Positions 1-36,225 of a stretch of DNA of 36,225 nucleotides are shown here, one piece after another. This DNA comes from Candidatus Chisholmbacteria bacterium RIFCSPLOWO2_01_FULL_49_14 (lineage in GTDB: Bacteria; Patescibacteriota; Microgenomatia; UBA1400; Chisholmbacteraceae). Made by a program: the position numbers and the translations under genes. Location of the stretch: positions 17,040 through 53,264 of the forward strand of contig MHCL01000008.1 of the NCBI GenBank assembly GCA_001816915.1, in the 5' to 3' direction. Every line of letters starts with the position of its first letter. Position 1 is the first letter of the stretch. The notes beneath the pieces are model-generated. The model did no database searches. It was given only the letters and a program-made list of their open reading frames with translations, and had not been told where the DNA came from.

Positions 1-586
1 GCGCATCGTACTCCCGTTTGCTGGTCTCCAGCTGCTCTGCGGGATTGTGCGCTCCCACGAAATAGAGCTGCGGCATGGCGAAGTCACAGCCTGCCTGGAA
101 CTCCCTGAACGGGAAACCGTTGCCGGCACCCGGCGGCCATTCGCCGTGCTTCGTCGGGAAGCGGTACGAGGTGTATCCCAGTGTTACCCCCGAGAGCTCA
201 GCGCGAAGGCGCGTTGTGAGATTCGTAGCGACAACACCCGCCCCCTTGCGCTTGTATTCCGCCTCGGCGTTGATGGTGAAGCTGTCACCTCCATAGATCC
301 CGTAGGCGGCTTTGATGGCGGCGAGCTCTCCTACGAGATCCTGTCCATAACTGTACATCCAGGTATGGACCTTCAGATTGTTCTCGCGCGCCAGCGCGAT
401 AAGCTCGGGGAGGCCTTGTGCTTCCGGTTTCCCTGGAAGCCAGGCATAGTTGCCGTTGGCGATCTTGGGCATGATGCCCGTGAAGCCGCTTTCAACCGCT
501 GCCCTGATTGCCTCATCCAGCGAGTTGTAGACCTTGAGGAGCTGGCTTGCGTACCAGACCATGAGAAACTTTCCGATTGGGATCAT
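1..586 (-). CDS. Putative glycoside hydrolase, TIM-barrel (GH25/lysozyme-like); 3' end runs off the window
   Basis: Manual minus-strand translation is open from ATG at 586 (SD GGAAAGGAG just upstream) to the window edge: MIPIGKFLMVWY...GIMPKIANG...KVHTWMYSYG...FTINAEAEYK...GYTSYRFP...FPFREF..GCDFAMPQLYF. Not in the ORF track because there is no stop in the window. Confidence 0.7.
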   Translation of the reverse strand, partial: MIPIGKFLMVWYASQLLKVYNSLDEAIRAAVESGFTGIMPKIANGNYAWLPGKPEAQGLPELIALARENNLKVHTWMYSYGQDLVGELAAIKAAYGIYGGDSFTINAEAEYKRKGAGVVATNLTTRLRAELSGVTLGYTSYRFPTKHGEWPPGAGNGFPFREFQAGCDFAMPQLYFVGAHNPAEQLETSKREYDA

Positions 587-655
587 GGCTTTGTCTCCTT
601 TCCATCACACGCTAGGGTCTGCAAGGCCACGCCTTGCAGAATAAGTGTATTCCGC

Positions 656-783
656 TATTCAGTTATCAAGGTGCGCCTCGAACTTCCGAGACGCCCTTGC
701 GAAAGGGTTGGGCGTGCCGAGAGACCGGGGCACAAAAGTCTTTAAAAAACACTCCAGTTTCCTGAAGCGGGCCGATTATAGCA
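656..783 (-). promoter_or_regulatory. Extended -10 promoter, leader terminator and boxA-like motif upstream of the hydrolase gene
   Basis: Minus strand: TGcTATAAT (TATAAT at 780-775), then CGCTTCAG-GAAA-CTGGAGTG-T6 (769-744), further hairpins, and GCACCTTGATAACTGAATA (674-656). Confidence 0.55.
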
Positions 784-902
784 GAACTGGGAAGTCAGGG
801 ATGAATAGATTAGTGAATAACAGATTGCAGGTTCATATATAAGATTCAAGATTTGATGTTCGGTGTTTAATGAATACATTGAAGATAAGAAGATGCTTTT
901 TT

Positions 903-1111
903 TATTTATGCCAAGTACATGTTGTTACTTCTTTACTCACCTAAAGAAGTAACCAAGAAAGGGAGCCCTGTGAAACCCTGCCAGTGTATCTTCGCTTCGC
1001 TCGGCGGGAACCCTCGGAAATTCACCTTCGACTCGTACTCTCGCTAAGGTTCAGTTTCCGTTTCCCACTCGAGCTCATCTCGATGCACATCGGCACAGGC
1101 TTCACAACGGG
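903..1111 (+). repeat. Dispersed ~200-nt structured element, copy 1
   Basis: Perfect 12-bp stem GTTACTTCTTTA/TAAAGAAGTAAC (924-953), CAAGAAA linker, then a long imperfect hairpin CCCTGTGAA...GGAAATT...CAGTTTCCGTTTCCC...TTCACAACGGG. Same layout as 27235-27425 and 32189-32403. Confidence 0.8.
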
Positions 1112-1158
1112 GAAAGAGCTAAAAAAACAGAGATCGGGGGTAAATATGAAATATCGGA

Positions 1159-1435
1159 TGACTAATGACTACTGACTAATAACTAATGTTTAATGTTCAA
1201 GGTTTAATGTTTAAATATTAAATCTTGATTTCTAATCCCTAATTCCAAATTCCTAAACCCTGGATTCTCATTCTTCCGCTTGACACGGCCGTTATACTTT
1301 GAAAAAGTCAATGGGTGAGAATAAGAAGCAAGAAATAATGAGAAGAAAATAATGAGTAATTTAAAATCCTAAACCCTAAGCCATCTATCCTTAAACGCTA
1401 AAAAAGCTAATAACCTAATAATCTAGTCAGCTAAT
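1159..1435. repeat. Degenerate heptamer-period, strand-biased tandem repeat tracts
   Basis: Units such as GACTAAT GACTACT GACTAAT AACTAAT, GTTTAAT GTTCAAG GTTTAAT, TTCTAAT CCCTAAT TCCAAAT TCCTAAA. Confidence 0.7.
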
Positions 1436-1448
1436 ACGCTAGAATCCT

Positions 1449-3467
1449 ATGAAACTTGTCATCGTCGAAAGCCCGACCAAAGCCAGAACCCTCTCGAGAT
1501 ACTTGGGAAAGGGATATGAAATCGAAGCCAGCATGGGCCATGTCAGGGATTTGCCCCCCAGCAAGTTGGGCGTTGATGTCGAGCATGATTTTGCTCCGCT
1601 CTATGAGGTCGTTTCCGAGAAAGAAAAAATTGTCGATAAGCTTCGGTCTTTGGCAAAAAAAGCGGATGAGATTTACCTCTCCATGGACCCTGATAGGGAA
1701 GGGGAGGCAATTGCCTTTCATGTCAAACACCTGATCGGGAGAAACGGGAAGTTCAAACGGGTCGTTTTCCACCAGATCACCAAATCGGCAATTTTGGACG
1801 CGTTCACGCATCCGCGCGCGATCGATGATAATCTGGTTGACGCACAGCAAGCCCGCCGAGTTTTGGACAGACTGGTCGGATATACGCTGTCCCCGCTTCT
1901 CTGGAAAAAGGTGCGCCGGGGATTGTCAGCGGGCCGCGTCCAGTCGGTTGCCGTGCGTTTGATCGTTGAGCGCGAACGGGAAATCGAGGCCTTTAAGCCT
2001 GAAGAGTATTGGGTGATCGGCGCCGAGGTCACGAAAGCCGGTTCGCCTGAGGTATTCAGCATAGGCTTAGTGAAAATTGACGGCGAGACAGCAAAGGTGG
2101 CAGATAAAAAAACAGCCGATGCCATTGTCTCCGATCTCAAGGGCGCTGGGTATCTCGTCGTCCGGGTTGTGAGGAAGGAAGTCAAGAAAGGACCATATCC
2201 TCCGTTTACTACCTCCACCCTACAGCAGAGCGCTTCAAACGTCTTGGGTTTTACTGCCAAGCGGACCATGCGGGCGGCGCAAAACCTGTATGAGATGGGC
2301 CACATCACCTATCACCGAACCGATAGCGTTCACCTGGCCGCTGAGGCCAGAGCGTCAGCCCGATCTTACATCGAAAAAGCATATGGGAAGCAGTACCTCC
2401 CCGAGAATCCGAGGTTTTATAAGGTACGCAGCAAGTTAGCCCAGGAGGCGCATGAGGCGATTCGCCCGACCCGCGTTTCCGTCGATGCCGATTCGCTCAA
2501 GATCAAGGGGAAGGTGGTTTCTGATCTGCGGCGCCTGTATACGGTAATCCGAAAACGATTCCTTGCTTCTCAGATGAGCGATGCGGTTTATGATTCCACG
2601 ACCGTTGATGTGGAGGCGAAAGATAAAAATCCGAAATCCGAAGCACGAAATTCGAAAGTTTATCTTTTGCGGGCGAACGGAACGATCCTGAAGTTTGACG
2701 GATGGCGAACATTGTACAAACGCGACAGTGAAGATCGGGAGCTCCCGATACTTGAAGAAGGTGAGGGGCTGGATCTCAAGAATGTCCTGGCTGAACAAAA
2801 ATTTACCGAACCTTCGGCCAGATATACCGACGCAACGCTGGTCAAAGCGATGGAAGAGCGGGGAATCGGCAGGCCGTCAACCTACGCGCCGACCATCTCC
2901 ACCATTCTTGCCAGACAGTATGTTGAATATGATGAGAGAAAGTTCAAACCGACCACCGTCGGCATCGCGACCAATGACTTTTTGGTCGGTAACTTTGACC
3001 AGACGGTCGACTACGACTTCACGGCAGGCATGGAGGAGGATCTGGATAGAATCGCGCTCGGCAAAAGAAAATGGGTACCGGTTATTCGAGATTTTTGGGA
3101 GCCGTTTTTACGTAAAGCGGAGTTTGTCGAGAAAAACGCGAAGCGGGTGAAAGTGCCGACCGAGTCGACAGGGAACAAATGCCCCGTCTGCAAAGAAGGC
3201 GATGAAGTCATTCGGGTGGGCAGATTCGGAAAGTTCCTCTCCTGTTCAAGGTTTCCCGAATGTAAATATACCGCCAACTATGTCGAGAAACTCCAGGGGA
3301 TCAAATGCCCGGAGGATGGCGGTGATATCGTTATTAAAAAAACCCGCAAAGGGAAGACTTTTTTCGGTTGTTCCAATTACCCCAACTGCAAATGGGCGTC
3401 TTGGAGAGATCCGCGAGCATCCGGAAAAAAGTCAGTCGAGAAATCTGCACCACCAATCTCCGTCTAA
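1449..3467 (+). CDS. topA: DNA topoisomerase I (type IA)
   Basis: LVIVESPTK, DPDREGEAI, SAGRVQS, ITYHRTD (catalytic Tyr), QEAHEAIRPT, GIGRPSTY, C-terminal zinc ribbons. Confidence 0.98.
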   Translation: MKLVIVESPTKARTLSRYLGKGYEIEASMGHVRDLPPSKLGVDVEHDFAPLYEVVSEKEKIVDKLRSLAKKADEIYLSMDPDREGEAIAFHVKHLIGRNGKFKRVVFHQITKSAILDAFTHPRAIDDNLVDAQQARRVLDRLVGYTLSPLLWKKVRRGLSAGRVQSVAVRLIVEREREIEAFKPEEYWVIGAEVTKAGSPEVFSIGLVKIDGETAKVADKKTADAIVSDLKGAGYLVVRVVRKEVKKGPYPPFTTSTLQQSASNVLGFTAKRTMRAAQNLYEMGHITYHRTDSVHLAAEARASARSYIEKAYGKQYLPENPRFYKVRSKLAQEAHEAIRPTRVSVDADSLKIKGKVVSDLRRLYTVIRKRFLASQMSDAVYDSTTVDVEAKDKNPKSEARNSKVYLLRANGTILKFDGWRTLYKRDSEDRELPILEEGEGLDLKNVLAEQKFTEPSARYTDATLVKAMEERGIGRPSTYAPTISTILARQYVEYDERKFKPTTVGIATNDFLVGNFDQTVDYDFTAGMEEDLDRIALGKRKWVPVIRDFWEPFLRKAEFVEKNAKRVKVPTESTGNKCPVCKEGDEVIRVGRFGKFLSCSRFPECKYTANYVEKLQGIKCPEDGGDIVIKKTRKGKTFFGCSNYPNCKWASWRDPRASGKKSVEKSAPPISV

Positions 3468-3555
3468 CTCGAGAAATATTTCGTTTTCTTCGGTACGAAT
3501 TGCGATGTCTTTGCCGATTGCATCAACCCTGTTGTGTTGCTAGCATAACTGCACG

Positions 3556-5748
3556 ATGGCGATGTGGCAGGTTCGAAAACGCTCGGGAGAGACTGAAGAT
3601 TTTATTCCCCAGAAAATCACGCAATCGATTGTCAGGGCGCAGTCGAATGTCGGCGTTACCGATGCAGATCAGGCTAAGCACGTTGGATCGTTGGTTTTCT
3701 CCGACCTGCAGAAACGTTTGGCGTCGGAGCGCCTGATCGGTACGGACCAGATCGGAGATGCCGTGGAGCGGATTCTCATTGACGAGGCGCTCTATGACAT
3801 TGCCCGCGCCTACATCATTGCCAGAGAACGCCAGCGCCAGAAAACCAGGGCGGAGAAGCAATTGGGAGTTACCGATGACATTGGTCTTCCCTACAACTCG
3901 ATCGTGGTCATCCGCAACAAGTATCTCAAAAAAGACGATCAGGGGAATCCCATTGAAACGCCCAAGCAAATGTTTGCGCGGGTGGCAAAGACGCTCTCTT
4001 CTACGGAGAAAAAGCCCAAAGGTTGGGAGAGCAGATTTTTTGAGGTGATGACCTCGCTTCGCCTCCTTCCCGCCGGACGGACGCTTGCCAACGCGGGGAC
4101 GACCAATAACCAGATGGCCAACTGCTTCGTGCTGCCGATGCCGGACTCGGTCGAGGGTATTTTTGAGGTCGTTAAAGAAAGCTCGATTCTCAAGAAGAAC
4201 GGGGGGGCGGTCGGCTTCAACTTCGGCAAAATCCGTCCCAAAGGCGACGCGGTTGCCGGTACCACTGGCGAAGCCTGCGGACCCGTCGCGATCATGAAGA
4301 TCGTCAATGACGCCTCCGATATTCTATTGCAAGCGGGGGGAAGGCGAAGCGGGAACATGGTTGTCCTACCCGTATCCCACCCGGATGTGTTTGAATTCAT
4401 CACCTGCAAGGAGGATGAGTCGCTTTTACCCCATATCAATTATTCACTGGGAGTGACCTCGAAGTTTATGAACGCGGTTGAGAGAGATCTTCCGTGGGAT
4501 CTTATTAATCCGCGAAACGGAGAGGTTGTGAGCACGGTGTCGGCCCGCTCCATCTTCGAGCTTGCCTGCTCCATGGCCTGGCGGAATGGCGATCCCGGAA
4601 TGATCTTTCTGGACCGCATCAACAGGGACAATCCGACGCCCCATGTCGGGGCGCTCGAGGCCGTGAACCTCTGCGGAGAACAACCGCTTTTGCCATGGGA
4701 AGCGTGCAATTTGGGATCTCTCAATTTGGCGGCCCACCTGGTCAGCAACGGGAAGCGCAGCATCAACTGGGAGAAGCTCGAAGACTCGGTTCGCTTAGGA
4801 ATACGGATGCTTGATGACGTGATCACCGGCTGCCGTTATCCTGTCAAGAAAGTCGAGGAGACGGTCAACGCCAACCGCAAGATCGGGTTGGGGATCATGG
4901 GCTGGGCGGATATGCTGGTTAGACTTGGGATTCCTTACAACAGTGAGGAAGCGCTGAAGCTGGCGCGGCGGATGATGAGGTTCATCCGGGAGAAAGCGGA
5001 GGATGAAAGTTCCAGGCTCGGGAAGGAGAAGGGGAGTTTCCCCAACTTCAAAGGTTCTCTCTGGGAGAAACGAGGCTACAAGCAGTTCCGCAACGCGACT
5101 TTACTGACCATCGCCCCGACGGGTTCGATTTCCATGGCGGCCGGCGTCTCCTACGGCATTGAGCCGCATTTTGCCCTGGCGTTTTATAAGGAAGCGATGG
5201 GGGGCATTCAGTTGCCGGAAGTCAATGCCGATCTTCTTGAGGCACTGCGGGACGCCGGGATTGAGGAGAATGGTCTTCTTGATGAGATTGCGCAAACCGG
5301 AACGATCCAGCAGATGAGCCAAATCCCGGAGCGGATCCGCAAGGTCTTCGTCACGGCGCACGATCTTACCCCTCAAGATCATGTCCTCACCCAAGCGGCA
5401 TTCCAGAAATACACCGATAACGCGGTTTCCAAGACCATCAATATGGCGCATGACGCGCGGGTCGAAGATATCCAGGATGCGTTCATGCTGGCCTGGAAAA
5501 CGGGATGCAAGGGGATCACCGCCTACCGGGACCTCAGCAGAAAAGTGCAAGTACTCAATGTCGGGAAACATTCAACAGCCACAAGTCACAAGTCACAAGC
5601 TACAAATAAGAGAGATAATAAGATTTCCCTACAAGCTAATAAGCTAACAAGCTCTTTTTCGGAGTGTCCGCAGTGCGGGGCGACCATGCAGTTTGTGGAA
5701 GGCTGCGCGACCTGCCCGTCATGCGCTTTTTCAGTCTGTTCGCTGTAA
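3556..5748 (+). CDS. nrdJ: Adenosylcobalamin-dependent (class II) ribonucleotide reductase with N-terminal ATP cone and C-terminal Zn ribbon
   Basis: ATP cone VRKRSG..EDF; ANCFVL; GGRRSGNM; NLCGEQPL finger loop; TIAPTGSIS; SKTIN; C-terminal CPQCG...EGCATCPSCAFSVC. No nrdB nearby and no C-terminal YY motif (TAYR instead). Confidence 0.9.
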   Translation: MAMWQVRKRSGETEDFIPQKITQSIVRAQSNVGVTDADQAKHVGSLVFSDLQKRLASERLIGTDQIGDAVERILIDEALYDIARAYIIARERQRQKTRAEKQLGVTDDIGLPYNSIVVIRNKYLKKDDQGNPIETPKQMFARVAKTLSSTEKKPKGWESRFFEVMTSLRLLPAGRTLANAGTTNNQMANCFVLPMPDSVEGIFEVVKESSILKKNGGAVGFNFGKIRPKGDAVAGTTGEACGPVAIMKIVNDASDILLQAGGRRSGNMVVLPVSHPDVFEFITCKEDESLLPHINYSLGVTSKFMNAVERDLPWDLINPRNGEVVSTVSARSIFELACSMAWRNGDPGMIFLDRINRDNPTPHVGALEAVNLCGEQPLLPWEACNLGSLNLAAHLVSNGKRSINWEKLEDSVRLGIRMLDDVITGCRYPVKKVEETVNANRKIGLGIMGWADMLVRLGIPYNSEEALKLARRMMRFIREKAEDESSRLGKEKGSFPNFKGSLWEKRGYKQFRNATLLTIAPTGSISMAAGVSYGIEPHFALAFYKEAMGGIQLPEVNADLLEALRDAGIEENGLLDEIAQTGTIQQMSQIPERIRKVFVTAHDLTPQDHVLTQAAFQKYTDNAVSKTINMAHDARVEDIQDAFMLAWKTGCKGITAYRDLSRKVQVLNVGKHSTATSHKSQATNKRDNKISLQANKLTSSFSECPQCGATMQFVEGCATCPSCAFSVCSL

Positions 5749-5977
5749 GCTCTGTAGGTTACGGATTATTGACAGCTCGAGCTGAAGTGGGTAGCAGACG
5801 TTGGCAGGCGGGCCTGCCCTTCCTGCGCATTCTCCATTTGTAGTTTATAGCTTCCTCAAGAAGTTCTTTTTGAAGGATAGATTTTTTTTGATTGGAATAA
5901 AAACTTATCACTTGGCTGTGTTTTTGATCTGATGTTGGGGTAGTTTGGAAAATTGACCGACGTGTTACTATTCTGTT

Positions 5978-6562
5978 ATGAGAGATTTTAAAGAAGGCAA
6001 AGTAGTCCTTCCTATTACGAAGGATCGATATGGATGGGTAATATCAGAACCAAGTTTCGATCTATCGATTATCCAGGATCATGAGATGAACTTGAGAGTT
6101 GCTCGGGAACGAGGCATAGATCCTCTGAGTTTTTCAGATATCAGCCAGCAACTGGGTGAGGGTTGGAATATTTGGGTGTTATTTGATACCGTTTTGAGAG
6201 CTTTTCGTGGCAATTACTGGCGAGTACTGGAAATTGATCGTAAGCAGGAAGAAGTGGAACTTCAATTCTGCGGAAGGTTTGGGATTTCCGACTACAAGGG
6301 TATTGAGCCGTTTCGGCTTTCAGTTCACGAGCCGTTTTTTACTGGTGTGACTGTACAAAAGTTTGTCGATGATAAGTCAGGTGAGCCGGTTTCGCTTACG
6401 GAGTTTCATGTGAGAAAAGGGGGAAGGGAACCAATGGATGTTCTCCAGGAACTTAAATGTTCGGAAGAGATTTACTGGTCTCAAGGAGCCGGTCCTTATT
6501 TTGGCCTCTTAAATTTCAAGTATATCGAACCTCAGAGAGGTAGAATTCCTTCTTCCGGATAG
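5978..6562 (+). CDS. Hypothetical protein (194 aa)
   Basis: Long ORF filling the gap; extended -10 TGtTACTAT 6 nt before the ATG (leaderless-type). Confidence 0.7.
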   Translation: MRDFKEGKVVLPITKDRYGWVISEPSFDLSIIQDHEMNLRVARERGIDPLSFSDISQQLGEGWNIWVLFDTVLRAFRGNYWRVLEIDRKQEEVELQFCGRFGISDYKGIEPFRLSVHEPFFTGVTVQKFVDDKSGEPVSLTEFHVRKGGREPMDVLQELKCSEEIYWSQGAGPYFGLLNFKYIEPQRGRIPSSG

Positions 6563-6616
6563 AACATTTCAAATATTGCTTATCTAATAATAGAAATCAA
6601 ATTTCTACTCAAAGTT

Positions 6617-7072
6617 CTACTCCAAGTAGAGATTTACCACGTTGATTTCTTTGAAGAGTTTAAAATCTTGAATGTTTGCGGTCAGGATCTTCCGTATACC
6701 GTTGGAGAGCATGGTTGCGACCAATAAGAGATCAAACGTTTGTCTGGAATTTTTTAGGCGGTAGCGTTTTAAGAGTTTTGTGAAGAATGTCATGGTTTGG
6801 TCGTTGGGGTAGATTACCGTGAAGGAGGAAGAGGAGAGATATTTTTCTACCTCCAGAGACACCTGTTTTTGGGTGAGGGGACGCGTGATTCTCCCCGGAT
6901 TCGTGATCACTGCGACGAGCTCGAGAAGATTTTGGCTGGAGACCATGGCGTTGATCTTCCCAGAAAGTGCCTTGTCGTGATACACGGCGGCCTGCGCAAA
7001 GAATTTGCTGTCCTGATCCTGGTTATAGACGAGGACGTTGGTGTCAAAGAGGATCGGCTCAGACGTCTTCAT
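6617..7072 (-). CDS. PIN-domain (VapC-like) toxin
   Basis: ILFDTNVLVY, Q..LE, TFDLLLVATM, ILTANIQDF: the PIN acidic motifs. Confidence 0.88.
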   Translation of the reverse strand: MKTSEPILFDTNVLVYNQDQDSKFFAQAAVYHDKALSGKINAMVSSQNLLELVAVITNPGRITRPLTQKQVSLEVEKYLSSSSFTVIYPNDQTMTFFTKLLKRYRLKNSRQTFDLLLVATMLSNGIRKILTANIQDFKLFKEINVVNLYLE

Positions 7073-7295
7073 AGATCTCGGAGCGGCTCAGAGTTCCTTT
7101 GACTCCGCCGAGCTTGTGCCCGCCGATTCTTTCCTGACGGGTTTTCGGGAGTGGAGTGGAGCTCTTCAAATGCTTCTTCAGGCTTGCATGGATGATGTGC
7201 TTGAGGGTTTTTCCCTCCCGCAAGGCCGTCAGTTTCGCCTGGTAGAGAAGATTTGCGTCTAACTCGATGGTAGTTTTAACGGTCTGTTTAGCCAT
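7059..7295 (-). CDS. Ribbon-helix-helix (VapB-like) antitoxin
   Basis: KTTIELDANLLYQAK..A..EGKTL pattern; C-terminal LSRSEIYED; overlaps the PIN gene start by 14 nt. Promoter TTGACA-18-TAATAT lies 6 nt before the ATG. Confidence 0.8.
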   Translation of the reverse strand: MAKQTVKTTIELDANLLYQAKLTALREGKTLKHIIHASLKKHLKSSTPLPKTRQERIGGHKLGGVKGTLSRSEIYEDV

Positions 7296-7328
7296 AAAAC
7301 CATATTACCGTAAAGCTGTAAGAATTGT

Positions 7329-7357
7329 CAAGTCTCTCCCGTCTTGGGAGAGACTTG
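7329..7357. promoter_or_regulatory. Perfect 12-bp inverted repeat overlapping the -35 of the TA promoter (operator or hairpin)
   Basis: CAAGTCTCTCCC-GTCTT-GGGAGAGACTTG between divergent genes. Confidence 0.45.
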
Positions 7358-7495
7358 CGGCCTCCTGCGTGTGTTAACGGCTTAAGGAATACTCTTCAAA
7401 GAATATCAACTATCTTGACAGGGCACGATTGAAGCGATATATTGACCCTTTGTGTGTAAGAGTTACATACAGATTCAGCAAGAACTGAGGAATTT

Positions 7496-8053
7496 ATGAC
7501 AGAAGCAGACCCCAGAGATTATCGAGAAACGGATGAGGCAACAACGAATCCGATCTACGCGGAAGCGCTCAACCTACCGTATCTATTTGATGAGCATATG
7601 ATCCGTAAACCAATCGCGGTCGATGTTCCCCGGATGTTCGATCAGCTGGCTGAACAGGGGTTCAAGCTGGGAATAGAATCCCAGATCCGTTCGGCTTCGA
7701 TTGCCATCGAGGGTACATCTACGGTTAATCCGACGCCTAAAATTCTTTTCCATTTAGACGTTTACCCTTTGGAGGGTGAACTCGACAAGGCTCCTTCTGA
7801 AACTGTCGCTTACAGGAATGGCGGTGCCATCTCGACCGGCGAACGTCCAATTGGAAACTTTGTTGAGTATCTCGACCGAAAGTTGACTCTGACTCTTTTG
7901 TCTGACGGCAAAGCCGAAGTACGCTTCCTTCCTGGAAATTACACCTATCTTCCGTCACTGCAAAAATCCAGAGAGGCATTGAGCCGGGATGCAGATTTGC
8001 GCAGCACCGTCATCCGCACAATGCTTGCGTCAGTTGAAACGATTTCATCCTAG
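7496..8053 (+). CDS. Hypothetical protein (185 aa)
   Basis: Promoter TTGACA(7415)-17-TATATT and SD-like GAGGA before the ATG. Confidence 0.7.
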   Translation: MTEADPRDYRETDEATTNPIYAEALNLPYLFDEHMIRKPIAVDVPRMFDQLAEQGFKLGIESQIRSASIAIEGTSTVNPTPKILFHLDVYPLEGELDKAPSETVAYRNGGAISTGERPIGNFVEYLDRKLTLTLLSDGKAEVRFLPGNYTYLPSLQKSREALSRDADLRSTVIRTMLASVETISS

Positions 8054-8090
8054 AGTATAATGCGAGTGGTTTCAGATAATATGAACAGGT

Positions 8091-8372
8091 ATGAAAGATG
8101 AAAGGGGGAGTATGCCAACAGATGGAGGAATGAGAGGTGGAAGATTGAGTGGAGCTGGTCAACGAAGGGGTATTGAAGGGGAACCTCCTGCGAATCATGG
8201 AGAAGAGGCTGAGATTCAACCAACCGACGCAGCGGATCCCAGTCAGCAAGGGGATTCAGTCGAAGAAACGGATTTGCCGGTAGATGCTTCTCTTGATTCT
8301 CAAACAGCATCAATTGCTAAACGTATTGATTTGGAAGCTTGGCTGCGAATGAGCAGACCTGATCTTTATTGA
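8091..8372 (+). CDS. Small acidic, probably disordered hypothetical protein
   Basis: ORF fills the gap, with TATAAT upstream; low complexity, so support is weak. Confidence 0.45.
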   Translation: MKDERGSMPTDGGMRGGRLSGAGQRRGIEGEPPANHGEEAEIQPTDAADPSQQGDSVEETDLPVDASLDSQTASIAKRIDLEAWLRMSRPDLY

Positions 8373-8451
8373 AGAAGCGTTGCTCTTGGGTTACGCTTCA
8401 TTTGGATTTTCCTCTTGTTTTTTTTCACTGTCCTATGCTACCTTCAGTGCG

Positions 8452-10023
8452 ATGAACATACGGGCTCGCGGTTGGCCGCTTTTCTACAAAGATATCCTTC
8501 TGGTGAAGGATCCTCAGCATCACGTCGGCGTCTGTTGTTTGTGGACGGAACGGCAAGTCGTCGCCAAGCTTATCGAGGGCAGCAACTACAACCTCATCGG
8601 CAACCTCTACAGCGCGCAGGGCATCAATGCCATGATGCGCAATATCTTTGCCAATCCCGTCATCAGGACTATCGTGCTCTGGGGCGCGGAGATGAGCCTT
8701 TCCGGTCACTCGTTCCTCATGTTCATGAAGGAGGGGATTGATAAGGACCGCAAAATCATCAACGGACGGGGAGAGGTGGAGAAAGAGATCGGCAATCGGG
8801 CAATTGAACTTTTCAGAAAAAATGTTGACGTCGTGGATCTGCGCGGAAGGGATCGGGAGGCTTTGGTCAGAGTGTTGAAGGAATTGGGGCAGAAAAAACC
8901 GAAACCGTTCACGAAGAAACCGAGGGTCTTTGCGAAGGCAGAGCCGACGATTTCCGTATTTCCCAGCCAGAAAGTGGGATTTCGCGTCTCTTCTCCCAAA
9001 GTCGCCAAAACCTGGGTCAAGCTTCTCAATGAGATTTACAAATACGGATTACCCAAGCACACGCGCTACAGCAAAGACAATGAGATCCGCGAGATCCTCA
9101 ATCTCACGGCCGTGGTGACCGATGAGGATCCCAAGGATATTTATTTTCCCGAGTATCTGCCGTTCGGAAGGACCGAGCTTGAGGCATATTACGCGGAACT
9201 CATGACCGACCGCAAGATCCCGGGAGTTGCCTACAATTACGGCAGGCGCCTGCGCAAGGAGCTCGGTGTGGATCAGATTGCCAAGATGAAAGAACTCATA
9301 AAAAAACGGCCGGCTTCCAAGAAAATGGCGGCGTTTACGGTCAATGTCAGGAAAGACTGGGGGGAAGTCAATCGCGGAGACACTCCGTGCCTGATGCAGG
9401 TTTTGGGAAGCATCTACGATAACCGCTTCTACATGACGGCACATTTCCGCAGTCAGGACATGGTGCACGGTTGGCCTCGGAACGCCTTTGCGCTACGAAA
9501 ACTTCAAAAAGATATTGCCGATAGTACCGGTTATTCCATGGGTCCGCTCACGATTATTACTCACAGCGCGCACATCTATGGAGATGATTTTTTGCTGGTT
9601 GAAAATCTTCTCATGGATCATTACGAGCAAGAATTGGGATTCTCGCCTGCCGTTCATTTTACCTTTGATCCGCGCGGCAATGTGGTGATTGAAATTATCC
9701 GTGAGAAGGATGCACTGCAATTTCATGAATACTCCAAACGTTATGAAAAGGGAGCAGTTCCTTTTGCCGTCTCACAAACGCTGAAGCGGCTGCCCAAGCG
9801 GGGGAGAAATTCCGGCAGGCTCATCCGAGCGACGCTGTTTGCTCCCGACGGGGGAGCGCCCCTTAAAGTGTTTGAGGGCAGGACGGCGCAGGAGGTTGCC
9901 TATCAAATTGCCGATTGGGGATATCTCACGGATCCCGCGCACGCGATGTATGTCGGCCAGGAACTGCAGAGGGTCGAGGAAGCTCTGATTCACGGAGGAG
10001 GGTACCATCAGGATCCGGCGTAA
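8452..10023 (+). CDS. thyA: Thymidylate synthase (archaeal-like ThyA) fused to an N-terminal MtrA-like domain and a C-terminal DUF4346-like domain
   Basis: TS motifs TPCL, FRSQD..GWP.N, SAHIY. N-terminal VGVCCLWT...GNLYS.GI....N..ANP.IR is MtrA-like. C-terminal DPRGN...HAMYVGQEL...YHQD. Start moved to ATG 8452 because TGcTACCTT lies 7 nt upstream. Confidence 0.8.
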   Translation: MNIRARGWPLFYKDILLVKDPQHHVGVCCLWTERQVVAKLIEGSNYNLIGNLYSAQGINAMMRNIFANPVIRTIVLWGAEMSLSGHSFLMFMKEGIDKDRKIINGRGEVEKEIGNRAIELFRKNVDVVDLRGRDREALVRVLKELGQKKPKPFTKKPRVFAKAEPTISVFPSQKVGFRVSSPKVAKTWVKLLNEIYKYGLPKHTRYSKDNEIREILNLTAVVTDEDPKDIYFPEYLPFGRTELEAYYAELMTDRKIPGVAYNYGRRLRKELGVDQIAKMKELIKKRPASKKMAAFTVNVRKDWGEVNRGDTPCLMQVLGSIYDNRFYMTAHFRSQDMVHGWPRNAFALRKLQKDIADSTGYSMGPLTIITHSAHIYGDDFLLVENLLMDHYEQELGFSPAVHFTFDPRGNVVIEIIREKDALQFHEYSKRYEKGAVPFAVSQTLKRLPKRGRNSGRLIRATLFAPDGGAPLKVFEGRTAQEVAYQIADWGYLTDPAHAMYVGQELQRVEEALIHGGGYHQDPA

Positions 10024-10135
10024 GATAGCAGATAGAAATAAGAAAGACAGTTGATAGAGACATAGATAGAAAGTGGATAGACAGAAGTAAGATCAAATAG
10101 TGAATAGCAGATGGCAGATGGATGAGGTGAATACT
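10024..10135 (+). repeat. Purine-rich GATAG(A) repeat tract
   Basis: GATAGCAGATAG...ACAGTTGATAGAGACATAGATAGAAAGTGGATAGACAG; its core is shared with 34614-34767. Confidence 0.75.
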
Positions 10136-10137
10136 AT

Positions 10138-10200
10138 TTGACAGATGGGATGTTATAGGATACAATATCGCAATTCCTGGACTTTTAATCCGGGATTTTT
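10138..10200 (+). promoter_or_regulatory. Consensus sigma70 promoter followed by a leader hairpin and U-tract
   Basis: TTGACA(10138)-17-TACAAT(10161); TCCTGGA/TCCGGGA stem (10175-10195) followed by T5. Confidence 0.6.
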
Positions 10201-10212
10201 AGAAGAGGATTT

Positions 10213-10824
10213 ATGACTGGAGAGGTTCCGAGTCAGTTTGATCAGACTGAAGCATCTCGAGAAAAACTTCAAGGCAATCTTGAACAGCTTCCTGGTCCTG
10301 TTCGCTATCTTTATGAACGAGTTCGCGGACTTGTTACGCAGAACGAGCCTGGATACGATGCGTACGAAGTCAATGTCGAGCGCTTTTCTGGACTGTTAGC
10401 AGAGAAAGGGGTTTACCTTATCGGAGCCCCTCTCGAATCCGTTGTCGTTTATGCTCGGGTGGAAAATTACGCAGACTTTCCTGATGTATCCGTGGCTATC
10501 CATCGACAGGGCGAAGAATCGCTTGGCGGAATAGTGGCGCTTTCAACCCATGGACTCGTCGCCGATTTATCAATGGATTTTAAGAAAGCTGTGTATATAC
10601 AGAAGGGGGAGAATCAGAGACTTAACCAAGCGCAACTCACGGCGCTTGCATTCACAGAAGCTTTGTTGGATTCACTTAGAGATGCGAAGGGTAAGAGGCT
10701 CATTCGACGTCAACAAGAAAAGATGCAACCGCGTTTTATTATTCCAGTATATTTTATGGAACATACGCGTCCTCAATATCTGACGGGATTTATCGGAAAG
10801 GAGGATGTTCCTTGGGGAGAGTAA
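10213..10824 (+). CDS. Hypothetical protein (203 aa)
   Basis: SD-like GAGGA, own promoter, long ORF. Confidence 0.72.
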   Translation: MTGEVPSQFDQTEASREKLQGNLEQLPGPVRYLYERVRGLVTQNEPGYDAYEVNVERFSGLLAEKGVYLIGAPLESVVVYARVENYADFPDVSVAIHRQGEESLGGIVALSTHGLVADLSMDFKKAVYIQKGENQRLNQAQLTALAFTEALLDSLRDAKGKRLIRRQQEKMQPRFIIPVYFMEHTRPQYLTGFIGKEDVPWGE

Positions 10825-10827
10825 TCT

Positions 10828-11280
10828 ATGACATTTTCTGAAGGAGATCAACCAACACACCAGCAGCCTCAGACTTGGGAAAAAATGTCAGATCTGAGGG
10901 GATCAGGTATCATCCGAAACCTCGGCGGTCAATCGGAGATGATTCCACCTGCAGGCATATATGCCAGTGATTATATAAGGGAGGATAGTAAACGGTTATC
11001 AATTGAGCTCAAGAACCTCGTTCAGGGTCTGGCTCATGGGATACTCCATTTCTTCTCAAAAGTAGAAACTCCTCAAGAAGAAATTGGTGGTGAAGACCTT
11101 CTTAATCGTACCGGAGCCCTCATCGGATATTATCGGCCAGGCGTTCCGCTTCACATGGAGCCTGGCGTCTTCTACGCGACAGGAAAAGTAACACGGGAGC
11201 AGAGAATCGATCTGCAGCAACCGGATCTTCCAGAAACATTTGACCATGATTCTGATTCTTCAGATTCTGAAACTCCCTAA
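10828..11280 (+). CDS. Hypothetical protein (150 aa)
   Basis: Starts 3 nt after the previous stop, with GGGGAG upstream. Confidence 0.7.
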   Translation: MTFSEGDQPTHQQPQTWEKMSDLRGSGIIRNLGGQSEMIPPAGIYASDYIREDSKRLSIELKNLVQGLAHGILHFFSKVETPQEEIGGEDLLNRTGALIGYYRPGVPLHMEPGVFYATGKVTREQRIDLQQPDLPETFDHDSDSSDSETP

Positions 11281-11400
11281 TTCCTAAACAGCTCAACCCT
11301 CAACCCCAATCGCTACATCCAACAAACTGTTTTTCCCGTTTCGTGTTTTTTGGGGATTTACAGAACTCATCTGCTTCTGATAATTTGAACACTTGGTCTC

Positions 11401-11745
11401 ATGAAAACGATTGAACTGGAAATTCAACAACGGCTTGAACACCGAGAATTGGGACCGGTTCGCATTCAATGGGCGGACGGTATTATCGATGCAGGGGTGG
11501 TGGTCTACTGTCCGCATTCCGAGGAGGGAGAACGCCATGTCGCACTTGTCCCGGACAGTTCCTGTGACGATCATGTCGTCTGTCCGCAAGGCCATGACAT
11601 TTATCTCACGCATGTTGAAGACAAGCTCACTGCGTATGCGGAACCGCCGGAGGGTTTTTCGCCTCCGAAACTCATTCGCGTCTGGCAGAGCGATGTCGGG
11701 AAATGGCCACAGGTCACCCATGTTCGGGAAGATACTAGCGAATAG
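11401..11745 (+). CDS. Hypothetical protein, possibly metal-binding (114 aa)
   Basis: CPH...H...C...CPQGH cluster of Cys/His residues. Confidence 0.6.
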   Translation: MKTIELEIQQRLEHRELGPVRIQWADGIIDAGVVVYCPHSEEGERHVALVPDSSCDDHVVCPQGHDIYLTHVEDKLTAYAEPPEGFSPPKLIRVWQSDVGKWPQVTHVREDTSE

Positions 11746-11802
11746 GCTCGCATATCAAATTGCTCGGTCTAGAAAGCAGGCTTCTCCATTAGGAGGTTTT
11801 TT

Positions 11803-13026
11803 ATGGCTACACGAGGTAACGAGCTTCCATCTAATTCAGAATATGGCCCCCTGGCATATATCGTTCCTCGTATCGTACCCTCCGAAGGAATGGAACTTCC
11901 CGAGAAGAATAGGACTCTGACATCACCATCTACCGAGTTTGAAGTCCATATCATAGAGGATGTTCCCGGAGTGTCGCAGAGCGTTTCCCAGTTTTACCCG
12001 GAGTTTGAAGGAGTATTTCCTGACTCATTGGTTCTCAAGATTTGCGGAACACTAGCAAATGAGTTCTTCATCAATGGTGGTGAAATCGGGCAGGAGAGTA
12101 TTCGGAGAGAGACGTCGGTGGCACTGAGAGATCAGAGAGTTCCCATCGTCTTGGGTCTGGGATGGGTTAAGCGTGAGGAGGGTGGTCGGATGGCGCTCTT
12201 TCCTCAGCCCGCTGACGGCCGAGAGGCGGCGATGGTTATGTGTAATTACGTTGATGAGACAGCGTTCGGGGCGGTTGTGGAGGCTCCACTTTCTTCCGCT
12301 GAAAGACGAGAGATCATGGAGCAATCGGTGAAGCGGATGCTGGCGCTGAAGGTCCCGATGTCTGCAGAAGATGCGAGATCGTTTGATCCGGTCGTTGGCA
12401 CGCGGGCACTCATAGGTGAGACTCTTGATCGTGCCTTTAACTGGCGTCGGGAGCAGTGGGGCGTTGATCCATCGCAGGAAGCGAAAGAAGCACACCGTAT
12501 CTTCAAAGTGGCGTTTAGCGAGTGGATTGAAGATTCTGATACTCGGCAATTTCTCCAACTCGAGAATGAGAGAGGGGCGTTTGGTGATCAACACGGGGAT
12601 CCGAGGTTGTTTGACAACGCGAGTATCGTGCGACGATCGAACGGTTCGCCTGTAACGATCATTCGAGATCCGGTCCGGCTTTTCTTGCGGGACCGGCAGG
12701 ATTGGTCGAACTTTCATCTTTGTCATGATCTTTTACAGCTAGGATGTCTTTTAGCGCGGCCGTTCACTGATCCCAAGCATCGGGACCTCTTTCGATATGG
12801 ATTCGAGGCGTATGAGCGAATGTCGCGTGCCTCCAGCTCCAACATCCTAGGAGATCAAATGCGAGAAAAGCTTTTTGGGATCGGACTCGCGTACGGGCCG
12901 CAGGTTGAAATCGTCGTGCGTGGCTATGTAAACGATGAGGGAGCGGGACCGGTTATCGATGACTACTGGCGGATTGATCGATGGCTTTCAGAGAGCAATT
13001 TTCTCGGATGGAAGGAGGAGCTCTGA
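11803..13026 (+). CDS. APH/protein-kinase-like phosphotransferase
   Basis: VLK, a helix-C-like Glu (RRE), HGDPRLFDN catalytic loop, IIRD, then ...HDLLQLG as in APH-like proteins; SD AGGAGG. Confidence 0.6.
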   Translation: MATRGNELPSNSEYGPLAYIVPRIVPSEGMELPEKNRTLTSPSTEFEVHIIEDVPGVSQSVSQFYPEFEGVFPDSLVLKICGTLANEFFINGGEIGQESIRRETSVALRDQRVPIVLGLGWVKREEGGRMALFPQPADGREAAMVMCNYVDETAFGAVVEAPLSSAERREIMEQSVKRMLALKVPMSAEDARSFDPVVGTRALIGETLDRAFNWRREQWGVDPSQEAKEAHRIFKVAFSEWIEDSDTRQFLQLENERGAFGDQHGDPRLFDNASIVRRSNGSPVTIIRDPVRLFLRDRQDWSNFHLCHDLLQLGCLLARPFTDPKHRDLFRYGFEAYERMSRASSSNILGDQMREKLFGIGLAYGPQVEIVVRGYVNDEGAGPVIDDYWRIDRWLSESNFLGWKEEL

Positions 13027-13778
13027 TTCCGATTTTTATCGCAACCGGCCATTCAGGGAGCGGCAAGTCCACTCTTCTCAGTGTGGCGAGGGAGGCGTAT
13101 CAGAACTACGGGTTGTTTCCTGAAACGATAACGGACAGAAATCTTCTCTCCCAAGCCGTTGCCGAGGACATGATGCGCGGGTTTTCCGAGGTCGAAGTTT
13201 CACCTGGGAAGCAGGCACGAGTCAGTGAGCATGCGATCCTTTATCGGGATCACGATGAGCCCGGTTTGCGGGTGTTTACGGTTCGGGATGGGGTGCTCCT
13301 GAACGACGTCCACCGGAGGATGCGCGACATAATCTGCGACAATCCGAATGAGCAGGGACTCGTGATCGAGTGGACGACCGGACCGAATGTCGAGGTATTC
13401 CCTGTATTACCGACCGGTGGGGAAGGGCTCTACCAAGATGCGGAAAGCTTCCTTCGGTTGTTTTCCGAGCGTAGCCTCGACGAAGACCGGCGCGTCTTGG
13501 TGATTGCCGTGAATGCGGATCTTGAGTTTCGGGTGGCACGGAATCTCAGGCGCCCGGACCCGATGGAACCTAGTGACTTTGCCAGGATCTTCCGCGACGG
13601 AGGAGAACTGCGAGCTGCACACCTGCAACAATTTTCGGAAAGGTTTGTTTTTAAGGAATACAGCAACAATTACGACAACGAGAGGCGTTTTTTTCGAGAA
13701 ATGAATCATCTGTGCGGCAGAGAACTTTCCAGTCTGATTGAAGGAAATCGGCCGAATCCCGAGCGACGGGATGGATAA
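13008..13778 (+). CDS. P-loop nucleoside/nucleotide kinase-like protein
   Basis: IATGHSGSGKST Walker A and lid-like RVARNLRR. Overlaps the APH-like gene. Start uncertain (12981 or 13008). Confidence 0.7.
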   Translation: MEGGALIPIFIATGHSGSGKSTLLSVAREAYQNYGLFPETITDRNLLSQAVAEDMMRGFSEVEVSPGKQARVSEHAILYRDHDEPGLRVFTVRDGVLLNDVHRRMRDIICDNPNEQGLVIEWTTGPNVEVFPVLPTGGEGLYQDAESFLRLFSERSLDEDRRVLVIAVNADLEFRVARNLRRPDPMEPSDFARIFRDGGELRAAHLQQFSERFVFKEYSNNYDNERRFFREMNHLCGRELSSLIEGNRPNPERRDG

Positions 13779-13836
13779 ACAAATACCCACAAACGGCTCT
13801 TGCTACGTTCTCAACCACTTGGTATTCTGACTCTCA

Positions 13837-14751
13837 ATGAAACGGGTGAAAGTGGTTTTAGATTTTGACGGGACGCTGACCGATGAGGCTCGTCAGGCCC
13901 GGGAACTCAAAGGAATCGCCCAACGCATGCTTGCCGAGAAGATCCTGAAGGTTCCCCTCAAAGATGTCAAACGCCGCTATAATCGGGTCCGCAAGGCGAT
14001 TCTTTCCTCTCCTCACAAGTATCATTGGTCTGTCAATGGTTTGAAGGCGACCTACGCCCACGAAGGAGCGTACCTCCTTAATACCTCGATTTTGCAGGAG
14101 GTCATGCGATCAGACCTCAACTATCTTCGTGCTGTTATGCGAAAATTTCCGCCAAATGCGCTTGATTCCGTCACCTTGGCTTCCAACCATTTGTTCCATC
14201 GCGGGACCATTCAGGTTGATCCCCATTTCTTGAAGGGTGCGGAAGAACTTCTTGTCGAGATTATCAAACATCCGACGATCGATCCTGTGATCCTCACCAA
14301 TTCTGAAACCAAAAAGATCGAGAAGAATCTGAAAGCACTGAAAATCGGCAGGAAGGGAACGCGCAACCGTTTCGCATACGAGATTGAGATTTTGGGAGAT
14401 ACCCGTCAATATCACATGGACCCGGATTGGGAACAGCATTTTGAGCACCATCGTTACGGTTCGACGCAGATCCTGCCGGTCAACGAGCAATTCTCCATCG
14501 ACCTGCGGCGTCCGGTCTACCACGCGGTATTGAAGCAAATCCTTGAGGAGGGATTTGATGAAGTCGTCGTGGTTGCCGACGGGTTGTCGCTGGCCGGAGC
14601 GTTGCCGCTCGTCATGGGACTTACTTTTGTCCTCAAGAAGACAGGCTTCACGCCGGAGTGGTGTGAAACATGCGTCCGGGAGCACCCAAACGGACGGGTT
14701 GTCAATGATCTTGCGGAGCTCAAGGAATATCTTTTCGGATTGGTTGCCTGA
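13837..14751 (+). CDS. HAD-superfamily hydrolase
   Basis: Motif I VLDFDGTL, motif II ILTNS, VVVADG as a motif-IV-like segment. Confidence 0.75.
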   Translation: MKRVKVVLDFDGTLTDEARQARELKGIAQRMLAEKILKVPLKDVKRRYNRVRKAILSSPHKYHWSVNGLKATYAHEGAYLLNTSILQEVMRSDLNYLRAVMRKFPPNALDSVTLASNHLFHRGTIQVDPHFLKGAEELLVEIIKHPTIDPVILTNSETKKIEKNLKALKIGRKGTRNRFAYEIEILGDTRQYHMDPDWEQHFEHHRYGSTQILPVNEQFSIDLRRPVYHAVLKQILEEGFDEVVVVADGLSLAGALPLVMGLTFVLKKTGFTPEWCETCVREHPNGRVVNDLAELKEYLFGLVA

Positions 14752-14805
14752 TATGATCCGCCCTTGCGGAAAGCCGAGGATAGTTTTCAGTCCGGGAGTT
14801 TAATC

Positions 14806-15462
14806 ATGCATATTCCTTCTTGGTTACCCAGTATTCGTGCCTTGGGTTGGGATTTGGACGGGACCTTGTACCCGCCTTCACAGACGCTAACTAAACTGAT
14901 CCAGAAACGCCAATATCAGGCTGTCTCAGAAAAAATGCGTTGGAGCCTTCAGAGGACGCGAAGCGAGTACGAAAAACGATATCTGAATCTCGGGAGCAAT
15001 ACGAAAACGATATCTTCATTTGGTATCGACGGGATTTCATTCTTCACCTCGGCTTGGGATACGATTGACCTGTCGGTATTCATCCACAGAGATGAGCGGA
15101 TGGTACACATGTTTGATTCGCTGGCTTCAAGAAGGCATTTTCTTATTTCCAACAGCAATCGGCTTGATCAAATTCAGAAGAAACTTCTTCTTATCGGTCT
15201 TCAAGCGGAGATCTTTGAGGTGATCGTACCGACTGAAGAACTGGGTGAAGTCAAACCGGACCCCGCCCCGTTCCTCTTCGCGCTTGAGAAACTCCGGCTC
15301 CCGCCCGAGCAGACGCTGTTTATCGGTGATCGGGTATCGACGGATGTGATGGGGGCAAGTGCAGTTGGGATGCGCACCTGCCGGATTGGGGAGACGACGC
15401 CAAGCGCGGATATCTGTATTCCGTCTGTCTACGATATACTCTTGATATTTTCCGACCGGTAA
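14806..15462 (+). CDS. HAD-superfamily hydrolase (nucleotidase-like, subfamily IA)
   Basis: WDLDGTLY, ISNS, KPDP, FIGDRVSTDVMGA. ATG at 14806 preferred over TTG at 14764. Confidence 0.85.
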   Translation: MHIPSWLPSIRALGWDLDGTLYPPSQTLTKLIQKRQYQAVSEKMRWSLQRTRSEYEKRYLNLGSNTKTISSFGIDGISFFTSAWDTIDLSVFIHRDERMVHMFDSLASRRHFLISNSNRLDQIQKKLLLIGLQAEIFEVIVPTEELGEVKPDPAPFLFALEKLRLPPEQTLFIGDRVSTDVMGASAVGMRTCRIGETTPSADICIPSVYDILLIFSDR

Positions 15463-15507
15463 CAGCAATTGACACTTGCACGGATCACGCTGGAAAGTTT
15501 AGGATAA

Positions 15508-16602
15508 ATGACGATGAAGGTTTACTTCGGCGCCTCCATTACCCCCTCGCGGAACATGCTCCCACTCTATCAACTGGTTGTCTCCGAAATAAAACGGCAG
15601 GGACATACCGTGCTCTCCGAGCACGTCGTCGATCCCAACCTCAAGACGACGGGGAAGCTTAATGCCCGCAAGATTTTTGCAGAGGAAGTTGAGAAAATCC
15701 GGCGCTCAAACGCGATGGTCGCCGAAGTGACCGAACCGTCGTGGGGGACCGCATTTCTCATGGAAGAAGCGCTCGAACAGGGGAAGCCAGTTCTGGCGCT
15801 CTATTTTGAGGAGAGTGAAACGCCTTTACCGCTGATGATTCAAGGCCACCCGGAATTGTATGTGGCGCACTACAGCAAAGACGATGTGAAGACGGTTCTC
15901 AAACACCATTTTGAACATTTTTCCCAGTCAAACGGCAGACGGGGAAAGCTCATTGTCTTGGACGGGGCGGATGGCTCGGGAAAATCAACACAGACAAGCC
16001 TCCTTTTAGACTACCTGAAGAAGAAGGGAATCGATCACACCTATATTTCTTTTCCCCGTTACTACACCTCCTTCCACGGCAGGCATGCCGGGAGATTCCT
16101 GATGGGTGAGTTCGGCGGAAACAACGAGGTGAGCCCATACCTGTCATCTTTGGCGTTCGCGCTGGACCGACTGACGGCACGTGATGAGATCGTCGATTGG
16201 CTCAAAGAGGGGAAAATCGTGGTTGCCGACCGCTACGTTTCAGCGAGTTTGGCCCATCAATCATCAAAACTCCCCCTCGTAAAACGCAAAGCCTTTGTTG
16301 AGTGGCTCTATAACATGGAGTACAAGGAGCATCGCTTGCCGAAAGAAGACGTGGTGATTTATCTTCATGTGCCGGCTGCGATCGCTCAGAAACTCTTGAT
16401 CAAAGAGATGAGAAGGCGGGATGAGGCGGATGTTGATATCGAGCATCAAAAGCGGACGATCGCGATGTATAAAAAACTCGTGCGCAAATACAAGCACTGG
16501 GTGATGATTTCCTGCGTCGACGCGAAAGGCAAACTTTTTTCAAGAGAGGCGATCCAGAAAAAAATTCTTGCAGTCTTGCGGGAACGCAAGATTGTTCCCT
16601 GA
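15508..16602 (+). CDS. tmk: Fusion of a DNPH1/Rcl-like (NDT-fold) N-terminal domain and thymidylate kinase
   Basis: N-terminal KVYFGASI...VLSEHV...VAEVTEPS.G...KPVLAL...MIQG; C-terminal LIVLDGADGSGKSTQ, FPRY, FALDR, DRY. Confidence 0.82.
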   Translation: MTMKVYFGASITPSRNMLPLYQLVVSEIKRQGHTVLSEHVVDPNLKTTGKLNARKIFAEEVEKIRRSNAMVAEVTEPSWGTAFLMEEALEQGKPVLALYFEESETPLPLMIQGHPELYVAHYSKDDVKTVLKHHFEHFSQSNGRRGKLIVLDGADGSGKSTQTSLLLDYLKKKGIDHTYISFPRYYTSFHGRHAGRFLMGEFGGNNEVSPYLSSLAFALDRLTARDEIVDWLKEGKIVVADRYVSASLAHQSSKLPLVKRKAFVEWLYNMEYKEHRLPKEDVVIYLHVPAAIAQKLLIKEMRRRDEADVDIEHQKRTIAMYKKLVRKYKHWVMISCVDAKGKLFSREAIQKKILAVLRERKIVP

Positions 16603-16621
16603 GCAAGGCTTGAACCGGCGG

Positions 16622-16704
16622 TTGACACAACCGGGATTGGGATGTAGCGTAAAATCCCAGAGCATTTCGACAGGCTCAATGCAAGCCGAAACTCTGGTTT
16701 TTTT
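16622..16704 (+). promoter_or_regulatory. Promoter plus leader terminator-like hairpin with an inserted palindromic unit
   Basis: TTGACA-17-TAGCGT; CCAGAG(16657)...CTCTGG(16697)-T7 ending 6 nt before ATG 16711. May also terminate the tmk transcript. Confidence 0.5.
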
Positions 16705-16710
16705 CTGGCT

Positions 16711-17142
16711 ATGCTGAATCACGAAACACTACGACGAGACCTTAGTGAAATCGGATTTTCCGACCCGTATAAGCAGAGTTCAAGACACGATGCCGTCTGG
16801 ATGTTCATTGACGGGGCGGTGGAGCGGGGAGGGGTGATCGATCCCGTTATACTGGCGCAAGAGATCGGGTGTGCCTCAAACATCGTCTTTGACTATCTGA
16901 CAGCACATCCGTTGACGGAAAGTTTCCAGGCAGGTAACGGACAACATAAATTCTGCTCACTGTTGCCTCCACCAAAACCCACAGAAGAAGGGTTAACGGA
17001 ATTACAGAAACAGAAACTGCTGTTATCCGAAGATCCGTTGGGGGCTGAAGCAAGGCTGGAGTATTACCGTGACGTCGAGGAGCGGACGCTCAGGTTGAAG
17101 CATTTGAGGAAATCCCGGAAACGGCTGGTTCGACGATTTTAG
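16711..17142 (+). CDS. Hypothetical protein (143 aa)
   Basis: ORF with its own promoter; possible helix-turn-helix-like segment LAQEIGCASNIV. Confidence 0.65.
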   Translation: MLNHETLRRDLSEIGFSDPYKQSSRHDAVWMFIDGAVERGGVIDPVILAQEIGCASNIVFDYLTAHPLTESFQAGNGQHKFCSLLPPPKPTEEGLTELQKQKLLLSEDPLGAEARLEYYRDVEERTLRLKHLRKSRKRLVRRF

Positions 17143-17195
17143 ACAATATGACTTTTTCTCTGAAGTCTAGTTGTAGGAATACAAAAAGAAGTACC

Positions 17196-17232
17196 AAAAA
17201 CCCGAGAATCATCAGGAAATTCTCTCGGTTTT
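17196..17232. terminator. Imperfect hairpin flanked by A/T tracts
   Basis: AAAACCCGAGAAT...ATTCTCTCGGTTTT downstream of 16711-17142. Confidence 0.4.
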
Positions 17233-17271
17233 AGAAAACGCAATATTATTTATAATGGGGGATGATCATCT

Positions 17272-17478
17272 ATGACTATTTCTCAAGAGATAGAGAACAA
17301 TGGGGAGGTATGGACCCCCACAAGCAAAAAAGCCAATCCGCATCCAAATATGGAAGCCGGCGAACGTGTGATTCGGGTGTGGGGAGAGTTCTATGAGAGT
17401 TTGCCAGAGGAGAACAAACAGAGATTTCGGGATCAATGGGAAGTAAATCAAGAGACATCAGTTCGAGATGGTTTATAG
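17272..17478 (+). CDS. Small hypothetical protein (68 aa)
   Basis: TATAAT and GGGGGA upstream; plausible composition. Confidence 0.5.
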   Translation: MTISQEIENNGEVWTPTSKKANPHPNMEAGERVIRVWGEFYESLPEENKQRFRDQWEVNQETSVRDGL

Positions 17479-17524
17479 CCGATAGATGATAGTCGAGAAA
17501 GTTATTGATAGAATTCTTTTATCC

Positions 17525-17751
17525 TTGACTAATGTGTATCTTATGTGTATAATTCTCTGAAAAGTGGATCGAGATTTTGATTGAAAGAGCCCACTTTTTG
17601 AACGAAGAAACGATATCTCGAACAGCACTCGGGAGGAAACCAAGATTCAGAAGGTGGGTTTTTTGCAATCTTGATCACTATGAGGAACACGATTAACGAT
17701 ATCAAGAAATACCGAAGAACTTGAGGGAGCGCGCGTCACGGCGCGCTTTTT
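17525..17751 (+). promoter_or_regulatory. Promoter and ~200-nt structured leader with a 14-aa uORF and an intrinsic terminator
   Basis: TTGACT-17-TATAAT; uORF 17680-17724; AGCGCGC-GTCACG-GCGCGCT-TTTT (17728-17751) immediately before ATG 17757. Confidence 0.6.
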
Positions 17752-17756
17752 GTACC

Positions 17757-18611
17757 ATGTCGCCAGACATCGACAAAACCGGACTAGGAATCGAAAGTCG
17801 CGAATCCTATCTTGAACTTCCACCTCCTCTTTTGCAGGACAAAAAGAGTGTATGGGTTGCGACAAAGAATGAACGGAAACTTGACGCAGCCAGAGGTCTT
17901 TTTCAGCGATATCCAGTATTATTCGGCACCGAGTTTCTCGTTCCTCAACCTCATGAGCTCACGGGAACAGAACCAGACGACAAGGAAGCAATTCAGATAT
18001 CTAGGAGTAAAGTGGAGAATGTTGTTGCACAGCTTGAGGGAAGGCCCGGTCCAAAGACGCTTGTGATGGGCAGTGATATCGTTGTTTGGTTTGACGGGAA
18101 GCCGTATCAAAACCTCTCTCGGCTCGAGACTCTGACCAGCAATATTTTGTGGAAGGAAGTGAATCACCTGCAGGATGTTTTTTCCGGGGAGGTGGAGGTG
18201 ATGTGGGATGTCGCGACTTCCGTATCAACTTGCGAAGTCAGGGCGACAGTCGCCGACCGGCACGTGGCACATTTTCGTCCGATTCCCGCGGATGCGATCT
18301 ACTGGGCGTGGGAAAAGGACAAAGACGGATTCAAAAAGAGAAATTCGCGCATTCAACTTCTTGATGATTTTCAAGACTATGTTATTGACATCGGGACAAT
18401 TCCTTTCAACTGCATCGCTGATCGAGAGGGAGAGTTCTTAACTCAACAGGAGTGGGTTAAGGCCAGGCCAGTCCCGGAGGAAATGAAGCGAGACTATATG
18501 CAGGAAGTGTTGACTCAGGTTATTGGAGGCCTGCCGGTCAATGGAAGACTTGACAATCTTTTATCGGTGAAACCTTCAGCCAAATGCCAGAGAGGGTGGA
18601 TGCTTGTCTAA
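17757..18611 (+). CDS. Divergent Maf/Ham1 (ITPase-fold) nucleotide pyrophosphatase-like protein
   Basis: VWVATKNERK (Ham1-like), SRSK, VMGSDIVVWFDGK (Maf-like). Confidence 0.6.
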   Translation: MSPDIDKTGLGIESRESYLELPPPLLQDKKSVWVATKNERKLDAARGLFQRYPVLFGTEFLVPQPHELTGTEPDDKEAIQISRSKVENVVAQLEGRPGPKTLVMGSDIVVWFDGKPYQNLSRLETLTSNILWKEVNHLQDVFSGEVEVMWDVATSVSTCEVRATVADRHVAHFRPIPADAIYWAWEKDKDGFKKRNSRIQLLDDFQDYVIDIGTIPFNCIADREGEFLTQQEWVKARPVPEEMKRDYMQEVLTQVIGGLPVNGRLDNLLSVKPSAKCQRGWMLV

Positions 18612-18758
18612 GAATCTCGCCGACGTTTAAACAGATTTGTTTTTAACTTCGATCAACCATTTGCATTATTTTTCCCATTTGTGTAGAATAATCGGACATT
18701 GAATTGACAAGCGCCTTTTTATAATAGCGGAGGTGCTTTTTTATCGGAGATATCGCAA

Positions 18759-19052
18759 ATGATGCAAGAAATTGAGGTTCTACCATCCAGCGATTATCCA
18801 GAGGCTGGAAATAACGGAAATCTGGTTCTTCCTTTCTTTAAGGAAATTATCGAAAGGATACATCATGTAATTCATCGAATCGGCGGTGATGGAGTTGGTG
18901 AACAGGCAAATAGCACACAAGGAAAGATAGTCAACTATAATCCCGATGACTATTTGGAACATGGCCAGATTGTTGATCCAACAACGGTTCATGTTCCTCA
19001 CGTTGAGCGTATAGAGGAACCAATCCTCAGCTCGCAGCAAATTGAGGCTTGA
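18759..19052 (+). CDS. Hypothetical protein (97 aa)
   Basis: Promoter TTGCAT(18661)-17-TAGAAT, leader hairpin, SD GGAG. Confidence 0.55.
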   Translation: MMQEIEVLPSSDYPEAGNNGNLVLPFFKEIIERIHHVIHRIGGDGVGEQANSTQGKIVNYNPDDYLEHGQIVDPTTVHVPHVERIEEPILSSQQIEA

Positions 19053-19155
19053 CATTGCTTCATCCCATTTTCTATATTTTCTTCTATAGTAAGGGCTTAA
19101 AAAAAGCCCTCTTTTGCATAACGCTGCGGAGGGCAAAGCCCTTTTTTTATTTTTT
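19049..19155 (+). promoter_or_regulatory. Promoter and 1:2 / 2:3 / 3:4 attenuator-like leader
   Basis: TTGACA-18-TATATT; AGGGCTT / AAGCCCTC / GAGGGC / GCCCT followed by a long T tract. Confidence 0.6.
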
Positions 19156-19207
19156 CGAATAGATATTGATTCCTATTACGCAAATGCACCGTTCAGAGGG
19201 ACTTGTA

Positions 19208-19903
19208 ATGGTTGGCGAATCATCACGTTCGATCCTCTCGCAGGAAGCCTTAGATTCCGTCCTCTCATCTCCGGAAGAACGGCGGGTCTGGTTACATACC
19301 GTCTTTTTAGAGGGCGCGTATACAAAACCTGAGAACAAGTACTACGTCATCGCACCGGAGTTCAATCTGACCATCCCACCGGACGTCCTGACGGTGGCTG
19401 CGCAGGATATCGCGGAGGGCTTGCGGCCGTTCGTGCAGGGAAACGAAGTGGTGTATGGAATACCGGTAGCCGGCGATCGGGTCTCAACGCCAGTCGGCTT
19501 GCGGCTTTGGTTACGGTCAAGTGCGGCGCGCAAAGGGAAAGGCGTACCCGGTTCCTGGACAGACGTCATGTCACTGACGACCCATTCATATACCACTCAT
19601 GAGGAGCGGGTTCATCTTCATTTCGGTTTCGTGAATCCTGGAATGCGCGTCTTCCTTCTTGATGATGTGATCGCGACGGGGGAGACCATCGTCGACACCA
19701 TTGAAGCTTTTCGGAAACAGAACGTTGAAGTGGCGGGCGTGGGTGTCATGTTCGCGAAGGCGTTCGAAAGAGGGCTGCAAAGAGTTGTTGAGGAATTCGG
19801 CGTTCCCACAATCTGTCCGGTTGTGATAGAGGATATTTCGGATGACCGGCGTTTTACTCTGGCGCAGTTTCAGCATTACGCAAAGGGGAAACAATCGATC
19901 TAA
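19208..19903 (+). CDS. Type I phosphoribosyltransferase, Xpt/Apt-like
   Basis: ARK, SYT, PRPP loop VFLLDDVIATGET, K.F..G as in xanthine PRTases. Start uncertain (19166, 19184 or 19208). Confidence 0.8.
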   Translation: MVGESSRSILSQEALDSVLSSPEERRVWLHTVFLEGAYTKPENKYYVIAPEFNLTIPPDVLTVAAQDIAEGLRPFVQGNEVVYGIPVAGDRVSTPVGLRLWLRSSAARKGKGVPGSWTDVMSLTTHSYTTHEERVHLHFGFVNPGMRVFLLDDVIATGETIVDTIEAFRKQNVEVAGVGVMFAKAFERGLQRVVEEFGVPTICPVVIEDISDDRRFTLAQFQHYAKGKQSI

Positions 19904-19922
19904 CGGAATGTAAAGGAGATCG

Positions 19923-20639
19923 TTGGAGAAGACCATTGTCATGTTTACCGGCGTTCCCGGATCGGGTAAGACTACCGTTTTAGACGTGATGGACAAACGG
20001 CTCTCCCATCACATTCGTCCGGCTGTCATCGGTGAATACGGATTTGTACAGGAATGGGCAGGTTTACCTGAAAACAGAAGGTTTTTGCAAGTACCGCCGC
20101 CGTCGTTTGTCCTTGAGCTTTACGGATACCGACCGATGTCCACCCATGTTGCCGAGCGTCTGGCACAATCAATTGAGAACACATTTAAGATCGGATTTGA
20201 AATGGTGATGTTTGAGACAGCGAGGGGAGTCGGAGATCCTTTGGTCACCTATGCCGATTTTGTCACCGATATCTACCGGAATTTGAGCAGGGAGAACCGC
20301 ACGGCACGACTCGTCAATTATGAGGTACTTGCTGACGCGAACGATATTGCCCGAAGGATGGCGACCAGATTTGAGGAAGATCCCACCGCCACACCCCCGG
20401 GTGTGGAGAAGCGATATCTTTCCGCAGAAGGATTTCCTCTGGTTTATTCCACGCAAGACTTGAGAAGGTTGCCGGAGGATATCCCCATCGTTATCAATGA
20501 GTCTCTGCAGAATGGCCACACAAAAGAGGGAATTGAATCCATGGTTGATTTGGAGATTTTTCCGAGATTTCAAGAGAGGCTTCAGTTCATGGTCGCTCAA
20601 GAGAGCGGATCGTTCGGGGGAAGAAGGGAAACTCGGTAG
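19923..20639 (+). CDS. P-loop nucleoside/nucleotide kinase-like protein
   Basis: MFTGVPGSGKTT, FETARG, lid RRMATR; SD AAGGAG before a TTG start. Confidence 0.72.
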   Translation: MEKTIVMFTGVPGSGKTTVLDVMDKRLSHHIRPAVIGEYGFVQEWAGLPENRRFLQVPPPSFVLELYGYRPMSTHVAERLAQSIENTFKIGFEMVMFETARGVGDPLVTYADFVTDIYRNLSRENRTARLVNYEVLADANDIARRMATRFEEDPTATPPGVEKRYLSAEGFPLVYSTQDLRRLPEDIPIVINESLQNGHTKEGIESMVDLEIFPRFQERLQFMVAQESGSFGGRRETR

Positions 20640-20643
20640 GTGG

Positions 20644-20961
20644 TTACGGCTCTTCAGTCTGCGGAAATGAGCCTTTTTCCCGGAGATATTCCCGAAGCAC
20701 CACTTCAGTTTCTTTTCGCACAGCGTGTCCGTAGTCAGATTCAGCCCAGATGGTTGGGTCTTCCCGGGAGAGCGCCAACATGCATTGGACGATCAGAAGG
20801 GTTTCCGGATCGGCTGGCTCAGATTGCTGCCTATCCCAGGACAATTGGTCATCGATAAACTCTTGTTTCAAAATCATTTCCTGGCCGGGTGTGTGAGTGA
20901 TTTCGAAATCGGCTCTGCGGCGGATTTTTTGCCTGAAACCGCGTTTTTTCCCTGTTGCCAT
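20644..20961 (-). CDS. Hypothetical protein (105 aa), convergent
   Basis: Starts MATGKK, with TACAAT 8 nt upstream of the ATG; fills the gap without overlap. Confidence 0.55.
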   Translation of the reverse strand: MATGKKRGFRQKIRRRADFEITHTPGQEMILKQEFIDDQLSWDRQQSEPADPETLLIVQCMLALSREDPTIWAESDYGHAVRKETEVVLREYLREKGSFPQTEEP

Positions 20962-21064
20962 ACTGTGGGATTGTACTGACTGTATCGGAATATTCAAGGA
21001 TCAAAAAGAGTAATGCTATACTAACGAACATACAGCAATCTAGGCACCAAGAGGGAGTATGATC

Positions 21065-22417
21065 ATGAAACGTGATGCCGTTTTTGATCTGATTACGAAA
21101 GAGGAAAGTAGGCAGACGGAAGAGCTGCAGATGATTCCTTCTGAAAACTATGCTTCGGCGGACGTTCGGCAGGCGGTTGGGTCGGTACTCATGAACAAAT
21201 ATGCCGAGGGCCAAGTCGGGAAACGCTATTATCAGGGGAACAAAAATATCGATGCTGTTGAAGACCTCTGCAAGAAGCGGGCATTGCGATTGTTCGGGCT
21301 TGATTCGAAAATATGGGGAGTGAATGTCCAAGCGCTATCCGGATCCCCGGCAAATTTGGCAGTTTATGTTGCACTCCTTGAGCCCAAGGATCGAATCATG
21401 AGCATGTTCCTTCCTGACGGCGGACATCTCTCGCACGGGTGGCACCTCCCCGGGAAATCGGTGAGCTTCGTCTCCAAAATATGGGAAGTGGAGTTTTACC
21501 ACGTTGAGCCAACCACGCGGGTGTTCGATTATGACGAGATTGGACGGCAAGCAAAGCGGTTTTCACCCAAACTCATCATTTCCGGCGGGACGGCGTATCC
21601 AAGGGAGATTGATCACAAACGGATGGGGGAGATCGCGCGCTCGGTCGGGGCTTACTACCTTGCCGATATCGCCCATGAGGCGGGATTGGTGGCGGCCGGC
21701 GTTAATCATAGCCCGTTTTCCCATGCCGATGTTGTGACGATGACGACTCACAAGACGTTGCGCGGACCGCGAGGGGCAATGATCTTTTCAAGAAGAAACA
21801 AGATACAAGTAACAAGTAACAAGAGAATCACGCTCGCTGATGCGATCGATCAGGCGGTTTTTCCCGGGATTCAGGGAGGGCCGCATGAACATACAATCGC
21901 CGGAATTGCCGTTAGTCTCAAGGAAGCCTCAACATCCTCATTCCTTCGCTACGCCAAGCAGGTCGTTGCAAATGCAAAAACGCTTGCCGGTGAACTTGAG
22001 AAAGCGGGCTTTGATGTCGTGACCGGCGGGACCGACAAACATCTCGTACTCGTTGATCTTCGTTCGTCAGGCATCTCCGGGTGGGTGGCAGCCTGGGTAC
22101 TCGAGAACGCCGGAATCATCGTGAACAAAAACACCGTTCCCGCAGAAACAGCTTCGCCGTTTTATCCATCGGGCATTCGGCTCGGGAGTCCGGCGTTGAC
22201 CACGCGGGGTATGAAAGAACATGACATGCGACGAATTGCCGCGTGGATGATCGAGATGTTAAGATACTCTGCACGGTGGAAGATTCCCGACGGAAAGGAA
22301 AAGCGAGAGCGGTTCATGAGGAAGTTTCTTTCAGAGGTCAGTGAAGATAAGTCTGTCGCCGATGTTTACAAACAAGTGCGTTCCTTTGCCAAACGGTTCC
22401 CGACATTTCCTGAGTGA
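21065..22417 (+). CDS. glyA: Serine hydroxymethyltransferase
   Basis: MIPSEN, NKYAEG, GGHLSHG, TTHKTLRGPRG (PLP Lys), FPG.QGGP, SGIRLG. Confidence 0.97.
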   Translation: MKRDAVFDLITKEESRQTEELQMIPSENYASADVRQAVGSVLMNKYAEGQVGKRYYQGNKNIDAVEDLCKKRALRLFGLDSKIWGVNVQALSGSPANLAVYVALLEPKDRIMSMFLPDGGHLSHGWHLPGKSVSFVSKIWEVEFYHVEPTTRVFDYDEIGRQAKRFSPKLIISGGTAYPREIDHKRMGEIARSVGAYYLADIAHEAGLVAAGVNHSPFSHADVVTMTTHKTLRGPRGAMIFSRRNKIQVTSNKRITLADAIDQAVFPGIQGGPHEHTIAGIAVSLKEASTSSFLRYAKQVVANAKTLAGELEKAGFDVVTGGTDKHLVLVDLRSSGISGWVAAWVLENAGIIVNKNTVPAETASPFYPSGIRLGSPALTTRGMKEHDMRRIAAWMIEMLRYSARWKIPDGKEKRERFMRKFLSEVSEDKSVADVYKQVRSFAKRFPTFPE

Positions 22418-22432
22418 GTTTTTCAAGAGCAT

Positions 22433-22750
22433 ATGGCATTTGAGCACGAGCTCGGTCTACTGATCGATCTTCAAAAAAGAGAAGCGTTGGAGAAATTTCA
22501 AGCCTATCTTACCGCCGTCAACGAGCACTTTGGTATTGAACCGCAGGCGAGGACCCACCGCTCACACTATCCAGAGCACTTCATGACAATTCTCGGAATC
22601 ATGAGCGGACTGAGGGAAGGGGAGTTGAACCCTGAATCGGAAGCTCAATATGACAGCATGATTGTCGCTGCGGCCGATGCATCAGGCGAGTTCGATCCGG
22701 TCAAGCTGTTCAAACTGCTCACCCCAAAGATCGGAGAAGGCAAAGGTTGA
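22433..22750 (+). CDS. Hypothetical helical protein (105 aa)
   Basis: ORF starts 15 nt after glyA on the same strand. Confidence 0.6.
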   Translation: MAFEHELGLLIDLQKREALEKFQAYLTAVNEHFGIEPQARTHRSHYPEHFMTILGIMSGLREGELNPESEAQYDSMIVAAADASGEFDPVKLFKLLTPKIGEGKG

Positions 22751-22877
22751 TATACCCCTTGTCCTCAAGAATGCGCACTTCATAGGCTTGTTCAGCCATA
22801 TTGCGTATCTGGAGTGAATGGGGTATTGCACACTACTTTTATTGCAAACCAGAGAATAGGGAGTTTACAATATCTTT

Positions 22878-23840
22878 ATGAAGACGGTCGTATTTGACGG
22901 AAAGAAATTCGCCCAACAGCGGGAAGAAGAACTGAGAGCCAAGATTTCGCAGTTTGATAAGCCCCCGGTGCTTGTCAGCATCTATTTCCGTGAGGACCCG
23001 GCAAGCGTTGTTTACACCAACCTCAAGCAGAAGGCGGCTGGTCGTGTCGGGATAGATTTCCGGGCCGAGAATGTATCCGTGAGGGATGATATCGATGTGC
23101 TTCTCAAAAATATTCGAAACTTCTCGCAGAACAGACATGTGCATGGACTCATGATCCAGAAACCTTCGCAGGCGGTGTTTGAACAGCTCACATCTCAGGA
23201 ATGGGCGAGCGCAGGTACTTTACGGACTCTGGCAAAGAATTTGACATATTTTTTCTCAAGAGAAGGGGCGGAAAAGGGGAGCGCTGAGTGGTGGAAGCGA
23301 TTGGTCATGGAGATCGCTCCTCATAAAGACGTTGATTGTCTTCACCCGGTGAATCTTGGGCGCATCTATCGCGGCAAATGGAGGATCCTGCCGGCGACGG
23401 TGCGTGCGATTCTCTCGATCATTGAGTACGCCGATGTCAACCTTTCCGGAAAGAAGGTTGTGGTCGTCGGGAGAAGCGAGATTGTCGGTAAACCCCTGGC
23501 CCATGTTTTGGCACAACGAGGGGCTCTCGTGTCGCTATGCGCCTCGACCGGCGTGGTTGCCAAGAGCCGAGGGAAGCAGCTTTTTGCCGTGCGCAGCCAT
23601 CAGTCGCTTGCTTCGGCGCTCACTGACGCCGAGGTGGTGGTGAGCGCCAGCGGCAAACCGAGACTTATTACCGGAGAAAGGCTCAAGCAGGGGGTTGTGG
23701 TTGTCGACGTCGGATCGCCGGAAGGGGACATCGACTTTGATACAGTAAAGCGGAAGGCAAGCTTCATCACTCCCGTCCCCGGCGGGGTGGGACCGGTGAC
23801 GGTAGTCTCACTTCTTGAGAATTTGCTACTGCTACTATAA
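22878..23840 (+). CDS. folD: Methylenetetrahydrofolate dehydrogenase/cyclohydrolase (divergent)
   Basis: YxxxK (YTNLK), KDVD, GRSEIVGKP, DVG, TPVPGGVGP.TV. Confidence 0.92.
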   Translation: MKTVVFDGKKFAQQREEELRAKISQFDKPPVLVSIYFREDPASVVYTNLKQKAAGRVGIDFRAENVSVRDDIDVLLKNIRNFSQNRHVHGLMIQKPSQAVFEQLTSQEWASAGTLRTLAKNLTYFFSREGAEKGSAEWWKRLVMEIAPHKDVDCLHPVNLGRIYRGKWRILPATVRAILSIIEYADVNLSGKKVVVVGRSEIVGKPLAHVLAQRGALVSLCASTGVVAKSRGKQLFAVRSHQSLASALTDAEVVVSASGKPRLITGERLKQGVVVVDVGSPEGDIDFDTVKRKASFITPVPGGVGPVTVVSLLENLLLLL

Positions 23841-23870
23841 TTGAGCATATCTTATCCATTTACCTTTGAT

Positions 23871-24689
23871 ATGGAGACTGGAGAATTACCCACAGCCGTT
23901 AACCCGCTTTTCTTTCAAGAGTTGGGAATCGAGCATCCCATCACCGTGGATATTGTTCGTCTTGGGGGACGGAGATTCTTAAGAGGATTAGAAAGAACGT
24001 CAAAGTATGGCGATCTTGACATCTCGTCTTTTCAGCTTGGCCACCAACAAGGCTTTATCCATCTGGATTCAGGAGACGGTTCGGAGATAAAAAAGAGGTA
24101 TTTGAAGTGGCAGCTTCTTAAAAATGACGGCTTTTCCGAACACACTTTTCAACTCTGTTTACCGGTTATCGCTCGGGATGAGCAGGGTGCTGATCGTTTC
24201 GGATTACTGACGGAGGATCTTGTATCTCCTCATTCCGATATTCTTGACTTAATTAGCTACAGAACCGGAGAGCGACCTGAGATTGTGGATGAGGCGGCCA
24301 GGTGGCTGAAGGGTTTCATGAGCAAACTTCATGACGGAGATCTTGAGCACAATATCGAGCAAATCGCGAATTCTTCCCTTCGAGAAGCGCTCAGACGACA
24401 CTATGATCGCACTGTGGTTAAAGGAGGGAAGGACAGCATGCCTAGGTGGGATCCATATATCGAGGCAGAAGCAGAGGCTCTCTTTTCGGACATGGAAACA
24501 AAGGGATGGGGCGCTATGGGAAGCAGCTTTTTCCTGCAAATTTTACGGACGCATCAAGACTGGTGGCCTTATCGACGGAAGATTCTCATTGGGGATTTAG
24601 GGATAGGGCTCAACAAAGCTCCATCGCAAAGAGTTGAGAAGGGGCACATCTTCGATCTGATACAGTATTCCTATTTTGCCGATTCCTGA
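23871..24689 (+). CDS. Hypothetical protein (272 aa)
   Basis: Long ORF between folD and the Gmk-like gene; LLTEDL and ILIGDLG give only a weak hint of a kinase-like fold. Confidence 0.65.
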   Translation: METGELPTAVNPLFFQELGIEHPITVDIVRLGGRRFLRGLERTSKYGDLDISSFQLGHQQGFIHLDSGDGSEIKKRYLKWQLLKNDGFSEHTFQLCLPVIARDEQGADRFGLLTEDLVSPHSDILDLISYRTGERPEIVDEAARWLKGFMSKLHDGDLEHNIEQIANSSLREALRRHYDRTVVKGGKDSMPRWDPYIEAEAEALFSDMETKGWGAMGSSFFLQILRTHQDWWPYRRKILIGDLGIGLNKAPSQRVEKGHIFDLIQYSYFADS

Positions 24690-24782
24690 TTACATTCCCC
24701 AAAGCTCTGCTTCAAAGAGGACATCAGCCATTTTGACTTCAAGAAGATGTGATAGAATCCTCTCCTGCTGAATGAAAGTACT

Positions 24783-25679
24783 ATGAGAGGAAAAATTGAG
24801 GCACATCCCGGAGAACTCTCCCGAAACTCTGCTGAGACAATCATCGCGAGAGCGGGGGAACTGTATCCCGGGGTATTCGGAGAACGAGAACTTCGGATGT
24901 ATGGGGATTTATTCGTGGAGGGAAGTGTCCTCACCCCCGAACGATTGGCGTTTATCCAGCCGGAGTACGGGCGGTTTTTCCCGAGATCGGATATACACCC
25001 TCTCATCTATATCAAAGAGGGCATAGATTTTCCACATACTCAAACAGCACATACAGTCGATGCTTTTCTTGGTCCGTCTGCGGGAGGAAAAGACAGCATT
25101 CTTGATATTGTCAAGGAAAATCATCCGTATGTTCGGATCCGGACAACGACGACCAGACCTCCCAGAAGAGACGCATCGCAGGATGAGATTTTGGAAGCCA
25201 GATATGAATTTGTAACAGCAGAGGAGTTTGTTGAACTTGAAAGGGGCGGAGGATTTTCAGAAGTTCTCTCACCGGATATGCAAGGAAAGTACCGGTATGG
25301 GACATCGATTCAAGCTGTAGAGCGAGCGCTTAACCGAGATCTGCATCTTGTTATCTGGAGGGGGGATATATTGGGATTACCGTATTTCCGTTCTTGGATG
25401 CAAAACTATCATTCGGAAATTGATTTTCTCTCGGTTTTTGTCTTACCAAAGATGCCGATCGCGGAATTATGGCAACGGATGACAAGGAAGCGTGGAGTTG
25501 AGCAGGCGACTGCCTGGAGATTCCCGAAAGGTCTTCTGGAAATCCACAGCGCGGCTCAAATTGTCGACTGTCTGGTGCTCAATCCTTCTGATCCATCAGG
25601 AGAACCTCGAGAAGCAGCCGCTGCAACGCTCGCACTTTTTCGGCGTCAAAGCAATGGGCTCGTATTAGGTAGCAGTTGA
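24783..25679 (+). CDS. gmk: Guanylate kinase-like protein with a ~90-aa N-terminal extension
   Basis: GPSAGGKDS, TTTTRPPR, YEFVT.EEF, YRYGT. Confidence 0.75.
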   Translation: MRGKIEAHPGELSRNSAETIIARAGELYPGVFGERELRMYGDLFVEGSVLTPERLAFIQPEYGRFFPRSDIHPLIYIKEGIDFPHTQTAHTVDAFLGPSAGGKDSILDIVKENHPYVRIRTTTTRPPRRDASQDEILEARYEFVTAEEFVELERGGGFSEVLSPDMQGKYRYGTSIQAVERALNRDLHLVIWRGDILGLPYFRSWMQNYHSEIDFLSVFVLPKMPIAELWQRMTRKRGVEQATAWRFPKGLLEIHSAAQIVDCLVLNPSDPSGEPREAAAATLALFRRQSNGLVLGSS

Positions 25680-25833
25680 TTTTATTGCGATAAATAGTTA
25701 CAATCCCAGCATCACACAGCTTTCGACTTAAAAACTCCTGAGTTTGAACTTCAACCGAGTCGAACTTGGTGAGTCGGGAGCGAGGAAGCCCTCCTTCGCG
25801 TAAAGCTACGGAGGGCGAAAAGGAGTTTGTTTT
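25676..25833 (+). promoter_or_regulatory. rpsB promoter and structured leader (candidate S2 autoregulatory element)
   Basis: TTGATT-17-TACAAT; TTCGACTT/GAGTCGAA stem; AAACTCCT (25732-39) is complementary to the SD region AGGAGTTT (25821-28). Confidence 0.55.
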
Positions 25834-26562
25834 ATGAGTACCTACGAAGTCTCGTTGACTGATTTGCTGGAAGCCGGATGTCATTTCGGACATCAGGTAC
25901 GCCGCTGGAACCCGAGGATGAAGCCGTACATCTATTCGTCCAAAGACAGCGTGCATATTTTTGATCTGGCAAAAACTGCACAAATGCTTCAGGAGGCTTG
26001 CGAATATGTCAAAAGCATCGCGATGGAGGGGAAGATTCTCCTGATTGTGGGCACCAAACGCCAGGCGAAGGCCATCGTTCGGGAAGAGGCTCAAAAAGCG
26101 GGAGCTCCGTTTGTGAGCGAGCGTTGGCTCGGAGGCACCATAACCAATTGGGATCAGATAAAAAAGAGTATTGATTTACTTCTTGATATGCGTGATAAAA
26201 AAGAGAAAGGTGAGTATAAAAAATACACTAAGAAGGAAAACGTTCTCATCGACAGAGAGATTGAACGATTGGAACGTTTTTTCGGCGGATTGGCGCAGCT
26301 TAAAAAAGCACCCGATGCGATATTTGTTGTCGATACTCATCGGGAGGCGGTGGCTGTTGCCGAGGCGAATAACCGAGATGTCCGGGTTGTCGGAATCGTT
26401 GACACCAATGCTGATCCGAGACTGGTTGATCACTTGATTCCGGCAAATGATGATGCTGTACGGTCCATCAAACTCATTACTTCAAAAATTGCCGAGGCGT
26501 ATGCAGAAGGAAAGATGCTCTTTGAGAAGAAGAAAGGGAAAGAGAGGGAGAATAGCAAATAG
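25834..26562 (+). CDS. rpsB: 30S ribosomal protein S2
   Basis: LLEAGCHFGH..RWNP.M, VGTK.QA, RWLGG..TN, IPANDDA.RSI. Confidence 0.98.
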   Translation: MSTYEVSLTDLLEAGCHFGHQVRRWNPRMKPYIYSSKDSVHIFDLAKTAQMLQEACEYVKSIAMEGKILLIVGTKRQAKAIVREEAQKAGAPFVSERWLGGTITNWDQIKKSIDLLLDMRDKKEKGEYKKYTKKENVLIDREIERLERFFGGLAQLKKAPDAIFVVDTHREAVAVAEANNRDVRVVGIVDTNADPRLVDHLIPANDDAVRSIKLITSKIAEAYAEGKMLFEKKKGKERENSK

Positions 26563-26679
26563 CAGATGGATTTATAATAAGTTAAAAGTTCAAAATGAAA
26601 AGTGTAAAGTTACAGTTTAAAGTTAAAAATTAACAGACAAAAATCAGAGAATAAAGAGAATAGAGAAAAGTAGAGAAAT
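26563..26679 (+). repeat. A-rich periodic repeat tract between rpsB and tsf
   Basis: AAGTTAA AAGTTCA AAATGAA AAGTGTA AAGTTAC (7-nt period), followed by AGAGAATA-like units. Confidence 0.65.
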
Positions 26680-27144
26680 ATGGGAAAAATAACGACAGCG
26701 GCGATAAAGAAACTTCGGGAAAAAACGGGAGCCGGAGTGATGGAAGTAAAGAAGGCTCTTGAGGAAAGCGCGGGAGATGAATCCAAGGCTACGAAACTCA
26801 TCCAGAAGCGTGGACTTGTAAAAGCCCAGAAGCGGGCCGACAGGGAGGCCACTCAGGGAGTCATCGCTTCCTATGTCCACCAAGGAGGAAGGGTTGCGGT
26901 TTTAGTCGAACTCGCCTGTGAGACTGATTTTGTGGCGCGTACGGAGGAATTCCAGAAGCTCGCCAATGAACTTGCAATGCAGGTTGCCTCGATGGAACCC
27001 AAAAAGGTTGCAGACCTACTCAAGGAGGAGTACATTCGCGATCCGGGCAAGACCGTTGAGCAGTTGATCGGGGAGACTGTGGGAAAGACCGGGGAGAAGA
27101 TTGAAGTCAAACGCTTCGCGCGCTTCAGTTTGGGAGAGGAATAG
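26680..27144 (+). CDS. tsf: Elongation factor Ts (short form)
   Basis: IKKLREKTGAG.M..KKAL, ELACETDFVA, GEKI.V.RF.R. Confidence 0.97.
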   Translation: MGKITTAAIKKLREKTGAGVMEVKKALEESAGDESKATKLIQKRGLVKAQKRADREATQGVIASYVHQGGRVAVLVELACETDFVARTEEFQKLANELAMQVASMEPKKVADLLKEEYIRDPGKTVEQLIGETVGKTGEKIEVKRFARFSLGEE

Positions 27145-27234
27145 GGTTTCTCCGTAAGCTTTCAATTTTTCCGTTTCAAAAGACATAAAGTCCTTTGTTT
27201 ATGCAAATGTTTATGCAAACGGAGGATACTTTCT

Positions 27235-27425
27235 TGCTTGACTCCAAGCACGGGTTGTTCATTCTTTTGCTTGTCCAAAAGAATGAACCAAGAAAAGGAC
27301 ACCCTCTGAAATCCTGTCGGAACTGCTGCGATTCGGTTGGCGGTTCCCTCGAAAATTCCCTCCGGTCAGTTTCCGTTTCCCGCTCAGCCTCATCTTGCAG
27401 TTCAGCGACGAGGCTTTCAAAAGGG
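27235..27425 (+). repeat. Dispersed ~200-nt structured element, copy 2
   Basis: TGCTTG/CAAGCA mini-hairpin; perfect 13-bp stem 27257-27288; long hairpin with apex GAAAATTCCCTCCGGTCAGTTTCC. Confidence 0.8.
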
Positions 27426-27531
27426 AGATTTGATTAACAGCTTCAGGAGCTCTCTGAGTGTTCTTGATTGACTGCGTTCAAAGGGGGCATTTCGCGTAGT
27501 AGCCTATAGCCTGTGATATAATTCTCGATAT

Positions 27532-28251
27532 ATGTCCCTTGAGGATGCATTGCGGAAAGCCGAAGAACAAATGGCGCAGCAGGAAAGGGAAGAGAAAGTA
27601 AAAAAAGAGGCTGCAAAAGAGGCTGCAATTGAAGCATCTGTTCAAATGCAGAAGCGGAAAGCCGAGCAGTTGAATGATGAGGCAAGGAGTCTTTTGCGTC
27701 CGATGGTGCAAACAATCCAGCGAACCGGTATTGTGCAGATTCTGGAGGAATTGGTAAAGACAAAAAAACTTACTAAAGAGGTTAGAGAGCCGGAGTCAGC
27801 TTCGCCTCAGGTCATATTTTTTGTCACACATTGGGCTAAGCCGGGGACGGATAAGAGAGTAGATAATGTGAAATTCGTCGGTCTTGAGCTTGATGGAGGG
27901 TTTGGGCAATATATTCGCCAATATGCCGAAAATGGTGAAGAAGATGAGGTTGTCAAGCGCCTAAGCAAACTTCGTGCTTGTAAGAGAATGTGGCTAGAGT
28001 ACCCTCCTCGGGTAGGTCTAAAATGGGGTTATTACACATATTACTCACCTTATACATGGAATGATGAAGACAGTGACTGGAATGAAATCTTGTTTCTCTT
28101 TGACAAGGTTGATCATGGGTTTGCCCTGTCGGCAAGGGCAGGTCGTGGTAATACTTTTCCGGAAGTAGATCAGCTTCCTGAGAGGGATTGGAGTACTCAG
28201 ACCATTGAACAGTTGGTTGCAAAAACCTATTTGGCGGAAGTACAGTCGTAG
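27532..28251 (+). CDS. Hypothetical protein with an N-terminal coiled coil (239 aa)
   Basis: E/K/A/Q-rich N-terminus; TGaTATAAT 9 nt before the ATG. Occupies the usual pyrH position but has no UMP-kinase motifs. Confidence 0.72.
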   Translation: MSLEDALRKAEEQMAQQEREEKVKKEAAKEAAIEASVQMQKRKAEQLNDEARSLLRPMVQTIQRTGIVQILEELVKTKKLTKEVREPESASPQVIFFVTHWAKPGTDKRVDNVKFVGLELDGGFGQYIRQYAENGEEDEVVKRLSKLRACKRMWLEYPPRVGLKWGYYTYYSPYTWNDEDSDWNEILFLFDKVDHGFALSARAGRGNTFPEVDQLPERDWSTQTIEQLVAKTYLAEVQS

Positions 28252-28535
28252 TAACGGAGATTGATTTGCGGTATCTGCAATCTTGCCTTTTCTTCTCTCG
28301 GCTGAACACAGTTTCTGATGCTTTTTTCTAACTTCAGTATTGAGTACAGGTTCGCTTGCTCATTCGATTTCTTTCAGCGAGTTCTAGTGAGTTTACTCTT
28401 GAGAAATACTTTATAACTGCGGTCCGGGCGGATGGCATTTATAGAGTATTTTGAACTGTTGATGATCTTTATGTGGAGGTGTGTAGGTATTTGTTTTTGC
28501 ACGGCGACGGGTTTCGTTTATAATGTCCTTACGTT

Positions 28536-29093
28536 ATGGAACATGAAATTTTAATTCAAACCAGAACTGACATGGAGGCGGTCCTGAGCGTGGTCGTTGA
28601 GGATCTGGCGACCGTTAAAACCGGAAGGGCGAAACCTTCACTCATTGAGCGGGTGATGATAGAGGTCTATAACATGAGAATGCCGCTTATTGAACTGGCA
28701 ACTATTTCCGCACCCGATCCTCAACTACTAGTCGTTCAGCCTTGGGATGAGTCGGTTATTCAGGATATCGCGAAGGGCATCTCGCAGAGTCAAATCGGCT
28801 TAAATCCGGTGGTTGACGGCTCGATCATCCGTCTGCAGATTCCTCCCTTAACCGAAGAGCGCAGGGAAGAGTATGTTACGCTCGTGCGCCAAAAGATCGA
28901 GAGCGGGAGGGTCATGCTGCGGCAGGCGAGACAGGACTCGAAAAAGCGGATTGAGGGGTTGAAGGGAGAGCCGGGAGTTTCCGAGGATGATATTTTTCGT
29001 CTGTTAACGGAGCTTGAGAAGGTTACTGATGAGCATACAGAAAAATTGGAAGCTCAAGGGCAGGACAAAGAAGCGGAATTGAGGACGATTTAG
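28536..29093 (+). CDS. frr: Ribosome recycling factor
   Basis: TGRA.P, VQPWD, GLNP..DG..IR..IPPLTEERR. Confidence 0.96.
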   Translation: MEHEILIQTRTDMEAVLSVVVEDLATVKTGRAKPSLIERVMIEVYNMRMPLIELATISAPDPQLLVVQPWDESVIQDIAKGISQSQIGLNPVVDGSIIRLQIPPLTEERREEYVTLVRQKIESGRVMLRQARQDSKKRIEGLKGEPGVSEDDIFRLLTELEKVTDEHTEKLEAQGQDKEAELRTI

Positions 29094-29099
29094 AAGATG

Positions 29100-29200
29100 G
29101 CATATCAATGTTTAATATTTGAGGTTTAATGTCCAATGATTTAAGATTTAAGATTTAAGACAAGAAAATAGAGAACAGAGAGCAACGATTTAAGATAGAA
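29100..29200 (+). repeat. Heptamer-period repeat tract
   Basis: GTTTAAT ATTTGAG GTTTAAT GTCCAAT G ATTTAAG ATTTAAG ATTTAAG. Confidence 0.65.
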
Positions 29201-29235
29201 GCTTCGGGAATGAGGCAGACAAGCGGAGACCAGAA

Positions 29236-30432
29236 ATGACTTTTTTGATTTTTCTTGGGGTTTTGTCGCTGCTGGTTTTTGTGCATGAAGCCGGACATTT
29301 TTTAGTGGCAAAAAAGGCTGGCATCCGTGTTGAGGAATTCGGTTTCGGCATTCCACCCCGGATCATCGGGAAAAAAATCGGAGAGACGATCTACTCTTTG
29401 AACCTCCTGCCCATCGGAGGATTTGTCCGGCTTCTCGGTGAAGACCGGGAAGAGGTCAGTGAGAGTGACAGGCTGGGTTTGACGCGAGAAGAGTTGAAGA
29501 AACGGGCCTTTTTCACGCAACCAAAACGGATCCGGATAGCCGTGGTCGTTTCCGGTGTGATCATGAACTTCCTCTTAGGTGTGGTCTTATTCAGCGGATT
29601 GTATACCGCGATTGGGATCCCGACCGCGGCGGATGGCGTGCAAATTGTTGAGCTTTTTAAAGATTCGCCGGCCGCTTCGGCATTTGAGCTCGGAGATGAG
29701 GTTGTCTCCGTTGAAGGGACCGCGGTGCAAACACCGCAGGAATTCCAGGATTTAGTTCAAGGAAAATCGGGACAGGAGGTTGGATTTGAGGTGCTTCGAG
29801 GCGGGGCGCTTACCATTATCACGGCATTGGCGCGCAGCGAGCCACCGGTGCACTACGGAGCACCAACCTTACAGTTGTCGGATGATAAGAGGGGAATCGC
29901 TTGCGTACGGCCGGCAAATCAGGAAGGGGCGCTGGGAGTCGTCATCTCGTCAAAAACGGAAATGATGCATTATCCCATCTGGCAGATGCCGTTTCGTGCC
30001 GCAGGTTTTGGTCTGAAAGTTGCCTACGGGTGGGGATCCAACATCATCCGTGGTCTTGGGGGTCTTTTGACTCAGCTTGTCTGTGGGTCCGTCCCGCAGG
30101 ACATCGGCGGTCCGGTTGAGATTGCATTCCTCATTTCCGAAGTTTCCAAAACCGGGTTTGCTCCGCTGATCAACCTGGTGGCGGTGCTTTCCATCAACCT
30201 CGCGATCGTCAATCTCCTGCCAATTCCTGCCTTAGACGGAGGGAGGCTCCTCTTTATCATGATGGAGGCAGTGATTGGGAGAACGATTTCGCCAAGAGCC
30301 GAGCGTTTGACCCATGCGGTCGGTATGGCGCTTCTGTTGGCACTGATGTTTGCCATTACCGTTCAGGATATTCTGCGCCGCTCCGGCGCGGAGAGTTTGG
30401 GCGCGTTGGTTGAGCGTGTTGTCCGGATGTGA
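29236..30432 (+). CDS. rseP: Site-2 (M50) membrane zinc metalloprotease with PDZ domain
   Basis: HEAGH, GFG, P.GGFV, NLLPIPALDGG. Confidence 0.93.
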   Translation: MTFLIFLGVLSLLVFVHEAGHFLVAKKAGIRVEEFGFGIPPRIIGKKIGETIYSLNLLPIGGFVRLLGEDREEVSESDRLGLTREELKKRAFFTQPKRIRIAVVVSGVIMNFLLGVVLFSGLYTAIGIPTAADGVQIVELFKDSPAASAFELGDEVVSVEGTAVQTPQEFQDLVQGKSGQEVGFEVLRGGALTIITALARSEPPVHYGAPTLQLSDDKRGIACVRPANQEGALGVVISSKTEMMHYPIWQMPFRAAGFGLKVAYGWGSNIIRGLGGLLTQLVCGSVPQDIGGPVEIAFLISEVSKTGFAPLINLVAVLSINLAIVNLLPIPALDGGRLLFIMMEAVIGRTISPRAERLTHAVGMALLLALMFAITVQDILRRSGAESLGALVERVVRM

Positions 30433-30856
30433 GATTTTGCGTGCCTTTCATCCGTCCCCGATGGTGGGTGATTCGTGAAGTTGACAATCTCGGGACGGGT
30501 AATTTTCCCCTCGCGCCTCGGGTAAATGGTCGAACGATGGAGGATTCACCGACTTTGAGATCGACGGCATTTTTTATCATGAGGCCGTTCTTGAGGAAGA
30601 TCACGCGTGGCAGTACTACTACCGGTTTTTCCTGAGCGTTGAGGATTACGATGGGCTCTTTATCGCTTTCGGTGAGATGGGCTCTGATCGGAGTCTCCGT
30701 TTCAGCAAAGAGAACGACGTCTTCGTCGACCGCAATTCCTTGTTCAGATACGTCATCCAATTCCTGCCTTTTTCCTTGCTCGTTTGATCTTCCTCTTCCC
30801 AGTTTCCGTATTTCCAAATAGTGGGAGATTTCTGCACCCGCTTCCGTATTACTCAT
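30356..30856 (-). CDS. Hypothetical protein (166 aa), convergent with rseP and overlapping its 3' end
   Basis: Fills a ~480-nt gap; TGcTATCAT and AAAGGT upstream of ATG 30856. Confidence 0.5.
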   Translation of the reverse strand: MSNTEAGAEISHYLEIRKLGRGRSNEQGKRQELDDVSEQGIAVDEDVVLFAETETPIRAHLTESDKEPIVILNAQEKPVVVLPRVIFLKNGLMIKNAVDLKVGESSIVRPFTRGARGKLPVPRLSTSRITHHRGRMKGTQNLTSGQHAQPTRPNSPRRSGAEYPER

Positions 30857-30913
30857 GATTACCTTTGTTGGCCATGATAGCATTTTTAAGAAAGCTTTGT
30901 TATGATTTCTGAG

Positions 30914-32158
30914 ATGTTGCAATCGACACTTTTCCCAAAAACGAAGAAGGAAGCGCCCAAGGATGCTCAGAGCATCAATCATCGGCTGTTGGTGAGGGGA
31001 GGGTTAATTGATCAATTGATGGCAGGTAGCTGGACGCTCTTGCCGCTCGGATGGAGGGTTGTCTCCAAGATCAATCAGATTATACGGGAAGAAATGAACG
31101 CAATCGGGGCGCAGGAACTGCTTATGCCGCTTTTGCATCCCAAAGCGATTTGGAATGAAACCGGTCGTTGGGATGTGGCGCATGAGATTATGTATAAGCT
31201 CAAGGATGTTCGGGAGCGGGAATTCGTACTTTCCTTCACTCATGAGGAGATCGTGATGGATCTTCTGCGCAAGCACATCTCGAGCTATCAGGATCTCCCG
31301 ATCGCTGTCTACCACTTTTCCACCAAATTCCGCAATGAACTGCGAGCGCGTTCAGGCATTCTGCGTGGCAGAGAGTTTCTCATGAAAGATTTATACAGCG
31401 CCCATACCGACGAGAAAGATTTGCAGCACTACTATGAAATGGTGAAGGAGGCATACGGGAAAATCTTCACGCGATTGGGATTCACCACTAAGATCATTGA
31501 AGCCGCAGGCGGTGTGTTTACCCAGCAACATACCCATGAGTTTCAAGTGATTACGCCGGGCGGAGAGGATACCATCTATTATTGCGATCGATGCACATGG
31601 GGTCAAAATAAAGAGATTTATTCCGGAAAAGCGGGGGACCGCTGTCCACAATGCAAAACGGGAAGCGTCATTTCCGCAAAGGCGATTGAAGTGGGGAATA
31701 TCTTTCCGCTGGGAACCCGTTACGCGGAGAAGATGGGCGTCAACTTCACGGATTCGAGAGGGATAAAGCATCCGGTGTGGTTCGGAAGCTACGGCATCGG
31801 TCCGACACGAGTATTGGGGGCGTTGGTTGAGGTTTCCCACGATGATCGAGGCATTATTTGGTACCCGCAAGTTGCGCCGTTTGAGGTCCACTTGGTGGAA
31901 CTGAAGACGAAAGACGCAGGACTAAAGACGGAAGAAATTTACGGGCGACTTCAAGATGACGGGATTGATGTGTTGTTGGATGACCGGGATGTCTCGGCCG
32001 GGGAGAAGTTTGCGGACGCGGACCTCATCGGGATTCCGGTCCGCCTGGTTGTTTCGCAAAAAACAGGAGATCGTGTTGAGTGGAAGCGAAGAGATTCAGA
32101 GAAGGCTGAGCTTCTTTCTTACGCGGATGTCATTGACAGACTGAAGAAATTAACGTAG
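30914..32158 (+). CDS. proS: Prolyl-tRNA synthetase (short bacterial type without a full editing domain)
   Basis: THEE, KFRNELR.R.G.LRGREF.MKD.YS, IEVGNIF.LG, YGIG..R, GEKFADADLIG. Start 30914 lies 7 nt after TGtTATGAT. Confidence 0.96.
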   Translation: MLQSTLFPKTKKEAPKDAQSINHRLLVRGGLIDQLMAGSWTLLPLGWRVVSKINQIIREEMNAIGAQELLMPLLHPKAIWNETGRWDVAHEIMYKLKDVREREFVLSFTHEEIVMDLLRKHISSYQDLPIAVYHFSTKFRNELRARSGILRGREFLMKDLYSAHTDEKDLQHYYEMVKEAYGKIFTRLGFTTKIIEAAGGVFTQQHTHEFQVITPGGEDTIYYCDRCTWGQNKEIYSGKAGDRCPQCKTGSVISAKAIEVGNIFPLGTRYAEKMGVNFTDSRGIKHPVWFGSYGIGPTRVLGALVEVSHDDRGIIWYPQVAPFEVHLVELKTKDAGLKTEEIYGRLQDDGIDVLLDDRDVSAGEKFADADLIGIPVRLVVSQKTGDRVEWKRRDSEKAELLSYADVIDRLKKLT

Positions 32159-32188
32159 AAGAGATATTTGATTTATCATTATTTGATT

Positions 32189-32403
32189 TGCTTGTGCCAA
32201 GCAGTCATTGACCATTTCTTTGCTCATCCAAAGAAATGGTCGAAAGAAAAGATGCCCCATGCTGCGTCGGTGGCTGGACCATCGACCCCACTTGCAGTAG
32301 GGTCTGCGCTTTTCTTTTCGGGAAGCCTTCCGAAATTCCCTCCGGTCAGTTTCGGCTTTCCTCTCAAGAAAAGCGGATCCAGCCGCACCGACTCCGCCAA
32401 GGG
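32189..32403 (+). repeat. Dispersed ~200-nt structured element, copy 3
   Basis: TGCTTG/CAAGCA; perfect 13-bp stem 32210-32241; long hairpin with apex GAAATTCCCTCCGGTCAGTTTC. Confidence 0.8.
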
Positions 32404-32491
32404 TATTTCATTTGATAAACTGCGGTATGGGTTTCATGACGGGATATCAGATCTTTCTCGAATAAAAGCGTATATAAATGTGGTTTAGTTT

Positions 32492-33499
32492 ATGGTTAAG
32501 AAAAGGCCAAAGATCGTGGTGATTGGGGGCGGGACGGGAACCTTCGTCGCTTTGAGCGGTTTGAAAAAGCACCCCGTTCAACTCACTGCCGTGGTTTCGA
32601 TGGCGGACAGCGGAGGCAGCAACCGCATCATCCGCGATGAATTCGGTTTGCTCCCGACCTCCGATATCCGACAGTGCATGGTAGCGTTGGCTGAAACCAA
32701 CGGAGAGAGCGAACTCCTCCGCAAGCTTTTTATGTACCGGTTTCATCAGGGAAAAGGCATTGCCGGCATGACGTTCGGAAATCTCTTCATCGCGGCGCTC
32801 TCCGACATTATGGGATCTCAAGAAGTCGCCATCGAAGAAACCGGGAAAATCCTGAGGATTTCAGGCACTATTTTACCGGTCACTTCCGACAGCGTTGATT
32901 TGGTTGCCGAATACGCAGACGGCTCGCGCGTTGTCGGAGAACATGAAATTGATGAACCCAGTCATGATGGGCGAATGAGAATTGTCAAGCTTTCCACCAA
33001 GCCGTCAGGCCGCGTTGATCAACACGCCGCTGCCGCGATACGCGAAGCTGACTTGGTCGTCTTGGGACCCGGTGATTTATATACCAGCATTTTGGCGGAC
33101 GTGGTTATCAGCGGAGTACCCGAAGCGATTCAAGCCTGTCGGGGAAAGATAGCCTACGTCGTCAACCTCATGACACGCTGGGGCCAGACCTATGATTTCA
33201 GCGCTTCCGATCATGTGCGCGAGATTGAGACGTATATCGGAACGAAACGGGGGCTCGATGCGGTTGTGGTGAATAATAATTTCGACTTCCCCAAAGCAAT
33301 TCTATCTGCGTATGAGAAGGAGCACGCCAAACCTATTGAGGATGATCTGCGGGGTGACGGATACCGTATCATCCGTCGGAATCTGCTTTCAAAACTACTT
33401 TATCAAAAACCGAGGGGAGATGTGCTTAAACGCAGCGTCATCCGGCATGATGCCGACACGTTGGGCAGAGCGCTTTTGGAGGCTCTCAGGCCTTTATGA
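32492..33499 (+). CDS. yvcK: YvcK/GlmR family (UPF0052, CofD-like) protein
   Basis: VVIGGGTG, V.MADSGGS, GNL.I.AL, GPG.LYTS, RHD. Confidence 0.9.
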   Translation: MVKKRPKIVVIGGGTGTFVALSGLKKHPVQLTAVVSMADSGGSNRIIRDEFGLLPTSDIRQCMVALAETNGESELLRKLFMYRFHQGKGIAGMTFGNLFIAALSDIMGSQEVAIEETGKILRISGTILPVTSDSVDLVAEYADGSRVVGEHEIDEPSHDGRMRIVKLSTKPSGRVDQHAAAAIREADLVVLGPGDLYTSILADVVISGVPEAIQACRGKIAYVVNLMTRWGQTYDFSASDHVREIETYIGTKRGLDAVVVNNNFDFPKAILSAYEKEHAKPIEDDLRGDGYRIIRRNLLSKLLYQKPRGDVLKRSVIRHDADTLGRALLEALRPL

Positions 33500-33542
33500 T
33501 TTCCTACTTGTCGATTAAGCCCTTATTCACTATACTATGGCG

Positions 33543-33710
33543 GCGCAGGAAATCGAATGAATAAGTTTTTGGTAAGCACAAGTCGGTTTCCTCCATCTTT
33601 CATGAAACATCAGGATACTATCAAAGCAATACCTGGGGGATAAACTCGATAGATTGAGAAGAAACCGGAAGGACTACCCGAGTTCCCAGCTTTGCTGGGA
33701 ACTCTGTTTT
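33543..33710 (+). ncRNA. Candidate ~165-nt small RNA (or long leader)
   Basis: Promoter TTGTCG(33508)-17-TATACT, long interrupted stem, strong terminator; only short ORFs inside. Confidence 0.35.
33680..33710 (+). terminator. Intrinsic terminator
   Basis: Perfect 11-bp stem GAGTTCCCAGC-TTT-GCTGGGAACTC followed by TGTTTT. Confidence 0.7.
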
Positions 33711-33754
33711 AGAGTAACAAATAAGCATTTTTGGGAAGGAGGGGTTATGATTGC

Positions 33755-34594
33755 ATGGCAAAGACGATTGTTACCCACATTAATCCGGATTTGGATGCGA
33801 TAACTTCGGTTTGGCTCCTGATTCGTTTCGGAGGAACAGATTTTCGTGATGCACATTTCTCGTTTGTCCCGGCCGGCGAACGATTGGGGAAAGATGATGA
33901 GCAGATAGTTCACGTTGATACCGGTTTGGGAATGTTTGACCATCATCAGAAGGATCGCGGCCGGGAAGACACCAGCGCCTCAAAGCTTGTCTACGAATGG
34001 CTTATCGATGAAGGCAAAATAACAAAAAGCGAACCTCTGCGCAGGATAGTCGAGCTGGTCAACCAATTTGATCACTTCGGAGAATACTTTTGGCCGGATC
34101 CCCTTGAGTACCGTTATGAGTTTTTCCTCGGTAATCTCATTAACGGAATGAAGCTTGGAAAATATGTCTCCGATGATGACCAACTTGTACAATTCGGCAT
34201 GCGTTGTTTGGACGGCATCCTTGTTTCGTTTAAGATCCGAATTGCAGCCGAGGAGGCGCTGAATACGGGTATACAGTTTCAGACGCACTGGGGGAAGACG
34301 ATTGCCATAGAAACGACAACCAACGGGGTTATGAAGCTTGCGCTCAAGTCCGGCTACAAGCTCGTCGCCCGCCGTAATCCGGAAACCGGGATGGTGCGCA
34401 TCAAATCGGCGCCGCTGCCTGAGGTTAACCTGACACGTGTCTACGAAAAGCTCAAAAAAGTTGATTCCCAAGCAACTTGGTATTTTCATCCGAGCGGTCA
34501 TATGGTCCTCAATGGTTCGTTAAGAAACCCGACAATGAGGGCAAGTAAATTGTCTTTGTCGGAAGTGATTGAGATTTTGAAACAGGCGAAATAG
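33755..34594 (+). CDS. DHH-family (MYG1-like) phosphoesterase
   Basis: VTH.NPDLDA, VHVDTG.G.FDHHQ. Confidence 0.75.
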   Translation: MAKTIVTHINPDLDAITSVWLLIRFGGTDFRDAHFSFVPAGERLGKDDEQIVHVDTGLGMFDHHQKDRGREDTSASKLVYEWLIDEGKITKSEPLRRIVELVNQFDHFGEYFWPDPLEYRYEFFLGNLINGMKLGKYVSDDDQLVQFGMRCLDGILVSFKIRIAAEEALNTGIQFQTHWGKTIAIETTTNGVMKLALKSGYKLVARRNPETGMVRIKSAPLPEVNLTRVYEKLKKVDSQATWYFHPSGHMVLNGSLRNPTMRASKLSLSEVIEILKQAK

Positions 34595-34850
34595 CGTATA
34601 GCAGATAGCAGAGAGACAATAGATAAACAGTTGATAGACATCGATAGACAGTGGATAGACAGCAGCAAGAAAATAGCAGAGAGCGAAGAGCTGATAGACA
34701 ATAGATAAACAATTGATAGACACAGATAGACAGTGGATAGACAGTAGCAAGAAAATAGCTGAGAGCGGATAGCAGATAGCAATAAGTAATGAGTAGGAAG
34801 ATATGAGAAAGGAGTAGGGAATAGAGATCAGAGGATAGACAACCAATAAC
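34595..34850 (+). repeat. Purine-rich GATAGAC tract containing an 82-nt-period tandem duplication
   Basis: Near-identical 72-nt units at 34614-34685 and 34696-34767. Confidence 0.85.
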
Positions 34851-34854
34851 TAAT

Positions 34855-35337
34855 ATGGAATTGAAACTTGTACCAATCAAGAAACCGGAAGATGTGAATA
34901 TCATTATCGGACAGGCGCACTTCATCAAAACCGTTGAGGATATCCATGAATTGATGGTGACTTCAATTCCCGATGTTACTTTCGGGCTGGCATTTTGCGA
35001 AGCTTCGGGCGCGAGGCTCGTCCGTACGAGCGGAACGGACGAGCAGCTCATTGGCATTGCCCAAAAAAACGCATCAGCGGTCGGAGCCGGGCACGCGTTC
35101 TACCTGGTACTCAAAGGATCCTATCCGATCAATATTCTGCCGAGGCTTAAACAGGTACCGGAGGTGGTTTCCATTTTCTGTGCCACCGCCAATGACGTGT
35201 CAATCGTTGTCGCGCAGACAAGGAGCGGCCGCGCGATTTTGGGCGTTGTTGACGGAGCGCCTCCTCTTGGGGTTGAAGATGCAAGAGAGAAAAAAGAACG
35301 GGTAAGATTTTTGAGAAAGATCGGATACAAGCTCTAA
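34855..35337 (+). CDS. Adenosine-specific kinase family (PAE2307-like) protein
   Basis: N.IIGQAHFIKTVED, FCEASG..LVR..G, GAGH.F, CATAN, GVVDG, FLRKIGYK. Confidence 0.88.
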   Translation: MELKLVPIKKPEDVNIIIGQAHFIKTVEDIHELMVTSIPDVTFGLAFCEASGARLVRTSGTDEQLIGIAQKNASAVGAGHAFYLVLKGSYPINILPRLKQVPEVVSIFCATANDVSIVVAQTRSGRAILGVVDGAPPLGVEDAREKKERVRFLRKIGYKL

Positions 35338-35438
35338 CAAATTAAATATTTAAAATGACTAATTTAAATATAGAATGACAAATTTAAAAATTCTTTAAGA
35401 AAAGAATAGATTTCATTTGTCATTTGTCATTTGAAATT
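35338..35438. repeat. AT-rich heptamer tract with an orientation switch
   Basis: AAATGAC/GAATGAC units followed by their reverse complement, TCATTTG TCATTTG TCATTTG. Confidence 0.6.
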
Positions 35439-35441
35439 GCT

Positions 35442-35852
35442 ATGAAAGATTGCGTGTTTTGCGAGATTGTATCGGGAAAGAGGCCGGCGGATATCGTCTA
35501 CAGTGATGATCGATACTTGGCTCTGTTGGATATCCGTCCGCTGACCCGAGGGAATTGTCTGGTTATTCCGAAGGATCATATTCAGTGGCCGGATGACGTC
35601 CCCGATTTCGGTGCTTACTTTGAAACGGCAAAGATGGTCGGCAAAGCTGCGCAGCGGGCGCTGGGATCAACATGGACGCAGTATCTGACCATCGGACACG
35701 AGGTTCCGCATGCGCATATCCGGGTGATTCCCCGGTTCCGGGATGATTTACAGGGGGCTGTACCGGATCTAACTAAAATCGAAAATTTGTCTCGGTCAGA
35801 GATGGAGGAGATTGCCGGAAGCATACAAAAGGAAATAAAAAGGATCGGTTGA
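35442..35852 (+). CDS. HIT-family nucleotide hydrolase
   Basis: DCVFCEI, LDI.P..RG..LVIPK.H, EVPHAHIRVIPR. Confidence 0.9.
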   Translation: MKDCVFCEIVSGKRPADIVYSDDRYLALLDIRPLTRGNCLVIPKDHIQWPDDVPDFGAYFETAKMVGKAAQRALGSTWTQYLTIGHEVPHAHIRVIPRFRDDLQGAVPDLTKIENLSRSEMEEIAGSIQKEIKRIG

Positions 35853-35920
35853 GCGTATTACAATAATTGTACATAGCAGAGGTGTTCGACCCGAGTCTAA
35901 CCACCTTGGATGGGGTCTAG

Positions 35921-36050
35921 TCACAAATTCTTGACTTGCTCTCCGCCAGCTGGCTCTGTACCAGACGGTAACAGGGCTGGCGGACTCGAATGCAGGAAAT
36001 ATTGCTGGACTTCTCGGATCGAGACAAGCTCAATTCGGGGGGAGGTGTCT
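35921..36050. repeat. Nested palindromic (REP-like) units in the rpsU leader
   Basis: TCCGCCAGCT...GCTGGCGGA enclosing CTGTACC-AGAC-GGTAACAG, flanked by TTCTTG...CAGGAA; then TTCTCGGAT-CGAGACAAGCTCA-ATTCGGGGGA. Confidence 0.55.
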
Positions 36051-36061
36051 AAAGAAAACAT

Positions 36062-36225
36062 ATGGCAACAGTAGTCAAGGCGAAACAAGATGAATCGCCT
36101 GATAGTGTGATTCGCCGGTTTAAAAAGAAAGTAATAGAGAACGAGGTGCTGACTGAACTCAAACGGCGGGAATACTATCGAAAACCGAGCGTTGAACGAA
36201 AGGAGCGGCGCAAAGAGTTGGAACG
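36062..36225 (+). CDS. rpsU: 30S ribosomal protein S21 (partial)
   Basis: Manual translation MATVVKAKQDESPDSVIRRFKKKV...LKRREYYRKPSVERK. Runs off the window; absent from the ORF track. Confidence 0.93.
   Translation, partial: MATVVKAKQDESPDSVIRRFKKKVIENEVLTELKRREYYRKPSVERKERRKELE

Follow-up and report, generated by a model that had tools for sequence, protein, structure and literature searches.

Promoter-adjacent hairpin and U-tract modules in the gene leaders of a Chisholmbacteria genome and their probable role in gating transcription

Term-seq work on E. coli, Bacillus, Borrelia and others has located premature termination at intrinsic terminators within 5'-UTRs, according to the parts of that literature considered here. 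Processive antitermination systems include lambda Q at pR'-tR', RfaH with its ops element, the LoaP leaders and the put and EAR RNAs, and Bacillus mRNAs of the aprE and ermC type carry stabilising stem-loops at their 5' ends. Gene control in the Patescibacteria (CPR), which have hardly any regulators that can be recognised, has received almost no study; no published description of a promoter-hairpin-U layout in this group was found in the literature searched, which was covered mostly at the level of abstracts. In Synechocystis, so-called actuatons combine, in the portion of the description used here, a promoter with a terminated sRNA which, via read-through, also forms the 5' UTR of the gene that follows (PMC5386190).

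The subject of this study is a stretch of 36,225 nt (the window) on contig MHCL01000008.1 of Candidatus Chisholmbacteria bacterium RIFCSPLOWO2_01_FULL_49_14 (genome G000), a tiny groundwater bacterium with a genome of 1.2 Mb. The G000 assembly is 90% complete and was compared within its family across four genomes of four genera (G000–G003), with G005 as a further relative. Gene calls were home-made and assigned 81% of the genome as coding, so that some context classes and distances given below are noisy. Promoters were scored as matches out of 12 consensus positions, strong ones having at least 10/12, and transcription start sites, termination and read-through at all modules are predictions from sequence. 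An earlier note on this DNA had described near-consensus promoters followed by a hairpin and U-tract ahead of the start codon. Such hairpin elements indeed exist at all of these places (fold energies −8.6 to −16.1 kcal/mol), a further one at 11783 being weak (−5.3 kcal/mol). The promoter part of the description holds for three sites (11/12 at 10138, 17525 and 19049), while two promoters are weaker (18660 and the minus-strand site) and one is oddly spaced (16622), its boxes lying 22 nt apart and therefore not qualifying as near-consensus. The elements of the window are as follows:

587..743, minus strand: structured, conserved leader of 157 nt, reaching from the hairpin-U element to the ATG at 586, SD GGAG
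744..769, minus strand: hairpin CGCTTCAGG..CTGGAGTG followed by T6; stem-loop 769-750, −10.9 kcal/mol, beginning 6 nt past the −10 box
775..805, minus strand: promoter with extended −10 TGCTATAAT (783-775), poor −35 TTCATC (805-800) and 19-nt spacer
10138..10166, plus strand: promoter TTGACA-17-TACAAT, 11/12; kept in G002
10175..10200, plus strand: hairpin TCCTGGA/TCCGGGA followed by T5; stem-loop 10175-10195, −9.3 kcal/mol, 9 nt past the −10 box
10204-10209, plus strand: SD AGAGGA, preceding the ATG at 10213
11783..11802, plus strand: weak hairpin with the SD (GGAGG) as its 3' arm; stem-loop 11783-11796, −5.3 kcal/mol; T6 spacer; ATG 11803
16622..16655, plus strand: promoter-like TTGACA and TAAAAT, 22 nt apart, non-canonical
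16657..16704, plus strand: hairpin CCAGAG..CTCTGG followed by T7; stem-loop 16657-16697 with a structured 29-nt top, −15.4 kcal/mol
17525..17553, plus strand: promoter TTGACT-17-TATAAT, 11/12; TGTG ahead of it
17559..17664, plus strand: front part of a conserved leader of ~200 nt, with hairpins A and B
17726..17751, plus strand: hairpin GCGCGCG..CGCGCGC followed by T5; stem-loop 17726-17747, −16.1 kcal/mol, 5 nt ahead of ATG 17757
18660..18689, plus strand: weaker promoter TTTGCA-18-TAGAAT, 9/12
18709..18742, plus strand: hairpin AAGCGCCT../..AGGTGCTT followed by T6; stem-loop 18709-18738, −11.2 kcal/mol; SD GGAG; ATG 18759
19049..19078, plus strand: promoter TTGACA-18-TATATT, 11/12; overlaps the stop of the upstream ORF; kept in G001 and G003
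19092..19116, plus strand: hairpin AGGGCTT-A5-AAGCCCT followed by CTTTTG; stem-loop 19092-19110, −10.1 kcal/mol, 15 nt past the −10 box
19128..19155, plus strand: second hairpin GGAGGGC/GCCCTTT followed by T7AT6; stem-loop 19128-19144, −8.6 kcal/mol

Within the window alone, neither promoter-like (23 vs. 16.9 ± 3.5) nor terminator-like elements (24 vs. 21.4 ± 6.0) are more numerous than in shuffled sequence; the non-random feature is their order and spacing as seen in a genome-wide test, and not their plain number in the window. A first, permissive scan for hairpins with T-tracts gave no intergenic enrichment, and strict criteria were used instead, which yielded 97 intergenic elements in G000. 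In thirteen of these, the −10 box of a promoter scoring at least 10/12 ends 7–31 nt upstream, whereas positions permuted within the same intergenic regions gave 2.64 such cases on average and never more than 7 (0/300 permutations reach 13), and lowering the threshold to 9/12 or better gave 21 observed vs. 6.98 expected. No hairpin with a strong promoter starts upstream of the predicted +1, and a promoter of at least 10/12 within 150 nt downstream was found for 0/97 elements vs. 2.3 + 4.0 expected. The sister genus G002 shows the same arrangement in 8/58 elements vs. 1.71 expected (0/300 permutations reach 8); tight spacing is not significant in G001 (4/45 vs. 2.0, with 35/300 permutations reaching 4) and in G005 (3/43 vs. 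2.1). The order and spacing of promoter and hairpin are thus non-random in G000 and one sister genus. Taken as a whole, hairpins in G000 show no enrichment after promoters (37/191 vs. 27/184 and 99/596), whereas those followed by at least four T in six positions do (12/37 vs. 2/27 and 6/99), and since the enrichment is limited to hairpins with a U-tract, the selected feature includes the U-tract.

As in an intrinsic terminator, a GC-rich stem-loop is directly followed by a U-tract, and, judged by predicted promoters, the element lies between transcription start and start codon. The 36 leader-type and 16 3'-type elements of G000 are alike in ΔG, stem, loop and T content, with T-run length as the sole difference (3.9 vs. 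4.9, p = 0.045), and the leader elements are indistinguishable by sequence from the few 3'-end terminators of this genome. About half of the canonical terminator-like elements in the family are leader elements directly behind promoters and conserved across genera, so that premature termination may be a main lever of expression. The layout probably throttles or gates transcription, and our preferred, still tentative reading, to which we give slightly less than an even chance, is that the sites are promoter-proximal, mostly sensor-less attenuator modules plus two longer structured leaders. Such a module would run from a sigma-70-type promoter via the GC-rich hairpin and the U-tract to the SD and/or start codon within ~0–40 nt, the hairpin either beginning 0–25 nt past the predicted start or closing a longer structured leader. 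A fraction of the polymerases would stop after 30–70 nt by intrinsic attenuation, and the remaining ones would read through and produce an mRNA with a 5' stem-loop. Read-through could be constitutive, thereby setting expression from strong promoters, or could be tied to global or kinetic variables, e.g., NTP pools, polymerase speed, NusA or NusG; of these, NusA was not found in the 90%-complete G000 assembly and is present in 20/20 relatives. Hairpins at the predicted +1 (e.g., 10175 and 769) leave no room for an antiterminator structure or sensor. As the short modules come without space for a cis-acting sensor, without a shared motif and without an antiterminator gene, their read-through is most likely constitutive or globally set, which would set them apart from textbook attenuation by riboswitches or leader peptides.

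The leaders 586–786 (minus strand) and 17556–17756 are long, conserved and structured, and two predicted hairpins within 17559–17664 would be mutually exclusive; these two leaders look like sensor-bearing attenuators of the classical kind, with a hypothetical ligand or factor. At the minus-strand leader, the −10 box including its TG is kept in G002, where the 769 stem maintains its pairing via one-sided changes (G·U to A-U or G-C) and the T6 is likewise kept. Identity to G002 reaches 77% over window positions 649–786, a 24-nt block is identical in G003, and the fold of 587–743 has an MFE of −69.4 kcal/mol (z −3.03). The gene behind it had been labelled a hydrolase, a label for which Pfam and NCBIfam gave no match. 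At 17525, ATGTGTATAAT of the promoter is identical in G002, and the promoter lies ~175 nt ahead of the 17728 hairpin, with two further hairpin-U elements in between. Hairpin A (AAAAGUGG/CCCACUUUU, then U5; −9.8 kcal/mol, z −3.1) is situated at the predicted 5' end, and the long hairpin B (17587–17661, then U6; −26.6 kcal/mol, z −3.96) overlaps with it in the common segment CCCACUUUUU; this part of the leader is kept in G002 and at the metagenome loci L284 and L285. The 17726 stem, with GAGGG immediately 5' of it, is invariant and its loop variable (four distinct sequences), and folding the leader alignment gave no useful covariation among its four sequences, three of which are near-identical. 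An 18-nt core of this leader occurs exactly only in G000 and G002 among the 286 genomes of the order searched; matches with two mismatches were rejected as coding sequence by inspection, a reversed control pattern giving ~8 matches. The protein encoded from 17757 is Maf-like, which we take as a lead only. Rfam held no family matching the window leaders, and thus two conserved structured leaders outside its families have been brought to light.

Conservation in another genus was found for five of the six window sites (769, 10175, 17726 and 19092 in G002, 19092 also in G001 and G003, and 16657 in G003), several of which retain stem and U-tract with a different loop or even different flanking genes. 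The ATG at 16711 lacks an SD, and the G003 homologue of this gene (46% identical) is preceded by the same stem with a shorter loop, a T-run and an ATG, its promoter being a regular TTGACT-17-TAGACT. Ahead of the PRTase gene, whose start codon is either the SD-led one at 19208 or the TTG at 19166, the 19092 hairpin is identical or nearly so across all four family genera; the 19128 hairpin takes a weaker form in G001 and is absent from G002 and G003. Read by eye, the 5' arm of the 19128 hairpin could pair instead with the 3' arm of the 19092 hairpin (19104–19134). A generic AGGGCTT..AAGCCCT search of genome contigs returned at least 120 unrelated terminators across bacteria and is too unspecific, L030 being the only record with a PRTase leader among the matches listed, and the PRTase promoter-leader pattern gave 0 matches in a metagenome scan. 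The ORF 18759–19052, with a coding score of −1.6 and no homologue in three relatives (G001–G003), is doubtful as a real gene. At 11803, a hairpin over the SD without clear promoter had been noted before, and the analysis agrees in that the hairpin is weak and no promoter was found ahead of the gene; the design with the SD in the 3' arm recurs in G000 at C16:70304 and C28:11555. A blastn-short comparison of all leader modules with three relatives was discarded, as random intergenic controls matched equally often (69/297) and known conserved leaders were missed. Genes led by a hairpin include groES, a sortase and a PilT-like ATPase, the module of the latter being doubtful because its leader in G000 lies within a TTTAGAA tandem repeat and the orthologues in G001 and G005 reside inside operons without leader.

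An alternative option could be that the modules act on the mRNA, the hairpin blocking RNase J and the U-rich stretch providing an unstructured landing site for ribosomes, with little termination in vivo. The organism has RNase J and RNase Y, and RNase E/G was not detected; in ~5 of the 13 strong modules, no more than 5 nt separate the hairpin start from the predicted +1, and the start codon is at most 40 nt from the hairpin end in 10 of 14 well-scoring ORFs. Several hairpin-led genes have no SD, and groES, mentioned above, would fit this role as well. Furthermore, long conserved leader RNA follows the first hairpin-U element at two sites, so that read-through should be common there, which counts against attenuation. 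However, the enrichment after promoters concerns terminator-like hairpins and is missing for those without U-tract, the hairpin features equal those of 3'-end terminators, and in 8/13 strong modules the hairpin starts 8–24 nt from the predicted 5' end. For Bacillus 5' stabilisers, such a distance is too far for protection. Stabilisation in place of termination is therefore rather unlikely in our view; nevertheless, under the preferred attenuator reading the 5' hairpin probably also protects the read-through mRNA, as proposed from the presence of RNase J and RNase Y and the failure to detect RNase E.

The module 10138–10200 is found in G002 with two one-sided changes in the stem, a replaced loop and a retained T-tract, and both of its flanking genes differ from those of G000. 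Such cassettes, conserved independently of their flanking genes, might be autonomous, position-dependent valves, although we consider this distinctly unlikely: polymerases arriving from upstream and loaded with NusA/NusG would stop, and the rate at which newly initiated ones pass would depend on NTP level or elongation speed. If true, scattered genes would be tied to nucleotide supply without a specific regulator in a regulator-poor episymbiont, including a nucleotide-salvage island with the Maf-like enzyme and the PRTase.

The earlier note had suggested that the accessory genes may be silent by default and jointly switched on by read-through, via a processive antiterminator, a Nus-type factor or NTP-level sensing; this model is taken here as one of a dedicated processive antiterminator, e.g., a NusG paralogue, a Q-like protein or an RNA element, acting on a regulon of otherwise silent accessory genes. 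The underlying layout of promoter, leader and hairpin stands, with strong, complete terminators directly behind strong promoters, and tandem leader terminators (17559/17587/17726, 19092/19128 and, elsewhere in G000, C16:70332/70304) would be best explained by a processive mechanism. Factor gene, shared motif and accessory-gene bias, however, did not emerge. NusG is single-copy in 4/4 family genomes, Phage_antitermQ and CAT_RBD were each found in 0/4, and no cold-shock domain was found in G000; apart from words of the T-tract, the 36 leaders hold none in excess of shuffled sequence (k-mers and by eye), and one 13-nt box is common to just two leaders. Many genes indeed appear leaderless, as the note had stated, with the −10 box ending 5–14 nt before the start codon for 37/180 strong intergenic promoters, but the supposed split between accessory and core genes is not reflected in Pfam matches (E ≤ 1e-4; 7/13 hairpin-led vs. 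19/37 leaderless genes) or in coding-score density (p = 0.13 and 0.24), and groES and envelope functions occur among the hairpin-led genes. We hold a dedicated antiterminator to be quite improbable.

A similarly small chance is given to the hairpins simply terminating or insulating the transcription unit that lies upstream of them, with promoters adjoining them by coincidence or for another purpose. In G000, 51/97 elements lie between co-directional genes, and the 10138–10200 module is kept in G002 despite a different downstream gene, but its upstream gene differs there, too, and the downstream start is closer than the upstream stop in 31 of the 51 co-directional cases (hand count). Fused modules, in which a hairpin-T element is followed by a −10 box within 35 nt and a start codon 5–12 nt after it, do exist (5/97 elements in G000, 0 window sites). 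Divergent regions, where an upstream gene is missing, hold elements as well (15 vs. 14 in convergent regions of G000, 11 vs. 5 in G002, 9 vs. 1 in G001 and 7 vs. 2 in G005), and their density per kb-strand in G000 amounts to 0.215 in divergent and 0.249 in convergent regions against an antisense background of 0.095. Together with a promoter immediately upstream, far more often than expected from permutation, and with conservation across genera, this comparable frequency in divergent and convergent regions bears out the claim that these are leader elements and not merely the ends of upstream genes.

That the inverted repeats are DNA-level operators binding dimeric repressors is highly improbable despite their classical position just past the −10 box, as the stems are GC-rich with T-runs directly after, one orthologous pair outside the window carries a compensatory C-G to U-A change with T-tract and ATG kept, and the stem differs at every locus, which would demand many regulators in a 1.2-Mb genome. 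The groES leader may be such an operator instead of an RNA element: its AT-rich palindrome GTTATCA-N5-TGATAAC is sequence-conserved in four genera, lacks the T-tract in G002 and adjoins a CIRCE-like half-site, and HrcA is encoded in 3/3 family relatives.

Compared to the described systems, the modules share a predicted 5'-proximal hairpin and the presence of RNase J and RNase Y with the stabilisers of the aprE/ermC type, unlike which the adjoining U-tract is specifically enriched here and many hairpins are not 5'-terminal. Like processive antitermination systems, they present a strong promoter, one or several complete terminators and then genes, but neither a factor gene nor a shared recruitment motif (ops, nut/boxA, QBE or put-like) was found here. 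In contrast to fused terminator-promoter modules, the order is promoter, hairpin-T and then an SD-led or close start. With attenuators and riboswitch platforms they have in common an intrinsic terminator between promoter and start codon, and predicted alternative pairings overlap the terminator at 17559–17664 and possibly at 19092–19144; they deviate in that Rfam gives no match and in that most hairpins begin 0–25 nt past the predicted +1, so that no sensor or antiterminator can precede them. As far as the considered part of the actuaton description allows a comparison, the predicted short RNAs are distinct in comprising only ~30–70 nt, with little beyond the terminator hairpin (PMC5386190). 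Consistent with that same part of the description, however, a promoter and a predicted short terminated RNA stand directly before a gene without its own promoter, and the cassette may stay while its cargo changes, as at 10138–10200 (PMC5386190).

Raw counts of promoter-like and terminator-like sequences in the window did not exceed those of shuffled sequences, its second half included, and the test therefore asks whether promoter, hairpin with U-tract and start codon follow one another in this order more often than by chance. In the whole Chisholmbacteria assembly (G000; 1.21 Mb, 29 contigs, 90% complete, GC content about 49%), whose contig C8 holds the window at 17040–53264, 1114 genes (81% coding) were called with an own dicodon log-odds model, which misses low-scoring small ORFs. 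A strict scan for hairpins followed by a T-run (hairpin-T elements) returned 252 elements, 97 of them intergenic, with densities per kb and strand of 0.209 in intergenic DNA vs., within coding DNA, 0.062 on the sense and 0.096 on the antisense strand. Sigma-70-type promoters with at least 10/12 consensus matches numbered 196 in intergenic and 127 in coding DNA, the intergenic density being 6–7 times higher. Such a promoter was located within 150 nt upstream of 18/97 intergenic elements, the -10 box ending 7–31 nt 5' of the stem in 13 of these 18, and within 150 nt downstream of 0/97. Random relocation of each element inside its own intergenic region (300 permutations) gave 2.64 ± 1.48 for the 2–35-nt upstream window (maximum 7), so that the tight order, formerly noticed in the window, exceeds chance genome-wide. 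For the two downstream windows, permutation gave 2.3 and 4.0 vs. zero observed, and just 3/300 permutations matched the zero at 36–150 nt. Hairpins as such were not enriched after promoters (19% vs. 15% and 17% in controls), whereas those with a T-run were (12/37 vs. 2/27 and 6/99), and the U-tract therefore belongs to the selected feature. The promoter and hairpin-U layout is real, selected and lineage-specific.

The same pipeline was applied to two genomes from other genera of the family (G002, 800 kb, 50% GC; G001, 780 kb, 41% GC) and one from another family (G005, 800 kb). In G002, the tight layout was found in 8/58 cases vs. 1.71 expected, which 0/300 permutations reached; together with the G000 results, the layout is thus common to two genera. 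G001 gave 4/45 vs. 2.0 expected (reached by 35/300 permutations) and G005 3/43 vs. 2.1, with 7 vs. 3.75 promoters 36–150 nt upstream of hairpin-T elements. Divergent and convergent contexts held 11 and 5 elements in G002, 9 and 1 in G001, and 7 and 2 in G005; a leader preference is seen in 4/4 genomes, the numbers being small and the genomes related.

Within G000, the density per kb and strand was 0.249 between convergent genes (3' context only) and 0.215 between divergent genes (5' context only). Between co-directional genes it was 0.322 on the sense strand, vs. 0.095 on the antisense strand, and the element was closer to the next start than to the previous stop in 31/51 co-directional cases (manual count). 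Sorting the 97 elements by context and promoter yielded 36 leader-type, 16 3'-type and 45 unclassified ones. Neither dG nor stem length, GC pairs, loop or T content set leader-type apart from 3'-type elements; only the uninterrupted T-run was slightly shorter in the former (3.9 vs. 4.9, p = 0.045). By sequence, the leader elements lack no feature of an intrinsic terminator. A fused order of terminator, -10 box and leaderless ATG was found for 5/97 elements in G000 and at none of the window's sites, which are listed here with neighboring features.

586–786, minus strand: candidate structured leader RNA of ~190 nt, with extended -10 promoter, 5' hairpin-U (769) and folded region
770–1448: 680 nt without convincing ORF, separating topA from the divergent minus-strand gene
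8380–10023: unusual fusion of a thymidylate-synthase-like region with MtrA-like and pterin-binding DUF4346 domains
10138–10200: promoter cassette with hairpin at 10175
11783: hairpin-U element
15508–16602: unusual fusion of nucleoside 2-deoxyribosyltransferase and thymidylate kinase/dNK
16622 and 16657: promoter-like hexamers and hairpin
17525: promoter
17556–17756: conserved leader with three hairpin-U elements (last site 17726) and an invariant GGGAGGAAACCAAGATTC core
18660 and 18709: promoter and hairpin
19049, 19092 and 19128: promoter and two hairpins
19208–19903: divergent type-I PRTase, N-terminal ~110 aa matching no known family

The hairpins named in the earlier note do fold stably, at -8.6 to -16.1 kcal/mol with z-scores of -1.9 to -3.1, and 5–7 T directly adjoin every one on its 3' side; a weak exception is the element at 11783 (-5.3 kcal/mol). 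The near-consensus promoters of the earlier note held at 10138, 17525 and 19049 (11/12 matches), but not at 18660 (9/12), at the minus-strand site (extended -10, poor -35) or at 16622, where the hexamers are spaced by 22 nt.

Several modules recur in relatives. Promoter and first hairpin at 19092 are about 78% identical over 115 nt to G001 and G003, the latter from a further genus of the family, and the downstream PRTases share just 18–27% residue identity with their counterparts; G002 has the hairpin and a different promoter sequence. In G001 the second hairpin (19128) is weaker, and G002 and G003 lack it. For 16657, a 46%-identical homologue in G003 is preceded by TTGACT-17-TAGACT and, 7 nt after this promoter, by the same CCAGAGC/GCTCTGG stem as in G000 with a shorter loop, then a T-run and ATG. 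Promoter, stem and T-tract of 10175 are kept at the syntenic place in G002, the loop being replaced; compared with locus L300 (14795–14870), cassette 10138–10200 has flanking genes on both sides that are not detectably homologous. Outside the window, the leader at C6:11387 and its G002 counterpart have promoter and early leader in common, are set apart by a double change in the stem (C-G to U-A), and both keep the T-run and the immediately adjoining ATG. No counterpart of 18709, which precedes a doubtful ORF, was found in relatives, and the module of a PilT-like ATPase, which lies inside a tandem repeat, lacks conservation.

Two leaders are longer. The ~200-nt leader at 17726 is conserved as a whole and, besides G000 and G002, was found solely in two metagenome contigs (compared records: L003 1286–1540, L284, L285); its last stem is invariant with a variable loop, and the first hairpin tolerates variation in its apical part. 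By eye, a putative ATT-started mini-frame of 8–9 codons lies 3' of the GGGAGGAAACCAAGATTC core and enters the second U-tract in G000 and G002. At 769, positions 649–786 are 77% identical to G002 (138 nt), one-sided stem changes preserving pairing; the 157-nt conserved folded region has an MFE of -69.4 kcal/mol (z -3.0), and G003 has an identical 24-nt block. Rfam gave no match for either leader, and the 202-aa gene downstream of the minus-strand one has no family match. Elsewhere in G000, near-identical promoter cassettes (TTGACAT..TGCTAAT..TATGGTATAGTAC) occur at C4:5343–5400, C10:2128–2185 and C3:107176–107230 (minus); two have a common 13-nt box (TACGACGAATTAA) ahead of leader hairpins that differ, and one sits 5' of an FN3 surface protein.

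Leaderless mRNAs, earlier proposed for core genes, are common, as the -10 box ends 5–14 nt before the start codon in 37/180 intergenic promoters with at least 10/12 matches. G000 has 21 modules with promoters of at least 9/12, and 7/13 tested downstream proteins matched Pfam (E ≤ 1e-4), namely GroES, an FN3 surface protein, an M23 peptidase, a PIG-L deacetylase, a NucS/DUF5655 protein, a sortase and the PilT-like ATPase, envelope and surface functions being conspicuous. In the leaderless set, 19/37 had a match, among them Tyr/Trp- and His-tRNA synthetases, RF1, RRF, Lon, PilB and ComEC. With similar rates and no difference in coding-score density, the division into accessory hairpin-led and core leaderless genes is therefore not supported. 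The groES element, an AT-rich palindrome adjoining a CIRCE-like half-site and conserved in four genera, appears better read as an operator than as a leader terminator; it has no T-run in G002, and HrcA is present in relatives. This leader (C26:67660–67830, L125; L287–L291) contains TAAAATAGCACTC and then GTTATCA-N5-TGATAAC in four genera, and the repeat is more CIRCE-like in G005.

The first 20 kb of the window, which occurs in DNA runs from groundwater and soil metagenomes, form a nucleotide-metabolism island (topoisomerase I, class I/II-type RNR, ThyX-like fusion, HAD phosphatase, deoxyribosyltransferase-thymidylate kinase fusion, divergent PRTase) with interspersed ORFs matching neither Pfam nor NCBIfam; genes of the second half include SHMT, FolD, S2, EF-Ts, RRF, RseP-like and ProRS. 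Weak NCBIfam matches of the PRTase include XPRT and APRT, but also the regulators PurR and GfcR, so that either an enzymatic role or one as PRPP-sensing regulator is conceivable. The 17757 protein has a weak Atlas lead (0.89) to Maf-type NTP pyrophosphatases. Region 770–1448, without Rfam match, is composed largely of degenerate short-period tandem repeats. Such repeats, mostly of 7 nt, fill intergenic DNA 5' of promoters (1158–1261, 1407–1436, 10024–10135, 26579–26633, 29138–29160, 34607–34784, 35337–35433), some strongly purine-rich on one strand (GATAGA-like). Similar ones occur elsewhere in G000, e.g., TTTAGAA at C25 around 4000, and a family with ..GAAGTACGACGTATGAAT.. then CATGATTCAT repeats is found on C10 (two copies), C14 and C16 (two copies).

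Judged from sequence, predicted attenuation by premature termination is ranked first, because the terminator features are complete and enrichment is confined to the terminator-like subclass; at all sites, the starts and ends of transcripts and their termination are predictions. The 5' hairpins may well act as mRNA stabilisers, coexisting with attenuation; G000 encodes RNase J and RNase Y, and RNase E/G was not found. A regulon opened by a dedicated antiterminator, as formerly suggested, is possible and in line with the tandem terminators, but gained no positive support: NusG is single-copy in 4/4 family genomes, Q-type and CAT_RBD families occur in 0/4, and the 36 leaders have no common word beyond the T-tract. 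G000 itself has one NusG, one Rho and no cold-shock domain. Its assembly also yielded no detectable NusA N-domain and no HrcA; NusA is present in 20/20 relatives and, in G001, G002 and G003, its gene lies about 4 kb from hrcA, and both are therefore likely missing with one unassembled piece.

Under attenuation, read-through of the short modules would most likely be either constitutive or set by variables of a global or kinetic kind, since there is no place for an element 5' of the stem and the modules have nothing in common. Putative NTP sensing by leaders is an attractive idea because the island concerns nucleotides. Both long conserved leaders look like putative sensor-bearing attenuators of the classical type, and in one of them alternative hairpins overlap.

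Follow-up and report, generated by a model that had tools for sequence, protein, structure and literature searches.

A family of modular intergenic elements with a covarying pseudoknot head in an order of small-genome Patescibacteria-type bacteria

Triple-helix H-type pseudoknots are known from the telomerase RNA core and from the SAM-II and preQ1-II riboswitches, and long-stem frameshift pseudoknots are represented by the IBV type. The transcribed MITE-like repeats of bacteria include Correia/NEMIS, ERIC, bcr1 and RUP. Another repeat, R200 of P. fluorescens, is 320 bp long with 60% G+C, and the available part of its description lists no structure (Silby et al. 2009, PMC2718517).

The window studied here, a stretch of 36,225 nucleotides, carries three copies (900-1115, 27233-27430 and 32188-32403, all on the + strand) of a multicopy non-coding element family with about 200 bases per member. 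The family is undescribed. Its structured, modular members are dispersed through genomes of one order of Patescibacteria-type bacteria with small genomes; outside that order it is sparser across the phylum.

Layout of the element and extent of the family

From 5′ to 3′ the element comprises a hairpin P0, a hairpin P1 of 12-13 bp with a 6-nt loop, a purine linker of 7-9 nt, a segment of 4-6 nt that pairs with the P1 loop, and a rod closed by CCC...GGG. The whole element measures 170-250 nt. The rod is modular and ranges from 10 to 170 nt, with types A, B and C in the window's own genome and other types elsewhere, the shortest being a 10-nt hairpin. The parts found in the window are listed below.

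908..920, + strand: copy 1 P0 mini-hairpin region, degenerate (sequence read; aligns with the P0 of the other copies)
924..953, + strand: copy 1 P1 hairpin, 12 bp, loop CTCACC at 936-941 (sequence read, folding, covariation)
954..965, + strand: copy 1 linker CAAGAAA (954-960) and pseudoknot 3′ strand GGGAG (961-965)
966..1111, + strand: copy 1 type A rod, CCC...GGG closed (174.3 bits, folding)
27235..27250, + strand: copy 2 P0 mini-hairpin TGCTTG/CAAGCA (sequence read, folding)
27257..27288, + strand: copy 2 P1 hairpin, 13 bp, loop CTTGTC at 27270-27275 (sequence read, folding)
27289..27301, + strand: copy 2 linker CAAGAAAA and pseudoknot strand GGACA (27297-27301; partner TGTCC)
27302..27425, + strand: copy 2 type A rod, conserved apex at 27348-27375 (144.6 bits, folding)
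27458..27487, + strand: 3′-end remnant of a type C element (…TGCGTTCAAAGGGGG), downstream of copy 2
32189..32203, + strand: copy 3 P0 mini-hairpin TGCTTG/CAAGCA (sequence read, folding)
32210..32241, + strand: copy 3 P1 hairpin, 13 bp, loop CTCATC (sequence read, folding)
32242..32254, + strand: copy 3 linker GAAAGAAAA and pseudoknot strand GATG (32251-32254; partner CATC)
32255..32403, + strand: copy 3 type B rod (60.2 bits, folding)
32420..32443, + strand: 3′-end remnant of a type A element, downstream of copy 3

An earlier note on this DNA had claimed five features for these copies, and all five are in the sequence, essentially where it had placed them. The TGCTTG/CAAGCA mini-hairpin is present in copies 2 and 3 and degenerate in copy 1, and the perfect 12-13-bp stem with a 6-nt loop is true of all three (924-935/942-953, 27257-27269/27276-27288 and 32210-32222/32229-32241). 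The purine linkers lie at 954-960, 27289-27296 and 32242-32250, each followed by the segment complementary to the loop; in copy 1, GGGAG pairs with CTC-A-CC with one bulged A, as read by eye. The CCC...GGG rods end at 1111, 27425 and 32403 as proposed, but the conserved apex, GAAATTCCCTCCGGTCAGTTTC, is present only in copies 2 and 3, that of copy 1 (1013-1060) being split by an inserted side hairpin. The type B rod of copy 3 has a longer base helix and an extra side hairpin, with the same apex at 32328-32355.

A covariance model trained on ten type A elements, which include copies 1 and 2 and exclude copy 3, scored the three copies at 174.3 bits (E 2.3e-41), 144.6 bits (E 5.1e-34) and 60.2 bits (E 4.1e-13), respectively. 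Their folding z-scores are -4.28, -3.14 and -6.82, with no equally stable shuffle among 200 for each. On the basis of these two sets of scores, the three copies are more than chance.

The earlier note had noticed three copies of what it took to be either a multicopy structured ncRNA or a non-autonomous mobile element with an ssDNA or RNA intermediate, and had proposed scanning this and other genomes and comparing the element with Rfam. The covariance model gives 15 matches in the window's 1.21-Mb genome, and nhmmer gives 14 full and about 5 partial copies. The host is a groundwater bacterium with a small genome. Identity among copies is 70-97%; copy 3 and a copy on contig C13 are 97% identical over about 220 nt. 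Across the order, the element occurs in 14 of 61 genomes with 1-21 copies each, and a head-only model matches 15 of the 151 genomes of a phylum sample, the window's own genome being counted in both. No curated Rfam 15 covariance model matched anywhere in the window at the gathering score, and permissive E-value scans of Rfam 15, which covered copy 2, loci representing types A, B and C, and also the head from G044 and the version from G110, returned only unrelated weak matches and one tRNA.

A covarying pseudoknot and a mirror-image linker

The view that structure is conserved over sequence is borne out by compensatory changes in P1, in the rod and in the loop-to-downstream pairing. In an alignment of 36 sequences with 57 pairs, 88.7% of cells are paired, compared with 35.9-50.5% when the partners are slid, and 51 pairs show changes on both sides (23-31 when slid); none of 500 shuffles reached the observed pairing values. 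A model-free alignment of type A gave 85.4% paired against 31.5-45.9% in controls. P1 pairs covary across the 36 sequences, and 644 of 660 P1 cells (97.6%) in 55 heads are Watson-Crick. The structure is kept by covariation across families of the order, over GC contents from 34 to 62%.

The pseudoknot, which the earlier note could propose from three copies only, proves to be far more strongly supported than its author could know. At least four contiguous Watson-Crick pairs join the P1 loop to the post-linker segment in 49 of 56 heads, and this pairing exists in 24 distinct complementary versions. The other seven heads include the CTCACC/GGGAG type, which by eye needs a bulge.

A new observation is that the linker repeats, in mirror order, the purine strand of upper P1. 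In copy 2 the linker CAAGAAAA mirrors the upper P1 3′ strand CAAAAGAA, and across the heads the two agree at 309 of 343 positions. When linkers were dealt to other heads the agreement was 266 ± 5.2, and none of 2000 shuffles reached 309, although this test is inflated by relatedness among the sequences. In 41 of 49 heads the linker G and the P1 G-C pair are equally far from the knot, or the G lies one position further away. Position A38, within the linker, is retained in at least 90% of heads. As judged from these sequence patterns, the mirror linker points to base triples along P1 and to a probable triple helix.

We read the conserved 5′ head as an H-type pseudoknot in which P1 is S1 (12-13 bp), and the P1 loop and the post-linker segment make up S2 (4-6 bp), crossed by one or two loop nucleotides. 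The 7-9-nt linker would fold back along the upper 7-8 bp of P1 in a base-for-base match that we read as base triples. The CCC/GGG-closed helix, following S2 directly, could stack on it and would bear the replaceable body. The established A-form rules for H-type and IBV-type pseudoknots should accommodate both spans, namely 1-2 nt over 4-6 bp and 7-9 nt over 12-13 bp.

Genomic context and the acting strand

The genes flanking the copies are diverse (topA, cofD, tgt, rpsF, rpsA, ligT, aldolase, ligase and mreC), and there is no gene-specific association. Since these are unrelated housekeeping genes, the element is not a riboswitch; a riboswitch or gene-specific leader is further disfavoured by the invariant head positions (T7, T11, T12, A21, A22 and A26), all of which are confined to the P1 stem. 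A host cis-regulatory RNA controlling the downstream gene, whether riboswitch, protein-binding leader or thermometer, would fit the co-oriented downstream gene in 16 of 20 copies in relatives, the gaps of 12-50 nt between element and start codon in several low-GC genomes, and the sites upstream of rpsA and downstream of ychF that are kept across genera or families. Such control is nevertheless highly improbable, given downstream genes with no common function, no conserved unpaired nucleotides able to form a pocket, inconsistent Shine-Dalgarno distances, copy numbers from 1 to 21, and copies that lie where convergent genes end or run antisense to the genes beside them. Copies in the window's own genome mostly follow a co-oriented gene. 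Five copies are antisense to both neighbour genes, and one of these is intact and retained at the orthologous site in two genera. No promoter or terminator consistently shared by the copies was found.

Some sites are conserved across genera and others, on the empty-site comparison that the earlier note had suggested, are empty in relatives. At the G002 site orthologous to that of copy 2 there is a remnant similar to 27458..27487 and no full element. On contig C13 and at locus L039 of G044, an old P0, P1 5′ strand and loop directly precede a new P1, and in C1a and C1b a full type A element is followed by successive 3′ ends of types C, B and A. Newer copies thus appear, from the order of these remains, to overwrite older ones. 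The family would persist by copying between loci, with overwriting leaving 5′ and 3′ stubs and single copies decaying.

Our preferred explanation is that + strand RNA is the folding molecule, to which we give roughly even chances. This RNA would be made within intergenic or UTR transcripts, and its knotted, triplex-braced head and rod may serve as a sequence-independent mechanical and nuclease barrier or as a processing signal, not as a ligand sensor. The full proposal, an undescribed modular family in which a triplex-braced pseudoknot head and a rod act as + strand RNA and spread by inter-locus copying, we put at a little under even. The A-form-compatible loop lengths, an apex U·G pair kept in 28 of 29 sequences and the co-oriented neighbour genes support the + strand RNA.

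Several observations count against it. The helices contain 57 G·U and 53 A·C, which is no G·U excess apart from one invariant pair, and the P1 mismatches comprise 3 G·U and 7 A·C, whereas structures selected in place as RNA usually show many more G·U. The folding of the opposite strand, an orientation that tracks GC skew, the antisense copies and the lack of a consistent promoter or terminator weigh in the same direction, as does the like-with-like linker rule. Canonical Hoogsteen triples (U/T·A-U/T, C+·G-C) predict a linker with A at A-U and G at G-C when the third strand is on the opposite strand. From helix geometry we infer the groove in each case; for the + strand the expected position of the linker is the minor groove, and we know of no like-with-like rule for a minor-groove third strand.

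Alternatively, the folded molecule may be single-stranded or extruded DNA, most coherently the - strand, a reading that we regard as possible though doubtful. The pyrimidine linker would then occupy the P1 major groove, giving a canonical T·A-T / C+·G-C intramolecular triplex, and the short 1-2-nt loop would span the narrow B-form minor groove. The element would either be a mobile element based on DNA structure or act as a signal related to replication or supercoiling, with a polarity that follows the chromosome. The mirror covariation obeys the Hoogsteen isomorphism rule exactly, G·T is about as frequent as A·C among mismatches, P1 is 97.6% Watson-Crick, and nested and truncated copies are common. 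Both strands fold; the opposite strand of copy 2 (z -3.71) folds as well as the + strand, hence folding energy alone cannot name the strand. Furthermore, GC skew of the flanks on the element strand is positive for 43 of 49 copies (above 0.05 in 37, below -0.05 in 1), a strong-skew domain holds most copies in both G000 and G002, and all 10 copies on the 866-kb contig G002:C3 lie on one strand regardless of local gene direction.

The DNA reading is countered by the folding strand being the C-rich one. In most bacteria the G-rich strand is the leading strand; if this applies here, the C-rich strand is the leading-strand template and is less exposed as single-stranded DNA. The invariant apex U·G would become a conserved C·A mismatch on the - strand, and a rod of 150 nt whose internal loops and apex are conserved is rather what a protein-binding RNA would typically show. 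A more specific form of the DNA reading, which we consider unlikely, is a self-folding triplex-pseudoknot on one DNA strand, replication-polarised, which would give a signal specific to that strand or be the form that a mobility system recognises. Its triples, T·A-T / C+·G-C, would lie in the P1 major groove; the loop pairing would lock the fold and the rod would extend it, and it would form in single-stranded or supercoiled DNA. If true, a DNA tertiary fold would be the defining trait of such a class of genome elements.

The DNA reading is also weakened by the search for mobility enzymes, which turned up no enzyme cognate to the element, be it HUH, recombinase or another. The window's own genome has four RAYT-like genes; in NCBIfam they match best the REP-associated tyrosine transposase model, at 40-51 bits and so short of the model's cut-off of 80 bits. 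A REPIN- or MITE-type non-autonomous transposon moved by these RAYT-like Y1 (HUH) transposases would agree with the multicopy, patchy distribution, the empty sites in relatives and the strand bias. However, each RAYT-like gene is bordered on both sides by its own short palindrome (four different ones, some multicopy) unrelated to the element, and the element model has no match next to the four genes. Nor do the distributions match: Y1 genes occur in 46 of the 61 genomes and the element in 14, with no Y1 match found in the element-bearing G007 and G051, and no element found in G037, G059 and G022 with their 18, 16 and 9 Y1 matches. Flanked alignments, in which the element ends are blurred by stubs of older copies, showed by eye no terminal inverted repeats or target duplications, and identities of 70-97% do not indicate a recent burst. 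We therefore consider such a transposon highly improbable.

The linkage to a HUH/RAYT or reverse-transcriptase gene for which the earlier note had suggested looking was not found. In the window's own genome (90.3% complete) no copy was found adjoining a Y1 gene, and there were no matches to the TnpB zinc ribbon PF07282, the domain by which TnpB/IscB was sought. As to a retroelement (SINE-like, retron or group II intron), reverse transcriptase PF00078 gave no matches either, which in an incomplete genome is not proof of absence. ORFs up to 4 kb from the copies in this genome were compared all against all, together with every ORF of the shorter loci from relatives and viral contigs (flanks of about 1.5 kb); beyond synteny, no gene family recurred near the elements.

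Comparison with known systems

The earlier note had likened the element to R200, a likeness that finds no support, and neither a sequence link nor a structural one is to be expected. On the available part of its description, R200 is likewise a family of intergenic repeats a few hundred bases long, the only trait in common; it is set apart, by that description only, as a Pseudomonas-specific repeat of 320 bp for which no structure is listed (PMC2718517).

Like the REP/BIME and REPIN sequences, the elements are short structured intergenic repeats, genome-wide and strand-biased, with RAYT-like genes in the same genome. REP and REPIN sequences are, however, 20-25-nt palindromes in inverted pairs, whereas the element has 170-250 nt with a pseudoknot head and does not flank the RAYT-like genes. 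The MITE-like repeats are also intergenic, of 100-200 nt and often co-transcribed, with long hairpins that can affect mRNA processing or stability. The element differs in its asymmetric head plus rod, in ends without terminal inverted repeats or target duplications visible by eye, and in a structure that covaries across families of the order at GC contents of 34 to 62%. IS200/IS605 ends, PATEs and the omega RNAs of TnpB/IscB are structured, strand-specific and sometimes pseudoknotted, and can lack a protein gene. In contrast, the element's genome has no TnpB zinc-ribbon match and no copy beside a Y1 gene, and it lacks a guide-like variable end, its variable loop pairing inside the element.

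The triple-helix H-type pseudoknots share with the element a hairpin loop that pairs downstream and a connecting strand along the stem that covaries, and the minimal IBV knot shares an S1 of about one helical turn and an 8-nt return loop. Unlike these pseudoknots, the element lies outside a coding frame, has no ligand sensing and no conserved pocket, and is multicopy, dispersed and fused to a replaceable rod. Its + strand third strand would be purine-rich and come from the S1 3′ end, whereas telomerase RNA and SAM-II use a U-rich loop 1. Finally, the element resembles H-DNA in being a homopurine/homopyrimidine mirror repeat with a short spacer, with exact T·A-T / C+·G-C on its - strand. It departs from plain H-DNA, which has no need of such covariation, in that the mirror repeat is joined to the P1 inverted repeat and a loop-pairing segment, all of which covary.

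Architecture and pairing of the element

On reading the sequence, the three stretches picked out in the earlier note proved real and alike. Each carries a mini-hairpin (P0), a second hairpin (P1), a purine linker, a segment complementary to the P1 loop (together the head) and a CCC...GGG rod (the body).

900-1115, + strand: copy 1
27233-27430, + strand: copy 2
32188-32403, + strand: copy 3

In each of these copies P1 is a perfect 12-13-bp hairpin with a 6-nt loop, the loop-complementary segment is 4-5 nt long and placed between the linker and the rod, and the rod is a long irregular hairpin, closed by CCC...GGG, with a conserved apex. This layout is common to all copies in single-sequence folds. 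Folding z-scores for copies 1, 2 and 3 are -4.28, -3.14 and -6.82, with none of 200 shuffles equally stable, and the opposite strand of copy 2 folds equally well (z -3.71).

The genome to which the window belongs (1.21 Mb, 29 contigs, 90.3% complete) yielded 14 full and about five partial copies by iterated nhmmer and 15 matches to R1, a covariance model of 170 positions and 57 pairs derived from ten copies of type A. A search for additional heads by strict hairpin criteria returned nothing beyond the known copies. The copies sort into three body types, namely A (copies 1 and 2 among its members), B (copy 3 and three others) and C (three copies with a rod terminating in TGCGTTCAAAGGGG). Two ORFs, of 80 and 106 aa, overlap copies 2 and 3; a protein-coding reading was set aside because indels of many lengths separate the copies and the changes follow base-pair covariation. 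Spare DNA is scarce in small-genome groundwater bacteria, yet this genome maintains around 16 copies of a non-coding element 200-300 nt long, and some of them occupy the same site in different genera.

In a MAFFT alignment of type A copies, with the structure taken from one sequence, 85.4% of cells are paired as against 31.5-45.9% with the partners slid, and pairs changed on both sides number 26 as against 6-12. When 36 sequences from 14 genomes were aligned to the model, these values became 88.7% (35.9-50.5% slid) and 51 of 57 pairs (23-31 slid), and none of 500 shuffles reached the observed values; this alignment is fitted to the model and its sequences are related, so that its figures lean towards structure. 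The helices are safe on account of how wide this gap is and of the first test, which was made without such fitting. The pseudoknot suggested in the earlier note also stood up to covariation in a larger set. At least four contiguous Watson-Crick pairs join the loop (with its closing base) to the post-linker segment in 49 of 56 heads from this genome and its relatives, in 24 sequence versions (for example TGTC/GACA, CGTC/GACG, GTGCCC/GGGCAC, CACCC/GGGTG, CAGGC/GCCTG and CACA/TGTG). The remaining seven heads include copy 1, in which CTCACC/GGGAG, judged by eye, pairs only with a bulged A. Pairing of the linker with the T-rich stretch before P0, inspected by eye in several copies, is not conserved.

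The linker-P1 mirror and the acting molecule

A further relation, absent from the earlier note, links the linker to P1. Starting at the knot and reading backwards, one finds in the linker a repeat of the upper 3' strand of P1 as read from the loop, as in the following mirror pairs.

CAAAGAAG with AAGAAAG
CAAGAAAG with AAAGAA
CAAAAGAA with AAGAAAA
CAAAAGAG with GAGAAAA
CAAAAAAT with AAAAAA

Over seven positions there are 309 matches out of 343, compared to a mean of 266 ± 5.2 when linkers are dealt to other heads, and none of 2000 such shuffles reaches 309. In 41 of 49 heads the distance from the linker G to the knot equals that from the P1 G-C pair to the loop, or is one further. Mirror repeats neither originate by replication slippage nor permit Watson-Crick pairing. 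The natural reading is that the linker would form one base triple per position with the 7-8 uppermost P1 pairs. In P1 stems of 12 and of 13 pairs alike, the first linker base always matches the pair four steps above the foot, and from helix geometry such a constant offset would be expected of a strand that leaves the helix end and re-enters the groove. The head is an unusually clean natural case of three-way covariation between hairpin, loop pairing and third strand, and the minimal 57-nt head found at two loci of a related genome (G044, L030 and L039) is a directly testable object for a triple helix in RNA or DNA.

On the question of which strand and molecule acts, the observations point in both directions. 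With evenly divided confidence we infer that the folded molecule is the + strand RNA; DNA, mostly as the - strand, is a possible reading that we hold more tentatively, and the rest of the weight falls on other readings. Loop lengths suit the + strand RNA, in which loop 1 (1-2 nt) crosses a 4-6-bp stem and loop 3 (7-9 nt) crosses 12-13 bp, both of which fit H-type knots of A-form geometry, the minimal IBV knot among them. On this strand, however, the linker would have to lie in the minor groove, where we know of no rule by which A must go with A-U and G with G-C, whereas the same letters on the - strand spell the classical major-groove triplex (U/T·A-U/T and C+·G-C), its third strand running parallel to the purine strand. 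As RNA, the - strand would have to span the wide minor groove of 4-6 pairs with a 1-2-nt loop, which is too far, but as B-form DNA it could make this crossing. The apex U·G pair, kept in 28 of 29 sequences, and the co-oriented neighbouring gene of most copies again favour the + strand RNA. Against it, wobble is not favoured outside that invariant pair (57 G·U versus 53 A·C), and 644 of 660 P1 cells are Watson-Crick, with 3 G·U and 7 A·C. The near-equal G·U and A·C counts and the high Watson-Crick content of P1 fit either DNA-level pairing or neutral decay from perfectly paired sources. If the + strand RNA acts, the element would be a sequence-independent knot-plus-triplex stability or processing module added to bacterial transcripts; if DNA acts, the element would count as one of the rare DNA tertiary structures under selection, here linked to the polarity of the chromosome.

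Distribution, genomic setting and history

Within the order, R1 matches occur in 14 of the 61 genomes covered, counting the own genome, at 1-21 copies per genome and at loci with a GC content of 0.34 to 0.61. In an even sample of the phylum, R1 matched 5 of 151 genomes and the head-only model R2 (48 positions) 15 of 151, both counts covering the own genome. The G044 rod is a 10-nt hairpin, after which comes a different domain; five genomes (G083, G110, G158, G180 and G200) have another rod type ending in GCTCAA(A/T)GGGG, and G191 has the apex motif without a head. Since heads occur with other bodies and the apex without a head, the element is modular, with a conserved head and an exchangeable body.

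No match to copy 1 was found in phage and plasmid collections by blastn in distant mode. Pattern scans of IMG/VR for two head classes gave 1 and 4 contigs, two of which (2/5) match the full model; one lies near an ArdC-like gene and one near an ORF that weakly matches a phage minor-tail family, under the Pfam cut-off. One IMG/VR contig (locus L106, 11896-11951) and three related contigs, a set of related putative mobile-element contigs, carry a minimal head (P1, linker and knot); its position is conserved, about 770 nt downstream from a gene for an ArdC-like anti-restriction protein. Contigs from four DNA runs aligned to the window are short, and no joint cleanly skips an element; one joint, from 27385 to 32378, is a join between copies 2 and 3. 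Summed contig depth at 27268, in the P1-linker stretch, is 81.6 (X8) and 155 (X9), most flanking bins being in single figures, which suggests that the head is common in the X8 and X9 communities, although these depths pool organisms and are not counted as evidence.

The genes beside the elements have unrelated housekeeping functions: EF-Ts, ProRS, YchF and HtrA-like upstream and topA, cofD, tgt, rpsF, ligT, rpsA, aldolase and S49 peptidase downstream in the own genome, and PCC, histidine phosphatase, CutA, DNA ligase, M23 peptidase, MreC and S1 as flanking genes in relatives. This diversity led us to reject a riboswitch or leader reading. Among 22 distinct copies with usable flanks in relatives, the element shares its strand with the downstream gene in 16 of 20 cases and with the upstream gene in 9 of 18. 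In the own genome a co-oriented gene precedes most copies, three copies lie at convergent gene ends, and two on contig C6, with damaged P1 stems, run antisense to every neighbour. Scans for promoter and terminator consensus sequences gave counts at shuffle expectation and nothing consistent at the elements.

Flank GC skew on the element strand is positive for 43 of 49 copies, exceeding +0.05 in 37 and falling below -0.05 in one. The own genome and a relative, G002, each have a strong-skew domain (about 0.1-0.17), with most of the rest near zero (0.00-0.05). Gene direction does not account for this skew, because contigs in which 90% of the genes share one strand show a skew close to zero. In the own genome, 13 of 18 element pieces fall in eight strongly skewed contigs that make up about one third of it; in G002, contig C3 has 8 of 10 copies within its first 230 kb and all ten on one strand, three of them antisense to both neighbours. 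The strongly skewed own contigs (about 0.08-0.17) are C1, C8 (which holds the window), C9, C10, C12, C13, C16 and C17, with C3:1-230000 as the G002 counterpart. The near-zero remainder has a marked AT skew instead, and a relative of another genus has the same pattern, which is unusual.

In the window at 1270-1305, upstream of topA (1449), lies a motif CCGCTTGACA-N7-TATACTTTGAAA(A/G)AGT, conserved in the own genome and G003 and looser in G001 and G002. Its spacing is too short for a standard -35/-10 promoter, and it may be a topA regulatory site. AT-rich short imperfect tandem words (TAATGACTAA, CTTATTAGC and AGCTAAT-like) occur before topA and beside several elements, at 1150-1240 and 1340-1448, upstream of copy C1a on contig C1 and near other copies. 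Between tsf and frr (27532-28251) there is a 239-aa ORF without a Pfam match; this position holds a 216-aa ORF in G002 and none in G001 or G003.

At the tsf, proS-cofD and topA upstream sites, no full element was found in three genera of the same family, and the proS-cofD spacer is 32-49 nt there versus 333 nt in the own genome. The G002 spacer after tsf retains a stretch like a type C 3' end (…CTCAAAGGGGGCATT), and the same remnant stands in the same place after window copy 2; at least this difference looks like decay rather than new insertion. Four sites are shared with relatives: own C6a with G002 C3:581074 (antisense in both), the C13 copy with G002 C3:100227, C1a with G028 (both after ychF) and C17b with G002 C3:8162 (both before rpsA). 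Identity reaches 97% over about 220 nt between copy 3 and the C13 copy, and about 93% over about 345 nt (by eye) between C1a and C1b. The flanks are unrelated in both cases, so that such identity would reflect recent transfer between loci. In C13 and at G044 L039 a new copy begins at P1, right after the P0, P1 5' strand, loop and four more bases of an old one. Many copies are followed downstream by 3' ends, 24-28 nt long, that belong to other types: successive C, B and A ends at C1a and C1b, a C end at copy 2 and an A end at copy 3. We propose that the element may copy into resident copies, by gene conversion or site-directed replacement, with decay in addition.

A unit of about 24 nt (…CTTGAATTGCTGCGTTCAAAGGGG) is repeated 3-4 times in tandem upstream of rpsA in G002 (L085, C3:8340-8690), with a small hairpin and a G run. 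It also occurs downstream of own copies and once alone in the own genome (C16:24529-24542), and may be a small repeat in its own right, not only a type C stub.

Candidate partners and known systems

The own genome, 90.3% complete, has no match to PF00078 (reverse transcriptase), PF07282 (TnpB) or PF01548 (IS110). It encodes two tyrosine recombinases and four diverged Y1 (HUH) proteins of about 228 aa (220-230 aa) that best match the RAYT model, below its cut-off. Their genes lie outside the window.

C16:5258-5941, RAYT-like Y1 gene
C7:36357-37016, RAYT-like Y1 gene
C4:19713-20402, RAYT-like Y1 gene
C6:25860-26546, RAYT-like Y1 gene

Each has its own short palindrome on both sides (for example CCCCACATTTAATGTGGGG and TTCCACCCCCGGAGTGGAA), and two of the four palindromes are multicopy, with several further occurrences across the genome. 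Such an arrangement is the classic REP-RAYT layout, here as four separate pairs in a 1.2-Mb genome. Y1 genes are present in 46 of 61 genomes and their distribution does not follow the element. On the strength of these private palindromes and the differing distribution, we rejected a RAYT/REPIN link. No recurrent neighbour gene family emerged beyond synteny, and these searches found no partner protein for the element.

A known RNA family was rejected, as Rfam scans by gathering and E-value thresholds gave no relevant match. The element lacks those defining features of Rfam families, REPIN/RAYT systems, IS200/IS605-derived elements, retroelements and riboswitches that were tested, and a full-text search, within its partial coverage of the literature, found no description of it. 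Whichever molecule acts, the element is well suited to be proposed as a new Rfam or repeat family and as a marker for annotating intergenic space in Patescibacteria-type genomes. We infer its acting molecule and its function; in function-neutral terms, it resembles a triple-helix H-type pseudoknot set on a rod, and in genomic behaviour it resembles structured intergenic repeats of the REP/BIME, ERIC and Correia type. We rate the element as belonging among the dispersed structured repeats, as one whose tertiary motif is unusual and can be tested.
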